Made by a program: the position numbers and the translations under genes
Part shown: positions 1-64,000 of the stretch, in pieces
Layout of the letters: the number at the start of each line of letters is the position of its first letter
Position numbering within the stretch: position 1 is the first letter of the stretch
Notes under the pieces: generated by a model
Databases searched by the model: none
Seen by the model: the letters and a program-made list of their open reading frames with translations, nothing else
What the model was told of the DNA's origin: nothing
Virus record (IMG/VR): IMGVR_UViG_2922401287_000007
DNA from: a virus
Length of the DNA: 64,000 bases
Direction: 5' to 3' (one strand)

Positions 1-120
1 GAGGCCCTGCCATGGGCCGCCGAGATCAAGCAGCAGATCGAGCAAGGCGCGCAAGAGATCATCATCACCCTAACCGCCGACTCGCTGGAGCTGCAGCAGC
101 TCCCGAGCCGCAAGCATTGA
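1..120 (+). CDS. 3' end of a hypothetical gene upstream of the integrase (partial)
   Basis: Frame 1 is open (EALPWAAEIKQQIEQ...SRKH) to TGA at 118-120, which overlaps the integrase RBS. Confidence 0.5.
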   Translation, partial: EALPWAAEIKQQIEQGAQEIIITLTADSLELQQLPSRKH

Positions 121-131
121 GGAGCATCACC

Positions 132-1547
132 ATGCCGCAGAACATCACCAACAAGGACTGCATCGGCGAAGTGAAAAAGCGCGAAAAGATTTACGACGCG
201 GAATGCTCGGGCCTGTACGTCAGCCTGAGCCCCACCGCGCCGCCGACCTTCTCGCTCAAATACACTTGCCGGATCACCAAGCAGCGCGCCACCCAATGGC
301 TGGGCATCTATCAGAAAGGAGGTGAAGGCAGCCCAGCGCGCGACGTAGCCTATTGGCGCAGGGAAGCCATGAAGCTGAAGATCAGGATCGGCAACGGCGA
401 GGACATCGCGCAGGCCGCGCGGCAGGCGCATGACCGGCAGGCCAAGCAGCAGCTGACGGTCGGCCAGCTGATCGATCAGCGCATTGCATGGATCAGCGAG
501 GAGATCGAGGTGCGCCGCCACACCGAGGACGGCGTCATCATCAAGCGAAAGCCGCGCATGAAAGACTGGTCGAACATGGCCAGCCATCTCAATCGCTTCG
601 TGCGGCCTCGGCTCGGCTCGATGGTGGCGCGCGAGGTTACCAACGATGATATCGCGCAGCTGCAGGCCGACATCCTCGCGGGCACGCTGATCATCCGGAA
701 CGGCAAGGCCGCCAAGAAGGGCTCGGTCTCCAGCGCGCGGCATATGCGTAAGGCTGTCTCGGGGCTGTTCAACTGGGCGGCTGAAGCTGGCCGCAAGTAT
801 GTCAGCACCAGCCCCTGCGTGAATTTGCCGGCGCTGCCGCAGGAGGAGCCGCGCAAGCGCAAGCTGAGCCCTGACGAGATCAGGATTCTCTGGCATGGCC
901 TGGACCGGCCCGACATGCCGATTGATCGCCGCATCTGCCTCGCGCTGAAGTTCGCGCTGGCCTCGATGCTGCGCTCGGTCGAGATGCTGCACATCCATCG
1001 CGATGAGCTGGGCCGCGATGGCTTGGCCAGCAAGCTGCCGCTGGTGGTGATCCCCGAGGAGCGCGTGAAGAAGGGCCGCGAAATACATCAGCCGCTGAGC
1101 GATCTGGCGGTCGAGATCGCGAAGGAAGCGAAGGGCAATTACCCATGGCTGTTCGCGGGCCGCTTCGGCACCGAGCCGCTGAACCGCAAGGCGATGGCCT
1201 GCGCGCTGCGCGGCAAGACCAAGCTGGTAAAGGGAAAGGTGGTGATCCAGAGCGAAGGCATCTGCCGCATGCTCGGGCTGAAGCCCTTCACGCCGCATGA
1301 TCTGCGGCGCACCGCTGCCAGCCTGATGGGCAACATCAAGGTGCCGCGCTCGATTATCTCGCTCTGTCTCGACCACACTATCAAGAGCGACGAGCATGGC
1401 GATGTCTCGCCGATCACCGGCAAGCACTACGATCAGGACCCCCGCATCGCCGAGAAGCGCGAGGCCCTGCAGCTGCTCGCCGATGAGATCAGGCGCATCG
1501 TCGCCGAGCCCGTGCAGGCGCAAGAGGAGATGAAGCGCGCGGCCTGA
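132..1547 (+). CDS. int: Tyrosine recombinase / phage integrase with N-terminal arm-binding domain
   Basis: GAGGAG RBS before ATG 132; catalytic residues in LRSVE, VKKGR, HDLRRT, LDH and KHYD. Confidence 0.93.
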   Translation: MPQNITNKDCIGEVKKREKIYDAECSGLYVSLSPTAPPTFSLKYTCRITKQRATQWLGIYQKGGEGSPARDVAYWRREAMKLKIRIGNGEDIAQAARQAHDRQAKQQLTVGQLIDQRIAWISEEIEVRRHTEDGVIIKRKPRMKDWSNMASHLNRFVRPRLGSMVAREVTNDDIAQLQADILAGTLIIRNGKAAKKGSVSSARHMRKAVSGLFNWAAEAGRKYVSTSPCVNLPALPQEEPRKRKLSPDEIRILWHGLDRPDMPIDRRICLALKFALASMLRSVEMLHIHRDELGRDGLASKLPLVVIPEERVKKGREIHQPLSDLAVEIAKEAKGNYPWLFAGRFGTEPLNRKAMACALRGKTKLVKGKVVIQSEGICRMLGLKPFTPHDLRRTAASLMGNIKVPRSIISLCLDHTIKSDEHGDVSPITGKHYDQDPRIAEKREALQLLADEIRRIVAEPVQAQEEMKRAA

Positions 1548-1552
1548 GCGAA

Positions 1553-1568
1553 TATGCGGAAAGTGACA
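1553..1568. promoter_or_regulatory. TATGCG-N4-GTGACA motif, copy 1
   Basis: TATGCGGAAAGTGACA; same motif at 22275, 50732 and 58661. Confidence 0.55.
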
Positions 1569-1594
1569 TAGCTAAAAAAGTTAGCTGATAAGGC

Positions 1595-1625
1595 CTCGCT
1601 CCGGTTGATCCGGGGCGAGTTTTTT
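1595..1625 (+). terminator. Rho-independent terminator after int
   Basis: CTCGCTCCGG-TTGAT-CCGGGGCGAG hairpin followed by T6. Confidence 0.8.
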
Positions 1626-1666
1626 GTTGGCATCGGGTTCTGGGGCGCAGCGAGGTCGGTGCGAGA

Positions 1667-2148
1667 ATGCATCCGATGCTGCAGCCGATTTTTCCGACCA
1701 AGCTGGCCATCGCTTCAGGAGCCCTGTGGTGCGCGTGGACGGTCGCCGCTGCTTGGTCCATACCGGCCAAATTTCCTCATCAGCGCCTGCGGCTGCTGAT
1801 CCGCCGCCGCCAATTCCGGTGGTTGCTCGCTCGGATCGCCTGCCGCTGCCGCAGGCCTTCGATGATCGCTGGCGGGCTCCAGCCCCAGCTGTGCAGCATG
1901 CGATCATGGCTGAAGAGCCCCAGATCAAGCCAGATAAGGCCAGTGGGCCTCGCTTGAAGCCAAGGCATGCCAAGCGCCATGCTGATCGCGTATGCGGCAG
2001 CAAGGGCCGCCACCATTTCCGCATCGGGCGGCGTAATTCCTGCTTTGCCGCAGCGAGGGATAATCACACGGGGCCACAACCTGCCGCCCATCTTATTGTT
2101 GAGGAAAACAGCTGGCGAACGCTTTACAGCTCGCTGCGCGATCAATAA
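1667..2148 (+). pseudogene. Probable frameshifted small exported protein
   Basis: Signal-peptide-like N-terminus (LAIASGALWCAWTVAAAWS) in one frame; Pro-rich body and basic Cys-containing tail in another; shift near 1765. Confidence 0.3.
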
Positions 2149-2322
2149 CTTTCTTACAACCTTTGAGAGGTCGGAGAAGTTGACTGAGCGCGGACGCGCT
2201 AAGGCGATAGCCGAAGCTGGTAAGAAAATCCCTCGGCTTGAAAGAGCTGTGCCGGTTCGATTCCGGCCGGCCGCACCGATTTTCGTTATCGAAATTCATT
2301 TCTATTCTAGACATTAATAGTC

Positions 2323-3484
2323 ATGGAGTTCATCGACCTCGACCGATATTTCGTACCGCTAAAAGCGGACCAGGAGCCTAGACTCGATATCGGCCGCTTT
2401 GGGGACCTCAATTAAGCGGCTGGCTTGGTTGGGAAGAACTGCGACGCCGCCGCCGCATCATTTTGCTCGCCGAAGCCGCTAGTGGAAAAACAGAAGAGTT
2501 CCGTTATCAGTGCGAGGCTCTGAGAGCGGCGGGCCATCCGGCGTTTTTCTTTCGGATCGAGGAGCTTGCAGAGCAAGGAACGGAAATAGCCTGCACAGGG
2601 AAAGCACAGAGCTTTTCGAGGCGTGGCGAGCTGGCCCGAACCCAAGAGATCACGCACAACATGCGCGTGATGCCATTTTGTCGGCACTCTTGGCACGACC
2701 GGGTGCCGATGCTTACCACGCGATGCAACGGCTCGCGGACGACCCCGTCTTCGCCTTGCGTTCCCATCGCTTTCACGAGCTAGCGCGCGGGAAGGCCGAG
2801 CGCGACGCCGAAAATCCCGCGTGGACCGCGGCGGAAGTCGTCACCTTCGAGCGGCAATTCACGGCGCCCGTCAAAACGGGTGAGGATCTGCTGCGCCTCG
2901 TCATGGGCGTCCTTGCCGATATCGCCCAGAACCTGACAAAGGGCGACGCCACGTCGCGCGCCCTGCTGGAACGCGCAAAGGACGAAGAGGAGGTCCAACA
3001 TTGGCTGGTCGAGCAAATGAACGCGCGCGCTCACGGCCGCTTTCATGCTTTCCGGGAAGCCGAGGTCGCGTTAGGCCACAAGCCGGATGTCATTGCCGCT
3101 TCCACCTCCGCCCCGTGTCAAGTGGCGGTTGAAATCAAGCACGGCGGCAAGAGCTGGTCCGCGCGCGATCTCGAAAACACCCTGCGGACGCAACTCGCGG
3201 AGGATTACCTCAAAGAGGAAAGCCGACGTCATGGCGTTCTCGTTATCACTCACCATCGAGACCGCCGCTGGCAACGCATCGGCGATAACAAGCCGATTTC
3301 CTTTTCCGACCTCATCGCATGGCTATCCGGTATCGCGGCGACGATCACGGAGAATGCCGTAGGCCAGATCAGCGTGCAATGCGCTGGCATTGATGCATGG
3401 AAGAGAGATACCAGCGCCGATCCTCCGAAGGCAACTGAAGCAAAAGCCAAATCTCGCGACAGGCGGCGGCCCGTGGCGTCTTGA
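2323..3484 (+). pseudogene. Remnant of a NACHT/STAND-type ATPase with C-terminal PD-(D/E)xK nuclease-like domain
   Basis: Walker A-like IILLAEAASGKT; frameshifts at ~2400 and ~2590; no Walker B before a jump to a C-terminal E...PD...VEIK segment. Confidence 0.6.
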
Positions 3485-3950
3485 TAGCGTAGGATTTGAT
3501 CCGGCAGCTGGCGGGGAGAAATTCTCGGGAGCTGTACGGTCAACTTCGGGCAGGTCGTGCAGGATGGGCCGCCGCGCCAGTCCGTTGAATTCACCTACAT
3601 GATCATGCCTGCGGGGTTCACCATGCCTGAAGTGCACTTCACTTGGCCCGGCGTCATCATGACTATGACGCCGACTCCGATGAAGACGGAATTCCCGGAC
3701 GCGGGCCACCTGTTCAAGGCCGAGAACCTTCCTTCCCTAAGCCTTTCGCTGGAAGTCACGCGCGGTCAGTTTTCCGACATATAACAATCGGTCCCGTCCA
3801 ATTCTCGGCGCGCAACAGAGCGGCGACATCAAAAACAGCCAGCGCAGCTAAGAACCCAACTGAGGCGGGCCTCCCGCCGGGGTTTCGGCTCGTGTAAAGC
3901 AAAACGGACCACTCCAAAAATCAAAAGGGGCCACTGAAGTTTAGTGGGGA

Positions 3951-4013
3951 TGGAAAGGGGCCAGCACCCGGCCACGAGCCGTCAGTTCCGTCCTCGACGG
4001 TGAACTGAAGGTC
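3951..4013. repeat. Two-box diverged repeat, copy A
   Basis: TGGAAAGGGGCCAGCACCCGGCC-N28-GAACTGAAGGTCC. Confidence 0.6.
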
Positions 4014-4445
4014 CTTCAGGCGATTCCCCTCCAGCATCCTCAGCATTGGAATAATCCAACTGGTTGCCGTCATCGTAATGGCTAACCGTTGCCGCGTTGA
4101 TGTAGTTGCGCCCCTGATCGACAAGCCAGTCCGCATGATACCGAAATTCAGAGGCGGCAAAGACTAATTAACGGTGGCCTGTTTTGAAATGGCGAGTGGC
4201 CTATTTCGGCCAGTACCCAAGGCCTAGCCCGCCAATCCGACGAACCGAGGATCAACAATAACGCCCTTTGCTGGCACAATCTTCTCACCCGCAAAGGGCA
4301 AGAGCAGTTCGAGTTGATCCTTGTCCTTCCGCTTGAGGGACGGGGTGAGTTTCCTCTCCGGCTGCGGCAAGGGCGGCAGTTTCGGCATCCTCCCAGCAAG
4401 CATATCTTCGATTGTCAGAATCTGAATGCGAGGCATTCGTCCGTG

Positions 4446-5863
4446 GAGCTATCGCCAAATTTTGGTGACGGCCGGGGCCGGTCAGGCGGCGGCGGTTGTG
4501 GGTTGACGGTCGGTCGGTTTAGCGATGACCTCGATCCCGTCGGAGAATGTCACACCGAGAACGAGTTTTGGCAACTGGTTGTGACCGTCGAGACGGCGCC
4601 AGCTTTTCTGCGCGCCCTCGACCAGTTTGAAGACCATCGCGAGCGCGGTCTTGTTGGACAGGCAGCCCTTCGATCTGATGGTGCGGTGGCGCACGGTGGC
4701 GAAGGTGCTTTCGATGGGGTTGGTCGTCCGCAGGTGCTTCCAGTGCTCGGCCGGGAAGTCGTAGAAAGCGAGCAGCGTGTCTCGATCCTTGGCCAGGCAG
4801 TCGGCCGCCTTCTCGTATTTTAGCGTGTAGCTCTCGATGAAGGCTTCGAACGCCAGTTCGGCAGCGACCTTCGTTTCGGCCATCCAGATCTCCTGCAACG
4901 CGCGTTTGGCCTTCTGCTGCTGGCTCTTCGGTAACTTGGCGAGCACGTTGGCGGTTTTGTGCACCCAGCAGCGCTGCTCGCGCGTTTTCGGCCAGACCTC
5001 GCCAGCGGCCTTCCAGAACCCGAGTGCGCCATCGGCGATGACGAGCCGCGGGGAAGCATCGAGCCCGCGCCGCTTCAGATCGAGCAGCAGGTCGCGCCAG
5101 TCGTGCGCACTCTCGCGGGCGCCATCGGTGAAGCCGACCAGTTCCTTGCGGCCTTCCGGCGTCGCGCCGATCAGCACCAGGATGCACTGCTTTTCGTCCT
5201 CGAGGCGGGCTTCGAGATGGATGCCGTCGGCCCAGATGTAGACGTAGCGCTTCGCCGACAGATCGCGCTTCTGCCACGCGGCGTGCTCGTCGAACCAGCC
5301 GTCCTTCAGGCGGCCGATGGCCGATGCCGACAAGCCGGCAGCATCCTTGCCGAGCAGCGCCGCCAGCGCCTCGGAGAAGTCACCGGTTGAGATGCCCTTC
5401 AGATAAAGGATCGGCAGCAGCGTCTCGATCGACTTCGAGCGGCGCATGTAGGGCGGCAGGATCGACGGCGAGAACCGGATGCGGCCGGGATCGCCGGCGG
5501 CGGCCGCGCGGTCGCGCACACGCGGCTGGTGAACGGTGACCGGACCGATACCGGTCATCACCTCGCGTTCCGGCAGGCGACCGTGGCGGACGACGCGCTG
5601 GTGGCCGTCCTGGGTCTTCAAATCGGCATGCTTGTCAAGAAAGTCCGCGACCTCGGCCTCGACTGCCTTGGCGAGCAGGGCACGGGCTCCGTTGCGCAAG
5701 ATTTCGGTGAGTTGATCGTCGAAGAATCCTGGCTGAATCAGCTTGATAACGTTATCGTTGGACACGGCATATCGCTCCTTCGGTGGAGAAGTGGAGGCGT
5801 CAAGCACCCCCACGATATGCCGCCTTCCCGATTCCCGCCGTCACCAACTTTCGGCTATAGCTC
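4446..5863 (-). mobile_element. IS256-family insertion sequence
   Basis: 27-bp imperfect IRs (GAGCTATCGCCAAATTTTGGTGACGGC); 9-bp target duplication TCGTCCGTG at 4437-4445 and 5864-5872. Confidence 0.95.
4482..5765 (-). CDS. IS256-family transposase
   Basis: YVYIWADG, VIADGALG, QRCWVHK and RTTNPIESTF motifs; likely GTG start at 5765. Confidence 0.93.
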   Translation of the reverse strand: MSNDNVIKLIQPGFFDDQLTEILRNGARALLAKAVEAEVADFLDKHADLKTQDGHQRVVRHGRLPEREVMTGIGPVTVHQPRVRDRAAAAGDPGRIRFSPSILPPYMRRSKSIETLLPILYLKGISTGDFSEALAALLGKDAAGLSASAIGRLKDGWFDEHAAWQKRDLSAKRYVYIWADGIHLEARLEDEKQCILVLIGATPEGRKELVGFTDGARESAHDWRDLLLDLKRRGLDASPRLVIADGALGFWKAAGEVWPKTREQRCWVHKTANVLAKLPKSQQQKAKRALQEIWMAETKVAAELAFEAFIESYTLKYEKAADCLAKDRDTLLAFYDFPAEHWKHLRTTNPIESTFATVRHRTIRSKGCLSNKTALAMVFKLVEGAQKSWRRLDGHNQLPKLVLGVTFSDGIEVIAKPTDRQPTTAAA

Positions 5864-7566
5864 TCGTCCGTGAGCGGATTTTGCTACAAACCCAGCGTCC
5901 CGTGCTTCTTTCAGCATTGCTGAGGTGGGTTGAGCCAAGCAAACAAACACGCCCATTTCAGCATCTTCCCGATCAATGACTCCGAGCAAATCACGGACCA
6001 TTTGGACGCCGACGTTTTCCCCTCCCTTCACCGAAATGATAATTCGACCATCTCCGTAAGGACCGTTCTTGAAGAGAATGTTCCCGTCAATGCCACGATC
6101 GGCACCCATCTTTTCCTCACGATAGGTCTGGGCGCCAACTCGCCATGCAGCCCACCATTGAAATTGATGTTTGTCCCGCCGCGCTAGGTCGCGGGCGCTC
6201 GCCAAATCTTCCGGGCGACCGGATACCTTGAACGAAGCATTCGCATTTTTTGCCCTCAATCGTGCTTCAATTTAGCGTAATAGCGTAGTGCGTTACGTCG
6301 ATGCCAATCCATTTCCGCCCAAGTCTCTCTGCCGCCTCTACAGTGGTGCCGCACCCGCAAAATGGATCTAGGACAACGTCACCTGGATTGGAAGAAGCGC
6401 TTATAATCCGCTCAAGAAGAGACAGCGGCTTCTGTGTGGGATAACCCAAGCGTTCCTGAGCCTGTGAGTTTATGGCGTCGATGTCAGTCCAAACATCCTT
6501 CAATGGCACGCCCGGGGCATCCGAAAGGAATTGTTTGTACCGAGGAAACCCGTTGTTTTTCGGCCAGTAGATCAGCCCCACGCGGTCGAGTTCGTCGAGG
6601 CGCTTCAGAAAATCGAAATCGCTTAGTTTCTTGCCAGTTAGATGCTCGTACTTCGAATACAAATACGATGCGGGCTGCCAATGCCGACCTTGGTCTGTAG
6701 GGTTGAATTTTCGCCACGCAGCGCCGCTGGGGCCGGTACGGGTTCCGGGTCCAGTTAATGCTACGTCCTGAAAGCCCTCCCCGGTCGCCGCGTCGACCTT
6801 TCCGAATTTTTTCTTATAGTCGTCGCTATAATCCTGCCTCAGAGCATTCCAAGTCGCCTCATCGGACTTGGTGTAGTAGAGCAGCACGTCATGAACCGGC
6901 CCGAACCGCTTTGCCGAATTATGTGAGCCGGTGCGCTTCCAAATGATTTCATTCCGGAAATTTTCATGACCGAAAACGGCATCCAGCAATATCTTGAGGT
7001 AATGGCTGGCGGTCGCATCACAGTGTAGATAGAGCGATCCCGTTGGCTTCAGTACGTCCCGCAATTCTAGGATTCGCGCGGCCATCATGGCCAGGTACGC
7101 CATCATAGCGTTCTGGCCAATCCAGCTTTTCATGCCTTTCAAGGCAAGAGCGATGTCGCCAGATGCCCGCATGACATCTTCATAAGAGTCTGCTGCGGCA
7201 TCTCCCCACTCCCACGTATCCCGAAACGCTTCGGCTTGGGCTTGGGCGGCGACGCCGGACGGCTCTTTGAAAAGAAGGCTATAAGTGGCGTTGGAATTGA
7301 AGGGAGGGTCTAGATAAACAAGGTCGACCGACTCGGGGTTAATTCGATCCCTGAGCACAGGAAGGTTGTCGCCGAAATAGAGGCGATTACCAGACGCGAT
7401 ACTAGACTTTGCCACAACAGAACCCCCGTCCCCACACGGGAGCCAACGTTCGGGCACAACCTCAAAAGGTTCCGTAAAGCGTTTGGGATCAATCCCGGCA
7501 TAGTTACCATCAAATGAACAGTGGTCCCTTTCACTCATGGCCTGTGGCCCCTTTTAGGTAAGAGGC

Positions 7567-7632
7567 TGGCAAAAGGGACCAGCACCCGGGGCCGGTACGC
7601 AGCTGGGGAATGACGGGCAGAACTGAAGTTCC
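7567..7632. repeat. Two-box diverged repeat, copy B
   Basis: TGGCAAAAGGGACCAGCACCCGGGGCC-N26-GAACTGAAGTTCC, same orientation as copy A. Confidence 0.6.
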
Positions 7633-7675
7633 GCGGTGGCAGTGGTCGAGTTTGTCGCAAACGGCCTGCCCCGGA

Positions 7676-9214
7676 GTCCGCCGTGAAGAACGCGAACGAG
7701 GGCTGATTTAAGCGATCTTTTGAGCCGGGACAGTTTCGGCGAAGGCCCGGATGATGGCACGCAAGAGTTCTGCGAGCCATCGCAGGAGCAGGCCGAAGTT
7801 GTAGCCGGCCGCGGCCAGGACGGCGTTGATGCGGTCGCCGACGCGGCCTTTGAGATAGTTGCGGTCCATGCGGTGCTCGGCCTTGACGTGGCCGATGACG
7901 GGCTCGACAGCCGCACGACGGTTCATCTCGCGCCGGATGGAAGCCGTGACGCGTCGAACCTGACCCGAGATCCAGACCCTGAACCGATGCGGGTAGGTGT
8001 GGCCGCGGTACCCTTTGTCGACATGGATACGGCGAGCCTTCACGCCGGTGAGTTTCTCCATGTCGGCGACCACGGGGCCGAGCGTGTGGCCGTCGAAGGG
8101 ATTGCCGTGCAGCGCCTTGGCATGGAGCACGAACTGTCCGCCCTTCGGGGACGTCACGGGGGTGGCGATACTGACCTTGCAGCCGAACTCGTAAGGTGCG
8201 CGGGCTTTGCCCTTGCCGATGCATTCGACCTCCGGCGCATGCAACGCATAGACCTTGGGCCCGCGCTGATGCTGATCCCGGCTGCGCACCCGCTGCGCCA
8301 GATCGAGCAGTGGGCCGAAGCGCGCTTCCAGCGCCGCATCGCCATCAATCTTGCGGCGGATGTCGCGGATGATCCGGCCAAGCCGCGTCCGCAGGAACTT
8401 GAGCTGGCGTCGCGCACGCTTGAACTGGTGAGCGTGGGTATAGCGGCCGACCATGATGGCGGCGCGCTTCGCCAGGCGCAGATAGCTCTGGCGCAGCGGC
8501 ACACGATTGCGCTTGGCGAGCCCAACAAGCTTGGTGATGGCCCGATGCATCAGCCGCGCGTCGGTCGGATGGGCAACGGCCTTGGGCTGCACCGTCGTAT
8601 CGACCACCACCCGCTCCAGGTCCTTGGGACCGATGGCGCCAGTCTTGTGTGCCACCGACAGACTTTCCTGGATCAACGCGACGAGCTGCTCCTCGCCGAG
8701 CCGCTGGCGCCAGCGCGTCATCGACGATCGATCGAACGGCAGACGGTGGCAGAAGCTCAACTCGCCGCAGAAGTATTGGTAGTAGGGATTCTCGATCCAG
8801 CGGGCGCACAGCACCTCATCCGACAGATTGTGCATGTGCTTCAGAATGAACAGGCCGGCGACAAGCCGCGTCGGCAGGCCTGGTTGCCCCGGACCGATCT
8901 GGCACACCGAACCAAAGCGGTCATCCAGAAACTTCCAGTCGACCAGCGCCGCCAACCGCACCAGCGGGTGGCCCATGTCGATGATTTGATCGAGCGCCGG
9001 AAGCAACAGGTCTTTCTGGCGATCATCCCGCGGTTTGCTCATCGCCGTCCCCAATGCCGATGACCCGCCGTCAGGGAATCACGAATCGCTCGAAAGCAAA
9101 ATCCCAAAACGCAAGAAAGCGCGGCCCAACACCCGGCTTTCCTGCAAAATCGAATACTTTATCGAGACAACTTATGCCTATGTCTCAAGCCGATCTGCAT
9201 TCTTCACGGACGAC
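7676..9214 (-). mobile_element. IS5-family insertion sequence
   Basis: IRs GTCCGCCGTGAAGAA / TTCTTCACGGACGAC; 6-bp flanking direct repeat CCCGGA at 7670-7675 and 9215-9220. Confidence 0.9.
7708..9042 (-). CDS. IS5-family transposase
   Basis: VVVDTTVQPK, HVDKGYRG and RRAAVEPVIGHVK DDE motifs. Confidence 0.93.
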   Translation of the reverse strand: MSKPRDDRQKDLLLPALDQIIDMGHPLVRLAALVDWKFLDDRFGSVCQIGPGQPGLPTRLVAGLFILKHMHNLSDEVLCARWIENPYYQYFCGELSFCHRLPFDRSSMTRWRQRLGEEQLVALIQESLSVAHKTGAIGPKDLERVVVDTTVQPKAVAHPTDARLMHRAITKLVGLAKRNRVPLRQSYLRLAKRAAIMVGRYTHAHQFKRARRQLKFLRTRLGRIIRDIRRKIDGDAALEARFGPLLDLAQRVRSRDQHQRGPKVYALHAPEVECIGKGKARAPYEFGCKVSIATPVTSPKGGQFVLHAKALHGNPFDGHTLGPVVADMEKLTGVKARRIHVDKGYRGHTYPHRFRVWISGQVRRVTASIRREMNRRAAVEPVIGHVKAEHRMDRNYLKGRVGDRINAVLAAAGYNFGLLLRWLAELLRAIIRAFAETVPAQKIA

Positions 9215-9656
9215 CCCGGAAACGCCACTTCCTGGAAGCGGAAGGTGTCACGTTGCGTCTACGGGTCGGCATTGCCACGCTGACGGTGACAGACGCCCAG
9301 GGCAACGTGATCGAGCCGCCACAGGCACCCTCCAAGGCTCAGCAATGGATGCGGGCAGCGGCGCTGGAACCGGAATCGGGAGTGCCCTGCGCTACTTGGA
9401 GGGTAAGCCTGGCTGGTTGAGCTGTACAAAGCTTACGAGGCCGTCCGCGATATGCCCAATAGAGGCATATCTAAAGTTGAGATCAAGCGATTTACTCAAA
9501 CGGCCAACGCTGGAGAAAAACACCATCCCAACCAGACAATCAAGCCCCACAAGCGCCCGATGGAGTTATGGGAGGCCCGTGCCTTTATAACCCAGTGGGT
9601 GTCGTCCGCGATTGACGACATTCTTGCGAAGAACCCGATGTGAGGCGGGAATCTGC

Positions 9657-10784
9657 ATGTATTGCTTCATCGATGAAAGCGGAAACACAGGGTTGGAGCT
9701 ATTCGACCCGAACCAGCCAACCCTGTACTACGGCCTGCTTACCGCTCAAGCGAACCTTGACGTGGTGGCGGAGCCGCTGCTGAAGGAGCTGCGCCAAAGT
9801 CTCGGCGTTAGCCGAATACACGCAAACGAGCTTGGCGTTGGGCGGCTTACCACTATCGCGGAGAAGTTGATCCGCTTCAGCAAAAAGAACGATCTGCGCT
9901 TTTCGCTTTTGAAGGTCATCAAGCCTGATCACGCCATCATTTGCTTTTTTGATCAGGTTTTCGACTCAGGCATGAACAAAGCTGTTCCGTGGCATCACTA
10001 CTTCACGCCCTTGCGATACGTTCTCGTTTTTAAGGTTGCGCACCTATTTGATGAGGCTCTTGCCAAGAATGCCTGGAAGGCCCGTCGGGAGCGAAATACG
10101 GCGCGCGCCGCGCAGATGCTCACCAAACTCTGCCATGATCTCCTGGCGCGAGTGGACAGGCTGCCCGACGCTCGATCCCGAGAGCTTATTTCGGGCGCGC
10201 TCGGATGGGCCGCCGAAAATCCAGACGAGATCAGCTACGGAGTTGGCAACTACGACAGCGCCTTGCAGATATCGCCAAACCTCATCGGTTTCCAGCAAGT
10301 TCTGTATACAATCGCTGCTCAATCCACCGCGCGTAGACGAGCGGTGAGGAAGATCACTGTGGACCGCCAGACCGAGTTCAACAGTGCGCAAGGCGAACTG
10401 GCTGACTGGTATCAAAAGCTGCGCGGCCATACGACCAGTATGGGCCCCGGTATGCCAACATTCGACTATTCGCAGATGCCCGCGGTGCCGCCGACTTTCA
10501 CTCCCGGAGACGCCAGCGCGGGTCTCGAATTAGTGGATATCACGTTGTGGATAGCCAAGCGCCTTCAGGAAGAAAAGCCAATTTCAGAAGAGCTTGCAGA
10601 GCTCTTCTGGACGCAAGCGAAACGGGGGCTGACGGATGAAGTGTCGCTGGCCGGGATGGACAAGAGATGGCGTCATCTCCTGTATCTTCCTGAACCGGAA
10701 ACGCCCTTGCCTGCCGAGTTGCAGAAGCATTTTGACGAGCTGGAGGAGCGGCGGAAAAGGGAGGTCGCTAGCCTTGCCCGCTGA
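9657..10784 (+). CDS. DUF3800-like (RNase H-fold) protein
   Basis: N-terminal YCFIDESGNTG and late GLELVDITLW motifs; intact 375 aa. Confidence 0.7.
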   Translation: MYCFIDESGNTGLELFDPNQPTLYYGLLTAQANLDVVAEPLLKELRQSLGVSRIHANELGVGRLTTIAEKLIRFSKKNDLRFSLLKVIKPDHAIICFFDQVFDSGMNKAVPWHHYFTPLRYVLVFKVAHLFDEALAKNAWKARRERNTARAAQMLTKLCHDLLARVDRLPDARSRELISGALGWAAENPDEISYGVGNYDSALQISPNLIGFQQVLYTIAAQSTARRRAVRKITVDRQTEFNSAQGELADWYQKLRGHTTSMGPGMPTFDYSQMPAVPPTFTPGDASAGLELVDITLWIAKRLQEEKPISEELAELFWTQAKRGLTDEVSLAGMDKRWRHLLYLPEPETPLPAELQKHFDELEERRKREVASLAR

Positions 10785-10912
10785 AACTAATTTGGCGTGG
10801 CTCTTGGAGAGGTGTGCACTCGTCGGGAGCGTATGGAACTGAGGAAACACGCGGGCGGAGCAACCTTAGGAAATCCTTCCAGCACCCGCATCCCCCTTGC
10901 GACGCTTGCCGC

Positions 10913-11104
10913 TCAGTTTGAATATTTCCGGAGGCGGAAGATGGCGATGGTTTCGGCGCCGACCTTAACTGTCTTCAGCAACGATCCGACGAACTGCTTA
11001 TTTCCTCGGATGCGCACAAGCCGCCACCCCTGACCGGTCTTTATCCGCTTGCCCCGGGTTCCCCGTTCGCCGTAGACCGAAACGTGCGTTTTCTTAACTG
11101 CCAT
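10913..11104 (-). CDS. Small basic hypothetical protein (63 aa)
   Basis: GGAGAGG RBS; MAVKKTHVSVYGERG... Confidence 0.6.
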   Translation of the reverse strand: MAVKKTHVSVYGERGTRGKRIKTGQGWRLVRIRGNKQFVGSLLKTVKVGAETIAIFRLRKYSN

Positions 11105-11370
11105 TTTACCTCTCCATTGCAAAGCTTTCGTCGTCTGGAATTAGCGTGGCCGCTGCGTCCGTAGTCTTCCGAAAGGGATCGCCCGATCAAGGGTTCGTGG
11201 TGAAAGATGCGGTTTCTCAAATCTTGAACCGCGTTAACGGCGGCGCTGACATCGCGAATCGAACCGTTCAAGTGGGGAACGGCACTCCCTACTTCGTGGT
11301 CCCAGATCGGCTCGTTGTACTCCCGCTTGAGCATTGCTTCCGGTACTGGCCGAATTAGGCCACTCGCCAT
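11041..11370 (-). pseudogene. C-terminal fragment of an Abi-like (Abi_2) HEPN protein
   Basis: LRNRIFHHEPL motif; N-terminal part missing. Confidence 0.55.
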
Positions 11371-11388
11371 TTCAAAACAGGCCAGCCT

Positions 11389-11772
11389 TCATTCGGAAGT
11401 TGGAGGCGAGTCAGTTTTATCTCGGCCGCTTTTGCCCACAGCAATGCCAGCGGTGAACAAGAACCCATTTCCTATCCAAGTTAGAGCTGTTGTGAGCCAC
11501 GGAGCATCCTTTCCGGAATACAATCCGGCAACTCCAAACAGACACAAAGCCACAGCCGTTAAGAGCAGACAAACAGAAAGCACTAGGGCTGCGGCATGAC
11601 CTTTGTCATTCGTGCCGTACCGGAGAAAGCGACAATCGAAATGAAGGATACGGCTTTCCGCTACGCCGCGCGTCCAGTCTGGTTGAGTGAGGGTGTATTC
11701 ATCCGGAATCGTGGAAGCAACGGGCGGGGCCGGAGGCGGAGGAGGGAGTGACGGCCTCTCCTCCTCGCTCAT
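11389..11772 (-). CDS. Two-TM membrane protein; candidate toxin partner of the Panacea protein
   Basis: Two hydrophobic helices; start overlaps the upstream stop (ATGA). Confidence 0.65.
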   Translation of the reverse strand: MSEEERPSLPPPPPAPPVASTIPDEYTLTQPDWTRGVAESRILHFDCRFLRYGTNDKGHAAALVLSVCLLLTAVALCLFGVAGLYSGKDAPWLTTALTWIGNGFLFTAGIAVGKSGRDKTDSPPTSE

Positions 11773-12290
11773 TGCGGAAGCTTCGCCTTAAACGTTGCAG
11801 CAATCAGTTCATTTGGAATGACGGGCTTGCTGTCGAGATTGCCGTACTGCTCTTTGACAATCGTCCACGGCTCTCCCGGCGCGTGTGTCGCGTTCGACAA
11901 TTGGACGCCGCTCAAATGCTTGTGCGTATTCCAAACTGACTTCAGATATTCATAGATTTGCGGCGGGACTTCTTTGGGCGTCCTAATCCGGAATTGAGGA
12001 AACTGACCTCCGTCTGTACGGACAAACTCGGTCGCTCGCTTCCCAACAATCGGCTGCCGGCCAGCGTCACGAAACTCACCATAGATCGAGGGCACGACCG
12101 GTCCCCATGGCCAAGCGTAAACTTCCTCATCGAACAGCGCGCCGTTACCGTGCGCGAGAAACCACGCATGCGCGTAGAACAGAAGCTTTTGAAGCTTCAT
12201 CTGGTCGATGCGGGGAAAGGACGAAGTGTCCTGCTCCTGAATATCCAGAAATGCATTGGCTACGGCGGCTGCTGATGTAGGGGCCGGCAT
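11769..12290 (-). CDS. Panacea-domain (DUF4065/SocA-like) antitoxin
   Basis: MKLQKLLFYAHAW and EAW-like YAWPWGPVVPSIY motifs; GGAGGA RBS. Confidence 0.85.
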   Translation of the reverse strand: MPAPTSAAAVANAFLDIQEQDTSSFPRIDQMKLQKLLFYAHAWFLAHGNGALFDEEVYAWPWGPVVPSIYGEFRDAGRQPIVGKRATEFVRTDGGQFPQFRIRTPKEVPPQIYEYLKSVWNTHKHLSGVQLSNATHAPGEPWTIVKEQYGNLDSKPVIPNELIAATFKAKLPQ

Positions 12291-12327
12291 AGAATCCTCC
12301 GTAGGGCGCGGAAACGCCCTACAAAAG

Positions 12328-12356
12328 AATCTAAGAATTAACTTCGCGTTTGTCAA
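12328..12356 (-). promoter_or_regulatory. Sigma70-type promoter for the Panacea operon
   Basis: Minus strand TTGACA-17 nt-TAGATT; palindrome AAGTATC-T-GATACTT (12355-12369) abuts the -35. Confidence 0.7.
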
Positions 12357-12399
12357 GTATCTGATACTTAAGGAAGAATCTATTTGCGCCACCCTCGAC

Positions 12400-13260
12400 T
12401 ACTACAAACTTGCGACGGCGGTCAGGAGGGGTCTCAGAGGGCTGCGCTGGAGCCACAGAGAGCGCTGCGTCTACAAGCTGCGCAAATGGTCCAAGCCTTA
12501 TAAGCCACGCCCAGCGCCTTCGCTGGCGTCGTGCGGAGGGCTTCATGGGTGCGGCACAGATTGTAGTGCGCGACGTACAGCGCGACGGCTGCAACGTGGT
12601 TGTCCAGCTTCTTGCTAAAGCCATTCGTCTGCCGGGTGAACCGGGCGCGACGCCATGCGCAGCGAAAGGTTCTGCCGCTCAACATAGCTGGTTGAGACGT
12701 ACTGATCCGGATCGCCGGTTACTACCTCACGGCTTACAGCCACTACCTGATCCGGGGAGTTGCGGCCCTGCGCTTCCTTTACGAGGTGCGTTACCGAGTA
12801 GATCTTTACGATCACGCCATGGGACGCGCTGTCGCCGAATGCATCGCGGATTGCCATGCGGTAGGGATGGAAGCCGTCCGTGCCAATCTCGGGCTGGCCG
12901 ATCACGCGAGCGCGCAGATCCATGCAGGAAGTCCATCGTGCTTTCGGTGTTGCGCTAACCGACGCCCCAGCTAATGATTGCCTTCTGCGTTCCGGCCATG
13001 CCGATGAACACGTACTGATCGCCCTTGGCGTTGATCTCGTGACGCTGGACGTTCTTCTGCTTCTTGCCAACGAAGCTCCACAGCTCGTCCAATTCCAAAC
13101 GTTCGGTGCGGATGCCGGCCATGATCCGGTCGTGCAATTCCATGCAGCCAAAGCCCAACTCGCAGGGCCAGGTTCAACAGTGCCCCGGTTGACGCCAGTC
13201 AGGCGGGAAGCGGTGCGGATGCCGACGCCAAGCGTATATTACCCAGAACGGTTGTCGCTG
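12400..13260 (-). pseudogene. Degenerate IS1-family transposase
   Basis: LELDELWSFVGKK, TDG, STSYVERQNLSLRM and FSKKLDNH motifs; TAG at ~12955 and frameshifts. Confidence 0.85.
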
Positions 13261-13323
13261 CGGGCTCATCCCCGGGGCGGTGATCGGGGGTCGTTACCGC
13301 GTCAACGGCGACGGCCCCGCTAG

Positions 13324-14657
13324 CCCGTCTTATTCGTCAGAGGGCGCCTGAGAGGCTGGCGAGCGTGGTGTAAAGCGCTGATGCGGCGTAGGATTCGGTT
13401 GCAAAGCCAACCCCATCACCTTCAGCCGCGAACACCACGCCCGCCATGACCGATGATACGATTCCGCCCTTCTCGTTTCCAGCCGTTCACGCCAAGAAAG
13501 TCACAGCTGCCTTCGATGGCGGTCGGCTGACCTCGAACGGGGGCGTGATGCTTCTGGCGATGGCCGAGCGGCGTCTCGGCTTGGCCGACAATTTGGCCCG
13601 GGTGTTCCCGGATCGGCGCGATCCGACGCGGGTCGTGCACAGCCTTGTCGATATGTTCCGCGCGCGCATGTTCGCGATCTGCTGCGGCTACGAGGACGCC
13701 GACGACCTCGATCATCTGCGGTCCGATCCCGCATTCAAGCTGGCCTGCGGACGGCTGCCGGACACGGGTCGCGATCTGTGTTCCCAACCGACGCTGTCGC
13801 GGCTGGAGAATGCTCCGCGCCTGCGCGACGTGATCCGACTGACCTACACTTTGGTCGACGCATGGATGGATAGCTACCCGCGCGAGCCGGCATCCGTCAC
13901 GCTCGACATCGATGATACCTGCGATGTCGTCCACGGCCATCAGCAGCTCTCGCTGTTCAACGCTCATTATGACGAACGCTGCTTCCTGCCGATCCACGTC
14001 TACGACACGGAGAAGAGCCGGCCCGTGGCGGTCGTGCTGCGGCCCGGCAAGACGCCGGGCGGCGTCGAGGTGCGTGCCCATCTGCGCCGCCTGATACGGC
14101 ATATCCGGACGCGGTGGCACAACACGCGAATTACGTTCCGTGGCGACGGGCACTATGCCCGGCCGGAGGCAATGGCGTGGTGCGAGACCAACGGCATCGA
14201 CTACATCTTCGGTCTGTCCGGCACCAAGCCGCTCGCCAGAAAACTCGACGAGGCCGCCGACGACATCCGCACGCGACGCGCCATCGAGAACCTGCCGGTT
14301 CTGCGTGGCTATACCGAGACGCGCCACAAGGCCAAGTCCTGGGATCGCGAACGGCGTACCGTCGCCCGTATTGAGGCGACGATGCTCGGCCTCGACATCC
14401 GTTTCGTCGTCACCAGCCTCGATGTCGGCTCGGCCGAGTGGATCTACGACAGCCTGTATTGCGCGCGCGGCCAAGCCGAGAATCTGATCAAGCTGCATAA
14501 GACACAGCTCGCCTCCGATCGCACCAGCTGCCGTTCGGCGCTCGCCAATCAAGTCCGCCTCGTTCTCCACACCGCCGCTTATTGGCTGATGCTGACCGTG
14601 CGCGACGCGATTCCCAAAGCCCGGGAATTGGCCACAGCCGAGTTCGCGACGCTGCGC
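13324..14657 (+). mobile_element. IS1380-family element, 3'-truncated (copy 1)
   Basis: Left end CCCGTCTTATTC after GCTAG, shared with copy 2; transposase breaks off after EFATLR. Confidence 0.9.
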
Positions 14658-14747
14658 TGGTTCCGGTCCTTCGTGCCCGGGGGCCCAGGCCGTCGGCGTG
14701 AGCCGCTCCAGCCTGAGCTATCCGCCCATGGCGACATCAGCCCCTGA
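13446..14747 (+). pseudogene. IS1380-family transposase with foreign C-terminus
   Basis: AAFDGGRLTS, LDIDDT, FRGDGHY and YCARGQAENLIK motifs. Confidence 0.85.
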
Positions 14748-17700
14748 GTCGGTTCTGCAGTGCCTGCCGATTGGCAACGAGGTTGCTGAGGTTCAGCAGG
14801 TCTGGTTCCCGTCCTTGCTCCAATTGCCTAACCAGCGCCCGCGTGCCGTCCACCACGAAGACGCCGCAATCATACCCGTTCCGCTGCTGGGCCATGCGGG
14901 CTGGCTCCAGGCGGAGGTCCAGCCGACCTGCGAGATGTTCTGCATCCTTGTTGTTGAGTCCGCCGTAGGAATCGTAGTGATAGGCGACCGGCCGGCCCCG
15001 GTCGCTGCGATCAACGAACAGCAGCGACCAATGGTTGCCGAGGCTATTAGGATCTTCAGGATCGGTATTAATCACGGGCAGGAACAGGAAGTCGGCTGCA
15101 TCATTACCATTATCATCATCGACGATGCGCTGGAATTCGGTTCGCACGAAGCCATCGTCGTTAGAGCGCAGATAATTTAGGACGATGAGGGGATTCACGA
15201 ACCGCGTCCGGGCGGCGAGATCCGGATGGTTCCTCTGCAAATCCTGCTCCTGGAGCCGGTAATCCCTGTCGATATGCTCGTCGCCCAGCCATTCCGTGTC
15301 CTCGAGCACCAGCCCGCGGCCGTGGGACGAGGCTGTCGGACCTAAAGCCCCGATCTGAGCATCAGCGGAGGTGCTCGGAAACGGCCGTACAGAATTAGCA
15401 TCGTCGCGTGATTCGGACGGCGTGGCCGCAGTCAGATCAACCAATGGAAAACCACGGTAGGTGTCTGAGCGAGCCCTGGCAGCGGGCGCCGGCTCAAAGT
15501 GAGCATCGTCGCGCAACTCGGTCGGCGTGGGCGCATCCAGATCAACAAAAGACTCAAGACCGCCGTAGGTGTCTGACGGAGCCCTGCTGGTTGATGGTGA
15601 GGCCGGCTCTTGCATCTGCCGCCGCGCCAGCTCCTCGCGCAACCACGCCAAAGCTTCATCATCCGAGAAGGCTGGCGCCGGAGAAAGCCCCTGCGGCGAG
15701 CCGGGCTGTCGAACGCCCTGGTGATGGCCCGGTACTGGCCCGGCAAACGGCGGCGGAAAGTCAGGCGCCGGGCTCCAAGCATTGTCACGCAACTCGAACG
15801 GTGCGGGCGGATTCGGATGAACCGCTGCCTCAAGACCGCCTTCGATGTCTGACCAATCAAAGTTGAGCGGCATCTGCGGCGACCAGGTCGAGGTGGACCT
15901 GGCAGGTTCCTGCTCTCCAGCTTGGACTATCTCCTGCGCCTGCTCAGGGGGAACCCCGGGCCGCGGTGGGACATCTCCCACCATCAAACGCAGATCGTGA
16001 TCGTAACCTTCCGGGAGGACCAATGGCTGACTGACAGCTCCCTGCGGCGCGCTGTGCTGCGCAGCGGCGCCGCCGACGTACGTCGCGACCGCATGCGGCG
16101 CCGTGGCATCTTCGTGCCCGCTCGCCTGCATCATCGGCTGCGCCTGCCATGGCGATGCCCCCTGTTGATGGGTGGGGGCCACCGACGTCAGCAGGCGACC
16201 GCCTGAATTGGCGATCTCGCTCAGTTGCCGCTTTCGGAGATCAGCCAGTGCGGCACCGATAGTCGGAGTACCCCCGGCGTCCTTCCTATAGCGCTTAACA
16301 TCTTCATCCAACGTGTTGCCGGAAAGCCGAGCAGCAATGCCCGGCTTGCTGCTTTTACGCAGGTAGTCACTGAAACTGCGTAGAGAAACTGCATACGTCT
16401 TGCTGGTCCCTGTCGCTGCTTCGTTTTTGTACTCTTCGATGAGAGCCACGTCCTGGGGGTGAGGACTTAGCTCAGCGCGGCCTGTGATCAGCACGACTCC
16501 GCCCGTCGACTGGAAGGTCCGGAGATGGTCTATTGCCGGACGGAGTGCCCTGTTATGACCCTTTTCGATGGCCTCGCGCGCATCATCGGTCAGCGACTGG
16601 TCGTCGAGCCGAGCAGCAATCGGATCTTTGTTATTTGCGAAGAGCCAGCGGCCGAAGCTGCGAAGAGAATATACATAGGCGTAGGCGGTGTGGTTGGCGG
16701 CGTTGCCATTGCGGAGGACCTTCTCAAGCCCCGAAATAAGGCGAGCGTCCTCGGAATAAAGAGGCTGCTTGCTGTGCCCTTTCAAAACCCCAGCTGACTG
16801 AGCCGGCTGCAGCGCCGAGGCGGCCGGCATTGCTCCACCACCTCCGCCTGAATTGGCGATCTCGCTCAGCTGCCGCTCGCTGGCAAGGCCGTGCAGATTG
16901 TCTAGGGTCCTCGGCCTCTTCGCTGGCCTCAACTCAGCTGTGTCATGCTCATCGTTGATGAGGACCTCCTCGCTTGGCAGGAGGCTGCTCCTGGCAAGTG
17001 CACCCATCGGCTCGTCCAGGAACTGCTGGCGGTCGTAGTCCCAGTTCAAGGGACGAATGGTCTCTCCGGGATCCAATGACTGGTCATGGCGCGCGGCTGG
17101 CTCGAGAGATGACGACGGGCCGGGTTCGTCCATCAGCCCCAAAAGCAAATCCTGATCGTGGCCTTCTGCAGGAAGCAGCTCCTTTGGCCAACTGCCCGCG
17201 TCCTGCGACGCGCTGTGCTGCGCAGCGGCGCCGCCGACGGGCATCGGCTCCATCAGTGCCGCGTCTTCGGGATCAGGAACGGGGGAAATATGGCGCTCGC
17301 GCTCCATCGCTTTAGCGCCGGCCTGCGATTTTCGGAGACGAGCCAGTGCGGCACCGATATTCGGATTACCCCCGGCGTCCTTCCTATAGCGCTTAACATC
17401 TTCATCCAACGTGTTGCCGGAAAGCCGAGCAGCAATGCCCTTCTTGTTGTTTTCACGCAGGTAGTCACTGAAACTGCGAAGAACACTTGCATACATCCTG
17501 CCGGTCCCTGTCGCTGCTTCGTTTTTGTACTCTTCGATGAGAGCCACGTCCTGGGGGGGAGGATTTAGCTCAGCGCGGCCTGTGATCGGCCCGACTCCGC
17601 CCGTCGACTGGAAGGTCCGGAGACGGTCTATTGCCGGACGGAGTCTCTTGCTATGACCCTTTTCGATGGCCTCGCGCGCATCATCGGTCAGCGACTGGTC

Positions 17701-19167
17701 GTCGAGCCGAGCAGCAATCGGATCTTTGTTATTTGCGAAGAGCCAGCGGCCGAAGCTGCTAAGAGAATATACATAGCCGTAGGCGGTTTGGTTGGCGGCG
17801 TTGCCCTTGATGAGGGCCTCCTCAAGCCCCGAAATAAGGCGAGCGTCCTCGGAATAAAGAGGCTGCTTGCTGTGCCCTTTCAAAACCCCAGCTGACTGAG
17901 CCGGCTGCAGCGCCGAGGCGGCCGGCATTGCTCCACCACCTCCACCTGAATTGGCGATCTCGCTCAGCTGCCGCTCGCTGGCAAGGCCGTGCAGATTGTC
18001 TAGGGGCCTCGGCCTCTTCGCTGGCCTCAACTCAGCTGTGTCATGCTCATCGTTGATGAGGACCTCCTCGCTTGGCAGGAGGTTGCTCCTGGCAAGTGCA
18101 GCCATCGACTCGTCCGGGAACTGCTGGCGGTCGTAGCCCCAGTTCAAGGGACGAATGGACTCTCCGGGATCCGATGACTGGTCATGGCGCGCGGCTGGCT
18201 CGAGAGATGACGACGGGCCGGGTTCGTCCATCAGCTCCCAAAGCAAATCCTGATCGTAACCTTCCGGGAGGACCAATGGCTGACTGACAGCTCCCTGCGG
18301 CGCGCTGTGCTGCGCAGCGGCGTCGCCGACGCGCCACGGCTCCATCAGTGCCGCGTCTTCGAGATCAGGAACTGGGGAAATATAGCGCTCGAACTCCATC
18401 GCTTTAGCGCCGGCCTGCGATTTTCGGAGATCAGCCAGTGCGGCACCGATATTCCGATTACCCCCGGCGTCCTTCCTATAGCGCTTAACATCTTCATCCA
18501 ACGTGTTGCCGGAAAGCCGAGCAGCAATGCCCGGCTTGCTGCTTTTACGCAGGTAGTCACTGAAACTGCGTAGAGAAACTGCATACTGCCTGCCGGTCCC
18601 TGTCGCTGCTTCGTTTTTGTACTCTTCGATGAGAGCCACGTCCTGGGGGTGAGGATTTAGCTCAGCGCGGCCTGTGATCGGCCCGACTCCGCCCGTCGAC
18701 TGGAAGGTCCGGAGATGGTCTATTGCCGGACGGAGGTTCCTGTTATGACCCTTTTCGATGGCCTCGCGCGCATCATCGGTCAGCGACTGGTCGTCGAGCC
18801 GAGCAGCAATCGGATCTTTGTTATTTGCGAAGAGCCAGCGGCCGAAGCGGCGAAGAGAATATATATAGCCGTGGGCGGTGGGATTGGCGACATTGCCCTT
18901 GATGAGGACCTTCTCAAGCCCCGAAATAAGGCGAGCGTCCTCGGAATAAAGAGGCTGCTTGCTCCACCCTTTCAAAACCCCAGCTGACTGAGCCGGCTGC
19001 AGCGCCGAGGCGGCCGGCATTGCTCCACCACCTCCACCTGAATTGGCGATCTCGCTCAGCTGCCGCTCAACGGTCGCCGCTTCTGCGGACGGCGCCGCGG
19101 GTGAACTCTCTTGCGGGCCCGTGCTGTCCGGCTGTTCACGCACCCACTTGATCGAGGGGAAATCCAT
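14737..19167 (-). CDS. Putative type III effector: tandem-repeat protein with C-terminal C48 (Ulp1/SUMO) protease, NopD/Bel2-5/XopD-like
   Basis: WLGDEHI, NHWSLL, YHYDS and QQRNGYDCGVFV catalytic motifs; NLS-like PAKRPR twice; EAR-like LDLRL. Confidence 0.88.
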   Translation of the reverse strand: MDFPSIKWVREQPDSTGPQESSPAAPSAEAATVERQLSEIANSGGGGGAMPAASALQPAQSAGVLKGWSKQPLYSEDARLISGLEKVLIKGNVANPTAHGYIYSLRRFGRWLFANNKDPIAARLDDQSLTDDAREAIEKGHNRNLRPAIDHLRTFQSTGGVGPITGRAELNPHPQDVALIEEYKNEAATGTGRQYAVSLRSFSDYLRKSSKPGIAARLSGNTLDEDVKRYRKDAGGNRNIGAALADLRKSQAGAKAMEFERYISPVPDLEDAALMEPWRVGDAAAQHSAPQGAVSQPLVLPEGYDQDLLWELMDEPGPSSSLEPAARHDQSSDPGESIRPLNWGYDRQQFPDESMAALARSNLLPSEEVLINDEHDTAELRPAKRPRPLDNLHGLASERQLSEIANSGGGGGAMPAASALQPAQSAGVLKGHSKQPLYSEDARLISGLEEALIKGNAANQTAYGYVYSLSSFGRWLFANNKDPIAARLDDQSLTDDAREAIEKGHSKRLRPAIDRLRTFQSTGGVGPITGRAELNPPPQDVALIEEYKNEAATGTGRMYASVLRSFSDYLRENNKKGIAARLSGNTLDEDVKRYRKDAGGNPNIGAALARLRKSQAGAKAMERERHISPVPDPEDAALMEPMPVGGAAAQHSASQDAGSWPKELLPAEGHDQDLLLGLMDEPGPSSSLEPAARHDQSLDPGETIRPLNWDYDRQQFLDEPMGALARSSLLPSEEVLINDEHDTAELRPAKRPRTLDNLHGLASERQLSEIANSGGGGGAMPAASALQPAQSAGVLKGHSKQPLYSEDARLISGLEKVLRNGNAANHTAYAYVYSLRSFGRWLFANNKDPIAARLDDQSLTDDAREAIEKGHNRALRPAIDHLRTFQSTGGVVLITGRAELSPHPQDVALIEEYKNEAATGTSKTYAVSLRSFSDYLRKSSKPGIAARLSGNTLDEDVKRYRKDAGGTPTIGAALADLRKRQLSEIANSGGRLLTSVAPTHQQGASPWQAQPMMQASGHEDATAPHAVATYVGGAAAQHSAPQGAVSQPLVLPEGYDHDLRLMVGDVPPRPGVPPEQAQEIVQAGEQEPARSTSTWSPQMPLNFDWSDIEGGLEAAVHPNPPAPFELRDNAWSPAPDFPPPFAGPVPGHHQGVRQPGSPQGLSPAPAFSDDEALAWLREELARRQMQEPASPSTSRAPSDTYGGLESFVDLDAPTPTELRDDAHFEPAPAARARSDTYRGFPLVDLTAATPSESRDDANSVRPFPSTSADAQIGALGPTASSHGRGLVLEDTEWLGDEHIDRDYRLQEQDLQRNHPDLAARTRFVNPLIVLNYLRSNDDGFVRTEFQRIVDDDNGNDAADFLFLPVINTDPEDPNSLGNHWSLLFVDRSDRGRPVAYHYDSYGGLNNKDAEHLAGRLDLRLEPARMAQQRNGYDCGVFVVDGTRALVRQLEQGREPDLLNLSNLVANRQALQNRLRG
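16203..19070 (-). repeat. Intragenic tandem repeats of the effector (two full ~1.09-kb units plus a 645-nt partial unit)
   Basis: CTGAATTGGCGATCTCGCTCAG anchor at 19038, 17946, 16848 and 16203. Confidence 0.95.
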
Positions 19168-19605
19168 CTTCTCCCTTTCAAATTATGAACCTGGCCTTCG
19201 ATCTGACATGCTGGGAATCAGCAACAAACCACCCTTTACAGCCCTCGACAGGCACGCACCGTGAGCATCGGCAGCCGATGTTTTTCCAAGGCGACCCGCG
19301 TTGCAAAGTACGGGTCGTCAGGCGGTGAAAAGCCGAAGGCAATCCCGCGCGCCTCGTCAGAGCAGATGTGCGGCCACATCAATCGGACTAAAAAAACGCA
19401 CTCTCACGAATAGGACGGGTTAGCGAGACTGACCACCTTGCCCCCCCCCGAGAGGCTCAATCCTCAAGGGTGCGAGCAAGGAGTATCGCGGAAAAGGACT
19501 GCACCGCACCTACCTGGATTGGTGGCAGCCGAATCCCACCATTGGTCTATGCTGGTCCTTCAGGACTTGCAGATTTAGGAGAGATTAGGAGAGACGAGAG
19601 GCTAG

Positions 19606-20099
19606 CCCGTCTTATTCGTCAGAGGGCGCCTGAGAGGCTGGCGAGCGTGGTGTAAAGCGCTGATGCGGCGTAGGATTCGGTTGCAAAGCCAACCCCATCA
19701 CCTTCAGCCGCGAACACCACGCCCGCCATGACCGATGATACGATTCCGCCCTTCTCGTTTCCAGCCGTTCACGCCAGGAAAGTCACAGCTGCCTTCGATG
19801 GTGGGCGGCTAACCTCGAACGGGGGCGTGATGCTTCTGGCGATGGCCGAGCGGCGTCTCGGCTTGGCCGACAATTTGGCCCGGGTGTTCCCGGATGGCGC
19901 GATCCGACGCGGGTCGTGCACAGCCTGATCGATATGTTCCGCGCGCGCATGTTCGCGATCTGCTGCGGCTACGAGGACGCCGACGACCTCGATCATCTGC
20001 GGTCCGATCCCGCATTCAAGCTGGCCTGCGGACGGCTGCCGGACACGGGTCGCGATCTGTGTTCCCAACCGACGCTGTCGCGGCTGGAGAATGCTCCGC
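19606..20099 (+). mobile_element. IS1380-family fragment (copy 2, 5' part only)
   Basis: Near-identical to copy 1; 1-nt deletion near 19894; identity stops at 20099. Confidence 0.9.
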
Positions 20100-20199
20100 T
20101 TTTGGCCCATCTCCTCGGAAAGGGTGATCGCAGGCATTCCCCCATCATCTTCCGGACCCGGAAGGCTCCACCAGAACGATCTGCGCTCTGAACACGGGA

Positions 20200-20554
20200 A
20201 ATCTTGGCCGTAGTCGCGGTCCTCGCCCTGCAGCTGCACCACCTCGACGCGGTCAGGATGCTCGGAGATGCCCTTGCGAAAAATCTCCTCCTGCTCCTCT
20301 GGCCTGATCATCCTGCTCACCGTCCACGCCTCACCGAGGTAGACGTACCGGATCACATCTTTGAAGTCGAAGAAGACGCGGATCATGGCCGCCGCCATGT
20401 CTTTTCCGAGATAGAGTGGATGCGGCTCGATGAGGGTCTCGCCATCGGATGTAATCGCGTGCCACATCGGCGCGATCTCGGCGCGCCTGGCGAAGTGGGC
20501 CTCGCAAAACTGCGAGGCCCGGTCGAACATTATACGCAACTCTTTTTCGCTCAT
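20200..20554 (-). pseudogene. Phage hypothetical protein, 3'-truncated
   Basis: MSEKELRIMFDRASQF...RDYGQ, then unrelated and IS-antisense sequence. Confidence 0.6.
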
Positions 20555-20955
20555 GCTTCGACTCCGTAGGCGGTGCCAACCGTGCGCGCCAAGGCGATCA
20601 CGGCGCGGCGGTGCGTCTGATCGAGCCGCAGCATCGCCTCGTTGATCTCGACGCCATCCTTGGTTGCCAAGAAGCCCGCGAGCTTCGTCACCGTCGGCGG
20701 CTTTTTGCTGCCGACCAGATCGCCCATGAAGAACGACACGTCGCTTTCGAGCACCGTGGCGATCTGCTGCAGGCGTCCCGTGCTGACGCGGTTGACGCCC
20801 TTCTCGTATTTCTGGACCTGCTGAAAACTGACGCCCAGCTTATCGGCCAGCTCGGATTGGCTGATATGCAATTCCAGTCTGCGTTGCCGCAGCCGGTTGC
20901 CGATGATCTTGTCGATCCCGGTGACCGTGCGCGGGTGGGTTTTGCGTGCTGGCAT
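20551..20955 (-). CDS. XRE-family HTH transcriptional regulator
   Basis: IGNRLRQRRLELHISQSELADKLGVSFQQVQKYEKGVNRVS. Confidence 0.9.
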   Translation of the reverse strand: MPARKTHPRTVTGIDKIIGNRLRQRRLELHISQSELADKLGVSFQQVQKYEKGVNRVSTGRLQQIATVLESDVSFFMGDLVGSKKPPTVTKLAGFLATKDGVEINEAMLRLDQTHRRAVIALARTVGTAYGVEA

Positions 20956-21321
20956 CTACTTTCTCCTTGAGTGACCGTTGGTACGCTTCTTCGGTTTGGA
21001 TTGCGCTTTGCGCTCTTGCCGCGCCAGCCAATCGGCGGCCACCTTGCGCTCGGACTCGACGTCGATCTCCTTTTTCTTGACGAACTCTTCCTCGTAACCG
21101 AGCGAGGTGATCACGGCAGCGATGGTCGCATGCTGCGGCGATCTCGTCGTGCCGTTGAACCAATTGTCGAGCGTCGAAGTCGAGACGCCCGAGATTTCGT
21201 GAACGATCTTCAGCTTCTTGATCAAACCCTCGTCCTGTATCAGCGTGCGCATCTTGTCGATGACCGGATTTTTGTCGATGTAGGAGTACGTCCGGTAAGT
21301 TCGCAAAAACCCCCTAGCCAT
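20956..21321 (-). CDS. HTH DNA-binding protein
   Basis: HEISGVSTSTLDNWFNGTTRSPQ. Confidence 0.75.
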   Translation of the reverse strand: MARGFLRTYRTYSYIDKNPVIDKMRTLIQDEGLIKKLKIVHEISGVSTSTLDNWFNGTTRSPQHATIAAVITSLGYEEEFVKKKEIDVESERKVAADWLARQERKAQSKPKKRTNGHSRRK

Positions 21322-21967
21322 TGTGCGCTGCTCCCGTCATCTCGATCTTATGTCCCTTCGCCGTCAGTTCGTAGCCGCTGCCGTTCCTCTTGATCAGACC
21401 GCCGCGCTTGGCGCGGTCCAGCACACCTGCAACACTCTTGGGCGACATGCCCTTCGCCGCCATGTGCTTGCGCAAATCGGCAGGCGACACCGGGCCTGCT
21501 TCAAGCGCAGCACGCAGCAAGATGTTGCCTGAGCCGGGAGAGGCGCGGCCCGCAGGCCCATGCTTCACATCAGGAGCTGGCAGCGCAGGCACTGCGCCGC
21601 CGAGCTGAGCCCGCGCCTGGGCGGTGAGTTGGTGCACGCCCTTATTCGCACCAGCTTCAGCAAGGCCTTTCTTGCGCAGCTGATGCACAGCCCCGTAAGC
21701 GCGCGTCTTGTTTCCGCCGAGTGCGGCGCTGATCTCGCTGATGTGCTTCGGCCCCTCCAACAACAGCTTGACGGTGAGCTCCTCAGCGCTCTCGCCGTTG
21801 CGAGCCTTCGCAGCTGCTTCCTCTAGCTGCTTCCGTCCAGCTCCTTGACCGCCGTGGCCGAGGTCGAGATGCAGGTCTACTATTCCGGGCATGTCATTTA
21901 GTTTGCGCAGCACGGGGCCGAGCGCGATCTCTTCTACTTCGAGTCTGATAGGAAACGTTTTAGGCAT
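21314..21967 (-). CDS. Protein with two winged-helix-like domains
   Basis: AYGAVHQLRKKGL and GVLDRAKRGGLIKRNGSGYELT. Confidence 0.6.
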   Translation of the reverse strand: MPKTFPIRLEVEEIALGPVLRKLNDMPGIVDLHLDLGHGGQGAGRKQLEEAAAKARNGESAEELTVKLLLEGPKHISEISAALGGNKTRAYGAVHQLRKKGLAEAGANKGVHQLTAQARAQLGGAVPALPAPDVKHGPAGRASPGSGNILLRAALEAGPVSPADLRKHMAAKGMSPKSVAGVLDRAKRGGLIKRNGSGYELTAKGHKIEMTGAAHNG

Positions 21968-22233
21968 CGCTTTGATCACCTTTGCGTTGATCAGGTTTCA
22001 GGTCGGCGATGTGAGATTGGGGCAGAAGGGTAAAGGCAGCTTGAGATGCCGCACGAGTTTTTCCTCGCCTTTGTCGCACACACTTTTTGCCAAAGGGCGT
22101 CTCGTGCTGCCCCAGCGAGAACGAGACCGACCCCAAAGGAGCTGTTAAAATAAGTGACACCGTGTCGGTTGTATAGCGCAGCAAAATATCTTCGGTCGTG
22201 GGCGAGTACACACTGCCACCAATGCGTGATTTC

Positions 22234-22259
22234 AAAAACGAGCCCCGCCGAAGCGGGGC
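22234..22259 (-). terminator. Terminator of the tail operon
   Basis: Minus strand GCCCCGC-TTCG-GCGGGGC-TCGTTTTT. Confidence 0.8.
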
Positions 22260-22274
22260 CAAAGCTAGGGAGAA

Positions 22275-22290
22275 TATGCGGTTTGTGACA
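22275..22290. promoter_or_regulatory. TATGCG-N4-GTGACA motif, copy 2
   Basis: TATGCGGTTTGTGACA. Confidence 0.55.
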
Positions 22291-22314
22291 GGCGTCATCC
22301 CGGTGCCGCAGCTC

Positions 22315-24213
22315 TCATGAGCTTGCTGCTTTCAGCGCGTCGATCTCCGCGCGCAGCTCATCGTTCTGCGTCGATAGCCGCTGCACCGCCGACCACAGTG
22401 TCGTCAGCATGTAGCGGTCGTTGATCGCCTTGATCGACATCTCCTCTTCGCCGAGCGCTTCGGCTTCCTTGCTGTCCAGCTCCGGGATGTCGATGTGCTT
22501 GAGCGCCGCGCGCATCACACGGTCCACAGCCGGGATGCCAATGTCGCGAACGGCAATCGGCACGAGCAGTTCGACATCCTGTGCATTCCAGCCGTACAGC
22601 GTTTCGTTGGCGACATCACCGCGCCCGAAAAACATCTCGCGCGCCGCTGGGTTCGCTGGCGTGAATTCGTTCACCGTCAGCGCATTGACGACGGCGAGCG
22701 CGGCAGCAGGATCAGCCTGCCTGGTGACGGCTTTGACGCGGGCGTCAGACGTTTGCCAAGCGCCTGCGGCAAGGAAGGCGCCGGTGTTGCCGTAGAACGA
22801 AAAGGTGGTGCCGGACAGGTTCTCGCCGCTCATGCCGTAAAGGCTGGTGCCGTTCGCCCATCCGAGGACCCCGGCGAAGCCTGGTCCATTGGCCCGAAAG
22901 TCACCGGCATAGCTTGCGGTTGCGCCGATGACGCTCAACGCTGTTATATTGGTGGCGTTCGGTTGGTTGATCGACAGCCCACCGGAACTCGCAAAAACCG
23001 CCCTGACGATGCCAGAGAAGCAGATGTTGATCGGGATCGTGCCAGCGCTCAGATTGATGTTGTAGCCGCTCGCATCGACGCCAAGCGTTCCGTAGGTCAC
23101 GCCGCCTGTGCGGTAAAGCGTGATCGCCCCGAAACCATTGTCGCCGGTCATGGCAATCGACTTCGGCTGCCACTGACCCTGCTGCGTCAGCGTCGCGGTC
23201 GTATTCAGCGTCATCTGACCGCCAGCGGCGACCGAAGCGGGTGACGCAAAGAAATTCAGATTGCCTGTCGGTGGATCATCAATGATCGCGACACCATAAC
23301 CGGCGCTCTGCGCTAACCATTGCGAGCCATCGGCGCTCACGAAGACATTGAACCCCAAGCTGGCATCAATCGACATTGAATAGCTGCCGACAGACGCGGG
23401 GTAGGCCGGTGCAGGTCGCACTGAGCCGACGCGCAGCGCGCCGGTCATTCGGTCGCCCGCCTTGATGACACGCGAGGTGTCGGATGGGTGAACGTGATCC
23501 TCGCGCGAGAAGTTACCCGAGACGCCGACAGCGCCGACGCTGGCCATGATCGGCGTAGCGGTGCCTGGACTGCCTGCACCGGGCACGCCTTGAACGCCCT
23601 GCGGGCCTTGCGGACCAACCAGCGACGTGCCTGACGGCCACGCGCCGCCAGCCTTCGGCCCATAGATGAAGTTGGTTGCGGTGTTGATGTAGAAGTTGCC
23701 GTTGACGCCGATCCCGGCAGTCGGCGCAACGGTGCCGTACAGCACGGTGTTGCCATCGACGCCCGGATTGCCCTGCGGCCCTTGCACGCCCTGCGCGCCT
23801 TGCGGGCCGGTATTGCCGATCACGCCTTGCGGGCCGGTATTGCCCTGCACGCCCTGCGGCCCCGGCGGCCCCGGCACTGTCGAGGCTGCGCCGGTCGGGC
23901 CGACAGGGCCTTCCGGGCCGACAGGGCCTTGGATGCCTTGCGCGCCCTGCGGCCCCTGCGGGCCTGTCAGGAGCACAGGCGCAGGCCAGATGCCGCCTTC
24001 CTTCGGCCCGTAGAATTGATGGGTCTCCTCGTTGTAGTAGAAGTCGCCATCGACGCCGAGCGAGCTGGTGGGATCGCTGGTGCCGCTCAGCACCGAATTG
24101 CCGCGCGCTCCAGGCGGGCCCTGATCGGGTGAGATGATGATCGCAACATCGTCCTGAATGATCTCGACCTCGCCGGTCACATCCAGCGTCTGCGTGATCG
24201 AAAAGTCGTTCAT
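22315..24213 (-). CDS. Tail fibre with collagen-like repeats and C-terminal intramolecular chaperone (S74-like)
   Basis: G-X-Y runs; SDARVK...GWNAQDV...coiled-coil tail. Confidence 0.8.
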
Positions 24214-24554
24214 CGCGATGGTCCGGGGTTGACGGTGAGCACGCCAGACCAGAGCTGCTGCTTGACGCCGTTCAGCGTCATCACCAGCGACTGGTCATAG
24301 GGGCCGATGGTCATCTCCAGCAGCCGCTCGCGCGTGATCAGCACGGTGAAGCTGCCGCCCGGTCCATCGGCGATGTCGATCTCTCCGGTGTCGGTCGAGA
24401 GCGTTAGGAAGGCGGTCGCATCCTGCGCATGCCTGCGCGCCTTCATCACGAACGCTGCGCCGGTCAGGTCGATGGGATCACCGCTGAGCGTGCGATAGAG
24501 GAAGCTGCGGAAGAAGTCCGCATCGTTCGCAACGGTGATGTTGACCGTGGCCAT
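24210..24554 (-). CDS. Tail/baseplate accessory protein (BppU N-terminal-like)
   Basis: [14 protein letters not shown]...YDQ motif; position in tail operon. Confidence 0.55.
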
Positions 24555-24557
24555 CGC

Positions 24558-25142
24558 TCAGAATCCCTGATAGGCCGCGTCGATTGCCGCCAGCGTTGTG
24601 ATGCTGCCGCCCGAGATGCCCGCGCTGGTCTGCTCAAAGGCCATGTAACACTGGTTGGTGTGCTCGGCGACCTTGGCCGACATCTGGATCATGGTCGGGG
24701 CATCGACATCGTAGAACAGCCCATCCGAGCCGAACCACTTCGTGGTGTAGGTGCTGTCGGCCAGAGCCAAGGCACGACCATCGGAGATCAGGCCGCGCGA
24801 GCGATCATCGGTCTTGACCGGGATGCCCGCCGCCGTCATGCCGCCGTTGACCTTGTTGAGGCGCGCGGTGCCGTTGTAGTTCTGCAGTTGCGCCTTGCTG
24901 TACTGGCCTGCCGCAGGCTGCGAGAAGTTCGCGCCGTCCCATAGATACAGCGGCAGGAAGTCGCTGACATAGTGGTAGATGTCGGCTTCATCCGGCACCG
25001 AAGGCGCGTCAGCCATGCCGTTGCTCGTGAGCCACGCCGCATAATCGCTGTCGCTGGTCGGCACATAGATGTTGCGCGCCGACGAAAGCACGTTGGCTGC
25101 ATCGCCCGCGACGTGCCAATACCAATCTTTCGGGTTGAACAT
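24558..25142 (-). CDS. DUF4376-like tail fibre assembly protein
   Basis: GIPVKTDDRSRGLI motif; follows a fibre gene. Confidence 0.65.
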   Translation of the reverse strand: MFNPKDWYWHVAGDAANVLSSARNIYVPTSDSDYAAWLTSNGMADAPSVPDEADIYHYVSDFLPLYLWDGANFSQPAAGQYSKAQLQNYNGTARLNKVNGGMTAAGIPVKTDDRSRGLISDGRALALADSTYTTKWFGSDGLFYDVDAPTMIQMSAKVAEHTNQCYMAFEQTSAGISGGSITTLAAIDAAYQGF

Positions 25143-25154
25143 CGAAGCGCTCCC

Positions 25155-26451
25155 TTAATTGTACTGGCCGCCGCTTGTGAGGACGCCCGGTTGGTTGCCG
25201 GGGAAGTAGCTCGCGCCAGACCCCTGCGTGTTGATGACGCCGTTGAGGGCGGCGAAATACTTCTGGCCGGTGACGAAGCCTGCGCCGGGGAAGGTCGGTG
25301 CGCCTGGCACCGGCACCGCAATCGATCCGTTCGAACTGGCGACGGCAATCGCCGCCGTGACGTTCATTGAACCGGCGAAGTTGAACACTGAACCCTGCTG
25401 CAGGCCGATGAAGCCACTGAAGAAGGCCGCGAAGAGTTCCTGACAGGAGCTGCCCGTGTTGAAGGTGTGGCTGCCGGGATAGAGATAGCCGCCATACGCT
25501 TCGAAAATATAACCGGCAGTCGCGCCCTGCGATGCCGTGTTGATCGTGGCGATCGAGCCGCCGCTTGATGCGGCGAAATTGCACGGCGGGCCTTGGCCGG
25601 TGCCGGTCTGGGTGCAGAGATCGCGCACCACCATGTTGTTGGCGCTGGTGCAGAGGAAGGTGTGCTGGTTGTTGGCTCCCATCACGAAGGTCTGGGTTGG
25701 ACCGGCACCCTTGACGATGATCGACCGGCCAATCACGTTCGGCGTCACGCACGGCTCATTGAAGGTGCCAGCCGACAGATTGATGGTCATCGTGTAGACC
25801 GAAGGGCCCGTACTTGAACGTCTCCTGCATCGCGCGAACGATGGTCCTGAACGGGCCGTGCGGCGCGGCGACAACCGCCTGCGAGCCATCGTACAGCGCG
25901 TCGTCGCCGGTCACTGGGTTGACGTAAAGATTGGTGTTGGCGGCGAGGATCGGCACGAAGGCCGCAGGCGCGAACGATGCGCCGTACAGCTCGAAATTTC
26001 CGTGCGGTCCATTGTAGACAAGCAGCGCCCAGTAGCCACCCGGAAGATCACCGGCCTGCAGCGCAGGGCCGCCGCGCCGCACGATGTTCTTGCCGCTCAA
26101 CCCGTTGATCGAAAGCACCGCAGGGCCGGTGTTGGTGATCGCGACCCGCACCCAGACGAACATGCCGTCGATGTACGCGGTCAGCGCCGGGGTCAGGGCA
26201 ATCGAAAGAATGTTCACCGCGCCGCTGTCGATGCCTCTGATCACGCCAGCGGATTGCACCGACTTCGATGTCTGGTGCAGGTCCGCATTGTCAGGCACCA
26301 GCCCCGCATCGGTGAAGAAGTTGACCAGCTCGCGCTGCGGATACTCAATCGAAGCCGCTGGCGGGATCGAGCCCATCTGCCCGGTGGAGGGATCGCCGTT
26401 GATGTACGGGCCGTTCGGATCGCTCACGCCATATGGTGCGTTGTACTTCAT
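25155..26451 (-). pseudogene. Tail fibre/spike gene with one +1 frameshift at ~25805
   Basis: N-terminus MKYNAPYG...TFKYGP continues as SVYTMTINLSAGTF in another frame; may be a sequencing error. Confidence 0.7.
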
Positions 26452-26466
26452 TTGCTTTCCCCGCCG

Positions 26467-27234
26467 CTATGGCGTCCCAGCCATCGGATCGCCCGGATCG
26501 CTGAGACCGGAATAGTCGAAGATGATCTGCGTGTGCGCTGGCTTCCAACGGTTGAGCAGGCACTCAAGGTCATCGGCCAACTTGATGCGCAGATGAGGAT
26601 CGGCGCCGCACTGGCTCGATGCGCAGCGAAACCAGACGAGGCCCGCCTGATGCACATGCACCGTCCAATAGAAGCGGTTGGTGTCGGGGCCGAGCCCGTA
26701 GTATGACCATTCCGACAGCTCGCCGAGCGCGACGTTCTCGCCGTCCGGATTTTTGATCGGCTGGCCCCACTCGTTGTACATCGGGTTGGAGCCGTCGCCG
26801 TGAACGCGATTGTCCCCGACGCGGTCGAGGCCGACCACGAAGGTCCGGTATTCGGTGATCGTGACCGAGTAGCCGATCTGCGCGGCGATGCCGATGAAGA
26901 ACTCGCGCGACTGCGCGCCCTGCATCGTCATGCGCATGATCAGCGCCTGCTGCCGCTCTGCGATACTTTGCGGGCTTTGATAGCAGGGATCGGGCAGGCC
27001 CCAGTTGCGCTCCCAGTCCCGCAGCAGCTCGACGGTCTGGCGCGGATCGCTCTCGCGCTCCAGCAGATCGGCGGCGCGGCCATCCACGAAGCCCCAGTAA
27101 TCGCACAGGCCGGTGATCCCGCGCACCGTAGTGCTGTCAGGCGCGTGCCTCGGCCATGCTTGGCCCTGCGGCAGCAACGCGAGATAGGCCTCGGTGTAGT
27201 CGCTGCCGCTGCGCCGGATGTGACGGTCGCTCAT
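26467..27234 (-). CDS. Mu gp48/YmfQ (DUF2313)-like baseplate protein
   Basis: LLPQGQAWPR, LLRDWERNWGLPD and RWKPAHT motifs. Confidence 0.85.
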   Translation of the reverse strand: MSDRHIRRSGSDYTEAYLALLPQGQAWPRHAPDSTTVRGITGLCDYWGFVDGRAADLLERESDPRQTVELLRDWERNWGLPDPCYQSPQSIAERQQALIMRMTMQGAQSREFFIGIAAQIGYSVTITEYRTFVVGLDRVGDNRVHGDGSNPMYNEWGQPIKNPDGENVALGELSEWSYYGLGPDTNRFYWTVHVHQAGLVWFRCASSQCGADPHLRIKLADDLECLLNRWKPAHTQIIFDYSGLSDPGDPMAGTP

Positions 27235-28346
27235 CAGACGTAACTGATGGTGCCGAGCACCGCCATGCTACCGACCGATGCCATCACGTAGTCGCTGGTG
27301 GAGACCAGCCGGAAGGACTGCACATGCGGGGCGCTCATGATGGCGAAGCTGACCCACGCCGCGAAGATGGTTTGTCCAGGCGCGGCTTTCAGGAACAGCA
27401 TGCCGCGAATGCTGGCCTCGATCTCGGCCTTGGCTTCATCGGTGTCAGGCATCAGCTCGGCAATGTTGACATCAATGAACTGCTTGATCGGCGCGACCAC
27501 GTAGCAATCCTTGACGGTGACCGGGCGCATCTTGTCGATGTAGTCGGCAACCCGCTGGATATCGTCAGGCTGCGGCCAGCCGTCGTCATCGGGATAGAGA
27601 TCGTCCATCAGGAAGCGCACGGTGATGGTGCCGACGCCTTGCTCTGGCGCGGCCCATGCGCGCGTCACGCCGGGGACCGCAAGCGCCCATTGCTCATAGT
27701 CGGCGATGCTGCCGCCCATCGGCGGGTTCTGGATGCGGTGCAGGATGCGGGATCGCAGCTGCGCATCGGTCTCGATGTCGGTGCCGCCGCTGACGTGGAT
27801 GGTCGAGGCCGAGCCGACGCTATTGACGGGCGGCACGATGATCAGCGAGGAGCCATCGGGAATATTGCCGAGCGTGCCGGAATCGAGCGCGCGGATGTTG
27901 GCGACGACAGGCGCGGCGACCGAGACGGTGATGTCCTCCAGAGTCTCGAAGGTCAGGCTCTGGTTCGGCGAGTCGGTATTGGCAGGCATGCCGAATCCGC
28001 TCTGCAGCTGCGTGAAGGCTGGCAGCACGGTGCCATTGGTGGTGCCGATGATGTTGGCGGTGCCGGTCGCCAGCGCGGGCATCTTACGGCCTGTCGATCC
28101 ATCGGAATTGACCAGCCAGATATCGCCATGGCGGTCGAGCCATTCGGTCTCGGCTGTGTCAGGCAGCAGCTGCAGCGAGAGCCAGTCGATATACTGCAGG
28201 GTCAGATGGCAGAGCGCGCCCTGGTTGTCCGATAGCACGCGCAGCACGCTGTTGGGCACATTGGCATCGGCTCCAGGCAGCGATGCATTCACGGCATCGC
28301 GCACCAGCGAGCGGACTTCTCGCAGTGTTGGTGTTGACCAAGGCAT
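27234..28346 (-). CDS. Baseplate J / Mu gp47-like protein
   Basis: GGTDIETDAQLRSRIL and DYEQWALAVPGVTRAW motifs. Confidence 0.9.
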   Translation of the reverse strand: MPWSTPTLREVRSLVRDAVNASLPGADANVPNSVLRVLSDNQGALCHLTLQYIDWLSLQLLPDTAETEWLDRHGDIWLVNSDGSTGRKMPALATGTANIIGTTNGTVLPAFTQLQSGFGMPANTDSPNQSLTFETLEDITVSVAAPVVANIRALDSGTLGNIPDGSSLIIVPPVNSVGSASTIHVSGGTDIETDAQLRSRILHRIQNPPMGGSIADYEQWALAVPGVTRAWAAPEQGVGTITVRFLMDDLYPDDDGWPQPDDIQRVADYIDKMRPVTVKDCYVVAPIKQFIDVNIAELMPDTDEAKAEIEASIRGMLFLKAAPGQTIFAAWVSFAIMSAPHVQSFRLVSTSDYVMASVGSMAVLGTISYV

Positions 28347-28349
28347 CCG

Positions 28350-28868
28350 CTACGGCCCCATCGCGTCCCAGAGCACCTCGTAACGCAGATCAATCGGCTG
28401 CGCGGGTCCTCGATAAACTCTCAGCAGTGCGTCGATGCGTTGCGTGTCCACGCGGTTCACCCAGACATCGAAGCTGGAGCAAACCTTGCGATCCACGAAT
28501 GGCTGCATGGCGACGCGAATGTAGTTCTCGACCATCATCACGGTGGAGCCCTCGCGCGCCGATGCCGGGTTGATCTTGGCGCGGCGCAGCAGCCACAGCT
28601 TCGAGCCGATGGGCCAGCCGTTCCAGATCAGCTCGGCGTCGAGATCGCCCCACCAGCCGCAGCGATCGTTGCTGTCAGGATCGGGCAGCACATCATCAGG
28701 CGCGGCCAGCGCGTTGGTGCCGAGCGCAACGCAGACCGCTGTCGCCAACGCCTGCGAGTCGTCCAGCGTGCCATCGGGCAGCAGCAGCCAGTCCAGCGTG
28801 ACGGAATATTTCGGAAAGATATTGTTCTGGACCAGCCGGATGTCGGGGACATTCGCGGCGCTGCTCAT
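28350..28868 (-). CDS. Mu gp46-like baseplate protein
   Basis: RCGWWGD and GSKLWLLRRAK motifs. Confidence 0.85.
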   Translation of the reverse strand: MSSAANVPDIRLVQNNIFPKYSVTLDWLLLPDGTLDDSQALATAVCVALGTNALAAPDDVLPDPDSNDRCGWWGDLDAELIWNGWPIGSKLWLLRRAKINPASAREGSTVMMVENYIRVAMQPFVDRKVCSSFDVWVNRVDTQRIDALLRVYRGPAQPIDLRYEVLWDAMGP

Positions 28869-28871
28869 CGC

Positions 28872-29636
28872 TCACCCGACCTTGGCGTAGACGTTGACCG
28901 AGAGTCCTGCGTCGGTGCCGACGCGCCCGAAAGTGGCTTCGCCTTTCTTGGCCCCGAGGTAGACCTCGCCGCCGACGACATGCACATAGATTTTTCCGTC
29001 ATCGAGCATCAGGTGCGCTTCCTTGCCCGCGAGGCGCGTGGCTCCAGCGGTGACATCGACAAAGCGGCTGGCCTTCTGGTTGTCCTTCTTGAGCGATTCC
29101 TGCCCGCGCTTTTGCTGGCCGCCCTGCGATCCGCCAGCGCTGCCATCGAGCGCCTGCACGCCCGCGCCACCGCTGCTCTGGCTGGAATTGCCTTCGCTGT
29201 CCTGATCGACCAGCGCCATGCGCACGGTCTTGTTCTGCGGCGCGCTCCAGAATCCACCATCCTGCGTCATGTGGAATTGCTGCTTGTCGCCGCGCCCGCG
29301 AAACATCGCGGTGTCGCCTTTGTCCAGCTTGTAGAGCCGATGCCGCCGATCATCCATCGGGCCCGATGCCGGGAAGGATCGGTTGCCGCCCATGAATCCG
29401 ATGAAGGTCTCGGCGCTCGCGGTGATCTTGCCGTCCTGCCCCTTCTCGGCATCAAACACCACGCTGGTGAAACCATAATTCTGCGCGGCCTCGATCTCGG
29501 AGCGGGTCTCGTTGGCCATAAAGTTGCCGCCCATCTCCTGCATCAGCTTGGTGTCGTCCACCTTATCGACGACGCTGCGCGCCCCGCCTGCGGTATAGGC
29601 GCGGATCGAAGTATTAAGCGGCGTGGCCCGGTGCAT
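28872..29636 (-). CDS. Mu gp45-like baseplate spike
   Basis: QNYGFTSV and DDRRHRLYKLDKGDTAMF motifs. Confidence 0.8.
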   Translation of the reverse strand: MHRATPLNTSIRAYTAGGARSVVDKVDDTKLMQEMGGNFMANETRSEIEAAQNYGFTSVVFDAEKGQDGKITASAETFIGFMGGNRSFPASGPMDDRRHRLYKLDKGDTAMFRGRGDKQQFHMTQDGGFWSAPQNKTVRMALVDQDSEGNSSQSSGGAGVQALDGSAGGSQGGQQKRGQESLKKDNQKASRFVDVTAGATRLAGKEAHLMLDDGKIYVHVVGGEVYLGAKKGEATFGRVGTDAGLSVNVYAKVG

Positions 29637-29647
29637 AGTCTGCTCCT

Positions 29648-30718
29648 CTAGCCGGGGTTGAAGTTCGCGCGATCTCGCAGCAGCTCGGGGTTCACCAGAT
29701 CGAGCGTGGTCAGCGTCCCGGTATTGTTGTCCTGGGTGAATGTGCAGTTCTGCATTTTCATATTGTTGTTCAGCATCGCCATCGGCGAGTAGACGAAGAC
29801 ATCATCGCCTGCGCGCCAGAGGCTGGAGCCATCGCGCAGCCAGCCTTGCACCACGATGGTTGCCTGAATCGTGGTGCCTTCATGCCAGACGCTTTCGTTC
29901 TTCGCGCGGGCCTGTATCTCGGCCTGCGTCTTCACCGGCTGCTCGGCGGCAGTGATCAGCTTGCTGAACACCGGGGATGAGCCGCCGACCTTGCCGGTCA
30001 GCTCGCTGGCGGCAGTGCCTGAATTGTCGTCGCTGGCTGGTGCCTGCCCATCGACCCGATATTCGGTATAGGTATGCTCGTGCGTGATCACGCACTGGCA
30101 TGATTTGATGTTCTGGCCTTCCACCAGCTGGGCCACGACAGCCCCGGAATGATCGCCGATCAGCAGGAAGTTGCCCTGACTATCCGAGCCCATCACCACG
30201 CCGCGAGGTCGCGCGATGCGTTCAAGGAAGTCCCAGACCAGCTCGCCCTTTTCGTTCTGCAGCTTGTCGAACGGCGTCATGTCGGGCAAGCCGATCACTT
30301 TCAGCCCGACGCCATAGGAGGAGATCACCTCCTGCGCCACCTGCACGATGTTCTTCTTGTCGAAGTTGCCGGTCTTGGTATCAACGCTTGAGCGCGCCGC
30401 CCAGGCGGTGGCGCTCTTGCCGATCAGCATCACGCCGTGCGCGTGCGCGTCATAGGCGACCTGTCGCGTCTCGATGTAGCCGCTGACCGCGCGCTGCCCA
30501 GCCAGATCGATGGTGCATTGATCACCCGGCTTGAACTGCAGCTTTGCGATCAGCGGGAAGGGCCCGCCCTTCTTGTTGATGATCGGGTCGCGCTCGGCTG
30601 CAGTGAAGCGGAAATAGGTGAAGCTGTCGGCCCAGCGGTGCTGCACCCAGACCGATTCCCAGTCTTCGAACTTCTGGCCGTTGACTTCAAGAACGGCGAC
30701 TTCTTGCGGTTTCGGCAT
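29648..30718 (-). CDS. Mu gp44 (P)-like baseplate hub
   Basis: LEVNGQKFEDWESVWV; gene order. Confidence 0.8.
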   Translation of the reverse strand: MPKPQEVAVLEVNGQKFEDWESVWVQHRWADSFTYFRFTAAERDPIINKKGGPFPLIAKLQFKPGDQCTIDLAGQRAVSGYIETRQVAYDAHAHGVMLIGKSATAWAARSSVDTKTGNFDKKNIVQVAQEVISSYGVGLKVIGLPDMTPFDKLQNEKGELVWDFLERIARPRGVVMGSDSQGNFLLIGDHSGAVVAQLVEGQNIKSCQCVITHEHTYTEYRVDGQAPASDDNSGTAASELTGKVGGSSPVFSKLITAAEQPVKTQAEIQARAKNESVWHEGTTIQATIVVQGWLRDGSSLWRAGDDVFVYSPMAMLNNNMKMQNCTFTQDNNTGTLTTLDLVNPELLRDRANFNPG

Positions 30719-30723
30719 GATGA

Positions 30724-31392
30724 TCAGGCCGACAGCGCTTGGCCGCTCGGCTGGCAGAAAGCCGGATGCACGACCTTGTTCTCGGCGCGCAGCTCATCGC
30801 TGCGCGAGGCGTCGGCATAGAGTTTGTAAGCCATCACCAGACTCGGCAGCGGCTCGTAAAATCTGAAGTTGACCACGCGCGGCAGCGGTCGCGCGGTCGC
30901 TGCCAGATGCTGAGTGACGGCACCATGCAGCGCCACCAGCATCTGGAAAGTCATCTGGTCCATATCGTCGGCGGCGATCTCCTCGGCGTCCTGGAACGGC
31001 TGCTGCAGCTGCTGCTTGATCGCGGTGACATCCTGTCGGCTGACAAAGGTCATGCTGGCGATGATGCGGCACTGCGCGGCGAGGCAAAGCCGGATGCCCG
31101 CGTCCATCACCAGCGCGCCGCCCAGCGTTACCGGGGCCTCGCCCTCGATCTGCTGGCGGACATACTCCAGCTGCTGCGCCTTCGCGCCAGCCTGCCGCGC
31201 CAGCTCGAAGCATTCATCGAGCGGCGGGCCCAGCGCGTCATCGATGCAAAGTTTGTAAGCGTTTGCCCGCGTGTCGCTGATGGCGGTGCGGGCTTCTGAT
31301 CCGGCGCGGCCCTGCGATGGCACGGTGCCAAGCAGATTGGTCAGCATCCGGTCAACTATCGGTGCGGCTTCATTGGCGTCGAGCCGCTTCAT
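30724..31392 (-). CDS. DNA circularisation protein, C-terminal part
   Basis: PSLVMAYKLYADASRSDELRAENKVVHPAF motif; ATG overlaps the upstream TGA. Confidence 0.7.
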   Translation of the reverse strand: MKRLDANEAAPIVDRMLTNLLGTVPSQGRAGSEARTAISDTRANAYKLCIDDALGPPLDECFELARQAGAKAQQLEYVRQQIEGEAPVTLGGALVMDAGIRLCLAAQCRIIASMTFVSRQDVTAIKQQLQQPFQDAEEIAADDMDQMTFQMLVALHGAVTQHLAATARPLPRVVNFRFYEPLPSLVMAYKLYADASRSDELRAENKVVHPAFCQPSGQALSA

Positions 31393-31940
31393 CGGTTGAG
31401 CCCAATCGCTGGCGGCAGCGGCAGAGCTGACAGCGAGCGCAGCACCTGAGATCGCAGCGCCTCGCTGGTCTGCACAATCGCGGTGGCAGTGGCGGCGGCT
31501 GGCGCAAAGGTCTGCGGATCGAGCCCGTACTCCATGAACGTCATGTCGATCACGCAATAGCCGCCGAAGCGCTCCTCTTCGGTCAGGCGATAGCGCGGGC
31601 AGATCACCAGCTGCGAGGCCTGCGTCGGCAGCTGCAGCGTGCCTGGACCTTCGGCCTCCAACTGCCTGACCAGCTGATCGCGCGGCTGGCGGTAGTCGCG
31701 CTGATAGAGCGAGTCGCCGCTGTCGTAGGGAAACACGATGCAGTAGCCGCGCACGTTGAACTCGCGCGCAGCTCGGCCCATGTCCTCGGCATAGGGCAGG
31801 TCCTTTTTCGGGAACTGATGCTGCACGATCCTGCGCCCGCTCTCGCGCCCGTTGGCCTCGCAATGGAAGCGAGCGCCATTGAACGAGGCGGGCATCAGGC
31901 TTTGCCGCCACAGCGCGGGCAGATCGAAAATGTTGCTCAT
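31389..31940 (-). CDS. DNA circularisation N-terminal domain protein (Mu gp43-like)
   Basis: LMPASFNGARF, GRRIVQHQFP and YAEDMGR motifs. Confidence 0.85.
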   Translation of the reverse strand: MSNIFDLPALWRQSLMPASFNGARFHCEANGRESGRRIVQHQFPKKDLPYAEDMGRAAREFNVRGYCIVFPYDSGDSLYQRDYRQPRDQLVRQLEAEGPGTLQLPTQASQLVICPRYRLTEEERFGGYCVIDMTFMEYGLDPQTFAPAAATATAIVQTSEALRSQVLRSLSALPLPPAIGLNR

Positions 31941-34336
31941 ATCGGCGGGCTCTCCATTCCCGGCCCTCGGCGCGCGGGCTCCATCTGCGTCTGGCGATTG
32001 ATCTCGACATTCTTGAACAGGCCGCCGCCTTCAGCGCCGACGCTGGTGCCCTTCGGCGCGTTGACATCGACACTGATCTTGCCGGTGCCTTCGACCTTGG
32101 TGGATGCGGCCTGCGTCTTGTCGATCTGCTGGCGATCCCGAACCGCCAGCGCGGCGCGCTTCGCGGTCAAGCCTTCGTCGGCTTCCTTGTGGCCCGGATT
32201 GACTTCGCCATGTCCGAAGATCGGCGTGTTCGGATATCGCAACGCCATAAACTTCGCATAGGCCTGCGCCTGCTGCGGCGTGACATCCTTGTCGTCCTTG
32301 GCGATGATCTCCATGCCGACGACATTGCGGTTCGAGAGGCCTGCACCCTTGCCCCAGCCGGTTCTCATGTGCGACGCGCCGGGGCTGCCGGTCTGGACGA
32401 TGTTGCCTTCGCGATCCATCACATACTGAACGCCGAGGCCGCGCTGGCGCAGCGTGTTCTGCACGCCCGCAACGCTGCCGCGCCCGCCAGTATGATGGGT
32501 GATGAAGGCTGCAGGATCACCGCCGCCGACTGCGCTCACTCTCGGCGGCAGATCGCCCGCTGGTGTGTCGCCAGCGCCAGCGCCGCTACCTGGGCCAGCG
32601 GTCTGCCCGTTCGGTGCTGGACCTCCCGGCAATCCCTCGCGCGGCCCGACGCCGACGCGTGCTGCACCGTGGTACGGACGCCAGCCGGTCTTCCCCACAT
32701 TCGACAGCGCGTAGTCGATGGTCGCTTTCTCGTTCGCCGGATCGAGCGGATCGAGGCCGGTCTTTTTCTGAAACTCGTTGCCGAGCCCGCCGCCTGTATA
32801 GAGCTGGAATGCACCGCCGGACTTGCCGCGATCACCGAGGAAGGTCCGCAGGCCTTCCGACTTCGCCACGCGAACCGCTGTATCGGGATCGACGCCATAC
32901 TTCTTTGCGGTCTCGCGGATATAGGGCTCCATCCCGCGCGGATCGTCGCCCTTGCCGAGCGAGATCGGTCCCTTGGTGTTCGGCGTGCCGCCACCGCCGC
33001 CGCCATGCGCTGGTGTCGATCCTGCGCCTGCGCCCGAGCCTGCACCGACATCGCTGCCATAGGGCGCGCTCCGGCCGAGGTCGGCATAGCCGCCGCCGCC
33101 GAAGGGGCGGCCCATGCCGCCGCCACCGCGCGGCCCAAAGGGCCCGCCGCCGCCCGGACTGTAGGCTGCAGGGATGATGCCGCCGCCGCCAGCGCCGCCA
33201 CCGAATCCGGTCGGCTGGTAGCCGCCGCCGCGCAGCAGCTCGGTCAGCTGCTTGGTGGCCTCGGTGTTCTTCTCCAGCTCCTGCGGGACGCGATCTTTCC
33301 ATCGATCCTCGAATGACCTTCCGCCACCGCCGCCGCCGATGCCGAACTTGTCGAACTTTTCCTGAATGCTCTCCTTGGCCTTGTCGGGCCGCAGCAGGTG
33401 CTCCTCCTGCACTTGTGTGATCTTCTTGGTGAGGGAATCGAGCGCGCCCTCGGCCAGCTTCAGCGCGGTGATCAGGTACGGGATGAAGGGCTGCTTCATC
33501 GACTCGACCAGATCGTCGTACTTCTTGGTGACCTGTCCCCACTGGTTGGCCAGCGCCACCGCGTTGGCCTGTCGCGCATCGGCGAGTTTCTGCTCCTCGG
33601 CGCTCAGCTTGGTGAGCGCGCCAGCCGCAGCCAGCTGCGCGTTGTAGCCCTGCAGCTGCCAGAAATTGTTGCGGCGGTTGGCGGCTTCCTGCTCGCTGGC
33701 TCCCGCCCTGATGGCGTTGCGATAGACCTGCTCGCCCCCCTCGCGGATGATGTTGAGCTGGGTGGTGATGTCCTTCGCATGCGTCAGGCGGTCGAGATAG
33801 GCCTGCATGTTGGCGACCGACTGCGCATCGGGCCCTGCGTTCTTCAGCAGCTCCAGCCGCAGCTGACTGCCTTGGCGCTGCAGGTCCGCGATCTTCGCCG
33901 ACACCGCGCTCACCGAATTGGCGGCGGTCTCGCCCGAGATGCCGAAGGCCTTCAGCTGCTCGATGACATCCTTGTATTGCGAGGGGCTCACGCCGATCTG
34001 TTTCGCCTGCTGGTTCAGCGTCCTGATCTTCTCGGCATATTCGACCAGCGCCTTGCTCTGCCGCATGATCTCGAAGCCGAACAGCGCGAGCCCCGCGGCG
34101 CCAGCGGCCAGCCCGCCGCGTAGCATGCCGAGCCCCTTGAAGGTCTCGCCGATCTCGTTGCCGAGGCCCTTAATCGTTTGCTGCAGCTCGCCGGTTTCGC
34201 GCTTGAACTTTTCGAGATGCTGCTGACCAGCGCCGCTGCCGAGCAGCTTGACCTCTTCATTGAGTTTCGTCAGCCCAGCCGAAGCGTTGTCGGCCAGCGT
34301 AACTGTTAGGCGCAGCTCTTCCTGTTCAGTGGCCAT
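31937..34336 (-). CDS. Tape measure protein with SLT-like and Amidase_2-like domains
   Basis: Helical N-terminus; AKKYGVDPDTAVRVAKSEG; ITHHTGG...QYVMDREG...GMEI...FGHGEV. Confidence 0.8.
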   Translation of the reverse strand: MATEQEELRLTVTLADNASAGLTKLNEEVKLLGSGAGQQHLEKFKRETGELQQTIKGLGNEIGETFKGLGMLRGGLAAGAAGLALFGFEIMRQSKALVEYAEKIRTLNQQAKQIGVSPSQYKDVIEQLKAFGISGETAANSVSAVSAKIADLQRQGSQLRLELLKNAGPDAQSVANMQAYLDRLTHAKDITTQLNIIREGGEQVYRNAIRAGASEQEAANRRNNFWQLQGYNAQLAAAGALTKLSAEEQKLADARQANAVALANQWGQVTKKYDDLVESMKQPFIPYLITALKLAEGALDSLTKKITQVQEEHLLRPDKAKESIQEKFDKFGIGGGGGGRSFEDRWKDRVPQELEKNTEATKQLTELLRGGGYQPTGFGGGAGGGGIIPAAYSPGGGGPFGPRGGGGMGRPFGGGGYADLGRSAPYGSDVGAGSGAGAGSTPAHGGGGGGTPNTKGPISLGKGDDPRGMEPYIRETAKKYGVDPDTAVRVAKSEGLRTFLGDRGKSGGAFQLYTGGGLGNEFQKKTGLDPLDPANEKATIDYALSNVGKTGWRPYHGAARVGVGPREGLPGGPAPNGQTAGPGSGAGAGDTPAGDLPPRVSAVGGGDPAAFITHHTGGRGSVAGVQNTLRQRGLGVQYVMDREGNIVQTGSPGASHMRTGWGKGAGLSNRNVVGMEIIAKDDKDVTPQQAQAYAKFMALRYPNTPIFGHGEVNPGHKEADEGLTAKRAALAVRDRQQIDKTQAASTKVEGTGKISVDVNAPKGTSVGAEGGGLFKNVEINRQTQMEPARRGPGMESPPI

Positions 34337-34530
34337 CAGTCATCATCATCTGCTGCTGCCTGCTGCGCGCGGTCAATCTGCGCGGTGCGATGCAGGTGCA
34401 ACCAGACATCGCTCAGCGGCATCGACAAAAACACTTCAGGGCTGACGTGATACCAGCGTGCCAGGCGGTAGCAGTCGAGGATGATCTCCTCCTCGCTGCC
34501 TACCAGGCCGCTGGATCGGGAAGAAAAAAA
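34336..34530 (-). CDS. -1 frame extension of the tail chaperone (gpE'/GT-like)
   Basis: T TTT TTT slippery site at 34524-34530; -1 frame open to TGA overlapping the TMP ATG; encodes CYRLARWYHVSPEVFLSMPLSD. Confidence 0.75.
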   Translation of the reverse strand, partial: FFSSRSSGLVGSEEEIILDCYRLARWYHVSPEVFLSMPLSDVWLHLHRTAQIDRAQQAAADDDD

Positions 34531-34934
34531 CGCCGCAGCCGGTAGGCGCAGCTGTTCCAGTCGCGCGGGTCCATCTCCTCGATGAACGGCGGCAGCACTC
34601 CCGACAGCGCTGCGATCATGTAGGACATCTTGCGCTCGTCGATCAGCACATCACCGTCTTGATTGACGCGGATCGGATTGCCATAGCGGTTGATGTCACC
34701 AGCTCGCGGCTCGCGCAGCGAGATTTCCCTGACATCCTCACCGCGATTGTTGCGGATCGGCTTATAGATCAGTTTGACGATGATGGGCCACTCATCCTGC
34801 TCCAGCGGCCCCACTTCATCCGGGGACGGCTCGATCTCGGGCGGCGGCACCGCCCGCTTGGTGCCGCTCGGCGGGATGATCTCGGGCTCGGGCTTGTCGT
34901 CCACGAAGCCCTCATGTCTCGGCTTGACGTTCAC
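34500..34934 (-). CDS. Tail assembly chaperone (Mu gp41-like)
   Basis: ISLREPRAGDI and EEMDPRDW motifs; lies between tube and TMP. Confidence 0.8.
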   Translation of the reverse strand: MNVKPRHEGFVDDKPEPEIIPPSGTKRAVPPPEIEPSPDEVGPLEQDEWPIIVKLIYKPIRNNRGEDVREISLREPRAGDINRYGNPIRVNQDGDVLIDERKMSYMIAALSGVLPPFIEEMDPRDWNSCAYRLRRFFLPDPAAW

Positions 34935-35296
34935 AGGGCCATCTCCTCACACGTCAGGCCTTCCCAGCGCACGCGGACCTGACCATCTCGGGTGTTGTTC
35001 TCGAAGCCGCCCTTGCAGGTCGCGCTGGTGAGCACGTACTGCATGCGGTTGGCAAGCTGCGCGACCACCGTGACATCGGTCTCGGCGAGCAGCGTCTCCA
35101 GCGACAGGCCGGGGACGGTTGACAGATCGCCCTCGATGTACGGCACGCGCGGCAGCTCCTGATAGCCATGCACGCCGTCCTGTCCCGCGATCATGGTGCG
35201 CTCGACGGGCGACGGGCTGACCGTGAAGTTGCCGCGCAGCGCCAGCTGATCGCCATCGACGGTCAGGAAGGCGATGCCCGCGATTCTTTGTGCCAT
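34931..35296 (-). CDS. Tail tube protein
   Basis: RIAGIAFLTVDG and GQDGVHGYQELPRVPYIEG motifs. Confidence 0.88.
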   Translation of the reverse strand: MAQRIAGIAFLTVDGDQLALRGNFTVSPSPVERTMIAGQDGVHGYQELPRVPYIEGDLSTVPGLSLETLLAETDVTVVAQLANRMQYVLTSATCKGGFENNTRDGQVRVRWEGLTCEEMAL

Positions 35297-35328
35297 TGTT
35301 CAGTCTCCTCTGGAGTTGCGGGGTGAGA

Positions 35329-36897
35329 TCAGGAAGCGCCCGACGCGGCGTTGAACGGCGGCGACGGCTGGCCGATGATCTGGCTGTCGATGCCTCGGTC
35401 GTACTGCAGCCTGAACTGCGCCAGCACCGCGAAGATGCGCAGCTGGTTGATCAGGTCAGGCGGATACAGGACGTTGACGCGGTTCGGATCGTTGGGGTCG
35501 CGCTCAACGATCAGGTGCTGCTTGAAGGCCGCGAGGTTCTCGACAAGGCCGACATACATATCCTGCTGATACTCGGAGACCAGCTCGGCCTTGATGATGC
35601 CGGGAGTGACGATGGCCTGACCTGCGCCGAACTTGGTGCCGTCATCAGCCAGCTTGTGGCGCGGGAATTTCGACGTGATGGCGTGCTTCTGATTGCGCAG
35701 CAGCTTCGCCAGTGTCGCGAGCGTCGTCACCAGCTCATAGGCATCATCGGGCTGGCCGTAGAGGTTGGTCTGATACGTGGTCTGCTCTCGCGCGATCATC
35801 GGCTGGTTGTCGGCACCGATCTTTGCGATGGCGAGGCCATTGGATGCCAGCGAGTTCAGCTCAACGAAGTCGAACCGCTCGTGGATCGGCGCGGCCTTGA
35901 TCTGGTTCAGCGTCAGCGCCTGCAGCGGACGCGCCGGATCGTTGATCAGGGCTCGCTGCGCCTTCGCAGCATAGGCCGCCGCCCACTCGAATGAAGGCGA
36001 GGGCGAAGCGACTTCCAGCGCCATCACCGACTCGACGCCGCTGTTGTACTGGTCGCCGAACAGCACGAGATCGGCATAGGTGCCGCGCTTGGCCGAGAAG
36101 ACATGGCCGAACAACTCGCGCTGCCAGCCCCAGCGGCCCTGATCGGTGAAACCATATTCCTGATCCCACGCGAACAGCGAGTTGCTGTCGGTGTACGGCA
36201 TTGCGACATATTCGAACGGCTCTTCGCCGAGGTTGATGATCGCGTTGTCGAAGTCAGGCGCTCCGGTGCCGCCAGTCAGGAATGCGGTCGAAGGCAGATC
36301 GATGCCGAGCCCGATGGGAGTCTGCTCGCCGCCTCGGCTGCCGTAGTAGTTCAGCGAGACGCTGATGTCGTTGGCGTTGACGCTCTTGAACACCGAGGTG
36401 ATGGTGACCGCGCCAGTGACGGATGCAGCAGTGACAGGAAGCGCCACGTCCGCATTGATCGCAGCGGCGATGGCGTCGGCGATCTCGGGGATGGTGTCAG
36501 TGGTCGAGACCTGCACCGGAACATGCTCGCCCGCGATGTACAGATGGATGGTGCCAGCAGCAGTCGGCACGGTGGTGATCGTGACGTCGCCAGTGGCAGC
36601 TGCCGCGCCGACCGGCTCGGCGACCGGCAAGCCCCAGACCTCGTTAGCGAAGTTGTTGGCGAAGAACGCCTTGAACATTCGCGCCAGCTCAGAGCCTTCA
36701 CCGAAAGCCTGATCGGCCTGCGCCTGGCTGCCAATCGGAATCGCGATGTCCTCGGTGGCATTGCCTGCGGCGACTTTCATGCCGACCAGCAGCGCCCGCA
36801 GATTGATGGTCGGCAGGCCTGCCATCGACGGATCGACTTCGACCCAGTAGAGCGGCACCTTGATATTGGCGGGGATGTTGGCAAAGCTAATCGGCAT
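35329..36897 (-). CDS. Tail sheath protein (Mu gpL-like)
   Basis: IKVPLYWVEVDPSMA and DPNRVNVLYPPDLINQLRIFA motifs. Confidence 0.93.
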   Translation of the reverse strand: MPISFANIPANIKVPLYWVEVDPSMAGLPTINLRALLVGMKVAAGNATEDIAIPIGSQAQADQAFGEGSELARMFKAFFANNFANEVWGLPVAEPVGAAAATGDVTITTVPTAAGTIHLYIAGEHVPVQVSTTDTIPEIADAIAAAINADVALPVTAASVTGAVTITSVFKSVNANDISVSLNYYGSRGGEQTPIGLGIDLPSTAFLTGGTGAPDFDNAIINLGEEPFEYVAMPYTDSNSLFAWDQEYGFTDQGRWGWQRELFGHVFSAKRGTYADLVLFGDQYNSGVESVMALEVASPSPSFEWAAAYAAKAQRALINDPARPLQALTLNQIKAAPIHERFDFVELNSLASNGLAIAKIGADNQPMIAREQTTYQTNLYGQPDDAYELVTTLATLAKLLRNQKHAITSKFPRHKLADDGTKFGAGQAIVTPGIIKAELVSEYQQDMYVGLVENLAAFKQHLIVERDPNDPNRVNVLYPPDLINQLRIFAVLAQFRLQYDRGIDSQIIGQPSPPFNAASGAS

Positions 36898-36922
36898 AGC
36901 GTCCTCCTATGATCGCGCCTGG

Positions 36923-37240
36923 TTACGCAGCGTCGTTGCCGCCCTCGGGGCGTGCGCCGTGCTGCGGTCTGCGGCGCTCTTGCGGTTTCGATTGCTCTTG
37001 CTCGGCGGGCTCGTCGCGCGTGATCGAGCCCTCGGCCAGCCTGCGCTTGGTGAAGCGATCATTCGGCCAGACCTTGCCGCCCTCTGCAGGGAAGCCGCCG
37101 CCCTTGGGATGCTTCAGCACCGCGCGGTATTCTTCCTTGGCCGGTGAGACGCGGATGCCGGGAGCGACGGTTTCGGCGATCATCTGCACGCGCTCGTTCT
37201 GGCGCTTTCCGCAAAGCGCGACCTTGCTCATAACCCTCAT
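36923..37240 (-). CDS. DUF2635-like small tail protein
   Basis: WPNDRFTKRRLAEGSI; lies just before the sheath. Confidence 0.6.
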   Translation of the reverse strand: MRVMSKVALCGKRQNERVQMIAETVAPGIRVSPAKEEYRAVLKHPKGGGFPAEGGKVWPNDRFTKRRLAEGSITRDEPAEQEQSKPQERRRPQHGARPEGGNDAA

Positions 37241-37881
37241 TGCTTTGTTTCCCTCTTCATGGCCTTGCGAAGTTGATCGAACTGGTACTGGACGTGAATC
37301 TGCTGGCGCTGATCCATGTCGGCCTGCGAGTCACCGGGCTTGATGCCGGTGACCACATCGATGGTGTTGAGATCGTCGGTGATGATCGGCGGCCAGCCGC
37401 TGCGGAAGAAAATCGAAACGTCATATTGCAGCTCGGCGACCGGCGTTTCGTTATTGAGGCCAGCGGCTCCGAAGACATGGCGGCGCACGCCGCGTGGCAG
37501 GCTCTCGATCATCGTGTTGTCAGGCAGGCTGCTGAGCACCACGTTCATCAGCTTCTGATCCGGCCACAGCCGGTTCATGATCCTCCACCAAGCCGCATCG
37601 ATCTGCGCCTCGGCGGCAACCTGATCGTTATTCGCGACCACCACCGAGAAGCCGATGCGCAGCGTATGGCTGAAGCGGATATGTCCCGCGTTGCCATCAC
37701 CATCCGGCAGCATCTGCTCCTCGATGATGTAGACGCCCAGGTACGGCAGCAGCGCGTGCTGCACGCTCAGCATCTTGGTCTTGCGCGCGGTGTAGCTGGC
37801 GAAGAACGGATCGGTGCTCACCGCATCGAACAGCCCGTCGCGAATCACCAGCGAGTAGGACTGCGTGTCGGTGATGCCCAT
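37237..37881 (-). CDS. Tail terminator / minor tail protein
   Basis: Gene order; LPYLGVYIIEE. Confidence 0.6.
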   Translation of the reverse strand: MGITDTQSYSLVIRDGLFDAVSTDPFFASYTARKTKMLSVQHALLPYLGVYIIEEQMLPDGDGNAGHIRFSHTLRIGFSVVVANNDQVAAEAQIDAAWWRIMNRLWPDQKLMNVVLSSLPDNTMIESLPRGVRRHVFGAAGLNNETPVAELQYDVSIFFRSGWPPIITDDLNTIDVVTGIKPGDSQADMDQRQQIHVQYQFDQLRKAMKRETKQ

Positions 37882-37882
37882 G

Positions 37883-38239
37883 TCACATGATCGTTTCGAA
37901 CTTTCGGATGGTCAGCATGGTCTGGCCGCCGCCATCGCTCGATGCATCGACGATCTGGTATTCGCCGCGCGGCACATCGTTGCAGTCGAGCGGGATCACC
38001 AGATGATCGTCCTGCTGCGGCAGCACATCGAACTCGCTCTCGCGGATATCGAGGATCGTGCGCTGGTCGGAATAGAGTTGCCCATCGAGGCCAGCGACAT
38101 CGAGGCTGTAGGTATTGAGGATGCCGCGCCGCGTGTAGTCAGGCTGCCCCGGCTGCGACTTGATCGGCTTGAACACGACAGGCACCGCCCAGAAGTCGAA
38201 GATCGGCCCCTGCAGCAGCACATCGAGATTCACGGCCAT
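37883..38239 (-). CDS. Head-tail joining protein
   Basis: Gene order; small beta-rich protein. Confidence 0.6.
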   Translation of the reverse strand: MAVNLDVLLQGPIFDFWAVPVVFKPIKSQPGQPDYTRRGILNTYSLDVAGLDGQLYSDQRTILDIRESEFDVLPQQDDHLVIPLDCNDVPRGEYQIVDASSDGGGQTMLTIRKFETIM

Positions 38240-38598
38240 TTGGTTGCCCCAGCGAGCAGCCTTTTCATTCGCTCAACGAGCTGATCGAACAGCGAGGCCC
38301 GCAGGATCGGGCGATTGCTGCGCACCACCGGGCCCGCCTGCTTGGGCCGATGCTGCTGCGGTGCCTGATGCCGCCGCTGCCTGACATCAGTGCGCGAGCG
38401 CGGCCAGATCGAGGTGGCTGCGACAGTCTGGTCGCTGCCTGCATCGACCTGCATATTCGGATACTGGCGCTTCATGTCCTCGCGCTGCCAGTTCTCCAGC
38501 TCCTGCGGCATGCTGGTGTGCAGCTCGGTGATCTGCGCGCTGTACTTGTTCAGCTTGGCCAGCAGCTGATCGACGCCCTCGATCCTGACCTCAAACAT
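38230..38598 (-). CDS. Neck/tail-completion protein
   Basis: MFEVRIEGVDQLLAKL...RPIL. Confidence 0.55.
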   Translation of the reverse strand: MFEVRIEGVDQLLAKLNKYSAQITELHTSMPQELENWQREDMKRQYPNMQVDAGSDQTVAATSIWPRSRTDVRQRRHQAPQQHRPKQAGPVVRSNRPILRASLFDQLVERMKRLLAGATKWP

Positions 38599-39235
38599 AG
38601 AAGCGCATATATTTGTAGAGCAGCGCGTTGACGGTCTCGGCGGCATCGCCGAGCATCCCCATCACGCCGCTGGTCAGGGCCTTGTTGGTATCCATGAACT
38701 GCACGCGCGACTCGCGGTGCGTGATCGATTTGATCCCGGCGACAGCTGCACGGACCCGCTGCATGCGCGCCGCCTGGATCAGCAGCGCGGTCGCCTGCTT
38801 CAGCGCGGGTGGGGCTTCGTCGGGCAGATTGTAGCCGCCGCTATAGGTGACGGTGATCGGCTCCGACCACGCGCCATCGATCCGCATCGTGCCGGATCGG
38901 TTCTCGATCTCATAAGCGGTCGGATCGACCAGCGCACCGCGCGGCGATTCCACGGTCGTCACATCGCCATCGGCGACCGGGTAATGCGTGAGGAAAAGCC
39001 GGGGACAATCGAATGGCATCGAGTCGCCGCGCCATGTCTCGGCGACCTTCTCGAAGCCGAAGACCCGATTGCACATCGTCGCGACCACATCGCTGTAGTG
39101 CTCGATGTCCTGCTGCAGCGCGGCGTCCTCGCTGGTGTCGCTGGGATTGATGTTCAGCATTAGCTTCAGCTCGTCGAGCGTCAGCAGATCGTAGCTCTCG
39201 GCCTCGGTGATCACCTTGACCCAGATGTCGGCCAT
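38591..39235 (-). CDS. Head-tail connector (gp6-like)
   Basis: LLTLDELKLML and VTYSGGY...PPALKQAT motifs. Confidence 0.75.
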   Translation of the reverse strand: MADIWVKVITEAESYDLLTLDELKLMLNINPSDTSEDAALQQDIEHYSDVVATMCNRVFGFEKVAETWRGDSMPFDCPRLFLTHYPVADGDVTTVESPRGALVDPTAYEIENRSGTMRIDGAWSEPITVTYSGGYNLPDEAPPALKQATALLIQAARMQRVRAAVAGIKSITHRESRVQFMDTNKALTSGVMGMLGDAAETVNALLYKYMRFYV

Positions 39236-40659
39236 CAGCTCGCCTCGTCCTGGAATTGCACGAACAGCTCGCGCAACTGCAGCGGTGCGGCCTCGCTGGT
39301 GTCCGACAGGATCGGCGTTGCGGTGTAGGCCTCGCGGTCGATTGTCCAGCCGATGATCGAGGGCGCAGGCAGGCCGCGCTCGCCGCGCGCTCCCGCTTCG
39401 CCACGCGCACCGGGCGGGCCCTGCTTGCCGGGGCGGCCAGCGCTGGCGATCAGCTGCCAGCCTTCGCCGGGGCACGGCCCCGGATCATCGCTGCGTGCGA
39501 TGAAGCTGGAGCCGCCAAGGGCTACGATGTTGAGGAACGAATAGTTCTCTCCCTCGCGGTAGGTGCCGAGAATTTTCGGCATCACTGCATCGCGTCCCTT
39601 GGCGGCGATCAGCTGCCAGTCCTCGTGCGGCGGCGCTTTCGCGGTGTCGCATCGAGCCTGATAGGTCGAGCCCTGATGCAGGACGAGATCGCCATCGTAA
39701 TGGACCGAACCGTCTTCATAGGCTCGCGCCGTCTTCAACTGCCCCGGTGCGCCCTTCTCACCGGGCGGGCCCGCTTCGCCGCGCTCGCCGGTTTCGCCTT
39801 TTTCACCGGGGACACCCTGATCGCCTGCAGGGCCCGACTGGCCTTGCTCGCCCGCTTCGCCTTTTTCGCCGCGCTCGCCGGTTTCGCCCTTTTCACCGGG
39901 GACACCCTGATCGCCTGCAGGGCCCGACTGGCCTTGCTCGCCCGCTTCGCCTTTTTCGCCGCGCTCGCCGGTTTCGCCCTTTTCACCGGGGACACCCTGA
40001 TCGCCTGCAGGGCCCGACTGGCCTTGCTCGCCCGCTTCGCCTTTTTCGCCGCGCTCGCCGGTTTCGCCCTTTTCACCGGGGACACCCTGATCGCCTGCAG
40101 GGCCCGGCTGGCCTTGCTCGCCCGCTTCGCCTTTTTCGCCGCGCTCGCCGGTTTCGCCCTTTTCACCGGGGACACCCTGATCGCTTGCAGGGCCCGGCTG
40201 GCCTTGCTCGCCCGCTTCGCCTTTTTCGCCTTGCTTGCCATCTTGGCCTCGCTCTCCGTTGTCGCCCCGCTCCCCTTGCGGGCCCTGCTCGCCGCGCTCT
40301 CCGCGCTCGCCACGCTCGCCCTGAAGGCCCTGCAGGCCCTGCAGGCCCGGATCACCATCGCGGCCATCTGCGCCGTCCTTCAGCTCGGCCAGCCGGTCGC
40401 TGACCTGCTGCTGCAGGGCGGTGAGCTGCTCGCGCGCATAGGTCATCACCAGCTGGCGCAGCTCGATCACTTCGCCGCGCAGCTTCAGGATCGCGGCCTC
40501 GCTCTGCGCCTCGATCAGCTGGCGCTCGCGCTGCCATTGCTCGCGCTGCTTGTCGAGCACATCGGCCAGTGCCTCGCGCCACGCCTCAAGAAGAAAGTCG
40601 GCGGCGTCCGATCCGGTCGGCACTGGCAATGAGGCTTCGGACTTCCCGTTGGATTGCAT
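39235..40659 (-). CDS. Collagen-like protein with coiled-coil N-terminus and aromatic C-terminal modules
   Basis: Long G-X-Y tract; likely ATG at 40659. Confidence 0.8.
   Translation of the reverse strand: MQSNGKSEASLPVPTGSDAADFLLEAWREALADVLDKQREQWQRERQLIEAQSEAAILKLRGEVIELRQLVMTYAREQLTALQQQVSDRLAELKDGADGRDGDPGLQGLQGLQGERGERGERGEQGPQGERGDNGERGQDGKQGEKGEAGEQGQPGPASDQGVPGEKGETGERGEKGEAGEQGQPGPAGDQGVPGEKGETGERGEKGEAGEQGQSGPAGDQGVPGEKGETGERGEKGEAGEQGQSGPAGDQGVPGEKGETGERGEKGEAGEQGQSGPAGDQGVPGEKGETGERGEAGPPGEKGAPGQLKTARAYEDGSVHYDGDLVLHQGSTYQARCDTAKAPPHEDWQLIAAKGRDAVMPKILGTYREGENYSFLNIVALGGSSFIARSDDPGPCPGEGWQLIASAGRPGKQGPPGARGEAGARGERGLPAPSIIGWTIDREAYTATPILSDTSEAAPLQLRELFVQFQDEAS
39773..40230 (-). 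repeat. Five near-identical 90-bp tandem repeats
   Basis: GCCTTGCTCG recurs at 39841, 39931, 40021, 40111 and 40201. Confidence 0.95.
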
Positions 40660-42040
40660 CGCGGTCGCCCTTTTCTGGAGGCGGTGGCTTGGCATCGTCA
40701 TTCGCGGCAGCAGCAGCAGCGGGCGGTGCGGCTGGTGGAGCTGGAGCTGCCGGAATCTTGTCAACGGCACTGAGCGGAACGACTTGCTGCTGCACGCGCG
40801 GCTCGTCGCCAAATTTGACGGCATCGAGGCCCTCGGTCTGACGGGCTTCATTGGGAGCATAGATGCCGCCCTGAACACCACGCGCCAGCGCTTCGATGCG
40901 GTCTTTCAACGCCGAGCGCAGCAGCGCCGCCGTATCGAACTCGACATACTCGTCGGGCTGGCCTTTGAGACCGAACAGCAGCCCGATGGATTCCTCGATG
41001 TGGTTGAGCGCGAAGCCGAGGCCGGACGCGATCCAGCTCTGCATCAGCAGCTCGGTCGATGAAAGGTTGTTGCCGCCGATGCCGAGCACCTGCAGCGGAA
41101 TGCGGAAGGCGAGCGCGATGTGCTCATTCGACAGCTTCAGCATGTCGGCAGTCGCAGCATCCTTGCCGCCCTGCGCCCATGGCTGCACCTTCAGGCCTGC
41201 GGTCAGGATCGGCGTGCCGCCCTGATGCAGCCCTCGCGCCTGCTCGTTCCAGCGGTCGCGCAGCGCCTGGACCTGATCCTTGTCGAGCACCAGATCGGTC
41301 GAGAGCACCGCCGAGGGCCGCGCCTCGTTCATGTAGAACCTGAGTTGCTGCTGCGCGATGGCCGCGCCCATGCCGACATCGCTATAGGCCGCGACAATCG
41401 GCGACTCACCGACCAGCGGAGTCGGGAAGCGCTGGCGCTGGGTGTGCAGCCGGATGTGCAGCACGTCGCGCGCTGGCACGATCAGCGCCTCTTCGCCGAG
41501 CCGCCTGCTGATGATGTCATTGCCGCCGAGCTGATAGAAAATATCGCCGGTCGTCGCCAGCCGTGGATAGGACAGGCGCGGGTTCATCAGATGCAGCTCG
41601 TTGATCTCATAGCGGTCATTGCGCAGCGCCAGCGCATAGGCATTGCCGTCGAGATAGAGCGAGCGCGTGCCGTTCAGCAGGAAGTCGCTGATCGATTGAT
41701 AGTCGTTGGGATGGCGCAGGATACGGGACAGGGCCGAATTGGTGATCCGGTCCCGCCCGTTTTTCGCATTGAGCCGCCAATGATCGCCGGGGCACATCGC
41801 GACCGTTTGCGCATAGGCCGAGACGCAGGCCTCGACCATTGCCGATTGCGACGACAGCGACAGAACATCATAGCCGTTCTGCCACCAGTTGATGGAGTTG
41901 CCGACATCGGCTGGCAACCATCCTCCGGTGACAGGAAGAAACCACGGCCCCGCATGCGCTTCGCCTTCGGCTTTGGACACAAGCGCAGTGCTGCGTCCTG
42001 CCTTGATTCGCACGCGAGGCTTGGCGGCGGTCTCGGTCAT
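40586..42040 (-). CDS. HK97-family portal protein
   Basis: LYLDGNAY, DVLHIR, GESPI, EHIALAFRIP and PNEARQTEGL motifs. Confidence 0.93.
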   Translation of the reverse strand: MTETAAKPRVRIKAGRSTALVSKAEGEAHAGPWFLPVTGGWLPADVGNSINWWQNGYDVLSLSSQSAMVEACVSAYAQTVAMCPGDHWRLNAKNGRDRITNSALSRILRHPNDYQSISDFLLNGTRSLYLDGNAYALALRNDRYEINELHLMNPRLSYPRLATTGDIFYQLGGNDIISRRLGEEALIVPARDVLHIRLHTQRQRFPTPLVGESPIVAAYSDVGMGAAIAQQQLRFYMNEARPSAVLSTDLVLDKDQVQALRDRWNEQARGLHQGGTPILTAGLKVQPWAQGGKDAATADMLKLSNEHIALAFRIPLQVLGIGGNNLSSTELLMQSWIASGLGFALNHIEESIGLLFGLKGQPDEYVEFDTAALLRSALKDRIEALARGVQGGIYAPNEARQTEGLDAVKFGDEPRVQQQVVPLSAVDKIPAAPAPPAAPPAAAAAANDDAKPPPPEKGDRDAIQREVRSLIASADRIGRRRLSS

Positions 42041-42384
42041 TCGTGCTTCGCACCCGCCGTGTCATGTTTCCCGGCAGGTGCCGGGGCCGATGTCCGCGTC
42101 GAGTAGTCGCCGCGCTGAGCAGGTTGCGGCGACGGCTTGGTCACGCGGGTCTGGTGATGCGGCGACGGCTGACCGGGCGGCGGCGCATTCGGATCGGGCG
42201 GCGATCCATCCGGCTCGTGCTCGTCGAGATGCTCGCCCTCTGCCGCGAGGTCATTCTCCTCCTGCGTCGGCGTCGGCTTTGCATTGGCCATCGCCTCGCG
42301 TTGCTCGGCCTGCTTCTTTTCGCGGGCCGCCTTCTCGTCAGCGAGCCGCTTCTTGGTGGCTTCGACCTTGTCGGTGTCGGTCAT
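42037..42384 (-). CDS. Conserved hypothetical head-region protein
   Basis: KPTPTQEEND motif. Confidence 0.55.
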   Translation of the reverse strand: MTDTDKVEATKKRLADEKAAREKKQAEQREAMANAKPTPTQEENDLAAEGEHLDEHEPDGSPPDPNAPPPGQPSPHHQTRVTKPSPQPAQRGDYSTRTSAPAPAGKHDTAGAKHE

Positions 42385-42416
42385 GTCTGAGGTCTCCTTT
42401 CGAGAGAGTGGACCGC

Positions 42417-44516
42417 TTACCAAGTGACGCCGCTGACGACAGCGACGACGCCGGGGCGGCGGATGGTCCAGTTGATCGGCAGGATCAGCCGCAGCGCGAG
42501 GCTGTCGGTCTGCCAGAGCGACTTGACCGGGGTTGCAGGGGTGCCAGGCGCAGCGCCACTGACGATGTCGGCGGGCGCGGTGTCTTCCAAGTGCAGCGTG
42601 GCTTGATCGCTGATCTCGAAGCGCGGGGCTTCGCCACCGACCGCAACGAAGTCTGCGGCATCGATCACGACCACCTCACCGAGCGGCACGGTGCCGGAAT
42701 CGATGATCGGCCAGCCGCCGAGCTGGCCTCGGCTGACTTCCTCGCGGAACGGGAAGGCACCGACGCCCGGAGCCGCCGTCAGCGAGATGCTGTTGACCTG
42801 CTGCGGGTTCATCAGCCAAGCCGGATTGCGCACGTTGCCCTTGGTGCCAGTGAGCAAGGCACCAGTGAGCTGCTTGATGTCGCCGACCAGCGCACCGAAG
42901 CCGCCGCCTGCAGTAGGCGTCAGCGGGGTGATGCCGTTCAGGATACCGGGCGGCCGGATCAACGTCGCCGGGTTGGTGTCGAGCAGGATGCTATCGAGCG
43001 AGATCGCGGTGTCCTGCGAGATCGCATCGCGCAGCAGGCCTTCGATGGCGGGCACGGAGTGCTCATCGATCTCCTTGGTCCAAGTGGTGATGACCGCCAT
43101 CTTCTTGGGCGTCAGGGTCTGCGACGTGAATGCGCCCTGACGAACCGGGATCGGCATGCCTTCGCCGACGAACGAGCCAGCGATGGTCGGCGTCAGCGAG
43201 CGGGTCGGAATGATGATCCTGCCGTTGCGGCCGAACTCCAGCGAGAGCCCGAGCGAGGACAGACGCGGGAAGACCGACTTCGGCATCAGCGTCTGCATGA
43301 AGTCGGTAACGATCTGCTGCACCAGCTCGGCGGCCCAGCCGGTGACCGTGGTCATGGCAGGAGCCGTTGCCGCGCGGGTTGCCCAATCGAGCACGGCGCG
43401 CGTCTGCTCGTCGTCGCCGTAAATTTCGCGCATCATGGCATCGACAGGCTTGCGATGGATGTGAGCGAACAGCTGCACGGTGCCAGCGCGCACCAGCAGC
43501 TCAATCGGCTCGACCTTCTTTTTCGGAAGGTTGAACGGCCTCGCGGGCTGATGCGTCGTCGCCGCCGTTGCGCCGCGCGACAGTACGACAGTGCGGCCAT
43601 CGTCGGACTGTTGGCCGAGGCTCTTCTCGGTACCGCGCAGGGCTTCGAGCGTTTTCTCTTCCCGCTCGATCTTCTCATTGAGGTCAGTGGCGATCTTCAG
43701 CTGATCGTCGCTGACATTGGTCTCGTCGGTCTTTTCCCAATGTGCAGCAAGCTGATCGCGCAGCGCGTTGACGCGCTGTTCGGCAGCGATAATCCTTTGA
43801 GCAAACGACATTGTCGTGCCCTTTCTACCAGTCGATGAATTGTCGGCTTGCCCGCCAGTGATCCCGCGCCGCTTGATGCCGTCCGTTGCGCCTTTCCCGG
43901 CGAAGACGAGATCGATTGTTGCGGGGGAAAGTTTCAGAGCCTTGGCGACCGCGAGCGCATTCGGATTCGCGGGCACCGAGACGACGCTGGTCTCGACCAG
44001 CTCGCTCTTGGTGAAGAAAACTCCGTAGTCGGATTCGGCGCGCGGCTTGCTCTCCTTCGGCCTGAAGCCGACCGAGACGGCGCGCAGGATGTCGGCCTCG
44101 ATCAGCCGTCTGATCTCATCGATGCGATCCGAGGTGCCATCCGGGGCCAGCTCCAGAGTGCCGCGCAGCTGCTTGTCCACGACGCGGACATTTTTCCACT
44201 TGCCAATCGGGAAGCTGCTTTGATGGCCGAACAGCGCAATCGGATTTCTCTTGAAGTTCGACAGGTCCCAGCCGTCCGACATGATGACATCGTCCATGCG
44301 GTCGGGCGTCTCATCAGAGAGCACGAACTCGAGACCGTTGACCTTGGCGGCGGTGGTCTTGAAGCGGATGCCCTCGGCGGCGCGGTTGTCCCAGATGATC
44401 TGACAGACATCCTCGTCGCCGATCCCGTCCGAGCAGCGATCCATGAAGTCCTCATAGGACTCGTCGTCGTCGGGCTTGATGTCCTGCCGCGTCAGGTTCT
44501 GGTTGCGCTTCAGCAT
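42417..44516 (-). CDS. Fused HK97 prohead protease and major capsid protein
   Basis: LFGHQ and AVSVGFRP...ETSVVSVPANPNA; capsid part likely from MSFAQRI (43811) ending WTIRRPGVVAVV. Confidence 0.9.
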   Translation of the reverse strand: MLKRNQNLTRQDIKPDDDESYEDFMDRCSDGIGDEDVCQIIWDNRAAEGIRFKTTAAKVNGLEFVLSDETPDRMDDVIMSDGWDLSNFKRNPIALFGHQSSFPIGKWKNVRVVDKQLRGTLELAPDGTSDRIDEIRRLIEADILRAVSVGFRPKESKPRAESDYGVFFTKSELVETSVVSVPANPNALAVAKALKLSPATIDLVFAGKGATDGIKRRGITGGQADNSSTGRKGTTMSFAQRIIAAEQRVNALRDQLAAHWEKTDETNVSDDQLKIATDLNEKIEREEKTLEALRGTEKSLGQQSDDGRTVVLSRGATAATTHQPARPFNLPKKKVEPIELLVRAGTVQLFAHIHRKPVDAMMREIYGDDEQTRAVLDWATRAATAPAMTTVTGWAAELVQQIVTDFMQTLMPKSVFPRLSSLGLSLEFGRNGRIIIPTRSLTPTIAGSFVGEGMPIPVRQGAFTSQTLTPKKMAVITTWTKEIDEHSVPAIEGLLRDAISQDTAISLDSILLDTNPATLIRPPGILNGITPLTPTAGGGFGALVGDIKQLTGALLTGTKGNVRNPAWLMNPQQVNSISLTAAPGVGAFPFREEVSRGQLGGWPIIDSGTVPLGEVVVIDAADFVAVGGEAPRFEISDQATLHLEDTAPADIVSGAAPGTPATPVKSLWQTDSLALRLILPINWTIRRPGVVAVVSGVTW

Positions 44517-44579
44517 GACTCGGCCCTCCCGCAGGCTGCAGGTTGGTTGGATCGATGGGGTGCGAAGGATGAGGAGCGG

Positions 44580-44924
44580 CTAGGCCGCTGTTTCGACCGC
44601 GATGGCGAACTTGGTCTCGGTCTTCTGATCGATTGGATGGGCGCGCGTGCCCGAGCGCAGCTTCAGCCAAGCGATGGCGCGGGCCCAGTTCTCGTGGATG
44701 ATGATGGTGCTGTTCGGCCTTGCGACGATGGTGATCTCCTCGCCGTTGGCACCGTAGAGATCGTTGTAAAGATTGCCGTCGCTGGAGGCCTGCAGCGTCA
44801 GATTCGCAGGCGTGAACTCCTGCGGCACGGTGATGCGGACGATCTCGCCAGCGGAGCAATCCACGCCATCGGAAAGCGCTTCGCCTTCGGCAATGGTCGG
44901 GCCGTCGATGACTTGCAGCGGCAT
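44580..44924 (-). CDS. Phage hypothetical protein
   Basis: MPLQVIDGPTIAEGEALSDGVD. Confidence 0.6.
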   Translation of the reverse strand: MPLQVIDGPTIAEGEALSDGVDCSAGEIVRITVPQEFTPANLTLQASSDGNLYNDLYGANGEEITIVARPNSTIIIHENWARAIAWLKLRSGTRAHPIDQKTETKFAIAVETAA

Positions 44925-44937
44925 AGCGGTCTCCTTT

Positions 44938-45249
44938 TCAGCGGTGGCGATTGGCGGGATGGTTCGGATCGGTCGGCCAGCCATCGGCATCGACTGCGAT
45001 GTCGAAGCCGCGCGCCTCGATCTGCTGCTTGGTCGAGCTATGGCAGGGCGAGCAGAGACTCTGCAGCTCGCCCAGGCAGAACAGATTCCAGCTTCCGCGA
45101 TGCGGCTTGACGTGATCGACATGCGTGGCCGCCGTGACGATGCCGTCTGCCGCGCAGAACTTGCACAGCGGATGCGCGAGCAGCTGCTGCCTGCGGCGGC
45201 GCTGCCAGAAAGCGGTGTCGTAGAAATGTTTCCAGCTCTCGCGGCTCAT
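44938..45249 (-). CDS. HNH endonuclease (packaging cofactor)
   Basis: PLCKFC...HVDHVKPH...LQSLCSPCH. Confidence 0.9.
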   Translation of the reverse strand: MSRESWKHFYDTAFWQRRRRQQLLAHPLCKFCAADGIVTAATHVDHVKPHRGSWNLFCLGELQSLCSPCHSSTKQQIEARGFDIAVDADGWPTDPNHPANRHR

Positions 45250-46820
45250 CCGATCAGCGCCTCGATATCGACTGGCTTGATGTTGCGATCTCTCGCGCGC
45301 AGCCCGAGCAGCATCGAGAGCGCTACCGCGCCGTCGATCCGAAACCGCGCCTTGTCCTTGTCCAGCTTGCGATTGCCAGCGGGATCGCTGGTGGCGACCG
45401 CGTTTGCCATGTTCCAGTTCAGCACCGGATTGTTCGGATGGATCAGCTGGCGCTCGATCACGGCCAGCTCCAACGCATCGATAGCGGGGCCCATATCCCT
45501 GTAGCCTTGGCCCCAAGGCACCAGCCGCAGGCCGTCGCCGCCTTTTTCGCAGTCCTCGTAAGCCTGCAGCCCGATGCGGTCGAACTCGCGCAGGATGTAA
45601 TCCATGTGCCAGCGATCATAGGCCATGCCCTTGATGCGATAGCGCTGCGACATCTCAGCGATGAAGAGCGCGACCGCTTCGGGGTTGATCGTCTTGCCGG
45701 GGCTGTCATGCAGGCGGCCAGCTTCGGCCCACTCGCGGTAGCGATGCGAGCCCGAGCCGAAGTCGCGGCTTGAATGTTCGATCAGCTTGTCGCGCGGCTT
45801 CCAGAAATGTGGCTCGATGCGGCAGGGATCGCTAACCGAGCCGATCATCAGCGCGGTGAGATCGACGGTGCTCGACAGATCGAGCGAGAGATAGACTTCC
45901 TCGCCATCCTGCAGCTTGCTCTCGCCCGCGCAGGCCTTCCATTCGGCGCGGCTGATCAGCGAGGCGTGCGGCGAGACGCGCTGAGTCAGGAAAAGGTTGC
46001 GAACCTTCGGCTCCTCGGCGGGCATTCTGATCGCCTTGCGGATCGATGTCGCAAGGTCCTCATAGTCGCGGAATTTGGCGAGTGCCGGATTCGCCTTGTG
46101 CCATTGCTTCTCGTCGCCCAGCTCGCACTCCTCATCGGCGGCGTAGAGATGGCAGACGATGGCCGGATCGACGCCCGAGATTCCATCGTCGATCAACTTC
46201 GACATGATGTGCTCGGGATCGTTGCTCTGCGTCGAGATCACGATGAACAGCGGCTCATCGCGAGCGCCGAAGGAAGTATCGAGCACGTCATAGAGGTCGC
46301 GGTTCTTCGCCTGGGCCAGCTCGTCATAGATCACGAGGCTCGGCAGATAGCCGTGCTTGGTGCCAGCCTCGGCAGAGATCGCGCGATAGACCGAGCCGGT
46401 GCGCCGCGCGATCATGGTCTTGGTCGAGGGCACCAGCTCGATCATCTGGCCCAGCTCGGGATCGAGATCGACCATCTGGCGCGCAAATTTGTAGACGATG
46501 GCGGCCTGATCCCGATCATTCGCGGCGGAATAAATTTCGCCGTGGACGATAGCCTCGGGGCCGACCAGATGCGCGAGCACGATGGCCGCGATCAGCGCGG
46601 TCTTGCCATTCTTGCGCGCCATCGAGAGGATCGCGCGCCGCACTACGCGCCGCAGCTTCAGCTGGGGTTCATAGACGGCGCGGATGAACAGCTTCTGGAA
46701 CGGCTCCAGCTTGAAGGGCTCGCCTTGGCCCTTGCCCGAGGGCACGGTAAGTTTCTCGATAAACTTGATGACCGCCGTTGCGCGAGCCCTGTCGCGCCTA
46801 GCCTGCGATGAGTCCTGCAA
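45246..46820 (-). CDS. terL: Terminase large subunit
   Basis: MARKNGKT Walker A, VIYDELA Walker B and RIDGAVAL. Confidence 0.95.
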   Translation of the reverse strand: MQDSSQARRDRARATAVIKFIEKLTVPSGKGQGEPFKLEPFQKLFIRAVYEPQLKLRRVVRRAILSMARKNGKTALIAAIVLAHLVGPEAIVHGEIYSAANDRDQAAIVYKFARQMVDLDPELGQMIELVPSTKTMIARRTGSVYRAISAEAGTKHGYLPSLVIYDELAQAKNRDLYDVLDTSFGARDEPLFIVISTQSNDPEHIMSKLIDDGISGVDPAIVCHLYAADEECELGDEKQWHKANPALAKFRDYEDLATSIRKAIRMPAEEPKVRNLFLTQRVSPHASLISRAEWKACAGESKLQDGEEVYLSLDLSSTVDLTALMIGSVSDPCRIEPHFWKPRDKLIEHSSRDFGSGSHRYREWAEAGRLHDSPGKTINPEAVALFIAEMSQRYRIKGMAYDRWHMDYILREFDRIGLQAYEDCEKGGDGLRLVPWGQGYRDMGPAIDALELAVIERQLIHPNNPVLNWNMANAVATSDPAGNRKLDKDKARFRIDGAVALSMLLGLRARDRNIKPVDIEALIG

Positions 46821-47289
46821 ATTTGCTCTGCGAATTGGTAGCCTGCGAGCCCGCGCTGATGCGGCTGCGCGCCGCTGGCGTCAGGCCGAACTCGGCGGCG
46901 AAGCGCACCACATCGCCCGCATGCTTGCGCACGATGGAGACCAGCGGATTGACGGCGGCATCGCCGTACTTGGTCTTGATGATCATGCCGTTCATCAGCG
47001 GATCATTGCTCTGCATCCGCGCCAGCGATTCCGAGGCCATCCGCCATTGCCCGAAAGCGTGGCAGTAGCAGGCGAGCGCGGGGACATCGACTTTCGTCAG
47101 CAGGCCGAGCCGATGCAGCTCGGTCGCGGTGATCCACCACTCATCGGCGGCATAGCCGGTGATGAAGGTCGGCGGCTCGGGGACATCCGGCAGCTGCTCG
47201 GGCTGCGGCTCATCGTGCAGCTTGCGCTGGCCTGGATTCCCGCGCAGCAGCTTCAGATGCGTCGGTAGCGGTCGCTTGCCGGGTTTCAT
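46798..47289 (-). CDS. terS: Terminase small subunit (P27 family), in frame with the upstream mom-like ORF
   Basis: AGAGGA RBS; MKPGKRPLPTHLKLLRGNPG...FGLTPAARSRI. Confidence 0.9.
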   Translation of the reverse strand: MKPGKRPLPTHLKLLRGNPGQRKLHDEPQPEQLPDVPEPPTFITGYAADEWWITATELHRLGLLTKVDVPALACYCHAFGQWRMASESLARMQSNDPLMNGMIIKTKYGDAAVNPLVSIVRKHAGDVVRFAAEFGLTPAARSRISAGSQATNSQSKFAGLIAG

Positions 47290-48036
47290 TTCCATTCCTC
47301 TCTGTCGCTGGAGCGTGGGGATCGGTGCTGCGCCGTCGCTGTGCCGGTTGGAGCCAGCCATCGCCTGCTTCCCACGCACGCCGCGATACATGGTTGCGCC
47401 GCGCGCCTCGATTGCGCTGTAGGGCAGCGGCTCGCCGACGAGGCGAGCGCGAGCCGCCGGATTGAGAAAATAGATGTAGCGCAGCGTGTGGCCTTCGAGC
47501 GTCGGGCCGGTGCCGCGCCATCGCCCGCCCGTCGCCGCCAGATGCTGCAGCTTATTGCGCCCGGTGATCTGGCTCATCTTGTGAATGATGCTGCCGTCCT
47601 CGGCGATGTGCAGGTCCTTGTTGATCTTGATCGCGGTGAGCAGGAAGCCCGCCGCGCGATAGATCGTGCCGTCGCCGCATTGGCAGGCATCGGCGAAAGA
47701 GATGATCCATTCGATATGCGGGTAGTTCTTCCTGATCATGCGCAGCGCGATGCCGAGCGCGCGGCTTTCCGAATTGCGCGGCAGCGCATCGGTGAAGGCG
47801 AGCCGGTTCAATTCGAGGAAGCCGTTCCAGCCGGTATCGCGGACCAGATGCACGATGTTCGACTTCTGCAGGCTGGGCCCCAATTGCATCGCGCCCTCCA
47901 GCATGCCGTGCAGGAAGACGCCGAGCGACAGCTTCGAATTGCGAACGACCTTGCCGCTGTAATGGACGCGCCGGATCAGCGCGTCAGCATCGCGCTTGGC
48001 GATGGGGCGGACCTCGATCTCTTTCGCGCTGGTCAT
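46798..48036 (-). CDS. Mom-family adenine hypermodification (GNAT-like) protein, read through into TerS
   Basis: RVHYSGK, LELNRLAFTDALPRNSESRAL and IISFADACQCGDGTIYRAAGF motifs; no stop before terS. Confidence 0.8.
   Translation of the reverse strand: MTSAKEIEVRPIAKRDADALIRRVHYSGKVVRNSKLSLGVFLHGMLEGAMQLGPSLQKSNIVHLVRDTGWNGFLELNRLAFTDALPRNSESRALGIALRMIRKNYPHIEWIISFADACQCGDGTIYRAAGFLLTAIKINKDLHIAEDGSIIHKMSQITGRNKLQHLAATGGRWRGTGPTLEGHTLRYIYFLNPAARARLVGEPLPYSAIEARGATMYRGVRGKQAMAGSNRHSDGAAPIPTLQRQRGMEMKPGKRPLPTHLKLLRGNPGQRKLHDEPQPEQLPDVPEPPTFITGYAADEWWITATELHRLGLLTKVDVPALACYCHAFGQWRMASESLARMQSNDPLMNGMIIKTKYGDAAVNPLVSIVRKHAGDVVRFAAEFGLTPAARSRISAGSQATNSQSKFAGLIAG
47309..47377 (-). ncRNA. Atypical tRNA(Gly)-like element inside the mom ORF
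   Basis: GCGTGGG/CCCACGC 7-bp acceptor stem, U discriminator and CCA; GCTGG-CTCCAA-CCGGC arm; GACGG-CGCAGCA-CCG(A)TC arm. Confidence 0.65.
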
Positions 48037-48230
48037 TCGCGCCGCAGCACTTCAAGGGTCATGCCCGCGCCGAGCACGATGAGGCCGACGCTCTCGGGGA
48101 TCAGCTTGCGGAAGTGATCCTCGATCCATCTGGCCTGCTCGCGGCTCAGCACCTGATCGCATTTCACGACCAGTCGGTCGCCCTCGCGCAGCTCCAGCTT
48201 TGCAATTTCAAATCTGGTGGTTTCGGTCAT
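48033..48230 (-). CDS. Small hypothetical protein (65 aa)
   Basis: ATGA overlaps on both sides; KLELREGDRLVVK. Confidence 0.65.
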   Translation of the reverse strand: MTETTRFEIAKLELREGDRLVVKCDQVLSREQARWIEDHFRKLIPESVGLIVLGAGMTLEVLRRE

Positions 48231-48859
48231 CGGTCGTCCTGGTACGCGCGGCAAATTTCCGCCAGCGCGTTGCCGTTCTGGTTTTTGTTTTCCGAGGCCT
48301 CGCTCGGCGGTCCGAGGATCGCCGATGCGCGCTCTATCGCCTTCGCTACCAGCTCGGCCTGCGTCTCGTGCAGGATGAAGGTCATCTGCTGGAAGGGCGA
48401 GCGCTCGCCGTCGCTGATGATCGGCATGCCGCCAAGGCCTTCGACGCCTATGCCCATCTCGCGCAGCTCGGTCTCGCTGAAGCCAGTCAGATCGGCGAGG
48501 CCGAGCGAGGCGAGGTCGTTCAATTCGACGCGCAGCAGCGCATCGTCCCACTTGCCGTTCTCGGTCAGCTTGTTGTCGGCGATCAGATAGGCCCGCTTCT
48601 GCGCATCTGACCAGCCGCGAGCTACCATCGTCGGCACCTGATCGATGCCCAACTGCTCCGCAGCCAGCACTCTCCCGTGGCCAGCTATGATCGACCCGGC
48701 TTCATCGATCAGCACCGGGATGGTCCAGCCCCACTCGCTGATCGAGGCCGCGATCTGCTCGATCTGCTCCTCGGAATGCAGGCGGGCGTTGCGGGCGTTC
48801 GGCACCAGCTCGCTGATCGGGCGGCGCGATACCTGATCCGCAGGCCAGTTCCGGGCTAT
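48227..48859 (-). CDS. ParB/Srx-like N-terminal domain protein of the DNA-modification cluster
   Basis: NARNARLHSEEQIEQIAASI, IIAGHGR and IADNKL motifs; best RBS precedes ATA at 48859, so the start is uncertain. Confidence 0.8.
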   Translation of the reverse strand: MARNWPADQVSRRPISELVPNARNARLHSEEQIEQIAASISEWGWTIPVLIDEAGSIIAGHGRVLAAEQLGIDQVPTMVARGWSDAQKRAYLIADNKLTENGKWDDALLRVELNDLASLGLADLTGFSETELREMGIGVEGLGGMPIISDGERSPFQQMTFILHETQAELVAKAIERASAILGPPSEASENKNQNGNALAEICRAYQDDR

Positions 48860-49451
48860 TTCGGACCCTCCGAAATGGCTGTTTTTGTCGGGACAAACGC
48901 CCTTTTTGCTCGACTGCTGCATTCCGGCTCCCATGGTCACGCCACTGAAAACGCTGCGTTTTTGGCGTTGAGAAGGATCTTCCACGCGGCAACGTGATAC
49001 CGATGGAAAGGGCCGTTTTGATCAGTAAGTTAGCCGGGATCGCTTCCTGCTAACTGCGTCAGGTTCGGAGCGGTATTTTCGGAGCAAGCCTATGATCATA
49101 TTGCAGATTTTGCAGGCGGAGAACTTTCGTCCTTGAGCGTTTTCTGAATGTGCAGGCGCTAATTTTGGAGCGCCGCCAGCGCTCGGACCCGTCTCGCCAA
49201 CAGTTAGCGATCCTCCCCCGGCCCCCGTGGCATATTATTCCCCCATGTTTTCAATTGGTTAGATCGCATTCGAGGCGCGAACGATGCGAATGCATGGTCA
49301 AATTCGGACTACCGGAAGGCCCAGACCGGGCCCAAACGGCCTGATCTGGCTCTCCTTGCGCCCCGTTCACTCGCAATAGAACCAACTTCCACGCAAATAG
49401 CGTCGCTGTATCAATGGCTTGTGGCTACCATTCGGAGCCCACGATGGGGCA

Positions 49452-49691
49452 TCAGCGCGGAGCCACCAGCTTGCTGCGGACCTCCTCGCAGCTCTCTGAC
49501 ACAGTGACGAACTTGCCATCGGTAAGGCCGATCATGCAGTGGACCTCACTGGTGAAGAACTTGCTCTGCTGATCGGCCTCGCGTGAGGCGCGCAGGGTGG
49601 TGACCTGATCCGGGTTGATCTCGACCGCATACCCATCAGGGCCATGGAACGAGACGAGGCGCAGCGCGACGACGGCAGCAAGCAGGATCAT
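49452..49691 (-). CDS. FlbD-like small protein
   Basis: VEINPDQVTTL...DGKFVTVSESCEEV. Confidence 0.5.
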   Translation of the reverse strand: MILLAAVVALRLVSFHGPDGYAVEINPDQVTTLRASREADQQSKFFTSEVHCMIGLTDGKFVTVSESCEEVRSKLVAPR

Positions 49692-49761
49692 TCAGCAGCC
49701 CTTGCAAATGTCCGGTGGTGGCGGCTCAGCTGGCGGCAGCGCATCAAACCGCGACTGCTTC

Positions 49762-49996
49762 CTATTGATAGGCCCAAAAGTGCGGCAGGCCACCGCCCAG
49801 GCCCAGCACGCCAGCGAGCCACGTCACGATGGCGATGATGCACAGCAGGCCAACGATGATCTGCGCCCATTTGTAGACCATCGGATCGATGCTCCAGCCG
49901 AGGAAGCCGGTGATCAGCCAGCGCATCGCATAGGCGATCACGATGATGATCGCGAGATAGAGCAGCAGGTCCAGAAACGAGATCAGGGATCGACAT
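49762..49996 (-). pseudogene. Small two-TM membrane protein (holin candidate) with +1 shift just after the start
   Basis: GGAGG RBS and ATG at 49996; removing one C at ~49987 gives MSILISFLDLLLYLAIII... Confidence 0.5.
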
Positions 49997-50110
49997 GCCG
50001 CGCCTCCACAAAAAACCGGCCTCAGTGTGAAGCCGGTGAAAGCAATGTTGTGTAGCGTCTGGACACAGGGGCGAGTCACACTTCGAGCCGCACCTGCGCG
50101 CGTGAAGAGA

Positions 50111-50716
50111 TCACTCTGGAACTGGAAAATCAATTCCCGGCAGCGGCGGGAAGATGTGATGTGGACCTGTCTGGACCTCATTGGTCAAAATCTGTCGAAA
50201 AATATTTTGTCGCAGGCGGGCTCGGGCCTCGGCATAGGACATGCCGCGCCCTTGCTGCTTGGCTTCCAGCCGCCACGCGCGATAGGCCGAATTGAACCAC
50301 GCCAGCTCGCCTGCGGCTTGCGCCTGCGCGATCCGCTGCTCGATGTATGCGACCGCCGTGCGCGCCCGCGCGAGCACGGTGTCGTGCTCGGTAAGCGCAA
50401 TGCCCATATGCGCGGCGACGTTCTCGACCTTGCGCTGCGCGGTCCTGGCGGTGGCTACCAGCAGGCCATCGTCGCCTCGCGAAAGGCTGGCGTTGACCTC
50501 GCGGCAGATCAGCCTCGCGTCGGTTTTATCCTTCACCCAGTACGCGCAGGTGATCTGCAATGCGGGCCATCTGCGGCGCAAGGCCAGCAGGCTGTGCAGC
50601 AGATCGCGCGAGCATGAGACGAAAGCACCTGCAGGCAGCGCGGCAACATAGATCGCGACCACACCGTAGATCGCCAGATATTCCCGCACAGCTCCTCTCG
50701 GCAGCATCAGTGCCAT
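50111..50716 (-). CDS. Phage hypothetical protein
   Basis: 201-aa ORF with GAGG RBS. Confidence 0.6.
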   Translation of the reverse strand: MALMLPRGAVREYLAIYGVVAIYVAALPAGAFVSCSRDLLHSLLALRRRWPALQITCAYWVKDKTDARLICREVNASLSRGDDGLLVATARTAQRKVENVAAHMGIALTEHDTVLARARTAVAYIEQRIAQAQAAGELAWFNSAYRAWRLEAKQQGRGMSYAEARARLRQNIFRQILTNEVQTGPHHIFPPLPGIDFPVPE

Positions 50717-50731
50717 CGGGTGCCTCGATCT

Positions 50732-50747
50732 TATGCGGTTTGTGACA
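50732..50747. promoter_or_regulatory. TATGCG-N4-GTGACA motif, copy 3
   Basis: Identical over 17 nt to copy 2; degenerate copy TGTGCACAATGTGACA at 50791-50806. Confidence 0.55.
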
Positions 50748-50862
50748 GAACAGCGCAGATCAAAAATATTTCATCGGGAAAAAACGGCAATGTGCACAAT
50801 GTGACACCGATCACGTTCACGCATCTGAGAAATCGCCCCAATCCGCTCATCTAAGAAATTCT

Positions 50863-51861
50863 GTGATGACGACGCTTGAGTTCGGGGTGGAATTGTTGAG
50901 TTCGGGTGGAATTGTCAGGGTTCAGCAGCAACTTGAGTTTGCCGACTTCGAAGTGCTGCGCAACGCCGTGCAAGATGCGCCAACACCAATGGACATCGTG
51001 CAGCTTGGGCAAGGCGAGATGGCCGGGACGCTGGCTCACCTGTCGGTTGGCTCGGTCGGCATCTCGACTGGCTCCTTCACGCGCGGCGTGCGCCAGCGCG
51101 GCGTTCTCAGCACGAACCGATGGACTTTCGGCATGCTGCTCGGCAGCTCGGCCTTGCTGCAGCATTTCGAGGCGACACCGGGCGATCTCATTGTGATCGC
51201 GCCCGACCAGGAACTCTATTCGCGCTTCATAAACGGCAACCATTATGCAACGACGCTCGTCGCGCCGGACGAGCTGTTCGCGTTTCTCGCCACCCAACCC
51301 GGTGCGCAGGATGTCACGGCGTGGCACCAGCCGACTACGATGCTGGCCAGTGATCGGGCGACGGTTGCTGCCAACGTCAAACAGATGTCGATGATATTGG
51401 CTGCTCTCACTGAACATGGGCCGAAGCTGTCGGTTGACGCCGCCGACTTTTTCAAGCGCAACATTCTGGAGCTGGTGACCGCGCCCGTGCGCGACACCGT
51501 CCGCTATAGGGGTGCGCGGGTGCTCGCGGCAGCAAAGCTGGTGCGGGAGGTGGACCGCTACATGATTGATGCAGGCTCCAGACCCATCCACATTTCCGAA
51601 CTTTGCGCGCACTTTAGCGTGGGCCGTCGAACGCTGCATCGAGCTTTCAACGAGGTGGTTGGCATCTCGCCGATTGCTTTCATGCGCCGCAAGCGGCTCG
51701 GTGACGTGCACACTGTGCTGCTGACGGGCGGGCCTGACGCGACGATCAAGGATGTTGCAATCGAGCATGGCTTTATCGAACTCGGCAGATTTGCTGGCGC
51801 TTATCGACGGTTGTTCGGCGAGTTGCCGTCGCAGACCTTGCGGCGTGCTCAACACCGCTGA
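50863..51861 (+). CDS. AraC-family transcriptional regulator (moron)
   Basis: ISELCAHFSVGRRTLHRAF and FIELGRFAGAYRRLFGELPSQTL. Confidence 0.92.
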   Translation: MMTTLEFGVELLSSGGIVRVQQQLEFADFEVLRNAVQDAPTPMDIVQLGQGEMAGTLAHLSVGSVGISTGSFTRGVRQRGVLSTNRWTFGMLLGSSALLQHFEATPGDLIVIAPDQELYSRFINGNHYATTLVAPDELFAFLATQPGAQDVTAWHQPTTMLASDRATVAANVKQMSMILAALTEHGPKLSVDAADFFKRNILELVTAPVRDTVRYRGARVLAAAKLVREVDRYMIDAGSRPIHISELCAHFSVGRRTLHRAFNEVVGISPIAFMRRKRLGDVHTVLLTGGPDATIKDVAIEHGFIELGRFAGAYRRLFGELPSQTLRRAQHR

Positions 51862-52064
51862 TACTCCCGCTTCATTTCGTAGACGACCGACACCTGCCAG
51901 CCCTTGAGCTGGCAATGCTCGCGGACCCTGCTGCGCGTCCACCTGCCGCGCTTCATGAAGTGCAGGATCGGCGCAGCCTCGACCACGATGTCATCCCAGA
52001 GCACGAGGCCAGCGACGAACCGCCTCGGCTTCGGTGCTCTGATCTGGGCGAGGATTTCGATCAT
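51849..52064 (-). CDS. Phage hypothetical protein
   Basis: FVAGLVLWDDIVVEAAPILHFM. Confidence 0.55.
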   Translation of the reverse strand: MIEILAQIRAPKPRRFVAGLVLWDDIVVEAAPILHFMKRGRWTRSRVREHCQLKGWQVSVVYEMKREYQRC

Positions 52065-52076
52065 GCGCGGGCCCCC

Positions 52077-52577
52077 TCAGAACACCGACACGCGGCAGCT
52101 GCGCAGGCCTCGCGCGATGATGTCGCAGCCCTGATCGTGGCGCTCGCGCCATGTGTCGGCATAGCCGCCGCGCTTGGCTGCGATCCATCCGCTGTCGCGG
52201 TCCAGCGAGTGCGCCAGCGCCACCGCGTTGACAGCGCGCAGGAGATGCGCCAGCTGCGCGAGGTACTCGGCGGGCCAGCAGATCGCGGCTTCCATGCGCT
52301 GCACCTCGCGGCTTGAAGGTAGCAGCCGGATTCGGTTCTGCAGCGCCTGCGTCCGCTCCAGCTCGCCCTGCGCCTGCTGCGCCAGCAGGTCGTCCCACTC
52401 GTAGCAGTAGGCTGGCCACGCCGCCGATCCGCCGCCGCCCATCGGCAGCATCGCCAAGGTCCGCATCGCGTCGCACAGTCGGCGGCCGACATGCGGGCCG
52501 TTCCATCGCGGCGGAACCTCGTCCAGCAGCTCGGGCTGGAACTCATCTTCGTTGATCCTGATCGCTGCTTGCTGCAT
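52077..52577 (-). CDS. Phage hypothetical protein (possible late regulator)
   Basis: GAGGAG RBS; VGRRLCDAMRTL. Confidence 0.55.
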   Translation of the reverse strand: MQQAAIRINEDEFQPELLDEVPPRWNGPHVGRRLCDAMRTLAMLPMGGGGSAAWPAYCYEWDDLLAQQAQGELERTQALQNRIRLLPSSREVQRMEAAICWPAEYLAQLAHLLRAVNAVALAHSLDRDSGWIAAKRGGYADTWRERHDQGCDIIARGLRSCRVSVF

Positions 52578-52599
52578 CTCGTCCTCCTCGGTTCCATCC

Positions 52600-52750
52600 G
52601 CTCCAGTCGCCGGGGCGCACTTGGGGCTCCACTGCTCCAGTCGCGTAGCTAGTCAGCTCACCCCTTTAGGGGTGAGTGACTGGAGCACTGGAGCAAGTGC
52701 GCTGCTCCAGTGGTTGCTCCAGTCGTGCTCCAGTCGCATTGACTGGAGCA
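52600..52750. repeat. Iteron cluster, candidate replication origin
   Basis: Eight GCTCCAGT/ACTGGAGC copies in both orientations plus hairpin CTCACCCC-TTTA-GGGGTGAG. Confidence 0.7.
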
Positions 52751-52753
52751 AAG

Positions 52754-54013
52754 TCACGGTTCCACATCAGAAACCTCCACGAATTTTCGGCTGCGCCGCT
52801 GCTCGTCCAGGCGCTCGACTACCGTCAGGGAACCGGACGAAACCCACACCTTGAGCAGGCCGATGATCTTGGCGCGGTCGGTCTTGTCGGCGGTGCTGAG
52901 ATCGAGCGCCTTTGCGACAGCGACGCCGACCCAATCGGTCGAGCGCGGGTTCTCGCGCCACGTCCCGCCACGGATCACGATGGCGACCTGATCGAAGTCG
53001 CTGCCGGTCACGCCGGTGAGCGGATCGGGCCATTCCCAATGCGTGACGACGCCGACGCTGTCGCCGCCCGCGGGGCCGTTCTCCAGCCAGACGCTTGCGA
53101 GCCTGAACCAGTCCGAAGCGACCACGGGCGGCGCAAGATTCGCCTTGTCGTTGAAAGCGCGGAAGAACAGCCGATGATTCTCGACACCAGCCTTCGCGCC
53201 GTCCTCCTCGCTCATCTGGTTGAGCGCCCGCGCCACGCGCGCCGCATCGGTGAGCGCCTTGGCTCCCCGGCTCGAATCGGTCGTCACCTCGGTGCCCGCT
53301 GGAGCCTTGCGGGTATGATGCACGAGATGGATGGCGCAGTTGGCCACCTCGGCGACCCGGCTCCATTCCTTCGCGATCATGTCGATGGCTGAATTGTCGT
53401 TCTCGGAAACCTCATGGCAGCTGACGAACGGATCGACCTCCAGCACATCGATGCCGTGCTCCCTGAGCTGCTGCACGAGGTTCTCGATCACGGGCCGCAG
53501 GATGATCGTGCCGCCGCGAATCTCCTTGGCGATCACCAGCGCATGATCGCGGCCCGAATTGACGAACAGCCGGTCGCTGATGTCATCCACCGTCAGATGA
53601 TAATGCTTCGCCGCCGCCTGTATCTTGCGCGTGGTTTCCTCCTGCGGGTCTTCGAGATTCCACAGCCAGACCTTGAGCCTGCGCACCGGCAGCACGCCGA
53701 GCAGATCGCGGCCAGAGACCATCGCCAAGGCTTCTGCAGCGATCAGGGATGACTTGCCGATGCCGCCTGGCGCAATGGTCACGGTGAGAAATCGCCGCAC
53801 CAGCAGCCTTCCGTAGAGCCATTCGCGCAGCGGGATGTTCGCAGGATCAGTCCAGATGTACGGCGCCGCAATGATGACGACGCGCTGCTGCTCGCCTTCC
53901 TCGGCGCGACCGCGCTTGCGGCGCGCATCATCGAACGGCACGATGATGTCCGCTGGCGAGAGCGTCTTGTGATCCTCATCCTCAAAGTCTGGCACAGCGA
54001 GCGCTCCAGACAT
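52754..54013 (-). CDS. AAA_25/RepA-like helicase
   Basis: APGGIGKS, LEVDPF and VHHTRK motifs. Confidence 0.85.
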   Translation of the reverse strand: MSGALAVPDFEDEDHKTLSPADIIVPFDDARRKRGRAEEGEQQRVVIIAAPYIWTDPANIPLREWLYGRLLVRRFLTVTIAPGGIGKSSLIAAEALAMVSGRDLLGVLPVRRLKVWLWNLEDPQEETTRKIQAAAKHYHLTVDDISDRLFVNSGRDHALVIAKEIRGGTIILRPVIENLVQQLREHGIDVLEVDPFVSCHEVSENDNSAIDMIAKEWSRVAEVANCAIHLVHHTRKAPAGTEVTTDSSRGAKALTDAARVARALNQMSEEDGAKAGVENHRLFFRAFNDKANLAPPVVASDWFRLASVWLENGPAGGDSVGVVTHWEWPDPLTGVTGSDFDQVAIVIRGGTWRENPRSTDWVGVAVAKALDLSTADKTDRAKIIGLLKVWVSSGSLTVVERLDEQRRSRKFVEVSDVEP

Positions 54014-54884
54014 CGGCTTCGTCCCAGCCCTCTCGCTTCGGTGTTTCGACTTCGACTTGCTTTCCGGCTTTCAGCCAGCGATCCATGCAAACGCCAGCGG
54101 CCTTGTGTCCGGGCCTGCACCAGATGCCGCCGATCTTCTGCAGCGGATCATGATCGGCCCAAATCACCAGCCGGTCGATGTCGCCGATCACCGGGAAGGT
54201 CTGGATCAGCGATGTCGAGCCAAGCGCCCATGTCGGCGCGTGATCCATCGCGATGCAGGCGAGCGCGGTCTCCAGCCCTTCGGCGATATGCAGCGTGCTG
54301 CCGATCTTCGGCTGCAGCTGCATCGCAGCGCCGCTGCAGGTGCCGAGCATCATGCCCTTGCCGATCTTGCGGCCTTGGCGATCCAGAAACAGCCGCTGAA
54401 CTGCGGTGACCGCGCGGCTTGAGATCGAGCGCATCGCGATCACCACCGCAGGATGCTCGCCACTTTCGCGCGGGCAAGCCGGATGAAACCGAATGTCCTC
54501 GATCTCCATCGCCACTGACCAGAGATCGCGGCTCTCGAAATAGCTTTGTGCGAGCGTGCCCCTGATCGGCTGCGCATCATCAAAAGCGCAGCGCGCCAGC
54601 ATGCGCATGCGATGCTCGCGCTGATCGCTAAGCGTTTCACGTGAAACTGGTTTTTGTTCTCGATGAGGTTCAGACATATCCGATGAAGACCAAAGCCCGC
54701 GCGAGCGAAGCACAACAATTATGTCTACGGGTTCGCAGCCCGCCAAGCATCGGACCTGCACGCTCTCGTGGCCATCGAAGATGATCATGCTCGGGTTGCG
54801 ATCCTCATGCGCGACGCAGCGGCACTTCCATTGCCTGCCGGATCGCACGGCCCCGAGCGCCTGGGCAAGCTGTTCAGCTGTCAT
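53982..54884 (-). CDS. Primase (Zn-finger plus Toprim)
   Basis: CRCVAHEDRNPS, IAEGLETA and IWADHD motifs. Confidence 0.85.
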   Translation of the reverse strand: MTAEQLAQALGAVRSGRQWKCRCVAHEDRNPSMIIFDGHESVQVRCLAGCEPVDIIVVLRSRGLWSSSDMSEPHREQKPVSRETLSDQREHRMRMLARCAFDDAQPIRGTLAQSYFESRDLWSVAMEIEDIRFHPACPRESGEHPAVVIAMRSISSRAVTAVQRLFLDRQGRKIGKGMMLGTCSGAAMQLQPKIGSTLHIAEGLETALACIAMDHAPTWALGSTSLIQTFPVIGDIDRLVIWADHDPLQKIGGIWCRPGHKAAGVCMDRWLKAGKQVEVETPKREGWDEADVWSARCARL

Positions 54885-55651
54885 GGCTCACCCTCCAATT
54901 GCTTGCATGGCAGCGCGGATGAAAGCGCTCGCTGGTCGGTGATCAATGGCGTTACCGAGGGCGCGCAGCTTATCCGCGCGGGCGGGAATCCCATCAGCCA
55001 CGAGACGAAGTCCGGATTTAACGCGCCGCACTTTCCCGTCGATGCGACAGTGCGCGAGATCGAACTGATCACTCCCGAATTGAACACTTGCCGGGGCAAT
55101 TGATCGAGCCGCTTGCGATTCCGCTCGCGCTTGATCGACATGCCCGGTGTATCCTTCCAGTCTCTGCTCGATGCCGTTGACCAGAAGGCCCACGAACCAG
55201 TATCGGTCGCGCAGCTGCTCCGCACCCGCGCATGCGGCCTCGACAGGGAGCGCCCCCACGGCGTAACCCAGCGCTTCCAGATCACCTCGCACAAGTCGGA
55301 GCCAGCGAGGAGCGGTCGCAAGTTGTTCGCCAAAGACCGTTGCAGGTCGTCGCTCGCCGATGAGCCGAGCCCAAGTCGGCCAAAGGTGCCGTGGGTCTGC
55401 ATATCCAGCCTGCTTGCCGATGAGCGAGAACGGCTGGCAGGGGCAACTTCCTGTCCAAACAGGTCGAGCGTCAGGCCATCGCGCTCCTCACAGGGCGAGC
55501 GACCATCCGCCGATGCCTGCGAAGAAATGGCATTGGTCGAATCCGGCAAGGTCGGCAGGTCGAACATCGACAATTGATCGTGTATCGACTTCGCCGTCGG
55601 CGATGAGCCGTTCGTTGATGAGATTGCGCAGCCATCCTGCGGCATAGGCAT
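54881..55651 (-). CDS. Overlapping-frame subunit of C5-MTase (motif IX-like)
   Basis: Open 256 aa overlapping the MTase; LNPDFVSWLMGFP. Confidence 0.65.
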   Translation of the reverse strand: MPMPQDGCAISSTNGSSPTAKSIHDQLSMFDLPTLPDSTNAISSQASADGRSPCEERDGLTLDLFGQEVAPASRSRSSASRLDMQTHGTFGRLGLGSSASDDLQRSLANNLRPLLAGSDLCEVIWKRWVTPWGRSLSRPHARVRSSCATDTGSWAFWSTASSRDWKDTPGMSIKRERNRKRLDQLPRQVFNSGVISSISRTVASTGKCGALNPDFVSWLMGFPPARISCAPSVTPLITDQRALSSALPCKQLEGEP

Positions 55652-55676
55652 CGATCTCGTTGTAGTAAGCAGTCAC
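54888..55676 (-). pseudogene. C5 cytosine methyltransferase main subunit with one in-frame TGA at 55488-55490
   Basis: HFFAGIGGW, then stop, then GSCPCQPFS, FGEQ, RDRYW and LRALGNAI. Confidence 0.85.
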
Positions 55677-55855
55677 ACCAGCCGTTCCTGCGCGACCTGC
55701 TTGCGATAGTCCTCGGCAATGGCGTCCATCAGCTCCAGCTCGCGATTCGCCAGCGCTTGCGCGATCTTGCCGCGCTCGACCAGCCGCAGATAAATTCGGC
55801 GGCGATATTTCAGCTCGCGTTCGGCGCATTGCAGCTTGTCGTGGGCAGTGATCAT
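55673..55855 (-). CDS. Small hypothetical protein
   Basis: KLQCAERELKYRRRIY; coupled overlaps. Confidence 0.6.
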   Translation of the reverse strand: MITAHDKLQCAERELKYRRRIYLRLVERGKIAQALANRELELMDAIAEDYRKQVAQERLV

Positions 55856-56163
55856 GCGTCGCCCTCCAGCTGATCGACGACCGCGCCGACGACCGATGTC
55901 GACGCGCCTTGCTATCGCGCGTGATCGCGCTCCTGATGTTGGCCAGCTCGGCCCCGTACTGCAGTGCCAAGGCTGAGCAGCACAGCGCCGTCGCGCGCTA
56001 TCGCTTCGACTTGCTCGCCGGATTTGCCGCCGTTGATGAAGACCTCACCAAGCGCGCCGTCATCGTAGAAGCCGAGCGTGATGGTGTGGCTCTTGGCGAG
56101 ACCGCCGAAGCTGATCTCGAAAGTCTCGCAGCTACGGCGCTGCGGCAGGATGCGGCGCTGCAT
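55852..56163 (-). pseudogene. TSCPD/NrdJ C-terminal-like protein with two apparent frameshifts
   Basis: LPQRRSCETF and GALGEVFI; LLSL/ALQYG shift at ~55966, second shift at ~55907. Confidence 0.55.
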
Positions 56164-56626
56164 GCGGCCCTCCCTTCTTGCGGACCACGCGACCGTATCG
56201 CTCCAGTGCATCGGCATGGGCCAGCTTGGCCAATGCCTCGCTGCGAAGGCGGGAGACATTGAAGGCGATATCGGCAGCAGACAGCTCTTCGAGCCTCACA
56301 TAGACAGGCTCTTCATTTTTTCCCGCGGTACGCACTTTCGGGTAACGCCACTGCAGGTCTGGAAACAGCGCATGCTGACGTGATCCCTCATCGTCGTCGT
56401 CGCTCGCCTTGCCGCCGTCCTCGAAAAGATCGCGCAACACTGAGCGGGCAATCTGGCGCAGCTCCAGATGGCAACCCAGCTGCACAAGCATCGGCGCTAC
56501 TTTCTTCGGATCAAGTTCAAGCATCGCCTCGGTCGCAACCCAGCTCGGGCTGATGCTAGTCTCGCTGCGGCGTTGGTCGATGATGCGGACGATAATGTTG
56601 ATCAGTACTTGCGCCTCAGGTGCCAT
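56132..56626 (-). CDS. Phage hypothetical protein
   Basis: 164-aa ORF in the operon. Confidence 0.6.
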   Translation of the reverse strand: MAPEAQVLINIIVRIIDQRRSETSISPSWVATEAMLELDPKKVAPMLVQLGCHLELRQIARSVLRDLFEDGGKASDDDDEGSRQHALFPDLQWRYPKVRTAGKNEEPVYVRLEELSAADIAFNVSRLRSEALAKLAHADALERYGRVVRKKGGPHAAPHPAAAP

Positions 56627-57218
56627 CGGTTGCTCCTATTCGTTTGAGCCACGCAGCGACGCGCGGCGCGAGGGTGTGAACATCGTCCAGCATGTCGGGC
56701 GTCATGGTTTCGAGAATGTCTTCCGGATGGCGGTGCAGCAGCCCATCGTCGCGGGCGAAATCCATCAGCCGACCCCATAACCACAGCGCTTCCTTGGCGA
56801 CTGGCGTGATCTTCGGCGGCTCGGTGGCGCGGATGATGCCGTTGGTGGTCGGCATCTGCGTCTGATCGGTCAGCGCAGCCTCGAATTGCTTCTCGGGAAT
56901 CGCCGCCAGCTTTTGCCAGTTGGCGGACTGCTTGTGGGTGATGCCGTTGGCTTTCAAAGAACTGCTGCCCTCGGGGTAGCGGTTCTTTTTGCTGGGCTGG
57001 CCGCCCTTCGCCTTCGGCAGCTTGCGCAGCAACTCGCCAGCTTTGCGCTCGGCGCGCAGGCGTATTTCGCAGGCCTGTCGCTCAGCCTCGGTGTTGTGCG
57101 CCTGGCGCGAATAGTGCTCTAGCGCCACCGCCCTGTCGCGGATCGCTTTGACTTCATCGACCTTGTAAGCGGCACCGATTGCGCGGCACATCGCATCGTA
57201 TTTCGCCAACTGCGTCAT
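56616..57218 (-). CDS. Phage hypothetical protein
   Basis: YDAMCRAI...EIRLRAERKAGELL. Confidence 0.65.
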   Translation of the reverse strand: MTQLAKYDAMCRAIGAAYKVDEVKAIRDRAVALEHYSRQAHNTEAERQACEIRLRAERKAGELLRKLPKAKGGQPSKKNRYPEGSSSLKANGITHKQSANWQKLAAIPEKQFEAALTDQTQMPTTNGIIRATEPPKITPVAKEALWLWGRLMDFARDDGLLHRHPEDILETMTPDMLDDVHTLAPRVAAWLKRIGATDGT

Positions 57219-57799
57219 GCTCGCCCCTCCCACGAAATGCGCGAGAGCAGCGTCGGCCCTCGATGGCGGCGATCCCAGACGATCCAGCAGAAGGCCATCG
57301 CGCTCACGGCGCGGCGGCCCTTCCAGCCAGCCCGATGCATCATCGGCAGGCGCTGGCGGAAGACGTAGACTCGCGCGGGCGGCTGCTCATCGAGACAGAA
57401 CATCCGTGCTCGGCCAGCTGCGTGGCAGGGATGGCCAGCCTCAAGGAAGCCGAGCCGCATCAGCATAGCGACGTAAGGGCTCAGCTCGATGGCATGCGCG
57501 GCGAAGCGCGCTGCGATCTGGAATGGCGGATTCGTCACGATGCCGCGCGTCAGCTTCGGCATGCGCTCGCTGATCAGGAAGTCGCGGCCTCGCGCGATGT
57601 CGCTGGTCGCTACGCGATGGCCAGCTCGGCGCAGCACGCGGCTGATCGCACCGTTGCCGTCTGCGGGCTCCCAGATGCGGCGCGGCAATTTCTCGACGCT
57701 CAGCAGGGCATAAACGGCAACCGATGGGGTCTCATAGAGATCGCGCCCGCGCACAGCGCGCGGATGCGCCTTCGATTGCGTCGAGAGCGCCACCATCAC
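57215..57799 (-). CDS. Putative amino-methyltransferase (NPPF type)
   Basis: DLYETP, IWEPADGNGAI and IVTNPPF motifs. Confidence 0.75.
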   Translation of the reverse strand: MMVALSTQSKAHPRAVRGRDLYETPSVAVYALLSVEKLPRRIWEPADGNGAISRVLRRAGHRVATSDIARGRDFLISERMPKLTRGIVTNPPFQIAARFAAHAIELSPYVAMLMRLGFLEAGHPCHAAGRARMFCLDEQPPARVYVFRQRLPMMHRAGWKGRRAVSAMAFCWIVWDRRHRGPTLLSRISWEGRA

Positions 57800-58245
57800 T
57801 GCACCTCGAACCTCGAGCGCAAGATTCCGGCTTGCTTCAGGGTGGCGACGGCATCATCGAGCGAGCTGGTGACGAGCACCGCGAAGCCACAGGCGACGAG
57901 ATGCGCCAGCACTTCACTCTGATCTTCCGACACGCGCCCCGTCTTGAAGCGCTTCAGCTCCAGCCAGAACACGTGCGCGTTGGGGCCGACGAAAATAAAA
58001 TCCGGCCAGCCTGGCATCGCGCCCATGCGCTGCAGTCGCTGACCGCTCAGCGAGTATCGCCTGCCGGTGCGTGGATCAACGCGATGCTCGCGCGCTTCGC
58101 CGATCGGCAAGTGCGTGAACTTCCAATGCGGGTTAATCCAGCGCTTGCAGATGTCAGCGAGCGTAGCGTGCGTTGCGAACTCCAGCGGCGGCGGCGGCGC
58201 GATGCCTCGTTGCCTCTTGCCCTTGAACAGCGATAGTTGGCGCAT
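57796..58245 (-). CDS. VRR-NUC-like nuclease
   Basis: GWPDFIF...WLELKR...SEDQ. Confidence 0.8.
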   Translation of the reverse strand: MRQLSLFKGKRQRGIAPPPPLEFATHATLADICKRWINPHWKFTHLPIGEAREHRVDPRTGRRYSLSGQRLQRMGAMPGWPDFIFVGPNAHVFWLELKRFKTGRVSEDQSEVLAHLVACGFAVLVTSSLDDAVATLKQAGILRSRFEVQ

Positions 58246-58266
58246 GGCGGCTCCCTCCGCGCTTCA

Positions 58267-58518
58267 TCAAGCGGCCTGTTCGTTGTTGTTTTCCGTTGTG
58301 CCGTAGAAGCCCCAGAGCGAGATCGGCGCAAAGTAGCCTTCGTCCGCGAGCGCGGCGCGCATACAAAAATAATATTTGCTCGGGAAGAGTCCGCGATACC
58401 TGCGCCAATTGCAGACAGCGGCGCACGTCTGGCCGGTGATGCGACCGACAGCCACAGGGCCGCCGAGCGCATCGACAACATCGTTGAATGACCAGAGTGG
58501 TTGTAGAGGCCGCGTCAT
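58267..58518 (-). CDS. Cro-like HTH protein
   Basis: VVDALGGPVAVGRITG...AVCNWR; first gene of the leftward operon. Confidence 0.7.
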   Translation of the reverse strand: MTRPLQPLWSFNDVVDALGGPVAVGRITGQTCAAVCNWRRYRGLFPSKYYFCMRAALADEGYFAPISLWGFYGTTENNNEQAA

Positions 58519-58660
58519 GATGGCGGCATGCTGGGCTTCAAATTATATTTCAGTCAAATGCGCGAGCCGGTCTTCATTGGCCGCACGCGAGCGCAAGGCT
58601 GAGGCCAGATAAGTTCAGCTAGGTCCACATCAGCTCAGGTCGCCGCAAACTATTTTTTTG

Positions 58661-58676
58661 TATGCGAAAAGTGACA
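58661..58676. promoter_or_regulatory. TATGCG-N4-GTGACA motif, copy 4, in the divergent control region
   Basis: TATGCGAAAAGTGACA. Confidence 0.55.
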
Positions 58677-58897
58677 GCGCCGCGCTCGAAAAGAATCGCG
58701 GCTGCCTCTTGACGCTACACATTTTTCTGCGCGAAATCACAATGCGCTGAACCTCGCTGCACGTAGATACGGGACGCCGCAGCAGGTGGGAGGACAAAAA
58801 CTATAATCCAATCGCAGAGCAACAGCCTGCGGCGCACAACACGGAAGCCATCCGGCTTATAGCGTACCTCAACCTGCACTTGCGGGGAGGCGTCCCT

Positions 58898-59683
58898 ATG
58901 TCTGAGTTCGACTACCAGATCGGCCGCTTCACTGGCACCAGCGCCAATGTGGTGATGCATGGCAGCGAAGCCGACTGGATCAAGCATTATCGCATGAGGG
59001 CCGCGCTCGATTCGCCTGATCCGCCGAACTGGGCGATGCGAGCTGGCGCTCATATGGAAGCCCTCGTGCTTGACTGGCTCGAAGAACAGAGCAGCCCGAT
59101 CACGCGGCGCGGCGAAGTGGTTTACCATCCCGAGATCGCGGACGTATGCGCCAAGCTGGACGGCTATCGCGCCGCCGATGACGCCATCATCGAGGTGAAG
59201 TTTCTGTCGCCGCAGCGGCACAGGGACGAGTATCTCCCCGCATACTATCCGCAGACCATGCTGCAGCGGCTCTGCACCGGGGCCAGCAAGGTCGTGCTGG
59301 TTGTCGCACAGGGCACCAACGAGCCTATCGACTTCGAGATGGCACATGACGCCGATTACGCCGTCGAGCTGATGCGGCGCGCGGGCATCTTCCTGAACTG
59401 CTTACGCACCCTGACGCCGCCTTATCCGATCCCGCCAGCGCCGCCGCCGCCCGAGCGCTGGCGCACGCTCGATATCATCGCCGAGCCGACCAACTGGAGC
59501 AGCGAGCTGCTGCTCTATCTTGCCGAATATGACAGCACGGCCGCCGCCGCCAAGCTGCACGATGAGATGGGCAAGGCCGCCCGCGATCTCGTCCCCGATG
59601 ATGTCGGCAAGGTCTTCGCTGGCGACTTCCAGATCACCCGCAGCCGCAAAGGCGTGCTGTCGATCACGAGGAGAGCCGCATGA
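58898..59683 (+). CDS. YqaJ-like exonuclease
   Basis: GAHME, AKLDG, IIEVK and YYPQ motifs. Confidence 0.8.
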   Translation: MSEFDYQIGRFTGTSANVVMHGSEADWIKHYRMRAALDSPDPPNWAMRAGAHMEALVLDWLEEQSSPITRRGEVVYHPEIADVCAKLDGYRAADDAIIEVKFLSPQRHRDEYLPAYYPQTMLQRLCTGASKVVLVVAQGTNEPIDFEMAHDADYAVELMRRAGIFLNCLRTLTPPYPIPPAPPPPERWRTLDIIAEPTNWSSELLLYLAEYDSTAAAAKLHDEMGKAARDLVPDDVGKVFAGDFQITRSRKGVLSITRRAA

Positions 59684-60516
59684 ACAATCAGCTGCAAGCC
59701 ACGAGGGACTATCACAGCGTGATCGAACGCGCCGCGATGGACCCGAATTTCGACGTGGACAAGCTGGAGCGCTTGGTCGCGATGCAGGAGGCCAGCCAGC
59801 AGCGAAGTGCCGATCAGCTGTTCAACGAGGCGCTGTCGAAGGCCGAAGCCGAGATGAGCGTGATCTCGACCAACGCCAACAATCCGCAAACCAAGTCGCG
59901 CTATGCCACCTTCGCGCGGCTCGATGGCGAAATTCGTCCGATCTATACCGGCCACGGCTTTGGCATCCAGTTCAACACCGAGCCGATGGGCGAGCCGAAC
60001 GTGATCCGGGTCGTCGGGATGCTGTCGAACGGGATGGCCCAGCGCCGCTTCCAGGTAGACATGCCCATCGTCACGCAGGGCATTCGCGGGCAGGACATGA
60101 TGACCCGCACGCACGCGACGATGTCCGCGATCTCCTACGGCAAGCGTGCACTGGAGATCATGATGTTCAATCTTGCCATCGGCGATGACGACGACGGCAA
60201 CCGCGCTGGCGGCTCTTATCGCCCGCCAGCGCCAGCGCCAGCGCCGCGCTCGATGGATGAGCTGACCGATCCGCACACTGGCGAGGTCGTGGACCACGTC
60301 GATCCCTTCAGGCTGGAAATGCACGAGGGCCAGACGTGGGCCGCCTTCATCGAGCCGCTGCAGCGCTATCTCAAACACTGCAGGAGCATCGCCGAGTGGG
60401 ACGAGTGGCGGCTGCTGAATCAGGACTTGCTGCTGAAGCTGAAGGAGACGAAGCCGCAGCTATTCCGCCTGTTCGAAAAGAACATCGAAGCCAAGCATGA
60501 GGAGCTGACAAAATGA
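59680..60516 (+). CDS. ERF-family single-strand annealing protein
   Basis: FDVDKLERL, KSRYATF and SAISYGKR motifs. Confidence 0.8.
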   Translation: MNNQLQATRDYHSVIERAAMDPNFDVDKLERLVAMQEASQQRSADQLFNEALSKAEAEMSVISTNANNPQTKSRYATFARLDGEIRPIYTGHGFGIQFNTEPMGEPNVIRVVGMLSNGMAQRRFQVDMPIVTQGIRGQDMMTRTHATMSAISYGKRALEIMMFNLAIGDDDDGNRAGGSYRPPAPAPAPRSMDELTDPHTGEVVDHVDPFRLEMHEGQTWAAFIEPLQRYLKHCRSIAEWDEWRLLNQDLLLKLKETKPQLFRLFEKNIEAKHEELTK

Positions 60517-60947
60517 GGTGGGTGCTGACGCCTGTTGGCCTTGAACCGTTCGACGCCGCAGCGCGGGAGTTTCATCGAAGCCAGACCAGCGGCGAGCCGA
60601 TCACCACGCAGGTGATCGAGATCGAGGCTCTGCATGACCGGGACATGATCGAGCACCGCCGCATCATGGCCACCATCAACGATCTGGCCAAGGCGCTGCG
60701 CACCACACCAGAGCGAGTGCGCGCCGAGCTGCTGGTCGCGACCGGCAATTTCCAACTGCTCGGCGAGCTGCTGGGCCGCGAGGTGGTCGCCATCAATTCG
60801 ATGTCGCGCAGGAACATGAAGGATCACGAACTGCACGAGTTCTGGGATGAGGCGAAGGAAGCGATCAACACGAAACTGCTCGCACGAATTGCCGACCCTG
60901 CCGAGAAGGATCGCTTGGCGGCAATGCTATCGCTGCAGCCTGCGTGA
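60513..60947 (+). CDS. Phage hypothetical protein
   Basis: Coupled ATGA overlap. Confidence 0.6.
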   Translation: MRWVLTPVGLEPFDAAAREFHRSQTSGEPITTQVIEIEALHDRDMIEHRRIMATINDLAKALRTTPERVRAELLVATGNFQLLGELLGREVVAINSMSRRNMKDHELHEFWDEAKEAINTKLLARIADPAEKDRLAAMLSLQPA

Positions 60948-61064
60948 CCGTATCACGCGCGGCTGCGGTTGGTCCGAAGGCTCGCCGTCCTAACACTGCG
61001 CCCGAGCCCTGAGAGGGCGGCGGGCCGAAGGATCGAAAACCAAAACCCAACGGAGGAGACCTCG

Positions 61065-61466
61065 ATGACGGAGATGAATGGCGTCCAGCATGATCCCAGC
61101 GAAGAGACCGCCGAGCTGATGCTGCGCGACCTGGAGCGGCTGGCGGCACGCGCCGATGAGCCGTCGATCCGCGTGCAGGAGCTGGTCAAGGCAAAGATAC
61201 AGCCCTTCGATCAGCAATCGCACGATCAGATGATCAAGTCCGTCGATCAGCTGGCCACCGATTGGGTCAGCCAGCTTGAACATTCCCGGCAAAACAACAA
61301 GGCGGTCGAACAGCTCGTGCTCGAACGCGCGGCCAAACTCAGGCATGACATCACCGTCCTGCATGTGCTCGGCGCTGCGGCGCGGGCTGAAGCTGCGCGC
61401 GGCGACGAGGTCAATTCCAAATTGGCGCAAGAGATCGACAAGCTGGGCGAGGATCGCGCGGCATGA
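61065..61466 (+). CDS. Coiled-coil hypothetical protein
   Basis: GGAGGAG RBS. Confidence 0.6.
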   Translation: MTEMNGVQHDPSEETAELMLRDLERLAARADEPSIRVQELVKAKIQPFDQQSHDQMIKSVDQLATDWVSQLEHSRQNNKAVEQLVLERAAKLRHDITVLHVLGAAARAEAARGDEVNSKLAQEIDKLGEDRAA

Positions 61467-61675
61467 GGCGCGGCAGCACGATCAAGAAGAAGATGAGCGT
61501 CTGGCACTGCCTTGAGCGGCTGGCCGCCGAAAGGAATCCGCGCCTGATCGCGCTGATCGAGATCAAGGACGCGCAGCAGCTACTGAAGCTGCGCGCAGCC
61601 CTGCAGGCCTTGGCGGCCGGCAAGGCCAGCAAAGCGCAAATCGCCAACGCCAAACGGCTGCTGGCGCAACCATGA
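61463..61675 (+). CDS. Small hypothetical protein
   Basis: ATGA overlap. Confidence 0.5.
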   Translation: MRRGSTIKKKMSVWHCLERLAAERNPRLIALIEIKDAQQLLKLRAALQALAAGKASKAQIANAKRLLAQP

Positions 61676-61687
61676 GAGGTCGAGTCC

Positions 61688-61849
61688 ATGAGGCGGAAGA
61701 TTGTCGCCGCGCTCGATGACCACGACTATGAGCAGCTGGAGCTGCTCGCGACGCTGAGCAGGATCAAGCGGCCCGAGCTGCTGCGCCGGATCATCAGGGC
61801 GTATCTCGACAAGGGCAACGCCAACCTCGCCACGGAGCGGGCCAAATGA
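61688..61849 (+). CDS. Small ribbon-helix-helix-like protein (53 aa, absent from the ORF track)
   Basis: MRRKIVAALDDHDYEQLELLATLSRIKRPELLRRIIRAYL; GAGG RBS. Confidence 0.6.
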   Translation: MRRKIVAALDDHDYEQLELLATLSRIKRPELLRRIIRAYLDKGNANLATERAK

Positions 61850-62436
61850 CCGAAGAGCCGCGCAAGCTGAGCCGCCACGAGACCCACGACCTCTCGATGA
61901 TCATCAAGGACCGCACCAAGGTGCTGCGGGCGCATGCCGAGGAGCAGGCGGCGGCCTGCATGGCCGATTTCGAGCGGCAGATGGCGACGGTCTACACCGT
62001 CGATCAGGACGAAGTCTGGCAAAAGGCGACGCAGGAAGCGCAGCGCGTGGTGCAGGAATCGCAGGCCACCATCGCCAAGCGATGCAAGGCGCTCGGCATC
62101 CCGCCGACATTCGCGCCGTCGATCAGTGCGAGCTGGCAGGGGCGCGGCGAGAATATGCTGTCAAGCCGTCGCGCCGAGCTGCGCCGCGTGGCCAAGTCAT
62201 CCATCGACGCGATGACCAAGGCGGCGATCACCAAGATTGAGAAGCAAGCGCTCGATCTGCGCACGCAGGTGATTGGCATGGGCCTGCTGTCGGCCGATGC
62301 GAAGATGTTCTTGGAGAGCCTTGCGCCCATCGAGGAATCGATGCGGCAGCTCGACTTCGGCGAGATCGAAAAGAAGCTGGAAAACGAGCAGCAGCTGCGC
62401 CTGGCGGATCGCAGACGGCTCTATGGCGGTGAGTGA
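61846..62436 (+). CDS. Phage hypothetical helical protein
   Basis: 196-aa ORF, coupled start. Confidence 0.65.
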   Translation: MTEEPRKLSRHETHDLSMIIKDRTKVLRAHAEEQAAACMADFERQMATVYTVDQDEVWQKATQEAQRVVQESQATIAKRCKALGIPPTFAPSISASWQGRGENMLSSRRAELRRVAKSSIDAMTKAAITKIEKQALDLRTQVIGMGLLSADAKMFLESLAPIEESMRQLDFGEIEKKLENEQQLRLADRRRLYGGE

Positions 62437-62475
62437 AATCAGGGCTGGGACATAACCAAGGAAGGGAGAACCAGA

Positions 62476-62877
62476 ATGACTGGAGATATTGCTAAACTCC
62501 ACTCAACCCTGCCGACGACTGCTGCAGGTTGGGTCGCCCGCGCGAAGCAGCAGGCGCAACCAAAGCTGTACCATCAGCTCCTGCCGGTTTTCAGGAAGCT
62601 GGCGCTGGAGAACGAAAAGTTTCTTGCGCTGATCTCAGCAGGCGATGATGAGGACTCGGTCGAGGGCCGCTGCAAGTTTGACGACTTCGAGGCATCTCGC
62701 CTGTTGCGAGATGCTGTCGCAGACCAGCCCGAGATCGCATCGCGGAACATGGAGGAATATCTCAAGGCGTTCCGCAAGCTGCAGCGTGATCATCACTGCA
62801 CTCGAAACGAATTGAGCGAAGAGCGCCGCCGCCTCCGCGACGAGCGGGATCAGGTACGGGCCCAAGCCGCCGAGTGA
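62476..62877 (+). CDS. Phage hypothetical protein
   Basis: GGGAG RBS. Confidence 0.55.
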   Translation: MTGDIAKLHSTLPTTAAGWVARAKQQAQPKLYHQLLPVFRKLALENEKFLALISAGDDEDSVEGRCKFDDFEASRLLRDAVADQPEIASRNMEEYLKAFRKLQRDHHCTRNELSEERRRLRDERDQVRAQAAE

Positions 62878-62887
62878 CAGCAAAAGG

Positions 62888-62912
62888 GGCCGGGGTGATC
62901 TATACCCCGGCC
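62888..62912 (-). terminator. Hairpin; possible antisense terminator
   Basis: GGCCGGGGT-7 nt-ACCCCGGCC with A4 on the left. Confidence 0.45.
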
Positions 62913-62929
62913 AACCTTCCAGAGGGCAA

Positions 62930-63763
62930 ATGAGCAATTCCGAGAGAGTAGTCCCGCTGCCGATCCGCGCCAAACTGATCTGCTCTGCATGTGGTGCTCC
63001 CGGCGAAGGCAGCTGCCGATGCGGGGCACCTTACGTATCGCCGGGAGACCGAGCAGAGGAAGCGGTCAAGGCTCACCCGGAAAAATCCGACCGCGCCATC
63101 GCCGCTGATCTCGGCGTCGGCACCATGACGGTCAGCAGAGCGCGTAAGAGAGCAACTGTACCAGATGGGACAGTTGGAAAGCGCACCGGCAAGGACGGCA
63201 AGGCGCGCAAAACGCCGACGAGTAAGCGGTATCACGCGCCGAAGCGGCACTATGCCGAGCCGGTCGTAATCGCGCTCGCCGATCAAGACAAGACCAGCGC
63301 CGAGATCGCCAAGCAAACCGGGATCGGCAAGCGGCAGGTGCGTCATATCATTGAGCGCGAGCAGGTGCGCCGCGAGGCGAAGGCCGAAGCGGCTGATCCC
63401 AGCGCGCTGGCAGAGCAGAAAAGGCTTGCCAGTCTCTCGCGCCAGCTGGAGGCAGACTTTGAGTGCCGCGTCACGGAGCGGTATCAGCAGCTGCTCGAAA
63501 ATATCTGGCCGCGCCTGAAGGAGCGCGAGGCACTGGCTGATCGCGTCATCGTTTCTCGCAAGGGTCTGATGGATCGCCGCACCTACGTCAAGATTCTTGC
63601 GCGGCTGCATCCCGACATGGGCGGCAATGCCGAGCTGTTCGATATGTTCAAGCGCCTCGAAACGCTGCTGCTCAATGAGCAGGAGTGCCCCACCGAGCGA
63701 GTCGGGTTGCCGCGCACGGCTGCAGAGTGGGAAGAGCGCATGCGCAGCAAGATGCAGCCGTGA
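62930..63763 (+). CDS. Zn-finger/HTH-containing phage protein
   Basis: CSAC...CRC; SDRAIAADLGVGTMTVSRAR; SAEIAKQTGIGKRQV. Confidence 0.7.
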   Translation: MSNSERVVPLPIRAKLICSACGAPGEGSCRCGAPYVSPGDRAEEAVKAHPEKSDRAIAADLGVGTMTVSRARKRATVPDGTVGKRTGKDGKARKTPTSKRYHAPKRHYAEPVVIALADQDKTSAEIAKQTGIGKRQVRHIIEREQVRREAKAEAADPSALAEQKRLASLSRQLEADFECRVTERYQQLLENIWPRLKEREALADRVIVSRKGLMDRRTYVKILARLHPDMGGNAELFDMFKRLETLLLNEQECPTERVGLPRTAAEWEERMRSKMQP

Positions 63764-63801
63764 CCGGCAACCATATGTGGATCACTGAAATGGAGGAAAC
63801 C

Positions 63802-64000
63802 ATGAGCGAGCAGAGCACCACCGCCACGCCATTGTCGGCACTCGCTGAGCGCGCCACCGCCAGCGGTGCATGGTGGAAGGAAGAAGCACTGGAGCAGCGC
63901 AACGAGCTGGAGCTGCCGACCCGCGTGCTGCACGTGCTCGATAACGCTGGCATCACGACCATCGAGCAGCTGAAGGCGGCGGGGCCGCACCGGCTGCGCA
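63802..64000 (+). CDS. RNA polymerase alpha-CTD-like protein (partial)
   Basis: GGAGG RBS; LELPTRVLHVLDNAGITTIEQL. Confidence 0.6.
   Translation, partial: MSEQSTTATPLSALAERATASGAWWKEEALEQRNELELPTRVLHVLDNAGITTIEQLKAAGPHRLR

Follow-up and report, generated by a model that had tools for sequence, protein, structure and literature searches.

The window analysed here, a 64-kb stretch of prophage DNA, contains five copies of a short asymmetric box that are probably operator sites of an AraC/XylS-family regulator encoded in the same window (positions 50863–51861, plus strand). The sites are real, specific to one prophage family and conserved in position amid diverged flanks, and they co-occur with the regulator family; from this pattern we infer that the boxes are bound by the protein 50863–51861. 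They most likely represent an ordinary kind of regulator site that is unusually placed, at the borders of phage gene blocks. The proposal of the first-pass annotation that the motif is an operator or activator site of a phage regulator thereby gains comparative support, since the motif is prophage-restricted, holds its positions and accompanies one regulator family.

A pattern search of the window for TATGCG-N4-GTGACA yielded exact matches at 1553, 22275, 50732 and 58661, all on the plus strand and with the spacers GAAA, GTTT, GTTT and AAAA, respectively. These are the four intergenic copies in the same orientation that had been reported before, placed as described. No exact match occurred in 100 dinucleotide-preserving shuffles of the window, compared with four in the real sequence. 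On a matrix built from the phage sites, only five sites in the 64 kb scored at least 20 bits, and the window apart from these boxes scored within shuffle noise. Besides S1 (1553–1568; 24.9 bits), S2 (22275–22290; 26.8 bits), S3 (50732–50747) and S5 (58661–58676; 24.7 bits), all on the plus strand, they include S4 (50791–50806, plus strand; 20.5 bits), a variant with TGTGCA as first element. S4 had been listed as a degenerate copy and is real, with a positional counterpart that also has TGTGCA in the related prophage of genome G380. The sequence GTGACACCG had been noted at 22154 and 50801; the latter occurrence is a portion of S4, while the former is a half-match whose position is conserved neither in G380 nor in the second related prophage, G048, and was therefore treated as chance. 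At two mismatches, six matches were found in the window against 4.1 expected, and the minus-strand match at 9246, one of this kind, was rejected as being within chance.

The refined motif reads T-R-T-G-C-R, N-W-W-W, G-T-G-M-C-A. TATGCG and GTGACA are spaced 10 bp centre to centre, separated by a spacer that is A/T-rich in every phage copy, and neither half is the reverse complement of the other, so that the site has no dyad symmetry. No similarity extending past the 16-mer was found around the four copies, and a longer repeat or miniature mobile element was thus rejected. The boxes lie tens of kilobases apart at gene-block borders, and S1, S2 and S5 are isolated single sites with no partner half-site detected within 100 bp.

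S1 starts 5 nt past the stop codon (1545–1547) of the tyrosine integrase gene int (12–1547, plus strand; Pfam Phage_integrase), in its 3′ untranslated stretch and ahead of a bidirectional-looking terminator at 1595–1619. S2 is situated between the stop (22315) of a tail-fibre-like gene with collagen repeats (22315–24213, minus strand; Collagen E-value 1e-8), the last gene of the late operon, and the minus-strand terminator of that operon at 22241–22260. Relative to the genes that they follow, S1 and S2 have opposite orientations. S2 also lies about 100 bp upstream of a conserved promoter-like element that belongs to a conserved minus-strand block of four genes with DNA-binding proteins (19769–21979). 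This block consists of 21314–21979, annotated as a TrmB-like winged HTH protein, 20956–21321, the HTH_3 gene 20551–20955 and 19769–20554. S3 and S4 share the intergenic region between the AraC-family gene and the divergent first gene (50111–50716, minus strand) of the 28-kb late operon for packaging, head and tail. Both boxes have the orientation of the regulator gene and precede its ORF, S3 by 131 nt and S4 by 72 nt; S3 is 16 nt from the ATG (50716) of the late gene. S2 and S3 form identical direct repeats at either end of the late operon. The second half of S3 is also the −35-like hexamer of a predicted sigma-70-like promoter (GTGACA-17-AATATT; 50742–50770, plus strand) that reads into the AraC-family gene; this consensus match (9/12) was the only promoter-like match in a consensus scan of 50500–51000. 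S5 is located in the divergent early control region, between 58518 and about 58800. It points towards the −35-like TTGACG of a putative rightward early promoter (TTGACG, 17 nt, CGAAAT; 58709–58738, plus strand), which begins 33 nt downstream of the box. This promoter was read by eye and is kept in G380 and G048, and it was absent from the list returned by a generic promoter scan. A plain sigma-70 promoter was rejected as an explanation for all copies, because S3 alone is accompanied by a suitably spaced −10-like hexamer.

The motif was compared with the nearest genome, G001, and with samples of the genus, using the reversed pattern as control. G001 has eight copies against none for the control; seven of the eight belong to the prophage, which is present twice in this genome. 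A relaxed pattern gave 24 matches in five genomes, again with none for the control. The background in 150 other genomes of the genus, about 0.2 matches per genome, equals that of the reversed pattern. Two doubts raised with the original proposal, that the motif might be common genome-wide outside prophages or not conserved in relatives, were accordingly not borne out: the prophages of G048 and G380 both carry two boxes where the late operon starts, and boxes also at the tail-fibre end and within the early control region. Across the related prophages, 11–16 of the 16 box positions are identical, versus 3–16 of 25 in the flanks. The S3 counterparts are 19 nt (G380) and 67 nt (G048) from the late-gene ATG; the S4 counterpart in G380 matches at 14/16 positions (flanks 7–8/25) and that of S5 at 16/16 (flanks 11–12/25). 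At the S5 spot of G048 the first half of the box is deleted, and a full box is found about 40 nt before the ATG of an exonuclease gene. S2 has its G048 counterpart in the same place, and the tail end of G380 features two inverted copies within a 42-bp tandem repeat across the terminator from there. Both prophages encode an ortholog of the AraC-family protein at the same place (60 and 55% identity in G048 and G380, respectively), with two boxes upstream as in the window. No close relatives were found among sequenced phages.

The copy behind int behaves differently from the positions kept in G048 and G380. S1 has a counterpart in G001, after an int paralog of 78% identity, but lies within a segment of roughly 22 bp that G048 and G380 lack, although their int 3′ flanks can otherwise be aligned, and it is therefore lineage-specific. 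The earlier suggestion that the motif ties the integrase to the same regulon consequently receives weak support, whereas the affiliation of int with the prophage family is better shown by synteny, which extends to three further genomes; the syntenic int genes of the G048 and G380 prophages have 74–76% identity. Integrase arm-type or att sites were rejected, because the other copies are 21, 49 and 57 kb from int and not clustered at the attachment region, and two related prophages have int but not the copy in its flank.

The gene product 50863–51861 (332 aa as listed, although translation may in fact begin a few codons downstream) belongs to the AraC/XylS family according to its C-terminal double HTH. 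Pfam HTH_18 is matched over its complete profile (positions 1–80 of 80; E-value 2e-19, 69.9 bits versus a cutoff of 33.6), HTH_AraC is matched at its cutoff, and there is a weak full-length AndR-like match. The DNA-binding domain matches PDB entry 3mn2 (E-value 4e-18), onto which the modelled helices at residues 244–331 superpose with a TM-score of 0.87. In the structure model (pLDDT 88), which combines a cupin barrel with a double HTH, the β-barrel spans residues 18–133 at a pLDDT above 90, and Foldseek searches with the model returned full-length matches to CuxR, ToxT, and Rns and domain matches to AraC (2arc/2aac) and RhaR. The protein is thus predicted to have an N-terminal cupin-type sensor or dimerisation domain. 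Such a regulatory domain, as in AraC, RhaR, and ToxT, is present in many but not all members of the family. The first-pass annotation had missed this plus-strand gene and named as candidate binders the HTH proteins at 20551, 20956, 21314, 58267 and 61688 as well as Int; the evidence points to 50863–51861 instead.

In support of this assignment, the motif occurs with and beside the regulator gene across genomes. Among 30 loci with a homolog of the first late gene, the box occurs in only five, all from prophage lineages bearing the AraC-family gene; the other 25 reach at most 13.6 bits and are devoid of that gene. Homologs of the AraC-family gene are present in 167 of 401 genomes (a tally that takes in genome G017, which is flagged as unpublished and was used for this count only). 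They include chromosomal paralogs that share 37–40% identity with the phage regulator, form a separate clade and lie beside sulfatase genes. At 27 homolog loci, chromosomal and other, that had not been used to define the motif, 19 pattern matches were obtained against none for the control. The box is upstream of the gene, and in its orientation, at 18 of these loci, and no box was found within 1.5 kb at the remaining nine, which include the chromosomal paralog of G001 itself. No other phage marker proteins were found to be shared with those loci. The predicted recognition helices are conserved between the phage clade and the host clade, and a search for covariation between box variants and recognition-helix residues gave no clear pattern.

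These loci also bear on the unlikely alternative that another prophage protein (HTH_3 20551–20955, 20956–21321 or the TrmB-like 21314–21979) binds the boxes and the AraC-family gene is a mere neighbour. Within phages alone the candidates are confounded, because in G294, G145, G056 and an IMG/VR contig homologs of HTH_3 20551 and p20956 adjoin the AraC-family gene with one box in between; moreover, S2 is located just upstream of the HTH block in the window, in G048 and in G380. However, the 18 homolog loci with a near-identical upstream box encode none of these HTH proteins, and the site is devoid of the dyad symmetry of the palindromic targets that are usual for HTH_3/XRE and winged-helix dimers.

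The similarity of the host box raises the question whether the actual binder could be the chromosomal paralog of the sulfatase/formylglycine-enzyme locus, with the phage promoters plugged into a host regulon and the phage copy acting as competitor, mimic or backup. The host box, which is found upstream of an FGE-sulfatase and sulfatase operon, differs from the phage box at three of 16 positions and scores 20.9–24.1 bits on the phage matrix, and the G048 prophage has boxes of mixed host and phage type. In G001, furthermore, the prophage AraC-family gene is split in two pieces and the second prophage copy is without it, yet boxes persist in both, a situation that could also reflect recent decay. 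Against this reading, which we regard as decidedly improbable, the occurrence of boxes in prophages follows that of the phage-clade gene and not that of the host paralog, which is carried by about 40% of genomes. The phage clade is also well separated, and its boxes favour GTGACA over the GTGCCA of the host boxes.

Very unlikely, finally, is an origin of the motif as the core of an alternative-sigma promoter, as a homology patch from mosaic recombination at module junctions or as a recombinase site. The reverse complement of the host version (TGGCAC, 4 nt, TGCA) slightly resembles a −24/−12 promoter. In sigma-54 promoters (TGGCAC-N5-TTGC) the GG and GC doublets are exactly 10 nt apart; here the spacing is 8 nt, and in the phage version GT replaces GG, so that this identity was rejected. 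Recombination might be suspected from the identical direct repeats S2 and S3 flanking the late operon and from the second G001 prophage, whose sequence identity stops 12 nt after S3; this break, however, is an IS3-family insertion. Elements with adjacent AraC-family gene and HTH block are not simple deletion products of S2 and S3 either, as their gene order and orientation do not fit, and junction relics would leave the box upstream of chromosomal AraC paralogs unexplained. Neither the 16-mer nor its conserved flanks contain a LexA, CtrA or FixK box (GTTC-N7-GTTC or GAAC-N7-GAAC, TTAA-N7-TTAA and TTGA-N6-TCAA, respectively), in agreement with the earlier annotation. In a comparison by eye with the consensus sequences, no convincing match to IHF, ParB/parS or DnaA-box sites was seen either; a ParB_N protein is encoded at 48227–48985, but the box is not palindromic.

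As an operator of the AraC-family regulator, the box has familiar features. AraC, MarA, and XylS sites have an asymmetric two-box architecture with 10 bp centre to centre, and the motif likewise is asymmetric with two elements about one helical turn apart. The AraC I1/I2 half-sites, the MarA/SoxS/Rob marbox and the XylS boxes at Pm similarly are asymmetric sites of 16–17 bp with two short elements. Shared with AraC/XylS operators are also the double-HTH reader, the A/T-rich spacer, the divergent regulator/operon region and the position of a box on a −35-like hexamer. The sequence of the motif differs, three of the five boxes are isolated singles tens of kilobases apart, and the proposed target is a phage late operon and not a catabolic or stress operon. 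Each HTH unit of the regulator would read one 6-bp element, one helical turn apart over the A/T-rich spacer, which would explain the asymmetry of the site. S3 and S4 would serve as control region of the regulator gene and, as in araC/araBAD, of the divergent operon too. S3 overlaps the −35 of the predicted araC-like promoter and would also separate the ribosome site of the first late gene from any late promoter further upstream; a protein bound there would thus promote its own expression and hinder access to the late operon. The centre of S5 lies some 76 bp ahead of where the early rightward operon is predicted to start, a position that would be typical of upstream-acting activators, and S2 would be upstream of the promoter region of the HTH block. 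The set of boxes would thus cover the regulator's own promoter with the late-operon start, the late-operon end, the early rightward promoter and, in this lineage only, the region after int. Our best guess is a ligand-responsive gate, with the regulator acting as activator or repressor, that keeps the late operon closed in the lysogen and adjusts the promoters of the early region and the HTH block. As counterpoints, box orientation and exact position vary among relatives (the inverted tail-end copies of G380, the displaced early box of G048), single boxes such as S1, S2 and S5 are unusual for dimeric AraC-type proteins, and the promoter assignments are consensus matches only.

Dispersed asymmetric sites in short intergenic gaps, some of them downstream of promoters where an elongation block is possible, are reminiscent of the stoperators of Cluster A mycobacteriophages, which number dozens of repressor sites oriented along the direction of transcription. 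A stoperator system was rejected, as only five sites exist in the window and their orientation does not follow transcription (S1 versus S2, and the inverted G380 copies); in addition, the putative binder is of AraC type and not of the immunity repressor type. A prophage-carried AraC-family transcription factor is known from E. coli, where AppY of the DLP12 prophage is described as acting on host genes (PMC10057817). Compared with AppY as presented there, the regulator proposed here has candidate cognate boxes inside the prophage itself and a chromosomal paralog family with almost the same box. These sulfatase-linked paralogs have the same domain architecture and, as in the prophage, a box upstream of the regulator gene in the same orientation, but are associated with sulfatase maturation genes rather than phage genes. 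No characterization of them in the genus was found, and a full-text literature search retrieved no description of the box or of an AraC-controlled phage late operon in the host group.

To our knowledge, phage regulation in this alphaproteobacterial group is almost unstudied, and the AraC-family protein and its boxes provide a concrete, testable regulator–operator pair for this prophage family. The host is a soil or symbiotic alphaproteobacterium with a large genome of high GC content, presumably Bradyrhizobium in view of these two features and a NopD-like effector. Since AraC-type proteins are usually ligand-controlled, a late operon bracketed by the box suggests that a chemical signal, instead of or besides DNA damage, could gate phage production. 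A far-reaching and rather doubtful version of this idea is that the temperate phage borrowed a small-molecule-sensing AraC paralog of the host as master gate, with boxes bracketing the 28-kb late operon and reaching both the early promoter and the flank of int. Reading of the structural genes would then depend on a metabolite that the cupin domain senses, and, with the phage box nearly identical to that of the host paralog, prophage induction and the host sulfatase regulon would cross-talk both ways. More generally, since the host paralog beside sulfatase genes has a near-identical box, prophage and host regulation may cross-talk. The cargo region of the prophage carries a type III effector-like gene, and induction and transfer of the prophage may therefore bear on symbiosis traits.

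The window contains four exact copies of TATGCG-N4-GTGACA, at 1553, 22275, 50732 and 58661 and always on the + strand, just as the first-pass annotation had it, and none of 100 dinucleotide-preserving shuffles of the window contained a match. When two mismatches were permitted, only 50791 and 9246(-) were added, a number within expectation. A weight matrix derived from the phage copies gave 24.7–26.8 bits for the exact copies and 20.5 bits for 50791, and the rest of the window scored within shuffle noise; outside the 16-mer, no similarity was found around the copies. The boxes at 1553, 22275, 50732, 50791 and 58661 (all +) are called S1 to S5 in the following. The refined consensus is T-R-T-G-C-R, N-W-W-W, G-T-G-M-C-A, and this relaxed pattern found 24 matches in five genomes vs 0 for the control.

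According to gene calls by codon-position GC and Pfam, S1 lies 5 nt past the stop of int (12–1547, +), with a terminator downstream. A cargo region riddled with IS elements (~1.6 to 19.7 kb) follows, which includes a methylase and a 1476-aa protein (14737–19167, -) with a C-terminal Ulp1/C48 protease domain and integrase-SAM-like repeats; the latter is flanked by transposase genes and resembles NopD-type type III effectors. Beyond a conserved four-gene block (19769–21979, -; the HTH block), several of whose products have DNA-binding domains, the 28-kb late operon (-) begins at 50716 and ends with the collagen-repeat tail-fibre gene (22315–24213, -). S2 is located between the stop codon of this last gene and the terminator of the late operon, S3 16 nt away from the ATG of the gene that begins the operon (50111–50716, -), and S4 59 nt to the right of S3. 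Replication-type genes (-) occupy the region between 51.8 and 58.5 kb, and the early operon (+), encoding a YqaJ-like exonuclease and an ERF recombinase, starts near 58.8 kb. S5 is situated within the divergent early control region and, like S1 and S2, is a single box.

The nearest genome of the genus, G001 (10.4 Mb), contains eight exact copies vs none for the reversed-pattern control: four in a syntenic prophage, two at the ends of a second late-region copy, one after a 78%-identical int paralog, and one, probably a chance match, inside a gene. In 150 other genomes of the genus, the approximately 30 matches roughly equal the reversed-control number and almost all have G/C-rich spacers; the motif is therefore not common genome-wide, a point on which the phage-regulator reading of the first-pass annotation had been made to depend.

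For conservation, we compared the prophages of two further genomes, G048 and G380, which have int, the HTH block, the late-start gene and the early genes in common with the window at 55–90% protein identity. In a loose scan, each of them showed a pair of boxes upstream of the late-start gene and further boxes at the tail-fibre end; in G380, the latter are two copies in inverted orientation that belong to a 42-bp tandem repeat on the opposite side of the terminator. G380 has an early-region box at the same position as S5; in G048 the first half of the box is lost there, and a full box is found ~400 bp further, directly ahead of the exonuclease ATG. Identity among these prophages is concentrated in the boxes (11–16/16 vs 3–16/25 in the adjoining flanks). 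The ~22-bp segment holding S1, however, is missing from both G048 and G380, whose int flanks are otherwise alignable. The proposed tie of the integrase to the phage regulon is thus tentative and lineage-specific. In G380, the S3-type and S4-type boxes each precede their own + strand gene, an extra small winged-helix-like gene lying between them (G380:C3 ~1086400–1086910; reverse-complement coordinates 73090–73599), and the IMG/VR contig L166 has a similar small gene ahead of its AraC gene.

Reading of the segment 50700–52100 revealed a + strand ORF (50863–51861) with Pfam HTH_18/HTH_AraC domains and a weak full-length match to the AndR-like family (NCBIfam), and S3 and S4 are 131 and 72 nt upstream of it in the same orientation. 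The C-terminal domain of its product matches the solved AraC-family domain 3mn2. An AlphaFold model (30 homologs, pLDDT 88) consists of a cupin barrel, a helical linker and a double HTH, and Foldseek matched it over its full length with CuxR, ToxT and Rns. Orthologs at the same location, likewise with two boxes upstream, are present in G048 (60% identity) and G380 (55%). At the extreme 5′ end of the listed ORF are two tandem 20–21 bp units, GAGTTCGGGGTGGAATTGTT followed by GAGTTCGGGTGGAATTGTC (50876–50917). Since homolog alignments begin 12–26 residues into the protein and pLDDT is <50 over the first 15 residues of the model, translation may in fact start later than listed and this repeat may be in the leader. 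In the syntenic prophage of G001, the gene is in two pieces encoding residues 1–156 and 190–332 (G001:C1:5529170–5530121), with ~41 nt missing; the window copy is intact. The second late-region copy of that genome carries an IS3-family insertion (OrfA/OrfB) 12 nt to the right of its S3 box (G001:C1:24322–25550), and no AraC gene was found within the next 16 kb. The boxes in G001 persist despite the split gene in one prophage copy and its absence from the other.

A genus-wide protein search detected AraC-family homologs in 167 of 401 genomes, a tally that includes one genome flagged unpublished (G017). In the tree, a mobile-element clade (7 sequences, support 100/99) stands apart from a chromosomal clade (23), and the predicted recognition helices are conserved across both. 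After the three prophage loci that define the motif had been set aside, 27 loci (105 kb in total) were left for an association test. They contain 19 degenerate-pattern matches vs 0 for the reversed control, and 18 of these are upstream of the AraC-family gene in the same orientation; nine loci have no box within 1.5 kb. Because no other phage marker protein was found in the 27 loci, the AraC-family gene is their sole common factor. Conversely, among 30 loci with homologs of the late-start gene, a box of at least 20 bits is present in only five, all from AraC-bearing prophage lineages, and the other 25 reach at most 13.6 bits. The AraC gene adjoins homologs of the HTH_3 protein (20551–20955) and of the 20956–21321 protein, with a single box between, in G145 (which is also an IMG/VR viral contig), in G294 and G056, and in a metagenomic viral contig; the phage data by themselves do not distinguish the binder from these neighbors.

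In the chromosomal version of the box, positions 2, 6 and 14 are G, A and C, respectively; this version is located in the divergent region between the AraC-family gene and FGE-sulfatase or arylsulfatase genes. In G001, a chromosomal-type box also lies 373 nt upstream of an FGE-sulfatase and sulfatase operon with no regulator gene adjacent. At the paralog loci (L115–L138, from at least 20 genomes, and G001:C1:9171314–9179329), the box is strongly conserved, preceded by TGTGA and accompanied by a GCTAGA element ~25 nt upstream, which looks like an uncharacterised sulfatase regulon. The divergent arrangement of host paralog and sulfatase operon is mirrored by the prophage regulator and the late operon.

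The boxes are thus real, conserved, lineage-specific and tied to one regulator family. Judged from these sequences, their probable binder is the AraC-family protein, so that the earlier interpretation as a phage regulator site is supported in part, although this protein was absent from the candidates listed with it. Readings of the box as a sigma-54 promoter, a LexA, CtrA or FixK box, a stoperator or an att arm site were all rejected on defining features, and a literature search found no paper describing it. Among known systems, the most similar are AraC/XylS operators and AraC regulators carried by prophages, AppY being described as one of the latter (PMC10057817). With their centres 10 bp apart, the two 6-bp elements would be read by the double HTH in the manner of AraC, MarA and XylS.

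The segment 50500–51000 contains a single promoter-like match (GTGACA, 17 nt, AATATT), which reads into the regulator gene and whose -35-like hexamer is the second half of S3. In all three prophages, the S3-type box is close to the late-gene ATG (16, 19 and 67 nt away) and therefore downstream of the late promoter, wherever this is placed. S4 abuts a weak minus-strand -35-like hexamer, read by eye and below the scanner threshold. S5 is 33 nt upstream of a conserved TTGACG with CGAAAT 17 nt beyond it, which looks like the rightward early promoter; this spacing would put the center of S5 near -76. Two further features of the early region were observed. Directly upstream of the gene for an 83-aa DNA-binding protein (58267–58518, -), ~40 nt before its ATG, a conserved TTGACT...ATATAATTT (58519–58560), which has counterparts in both G048 and G380, points to a leftward early promoter that is nearly leaderless. 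In the segment 58751–58880, protein similarity of the exonuclease gene to G380 begins at ~58796, upstream of the first ATG/GTG/TTG of the frame (58880), reflecting either an unusual start codon or DNA-level similarity near 58796.

For S2, finally, a conserved promoter-like element that belongs to the HTH block is found ~100 bp downstream. Because of this geometry at S2–S5, we favor a model in which the regulator acts as a ligand-responsive gate that would promote its own expression and tune the early and HTH-block promoters. The ligand of the cupin domain might be a sulfated or aromatic compound, a guess prompted by the genes beside the host paralog and by the weak resemblance to AndR. Bound in the lysogen, it would obstruct entry into the late operon; the assignment of signs, with its own gene up and the late operon obstructed, is tentative and rather less likely to be right than wrong.

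Follow-up and report, generated by a model that had tools for sequence, protein, structure and literature searches.

A tRNA-Gly-like RNA gene between mom and terS in a viral sequence, and the read-on reading frame that spans all three

Three head-to-tail genes, namely mom, a 69-nt tRNA-Gly-like RNA gene and terS, very probably lie on the minus strand of the viral DNA analysed here, and the single 412-aa reading frame that covers them is either an incidental read-on or an assembly error. The analysed DNA is a stretch of 64,000 nucleotides from the IMG/VR record IMGVR_UViG_2922401287_000007, hereafter called the window. This interpretation draws on the anatomy of the open reading frames, a one-base difference from the nearest genome, the variable position of the mom stop codon among relatives, the structure and covariation of the RNA, and its linkage with mom.

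Organisation of the locus

The relevant features of the window are as follows.

47380..48036, minus strand: mom proper, aa 1-219, ending at the conserved MYRG (Pfam Mom, 7e-51; PDB 8bv8)
47309..47377, minus strand: tRNA-Gly-like RNA gene, 69 nt (covariance model match of 84.5 bits; covariation)
47290..47308, minus strand: spacer with the terS ribosome binding site (RBS), 19 nt; AGAGGA at 47301-47296 (comparison with the nearest genome)
46798..47289, minus strand: terS, small terminase subunit of 163 aa with its own start (Pfam Terminase_4)
45246..46820, minus strand: terL, large terminase subunit, overlapping the end of terS (Pfam TerL_ATPase and TerL_nuclease)
46798..48036, minus strand: 412-aa read-on ORF that starts in the Mom frame, crosses the tRNA-like gene and the spacer and ends in the terS frame (ORF listing and Pfam)

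The original prediction, made from the letters of the sequence, had described one stop-less frame of 412 aa composed of Mom-like and TerS sequence. The ORF listing confirms a single uninterrupted frame at 46798..48036, and Pfam assigns two domains to it, Mom (PF25680, aa 7-207, 7e-51) and Terminase_4 (PF05119, aa 296-398, 4e-21). The junction peptide named in that prediction, PTLQRQRGMEMKPGK, is present, as are the separate AGAGGA RBS (47301..47296) and ATG (47289..47287) of terS; the tRNA-like element also lies where it had been placed, shortly before this ATG, with its CCA ending 19 nt ahead.

The Mom part matches PF25680 over its full length (173 bits with a cut-off of 27.1; profile positions 2-201 of 202) and the structure of phage Mu Mom (PDB 8bv8, E 1.6e-25), with an identity to Mu Mom of 36-37%. 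The catalytic residues R111 and S124 of Mu Mom (PMC13219725) correspond to R78 and S91 in the window, i.e., the R of ELNR and the second S of NSESRA, and both are invariant in the two homologue alignments. The full-length profile match and the catalytic Arg/Ser pair assign the predicted protein to the Mom family, and the data are best explained by a functional Mom protein that ends near residue 219, at MYRG. The downstream part is identified as terS by its Terminase_4 profile (75.8 bits), its own start signals and the adjoining terL. Its start, MKPGKRP, is conserved in relatives, and the same 163-aa ORF is found in the related loci L001 and L002. The minus strand shows neither a promoter-like nor a terminator-like site in the interval from mom to terS.

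Origin of the 412-aa reading frame

The read-on depends on a short A-run in the spacer. In the window this run comprises three residues (47291-47289), the last of which is the first base of the terS ATG, and in the nearest genome, G001, it comprises four (GGAAAATG), the two versions being written together as GGAA(A)ATG. This is the only difference over the compared segment: across 4,506 nt, G001 C1:19828-24333 and window positions 46255-50759 align without a mismatch and with a single gap. Because the A-run is one base shorter in the window, the read-on shifts into the terS frame and ends only at the stop of terS, yielding 412 aa. All three G001 copies encode a Mom of 275 aa, the annotated length, which stops inside terS, 98 nt after the CCA and in a different frame from terS; database Bradyrhizobium Mom proteins have 274-277 aa. 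From these comparisons, the three-residue run of the window probably reflects a recent, neutral slip or else an error of assembly, and it does not point to a designed fusion. We also considered programmed frameshifting and transcriptional slippage on this run but discarded both on sequence grounds, as three or four A residues are too short and no slippery heptamer is present.

The position of the mom stop codon varies considerably among relatives. In 80 loci, it was found upstream of G1 of the element in 5, within the element in 10, 2-7 nt past the CCA in 15 and 11-124 nt past the CCA in 49; the window alone reads on into the next gene, with its stop at +509. Thus, the stop lies beyond G1 in 75/80 loci. 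In some relatives it is located 9-10 nt ahead of the element, and in a cultured Psychrobacter phage it likewise precedes the RNA. A scan of genome contigs for related loci yielded only 5 loci. Of the refuting observation named with the original prediction, one half is borne out: close relatives do have a stop, located 98-124 nt past the CCA and in a frame other than that of terS. In this lineage, the mom frame usually lacks a stop ahead of the RNA gene and is read until a chance stop. The nucleotides of the tail are translated in two frames among relatives (SDGAAPIPTLQ versus QRRSSTDPHAP).

The open frame between the element and terS is, by our own arithmetic, no more than expected by chance. 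Stop codons make up roughly 2% of codons at about 70% G+C, so that about 30 stop-free codons from the element up to the terS ATG are an event with a probability of about 0.5. Whether the read-on enters the terS frame is a question of phase, with a chance of 1 in 3, and that frame is open by definition.

It had also been proposed that a genuine Mom-TerS fusion protein couples DNA modification with packaging. The frame is open through both domains in the window, and many phages place mom and its RNA directly ahead of packaging genes. Nevertheless, the in-frame state hangs on a single base of the A-run and is lacking in the otherwise identical G001 copy. It is absent from the 79 other loci (0/79) and from all 3 G001 copies, and is also missing from B. 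erythrophlei and B. cytisi. A search of 5.8 billion proteins returned only two Mom matches with terminase sequence, P0001 and P0005. P0001 was rejected as a second in-frame case, as it lies on an error-prone contig in which terS and terL are fragmented, and P0005 is partial and carries an internal deletion. Furthermore, terS retains its own conserved RBS and ATG, which is not expected of the second domain of a fusion, the genes that follow mom and its RNA represent 6 or more unrelated terminase families or do not encode terminases at all, and the supposed linker is a translated tRNA-like gene whose frame differs among relatives. A fusion with this purpose is therefore unsupported and highly improbable. 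Since the read-on depends on one base and the window is unique among the 80 loci, the 412-aa frame is not a conserved fusion but either incidental or an assembly error. Should translation precede cutting of the transcript, this strain would produce a 45-kDa Mom-TerS chimera, which may be tolerated or used.

These results matter for annotation. The 412-aa Mom-terminase protein should not spread as a fusion, and the Bradyrhizobium Mom models of 274-277 aa carry a meaningless tail that derives from the RNA gene and the start of terS.

Structure and conservation of the tRNA-like element

The acceptor stem of the element is formed by pairing of positions 47377-47371 with 47319-47313. It is accompanied by an anticodon-like hairpin (47358-47343) with the loop CUCCAA, a T arm (47337-47320) with a bulged A, the equivalent of U73 at 47312 and an encoded CCA at 47311-47309. 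We first modelled the T stem with an unpaired C and a G.A mismatch, but the A-U/G-C covariation and the Rfam alignment favour a stem of 5 bp in which one A is bulged.

In 73 distinct copies, 96.9% of the cells in the alignment of paired positions are paired, compared with about 38% in slid controls, and 15 of the 17 pairs change on both sides. The acceptor stem is 100% paired in these copies, with both-sided changes in 5 of its 7 pairs. G1-C72, C2-G71, U73, the bulged A and the CC of the loop are each present in 73/73 copies, the CCA in 71/73 and G3-C70 in 69/73. The determinants of bacterial glycyl-tRNA synthetase (GlyRS) are G1-C72, C2-G71, U73, C35 and C36 (PMC10464925). The element thus combines a 7-bp acceptor stem, the discriminator base and a 3' CCA with predicted GlyRS determinants that are invariant at the acceptor end (73/73) and in the loop CC (73/73). 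The window copy lacks other features of standard tRNAs: it has no D stem, a loop of only 6 nt (CUCCAA) and the T loop CGCAGCA, and its T stem contains a bulged A. For these reasons we refer to it as tRNA-like and not as a tRNA. ARAGORN made no tRNA call in the window or in 45 loci, and no Rfam match was obtained with E<=1 for window positions 46000-49000. Longer relatives are near-canonical cloverleafs, and one of them (L039) scores 30.6 bits with the Rfam tRNA model RF00005 (gathering threshold 29); the relatives grade into a form that this model accepts. In single-sequence folding, the element has no energetic advantage over shuffled sequences (z 0.39), and the case for a real RNA rests on covariation and comparative evidence, with fold energy giving no support.

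Linkage between the element and mom

Of 85 loci selected by Mom, 84 have a covariance model match to the element at the 3' end of mom, as does the window. Conversely, in 79 loci selected by the DNA pattern of the element alone, mom directly precedes the element in 62 and directly follows it in 9, and four of the five pattern-picked loci without mom lie at contig edges. Among the 151 genomes of the family, the 2 that encode Mom are also the 2 that carry the element, and in 4/4 cases the two lie side by side. Two weak covariance model matches elsewhere in G001 (22 bits) were discarded, as they are not tRNAs according to ARAGORN. All close relatives examined carry the element, as do hundreds of viral contigs, and it accompanies mom whatever gene comes next. 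The cultured Psychrobacter phage vB_PmaS_Y8A has two copies in tandem, located between its mom and terS genes. It does not adjoin mom in the phages Mu, Aeromonas pAEv1818, Pseudomonas PAN70 and Enterococcus 159, nor in the Elizabethkingia, Porphyromonas, Methylophilales, Arthrobacter, Bacillus and Lactococcus phages; these ten cultured phages indicate that the element is not universal to Mom genes.

Phages often bear tRNA fragments at attachment sites, and this, together with the lack of ARAGORN and Rfam calls in the window, could suggest a decaying tRNA gene or attachment-site remnant without present function, over which the ORF simply passes. However, compensatory changes in 15 of the 17 pairs refute decay, neither the identity positions nor the bulged A varies, both acceptor strands are complete, and the element is linked with mom and not with integrases across diverse hosts. 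The probability that it is such a remnant is very small.

Possible function and maturation of the element

Work from 2023 to 2026 showed that Mom draws its glycine from Gly-tRNAGly, which serves as glycyl donor (Silva et al., Nat Commun 2026, PMC13219725). As Mu Mom uses Gly-tRNAGly, we infer for the mimic a role as private glycine donor, with transcription, processing, charging and use by Mom as its steps. In detail, mom, the RNA and terS would be co-transcribed, and the RNA would be excised by RNase P cleavage at G1 and 3' trimming to the CCA. Host GlyRS would load glycine onto the excised RNA, and the charged RNA would act as a private glycyl donor to Mom for N6-adenine modification of phage DNA. 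TerS would be made from its own start codon. Taken alone, the private donor role is fairly probable. Much less certain is the full chain, in which the mimic is cut out and charged by GlyRS as a private donor that the ribosome cannot use, the cut takes away the only stop codons of mom, so that most of these phages make Mom from non-stop messages, tmRNA tagging of the product limits a toxic enzyme, and a separate terS message is freed; we regard this complete sequence of events as a tentative and rather doubtful proposal.

The original prediction had also suggested that excision of the RNA leaves a non-stop mom message and creates a new 5' end for terS. This stands insofar as the RNA is real and carries an encoded CCA, and since it must be excised for use, the cut would disconnect mom from terS and deprive mom of its stop. 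That excision mainly serves as a processing switch, with tmRNA-rescued non-stop mom messages and a new terS 5' end timing or limiting Mom relative to packaging, is unlikely. A 12-bp acceptor/T helix with an NCCA end is a minimal bacterial RNase P substrate, and the RNA has both. The mom stop beyond G1 in most loci, the 19-nt spacer without room for a terminator or promoter, and the frequent occurrence of terminase genes after mom and its RNA are also compatible with a switch. Yet the stop precedes the RNA in 5 loci and in the cultured Psychrobacter phage, and a non-stop mom message is thus not required. The element is located upstream of mom in 9 loci and sometimes precedes non-terminase genes, following mom irrespective of the next gene, and a mere cleavage signal would not need the conserved GlyRS determinants.

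A large clade of mom genes carries in cis a reduced tRNA-Gly mimic of its own, which would supply a private co-substrate to a DNA-modifying enzyme. The mimic also offers a natural minimal substrate for studying RNA recognition by Mom and GlyRS. An ORF that overlaps an RNA gene whose maturation would delete the stop of the ORF is an unusual arrangement.

Comparison with known systems

One of the closest known systems is Mom of phage Mu, which belongs to the same enzyme family, shares the catalytic Arg and Ser and uses donor chemistry of the glycyl-tRNA ester type. Mu has no linked tRNA-like gene and scavenges host tRNAGly, whereas here the mimic sits at the mom 3' end and is overlapped by the mom frame; the study of Mu Mom (PMC13219725) does not mention a mom-linked tRNA. 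As a separate observation, Mu Mom functions with ordinary host tRNAGly, and a private donor is thus not strictly needed.

A glycine-accepting variant that serves a GNAT-fold transferase outside the ribosome is also known from Staphylococcus aureus, where non-proteinogenic tRNAGly isoacceptors for FemXAB have altered features that are expected to disfavour translation (PMC7826273). These tRNAs are full-size, chromosomal and detected by standard tools (PMC7826273). In contrast, the mimic is phage-borne and encoded in cis with the enzyme gene, comprises 69 nt, and has a 6-nt loop, a bulged T stem and no D stem. It may be used only weakly by EF-Tu and the ribosome.

The read-on itself resembles the spurious long ORFs of high-G+C genomes, in which stops are scarce, frames overrun the functional end and one indel alters the product. 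The window differs in that the read-on crosses an RNA gene and lands in the frame of the next gene, mimicking a two-domain fusion. tRNA shapes inside longer RNAs are known from mitochondrial tRNA punctuation, MALAT1 mascRNA and the 3' tRNA-like structures of plant viruses; their excision or 3' end sets the neighbouring messages, and some are aminoacylated. Different from these, the element is found in a bacterial phage and overlaps the upstream ORF, whose stop would be taken by its excision, and the charged RNA is proposed to be used directly by an enzyme.

The Mom–TerS reading frame

The ORF listing of the window contains a single 412-aa open frame on the minus strand (46798..48036), in which Pfam assigns residues 7-207 to Mom (PF25680; E 7e-51) and residues 296-398 to Terminase_4 (PF05119; E 4e-21). 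The ORF listing, Pfam and the minus-strand sequence bear out everything that the original prediction had read here, namely the frame, the AGAGGA and the ATG at 47289:

45246..46820, minus strand: terL, with TerL_ATPase and TerL_nuclease domains (Pfam), 3' of terS
47289, minus strand: terS ATG, opening MKPGKRP
47301..47296, minus strand: AGAGGA, within the 19-nt spacer that follows the CCA
47311..47309, minus strand: CCA end of the tRNA-like element (47377..47309)

Among 5.8 billion proteins searched, with lengths limited to 226-721 aa, the matches were almost exclusively stand-alone Mom proteins, most of them 245-277 aa long and from Bradyrhizobium. Close relatives share the Mom tail ...SDGAAPIPTLQR, after which they run on in a frame other than that of terS and reach a stop about 26 codons on, resulting in proteins of 274-277 aa. 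In the nearest genome, G001, the region is present three times (identities 100, 99 and 90%) and Mom has 275 aa in all three copies. The first copy aligns to window 46255-50759 over 4,506 nt without a mismatch and with a single gap, which is located in the spacer (GGAATGGAAAATG in G001 vs GGAATGGAAATG in the window, i.e. four vs three A). The 412-aa frame is thus due to one base; the shorter A-run of the window may be genuine allelic variation or stem from misassembly. Among 80 related loci with a followable mom frame, the mom stop starts 9-10 nt 5' of the element in 5, lies within it in 10, and follows the CCA by 2-7 nt in 15 and by 11-124 nt in 49; only in the window is it found 509 nt past the CCA. 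About 30 stop-free codons are unremarkable at ~70% G+C (probability near 0.5 by our own arithmetic), and the chance that such a run is in phase with terS is 1 in 3. One other protein, the database entry P0001, reads in frame into terS; it was rejected as a second case, its contig having terS and terL broken into pieces. The proposal that a Mom–TerS fusion joins DNA modification to packaging is thus not supported, in view of the one-base cause, the 275-aa Mom proteins of G001 and the stops elsewhere in the 79 other loci. The fused ORF is either incidental or an artefact, and the fused architecture, judged from these sequences, is not conserved.

The surrounding region has several further features. 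An HNH endonuclease gene lies directly 3' of terL (44938-45249, minus strand; Pfam 22.4 bits), a pairing that is typical of cos-type HK97-like packaging modules. Two listed minus-strand ORFs 5' of mom, 48033-48551 and 48227-48985, overlap by ~325 nt. The latter, encoding a ParB_N protein, is probably real, while the actual gene within the former is probably one of roughly 66 aa (48033-48233), with a stop overlapping the mom start and no match in Pfam. A 90-nt tandem repeat at 39775-40230 (5.1 copies, 99% identity), also present in G001, is probably a repetitive protein-coding segment because its unit length is a multiple of 3. The near-identical copy on contig C1 of G001 is without ~5.9 kb present in the window (40311-46255 vs G001:C1 ~19796-19828) and its match begins inside terL, at window 46255; thus, this copy is what remains of a truncated prophage, or the junction differs in the window.

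Structure and predicted glycine identity of the element

ARAGORN called no tRNA in the window, and Rfam returned nothing for 46000-49000, even at E<=1. At the same nucleotide positions, the Mom tail reads SDGAAPIPTLQ in some relatives and, in another frame, QRRSSTDPHAP in others; it is therefore the nucleic acid, rather than the peptide, that is under selection. Conservation in the DNA alignment stops exactly at ...CGCTCCA, even with an unrelated downstream gene. A covariance model built from 30 copies located the element at the mom 3' end, on the mom strand, in 84 of 85 viral and genomic loci chosen for their Mom and in the window; the remaining locus gave a weak match only. In the corrected structure, 96.9% of cells are paired (slid controls ~38%) and 15 of 17 pairs show both-sided changes, counts that come from a model-fitted alignment and are biased towards the structure. 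The element comprises:

acceptor stem: 7 bp
anticodon-like hairpin: 4-7-nt loop
T arm: 5-bp stem with an invariant bulged A in the 3' strand, 7-nt loop
3' end: U, then CCA

Copies of 67-70 nt, including that of the window, are without a D stem, and those of 72-76 nt form a near-canonical cloverleaf. One of the latter passes the Rfam tRNA model (30.6 bits vs a gathering score of 29), with the extra T-stem A visible.

Bacterial glycyl-tRNA synthetases recognize G1-C72, C2-G71, U73, C35 and C36 (PMC10464925). G1-C72, C2-G71, U73 and a CC in the anticodon-like loop each occur in 73/73 distinct copies, CCA in 71/73 and G3-C70 in 69/73; U33 is not conserved among them.

Linkage to mom

Viral contigs were scanned with a DNA pattern from the 3' half of the element only, and the Mom profile was applied afterwards. 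Among the 79 loci obtained, mom is directly upstream of the element in 62, directly downstream in 9, nearby in 3 and absent in 5, four of which are at contig edges. Within the host family (151 genomes), Mom occurs in two genomes and the element in the same two, adjoining mom, with four copies for four genes. The element is not common to all mom genes, being absent in Mu and nine other cultured phages with mom. What follows the element varies: a small terminase from one of at least six unrelated Pfam families, a large terminase, an HTH protein or an unknown; therefore, the unit is mom plus RNA placed before the packaging module, and not mom plus terS.

The alternative offered by the original prediction was that excision of the RNA acts as a timing switch, leaving a non-stop mom message and a new terS 5' end. 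The processing itself is reasonable, as in 75 of the 80 loci release would strip mom of its stop, and terS would be freed. However, some phages have the mom stop ahead of the element, some loci carry the element upstream of mom, and in others non-terminase genes are its neighbours, which argues that neither the non-stop mom nor the terS switch is the selected function.

In the cultured Psychrobacter phage vB_PmaS_Y8A (OQ059336.1), two tandem unannotated mimics (3162-3229 and 3234-3302) occupy the interval that separates the mom CDS from terS, where the mom stop also lies. Its gene order, ParB-Mom-RNA-TerS-TerL-portal, is that of the window, and this phage offers a ready experimental system for the mimic. 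Tandem mimics 1-7 nt apart are also found at the mom end in loci L017 (3292-3360, 3362-3429), L135 and L161. A divergent, A+T-richer Mom clade (viral contigs L143, L154, L156, L164, L152, L136 and L148) has a full cloverleaf with D stem immediately upstream of mom, which starts ~5-14 nt past the CCA. Two Mom-carrying contigs contain candidate type II hammerhead ribozymes, L019 at 1255-1310 (minus strand; 36.8 bits, gathering score 37) and L046 at 4972-5031 (plus strand; 26.9 bits).

A putative glycine donor for Mom

As shown by Silva et al. (PMC13219725; preprint 10.1101/2023.03.24.534169), the Mom of Mu belongs to the GNAT enzymes: it moves glycine from Gly-tRNAGly onto N6 of adenine in dsDNA, after which the product rearranges on the base. 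Any of the three E. coli tRNAGly isoacceptors can act as donor, Gly-tRNAAla cannot, and R111 and S124 are essential (PMC13219725). Neither source mentions a mom-linked tRNA. Both catalytic residues are kept in the window Mom (R78, S91), and from this and the known donor we infer that the element probably serves as a private glycine carrier for Mom. Because no promoter-like or terminator-like site lies between them, mom and the element would be co-transcribed; the element would then be freed by RNase P and 3' trimming, charged by the host GlyRS and used by Mom. EF-Tu and the ribosome probably cannot use it, given the reduced D arm, the odd loop and the bulge in the T stem.

Each component is known, namely the chemistry of Mom, tRNAs carried by phages and dedicated tRNAGly. 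What is new is the arrangement, in which a tRNA-Gly mimic is linked in cis to mom and the mom frame runs across it; Rfam has no entry for it, and we found no mention of it in the literature that we searched. In its role, as predicted from sequence, the element resembles the non-proteinogenic tRNAGly of S. aureus that feeds FemXAB (PMC7826273).

What the first reader, a model, noticed from the sequence alone, without database searches (positions are those of the whole stretch)
47309..47377. tRNA(Gly) mimic with encoded CCA embedded in a mom-family DNA hypermodification gene
Seen: the minus strand reads GCGTGGG AA GCAGGCGATG GCTGG CTCCAA CCGGC ACAGC GACGG CGCAGCA CCGATC CCCACGC T CCA (69 nt). 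It has a perfect 7-bp acceptor stem, a U discriminator and CCA. The anticodon arm has a 6-nt loop CUCCAA (tRNA-Gly UCC has CUUCCAA), the T-arm has a bulged A and a non-TTC loop, and the D-arm is reduced. It occupies codons ~220-243 of the mom-like ORF. Established: G1:C72, C2:G71, G3:C70, U73 and C35/C36 are bacterial GlyRS identity elements, and all have counterparts here. Mu Mom makes N6-carbamoylmethyladenine, a glycine-type adduct; from memory, recent work reports Gly-tRNA(Gly) as its donor (verify). Staphylococcal non-proteinogenic tRNA(Gly) also has an altered T-loop. Inference: the phage encodes, in cis, a dedicated non-ribosomal glycine carrier for its DNA-modifying enzyme, and tRNA finders would probably miss it.
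Basis: partly seen in the sequence, partly recalled or inferred. Interest (0 to 1): 0.95.

Follow-up and report, generated by a model that had tools for sequence, protein, structure and literature searches.

The report
Mom gene carries private glycine tRNA-mimic
The last codons of this prophage's Mom (DNA-hypermodifying) gene also encode a real, conserved but deformed glycine-tRNA look-alike. It sits beside almost every close Mom relative and most likely carries glycine to the enzyme rather than to the ribosome.

Summary
The 69-nt sequence at 47309-47377 (-) is exactly as described. On its own it looks like chance: ARAGORN and Rfam find nothing, the folding z-score is -0.28, and a 7-bp stem plus NCCA is no rarer than expected. 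Comparison with relatives reverses that. The same element lies at or just after the 3' end of 74 of 80 Mom loci from genomes and 80 of 80 from viral contigs, across phyla. Compensatory changes occur in the acceptor stem, the central hairpin and a T-arm that always carries a bulged A. G1:C72, C2:G71, U73 and CCA are near-invariant, and a CC sits in the hairpin loop of 141 of 142 unique sequences. Together these make the bacterial GlyRS identity set. A model built only from other members finds the window copy (40 bits, E 2.6e-7) and ranks the host's three real tRNA-Gly genes above all other tRNAs. Mom reading frames cross the element in all three phases, or stop before it, so the constraint is on the RNA, not the protein. 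Mu Mom uses Gly-tRNA(Gly) (Silva 2026), and Mu has no such element. The dedicated glycine-donor role is inferred, not shown. A tRNA-Gly-like locus inside mom was noted in Dehalococcoides in 2011, and this scan found the family before on other DNA.

The parts
47309..47377 (-). tRNA-Gly-like RNA, short (D-arm-less) type, 69 nt
   Evidence: Sequence. Model R1, built only from long-type members of other phyla, gives 40 bits, E 2.6e-7, the only significant hit in the 64-kb window. Model R2 gives 84.4 bits.
47371..47377 (-). Acceptor stem, 5' strand (GCGUGGG), pairs with 47313-47319
   Evidence: Pairs 1-3 are invariant or nearly so. Pairs 4-7 show compensatory changes. RNAalifold predicts the same helix.
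47359..47370 (-). 12-nt linker AAGCAGGCGAUG replacing the D-arm
   Evidence: Conserved within the short type. Long-type members have a 4-bp D stem here. RNAalifold adds a 2-bp contact to the stretch before the T-arm.
47343..47358 (-). Central ('anticodon') hairpin GCUGG-CUCCAA-CCGGC with UCC in a 6-nt loop
   Evidence: All stem pairs covary. The loop holds CC in 73/74 and 68/68 unique members, always as NCC. Loop length varies from 3 to 7 nt.
47320..47337 (-). T-arm analogue GACGG-CGCAGCA-CCG(A)UC with a bulged A (47322) in the 3' strand
   Evidence: 100% paired in A4 and 99.7% in A6, with compensatory changes. The bulge is A in 68/68 viral members.
47309..47319 (-). Acceptor 3' strand CCCACGC, discriminator U (47312), encoded CCA (47309-47311)
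   Evidence: The UCCA tail is found in 59/74 and 66/68 unique members.
47378..48036 (-). Mom-family enzyme proper (GNAT-type; Pfam PF25680 on residues 7-207, then the clade-specific PYSxIExRGAxMYRG end)
   Evidence: Pfam score 173 bits. It is 37% identical to Mu Mom, and Mu's catalytic R111 and S124 are conserved as R78 and S91 (residues from PMC13219725).
46798..47289 (-). Small terminase subunit (P27 type). Own start ATG at 47289-47287, RBS GAGAGGAA 19 nt after the CCA.
   Evidence: Pfam Terminase_4, 75.8 bits. It is a separate overlapping frame in the nearest genome.
47289..47291 (-). A-run one base shorter than in the nearest genome, which puts the Mom frame in frame with terS (412-aa fused ORF)
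   Evidence: Alignment A1: GGAAATG here against GGAAAATG in both 99.7%-identical copies of G001.
48227..48985 (-). ParB_N-domain protein upstream of Mom (recurrent neighbour)
   Evidence: Pfam ParB_N. The same neighbour occurs in the Bacillota loci and in Psychrobacter phage Y8A.
45246..46820 (-). Large terminase subunit
   Evidence: Pfam TerL_ATPase plus TerL_nuclease.

Best explanation
The 69 nt are a gene for a small, stable, trans-acting RNA descended from tRNA-Gly, carried by a large clade of Mom-family DNA-hypermodification modules.

Shown: the RNA keeps a tRNA-like acceptor/T-arm stack, the bacterial GlyRS identity set (G1:C72, C2:G71, U73, encoded CCA, C35-C36 in the hairpin loop) and G3:C70. 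It has lost or altered what decoding needs. The window copy has no D-arm, the anticodon loop is 6 nt without U33, the T-loop is not T-Psi-C, and an A is always bulged in the T-stem. It is tied to Mom and not to any downstream gene.

Inferred mechanism: the element is transcribed with mom and cut out by RNase P and 3' trimming like a tRNA. The host GlyRS charges it with glycine. Mom then uses it as its private glycyl donor to acylate N6 of adenine in double-stranded DNA. The adduct rearranges to N6-carbamoylmethyl-adenine, as shown for Mu Mom with host Gly-tRNA(Gly). The bulge lies among the three T-stem pairs that set EF-Tu affinity. With the crippled anticodon arm it would keep the charged RNA out of translation and free for Mom.

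In this GC-rich prophage the Mom reading frame simply runs on through the RNA gene because no stop codon occurs. The 'tail' residues are a by-product.
For: (1) Linkage. R1 finds the element at or just after the 3' end of Mom in 74/80 genome loci and 80/80 IMG/VR loci, with no other significant hit in about 820 kb of flanks apart from two real tRNA-Gly genes. In 61 whole genomes (G001 plus 60 relatives drawn around it), R2 gives 5 hits. All lie in Mom 3' ends (4) or in a decayed Mom remnant (1).

(2) RNA-level selection.
- 95-98% of cells are paired, and 13/17, 15/22 and 19/22 pairs have double changes. None of 500 shuffles reaches this, and slid controls give 35-51% paired.
- RNAalifold finds the same helices on its own.
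- Sequence-only BLAST hits already showed compensatory acceptor changes.
- Mom ORFs end before the element (39), stop inside it (11) or read through it in all three phases (26). Tails appear in two frames.

(3) Glycine identity. Pairs 1:72 and 2:71 are invariant and 3:70 nearly so. UCCA occurs in 59/74 and 66/68 members. NCC is in the loop of 141/142 unique members. These match the determinants in PMC10464925. R1 ranks the three genuine tRNA-Gly genes of a 10.4-Mb genome above every other tRNA.

(4) Not a decoder. ARAGORN and Rfam fail on nearly all members. 44/74 have even-length loops, A34 is the commonest first base, and the bulged A is invariant.

(5) Trans-acting. The element occurs on the opposite strand (3 loci), in tandem duplicates, or behind an inserted gene.

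(6) Enzyme side. Mom uses Gly-tRNA(Gly), rejects Gly-tRNA(Ala), and is thought to read the acceptor end (PMC13219725). The window Mom keeps both catalytic residues. EF-Tu reads three T-stem pairs (PMC3239215).
Against: - No expression, processing, charging or donor assay exists for any member.
- Mu Mom works with ordinary host tRNA-Gly. Mu, pAEv1818, JD024 and Q69 have no element anywhere in their genomes, so the chemistry does not need a private carrier.
- At least two Mom loci with ample flanks lack it (L089, L094).
- Lactobacillus GlyRS needs the arms and the whole L-shape, and prefers purine-4:pyrimidine-69. The window RNA has no D-arm and has U4:A69. About 88% of members have pyrimidine-4:purine-69, so efficient glycylation is not assured.
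- In the window, excising the RNA would cut the mom message before its stop codon.
- The linkage counts come from one Mom clade, and related sequences are not independent.
Confidence: 0.6

Rival explanations
1. A cis-acting mRNA element. The tRNA-like fold would serve only as an RNase P/RNase Z cleavage signal. It would separate the mom message from the downstream terS (or methylase) message, or throttle production of the potentially toxic Mom. It would never be charged.
For: It lies on the same strand at the Mom 3' end in 151 of the 154 loci that carry it. In the window it ends 19 nt before the terS start codon. Cutting there would leave a stop-less mom message. Mu mom is known to be tightly regulated (Com).
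Against: RNase P does not need C35-C36, U73 or the G1:C72/C2:G71 identities, yet these are the most conserved positions. Three loci have the element on the opposite strand, and 11 have it 650-1270 nt away behind another gene. The downstream gene is not constant: terS, a ParB-methylase, or others.
Confidence: 0.15
2. A decoy or regulator. The mimic would bind Mom as an inhibitor or chaperone. Alternatively it would soak up host factors that attack tRNA-Gly, such as anticodon nucleases or GNAT toxins that acetylate Gly-tRNA(Gly), and would not donate glycine.
For: It mimics tRNA-Gly without decoding features. GNAT toxins with tRNA-Gly specificity are discussed in PMC13219725.
Against: A general anti-defence decoy would not be tied to one enzyme family. 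All 5 hits in 61 genomes and all 155 in the Mom loci sit beside Mom. The encoded CCA and the full synthetase identity set point to charging.
Confidence: 0.12
3. An ordinary phage-borne tRNA-Gly that decodes GGN codons for phage protein synthesis.
For: A minority of members keep a 17-nt anticodon arm with NCC centred. Two real tRNA-Gly genes lie in two other Mom loci (L061, L098).
Against: The window copy has no D-arm and a 6-nt loop without U33. The T-stem bulge is invariant. ARAGORN and Rfam tRNA reject nearly all members. A34 is the commonest 'wobble' base.
Confidence: 0.03
4. A chance cloverleaf-like fold in GC-rich coding sequence with no function.
For: Single-sequence statistics are unremarkable.
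Against: Covariation, cross-phylum conservation in non-coding and coding settings, and detection by an independent model.
Confidence: 0.01

Closest known systems
76-bp tRNA-Gly-like 'pseudo-tRNA' embedded in the mom homologue of Dehalococcoides ssrA genomic islands (McMurdie et al. 2011, PMC3146451)
   Same: A conserved tRNA-Gly-like locus with apparent anticodon DCC lies inside the end of a Mom-family gene on a mobile element. It was also seen on a deep-sea fosmid.
   Different: That paper gave it no function, since Mom's tRNA dependence was then unknown, and described a complete 76-nt cloverleaf. The window copy is the 69-nt D-arm-less form. I did not fetch a Dehalococcoides sequence, so direct homology is inferred from the shared description and from long-type members that match it.
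Phage Mu Mom with host Gly-tRNA(Gly) (Silva et al. 2026, PMC13219725; preprint 2023)
   Same: Same enzyme family (37% identity, catalytic R and S conserved). The proven glycyl donor is a tRNA-Gly, recognised by tRNA-specific features.
   Different: Mu has no element in its genome and scavenges all three host isoacceptors. Neither paper mentions Mom-linked tRNA-like genes.
Non-proteinogenic tRNA-Gly isoacceptors of Staphylococcus aureus that feed FemXAB peptidoglycan bridge synthesis (PMC12256121, PMC4574755; details partly from own knowledge)
   Same: They are charged by the normal GlyRS but diverted from the ribosome to a tRNA-dependent transferase. The diversion rests on altered T-stem and T-loop features that weaken EF-Tu binding.
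   Different: Those are full-size, decodable tRNAs encoded by the cell. This one is phage-borne, lacks a usable anticodon loop and (here) the D-arm, has a bulged T-stem, and would serve a DNA-modifying GNAT.
Host tRNA-Gly (CCC, UCC, GCC) of the nearest genome
   Same: GCG.../...CGC-U-CCA ends. The anticodon loop CUUCCAA compares with CUCCAA in the element. These are the top hits of the family model.
   Different: The host tRNAs are 74-75 nt with a D-arm carrying GG, a T-loop UUCGAUU, an unbulged T-stem and G4:C69. The element has U4:A69.
Aminoacylatable tRNA mimics: the tmRNA tRNA-like domain and the 3' tRNA-like structures of plant RNA viruses (own knowledge; PMC10870377, PMC8127992 listed)
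   Same: An acceptor/T-arm mimic with CCA and the synthetase identity set but no decoding function.
   Different: Those are parts of larger RNAs with roles in ribosome rescue or viral replication and translation. This is a free-standing tRNA-sized gene tied to a DNA-modifying enzyme.

Membership tests
Canonical elongator tRNA (Rfam RF00005) | 7-bp acceptor stem, discriminator, CCA end | tested here: met
   GCGUGGG/CCCACGC, U73, encoded CCA. The stem covaries.
Canonical elongator tRNA (Rfam RF00005) | D-arm (3-4 bp stem, loop with G18 G19) | tested here: not met
   The window has a 12-nt unpaired linker. Long-type relatives do have a D-arm.
Canonical elongator tRNA (Rfam RF00005) | 5-bp anticodon stem with 7-nt loop, U33, purine 37 | tested here: not met
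   The loop is the 6-nt CUCCAA. Across the family loops are 3-7 nt, and 44/74 are of even length.
Canonical elongator tRNA (Rfam RF00005) | Regular 5-bp T-stem and T-Psi-C loop; recognised by tRNA finders at their thresholds | tested here: not met
   Bulged A and loop CGCAGCA. ARAGORN finds 0 tRNAs. Rfam gives no hit at E<=10. Among seven relatives only L054 reaches 25.6 bits, against the 29-bit cut-off.
Mom-linked tRNA-Gly-like RNA (the family defined here by models R1/R2; first noted by McMurdie 2011) | Lies at or within about 1.3 kb of the 3' end of a Mom-family gene | tested here: met
   It sits inside codons 220-243 of the Mom ORF. The family shows this in 74/80 and 80/80 loci.
Mom-linked tRNA-Gly-like RNA (the family defined here by models R1/R2; first noted by McMurdie 2011) | Matches a covariance model built from other members only | tested here: met
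   R1 contains no short-type sequences and gives 40 bits, E 2.6e-7, the only significant hit in the window.
Mom-linked tRNA-Gly-like RNA (the family defined here by models R1/R2; first noted by McMurdie 2011) | T-stem with one bulged nucleotide in the 3' strand; GCG/CGC-U-CCA end; NCC in the hairpin loop | tested here: met
   CCG(A)UC, UCCA and CUCCAA in the window.
Mom-linked tRNA-Gly-like RNA (the family defined here by models R1/R2; first noted by McMurdie 2011) | Direct sequence homology to the Dehalococcoides 76-bp locus of the 2011 paper | not tested
   No Dehalococcoides sequence was fetched. The link rests on the paper's description.
Substrates of bacterial alpha2beta2 GlyRS | Determinants G1:C72, C2:G71, U73, C35, C36 (PMC10464925) | tested here: met
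   All are present in the window RNA and conserved in the family. This is a sequence-level test only.
Substrates of bacterial alpha2beta2 GlyRS | Whole L-shape with arms; purine-4:pyrimidine-69 preferred (shown for L. plantarum GlyRS) | tested here: not met
   No D-arm, and U4:A69. The family is mostly Y4:R69. Whether Bradyrhizobium GlyRS shares this preference is unknown.
Substrates of bacterial alpha2beta2 GlyRS | Is actually glycylated | not testable with these tools
   This needs an aminoacylation assay.
Non-ribosomal aminoacyl-tRNA donors that escape EF-Tu (S. aureus type) | Weakened EF-Tu binding through the T-stem pairs 49:65, 50:64, 51:63 | not testable with these tools
   The invariant bulge lies between pairs 50:64 and 51:63. 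The EF-Tu site is taken from PMC3239215. The effect is inferred.
Mom protein family (Pfam PF25680) | Profile match above cut-off and the catalytic Arg/Ser of Mu Mom (R111, S124) | tested here: met
   173 bits against a 27.1-bit cut-off. R78 and S91 align to R111 and S124.

The most novel reading that the evidence does not exclude
This Mom clade runs an orthogonal aminoacyl-carrier system. A phage-encoded, D-arm-less tRNA-Gly mimic that is invisible to EF-Tu and the ribosome is written into the 3' end of the enzyme's own reading frame. The host GlyRS charges it, and it is the preferred or obligate glycyl donor for DNA hypermodification. That would be the first dedicated tRNA-like cofactor for a DNA-modifying enzyme. 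The bulged T-arm and Y4:R69 would be its private recognition marks for Mom.
Probability: 0.45. Interest if true: 0.9.

Novelty: new variant of a known kind. Interest (0 to 1): 0.8.

Why it matters
Mom was shown only in 2023-2026 to take glycine from charged tRNA and put it on DNA. That work assumed the phage scavenges host tRNA.

Here most of a large Mom clade, from Bradyrhizobium prophages to gut Bacillota and a cultured Psychrobacter phage, is seen to carry its own deformed tRNA-Gly. This makes a concrete hypothesis directly testable: a private aminoacyl carrier, kept out of translation, that feeds a DNA-modifying enzyme.

If true, it would:
- extend the idea of non-proteinogenic tRNAs from cell-wall synthesis to DNA hypermodification;
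- explain a 'pseudo-tRNA' left unexplained since 2011;
- give a natural minimal GlyRS substrate;
- matter for anyone expressing Mom homologues in other hosts for DNA-modification tools.

It also shows that gene callers extend Mom ORFs through an RNA gene in GC-rich genomes, and that standard tRNA and Rfam scans miss the family.

Tried and rejected
- Single-sequence tests (ARAGORN, Rfam at E<=10, RNAfold z-score, stem-plus-NCCA counts) gave nothing. Alone they would have led to calling the element chance. They are uninformative in 62-71% GC sequence.
- RNA evidence: no RNA holder was listed for window:47100-47700.
- For the Gallibacterium member (L036), small-share metatranscriptome contigs were laid. 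They cover only 3294-3346 and 3431-3500, downstream of the element, and say nothing about its expression.
- The MAFFT alignment of all 56 seeds together (A3) split the acceptor strand of the short type, so I dropped it and aligned short and long types separately (A4, A5).
- The seed sets A4 and A5 were picked with a pattern that required acceptor pairing, so their 100% acceptor pairing is partly by construction. The T-arm and hairpin figures, the BLAST-found cases and the model-found viral set A6 do not share that bias.
- The supplement of Silva et al. is not held. I therefore could not see whether their active 'Homolog A/B' constructs came from the element-bearing clade or carried the element.
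- I considered an attP or integration-site remnant and rejected it. Compensatory changes show selection on RNA pairing, and the element sits between mom and terS, not by an integrase.
- No structure or complex prediction was run, because the tools do not model RNA partners.
Full report
**What is there.** It has a 7-bp acceptor-like stem and a 12-nt linker. A 5-bp stem closes the 6-nt loop CUCCAA, followed by five unpaired bases. A 5-bp stem with a bulged A closes the 7-nt loop CGCAGCA. Then come the acceptor 3' strand, U and CCA. It covers codons 220-243 of a 412-aa ORF (46798-48036, minus strand). That ORF is Pfam Mom on residues 7-207 (173 bits) and small terminase Terminase_4 on residues 296-398. 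The neighbours are a ParB_N protein upstream and the large terminase downstream. This is a prophage packaging and DNA-modification module of a Bradyrhizobium-like genome (names of hits).

**Alone, it looks like chance.**
- ARAGORN finds no tRNA in the window.
- Rfam 15 has no match at E<=10 in 46700-48100.
- The minimum free energy of -26.4 kcal/mol is no better than shuffles (z -0.28).
- At 62% GC there are 133 perfect 7-bp stems per strand with 50-62 nt between them. Two in the window are followed by NCCA, against about four expected.

**The turning point.** Aligning Mom homologues showed that the tail after the conserved MYRG comes in two readings, SDGAAPIPTLQ-like and QRRxSTDPHAP-like. These are two frames of the same DNA.
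- acceptor GCGTGGG/CCCACGC here, against GCGCGGA/TCCGCGC, GCGGGAG/CTCTCGC, GCGTGGC/GCCACGC and GCGTGGT/ACCACGC elsewhere;
- T-stem GACGG/CCG(A)TC against GGCGG/CCG(A)CC and GGCGC/GCG(A)CC.

Several of these loci were found by plain BLAST on the 3' half, not by structure. In AT-richer hosts the element is intergenic. In two Bacillota MAGs it is followed by an AT-rich spacer, an RBS and a start codon. In the cultured Psychrobacter phage vB_PmaS_Y8A two unannotated tandem copies fill the gap between the Mom stop codon and terS.

**Statistics.** I made two seed alignments, one of 22 short-type sequences (68-70 nt, including the window) and one of 34 long-type sequences (74-76 nt, with a D-arm).
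- On the cloverleaf-like structure 97.6% and 95.8% of cells pair.
- 13/17 and 15/22 pairs show changes on both sides.
- No shuffle of 500 reaches the observed values, and sliding the partner by 1-3 columns drops pairing to 35-51%.
- RNAalifold independently returns the same helices for the short type, plus a 2-bp contact.

The seeds had been chosen with a pattern that demanded acceptor pairing, so I repeated the test on an independent set. A covariance model (R1) built from the long type only was run on 80 Mom loci from IMG/VR. It found 81 elements in 80 of 80 loci, all on the Mom strand at its 3' end and nowhere else in 345 kb. There 95% of cells pair and 19/22 pairs have double changes. The acceptor stem is 99.8% paired and the T-stem 99.7%.

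R1 contains no sequence of the window's type, yet it hits 47309-47377 at 40 bits (E 2.6e-7), the only significant hit in the 64-kb window.

**Linkage to Mom.**
- In the 80 genome loci, 74 carry the element within 1.3 kb after Mom (71 on the same strand, 3 on the opposite strand).
- Two of the six exceptions (L057, L097) are short contigs, and in L057 Mom reaches the contig end. At least two others (L089, L094) have ample flanks.
- In 61 whole genomes (G001 plus 60 relatives drawn around it, roughly 0.4 Gb) the short-type model gives five hits. Four are in the 3' ends of the four intact Mom genes found by protein search. One is in a decayed Mom remnant whose element has also decayed, with CTCTA instead of CTCCA.
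- The downstream gene is not constant: terS here and in phage Y8A, a ParB-methylase in Bacillota.
- The Mom frame ends before the element in 39 cases, stops inside it in 11, and reads through it in 26, entering in all three phases.

So the constraint is on nucleotides, and the partner is Mom.

**What kind of RNA.**
- Run over the whole 10.4-Mb nearest genome, R1 ranks the three true tRNA-Gly genes first (CCC 67.7, UCC 61.1, GCC 48.8 bits). The three Mom-embedded copies follow (40-41), then tRNA-Val, Phe and Asp (<=38). The family therefore descends from, or mimics, tRNA-Gly specifically.
- Pairs 1:72 (G:C) and 2:71 (C:G) never vary, and 3:70 is G:C in 64/68. UCCA ends 59/74 and 66/68 unique members. 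The hairpin loop holds CC in 73/74 and 68/68, always as NCC (ACC, UCC, GCC, CCC).
- These are the determinants of bacterial alpha2beta2 GlyRS: G1:C72, C2:G71, C35, C36, U73 (PMC10464925).
- The features needed for decoding are not kept. Loops run from 3 to 7 nt under maximal pairing and 44/74 have even length. Position 33 is often G. A34, unusual for bacterial tRNAs, is the commonest first base. The short type has no D-arm. The T-loop is mostly NGCRRYN rather than T-Psi-C. The T-stem always has one extra nucleotide in its 3' strand, A in 68/68 viral members.
- In the long type the D-loop dinucleotide and the T-loop covary (AG with GC in 21 cases, GG with UC in 8). An elbow contact may therefore be kept by an alternative pair, though few independent events may underlie this.
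- Rfam does not hold the family. Among seven members only one reaches 25.6 bits on the tRNA model, below the 29-bit cut-off. ARAGORN calls a handful 'tRNA-???' with 2- or 4-base anticodons.

**Mechanism.** Silva et al. (Nat Commun 2026, PMC13219725; preprint 2023) showed several things:
- Mu Mom transfers glycine from Gly-tRNA(Gly) to N6 of adenine in dsDNA, followed by an on-base rearrangement.
- All three E. coli isoacceptors work.
- Gly-tRNA(Ala) does not work.
- They speculate that recognition is at the acceptor end.

The window's Mom is 37% identical to Mu Mom and keeps the two residues they found essential, R111 and S124, here R78 and S91. The element is a private glycine carrier, cut out like a tRNA, charged by host GlyRS and used by Mom. 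EF-Tu affinity is set by three T-stem pairs (PMC3239215), and the invariant bulge lies among them. With the crippled anticodon arm it would keep the charged RNA out of translation, as the non-proteinogenic tRNA-Gly of S. aureus is kept for cell-wall synthesis.

These steps are inferred. The evidence shows an RNA under selection, its glycine identity set and its tie to Mom.

**Evidence against.**
- Mu, Aeromonas phage pAEv1818, Pseudomonas phage JD024 and Enterococcus phage Q69 have Mom but no element anywhere in their genomes, so Mom chemistry does not require it.
- L. plantarum GlyRS needs the whole L-shape and prefers purine-4:pyrimidine-69. The window RNA has no D-arm and has U4:A69, and the family is about 88% Y4:R69. 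This may be a private mark for Mom, or it may make the RNA a poor GlyRS substrate.

**Rivals.**
- A pure RNase P processing or regulatory signal is the main rival (0.15). It does not explain the conserved identity positions, the opposite-strand copies, or the copies displaced by an inserted gene.
- A decoy or inhibitor role (0.12) does not explain the exclusive tie to Mom.
- A decoding tRNA (0.03) and chance (0.01) are effectively excluded.

**Prior knowledge and novelty.** McMurdie et al. 2011 (PMC3146451) described a conserved 76-bp tRNA-Gly-like 'pseudo-tRNA' with anticodon DCC embedded in the mom homologue of Dehalococcoides ssrA islands and of a deep-sea fosmid. They proposed no function. 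The Mom papers of 2023 and 2026 do not mention any Mom-linked tRNA-like gene. Searches for 'momylation', and for Mom together with tRNA-Gly terms, found nothing else.

Notes of this scan show that other readers and agents found the same family on other DNA (e1-5345785, e1-5057176, e1-3481606). One note on a Mesorhizobium prophage saw a D-arm-less 69-nt glycine tRNA but no tie to Mom (e1-5352258). Here the short type is tied to Mom in every case examined.

I rate the window copy a new variant of a known but uncharacterised kind: the D-arm-less form, read through by the Mom ORF. The functional link remains unpublished in the library searched and is directly testable.

**Side observation.** The window differs from the two 99.7%-identical copies in the nearest genome by one missing A in the run before the terS start codon (GGAAATG against GGAAAATG). 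This fuses the Mom frame to terS. terS keeps its own RBS and ATG. Whether this is a real mutation or a homopolymer sequencing error cannot be told.

Noticed in passing
window 47289-47291 (-): The window has a one-base shorter A-run than both near-identical copies in the nearest genome. This places the Mom frame in frame with terS and gives a 412-aa Mom-TerS ORF. Another database protein (P0001, 348 aa) is a similar fusion. It could be a real mutation or a homopolymer sequencing error.
   Followed up: partly
G001:C1 20858-21610, 4672256-4672993, 5532756-5533508 (loci L001, L015, L012): The nearest genome carries three copies of the Mom + element + terS module. Two are 99.7% and one 88% identical to the window. 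In the 88% copy the stretch around the element is far better conserved than its flanks.
   Followed up: partly
L104 3662-3729 and 3734-3802 (Psychrobacter phage vB_PmaS_Y8A, OQ059336.1): A cultured, fully sequenced phage has two tandem copies of the element between the Mom stop codon and terS. Neither is annotated and ARAGORN finds neither. It would be a convenient experimental system.
   Followed up: yes
L101 1449-1516 (G002:C58): A decayed Mom 3' fragment still carries a decayed element: acceptor mismatches and CTCTA instead of CTCCA. Enzyme and RNA appear to decay together.
   Followed up: partly
Alignment A5, columns 17-18 and 54-55: The D-loop dinucleotide covaries with the T-loop: AG with GC in 21 cases, GG with UC in 8. 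This is as if the G18:U55 elbow contact were replaced by A18:G55. The events are probably few and clustered by lineage.
   Followed up: partly
Acceptor pair 4:69 in A4, A5, A6: About 88% of elements have pyrimidine-4:purine-69 (U:A or C:G). The host tRNA-Gly genes have G4:C69, and L. plantarum GlyRS prefers purine-4:pyrimidine-69. This may be a mark that sets the mimic apart from host tRNA-Gly.
   Followed up: no
L090 1756-2598 and 2480-3250: Two adjacent Mom-family ORFs lie in one Lachnospiraceae genome, followed by one element and a ParB-methylase gene.
   Followed up: no
window 47380-47440 (-), residues ~200-219 of Mom: The element-bearing clade has a conserved C-terminal extension, PYSxIExRGAxMYRG, that Mu Mom lacks. 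It lies directly before the RNA gene. Whether it contacts the RNA is unknown.
   Followed up: no
L077, L082, L127: These loci hold tandem pairs of elements after one Mom gene. Some copies lack an encoded CCA.
   Followed up: no
L060, L085, L076, L087, L093, L074, L084, L067, L070, L088, L068: In these Bacillota loci an ORF of about 160 aa with no Pfam match sits between Mom and the element, giving a gap of 650-1270 nt.
   Followed up: partly
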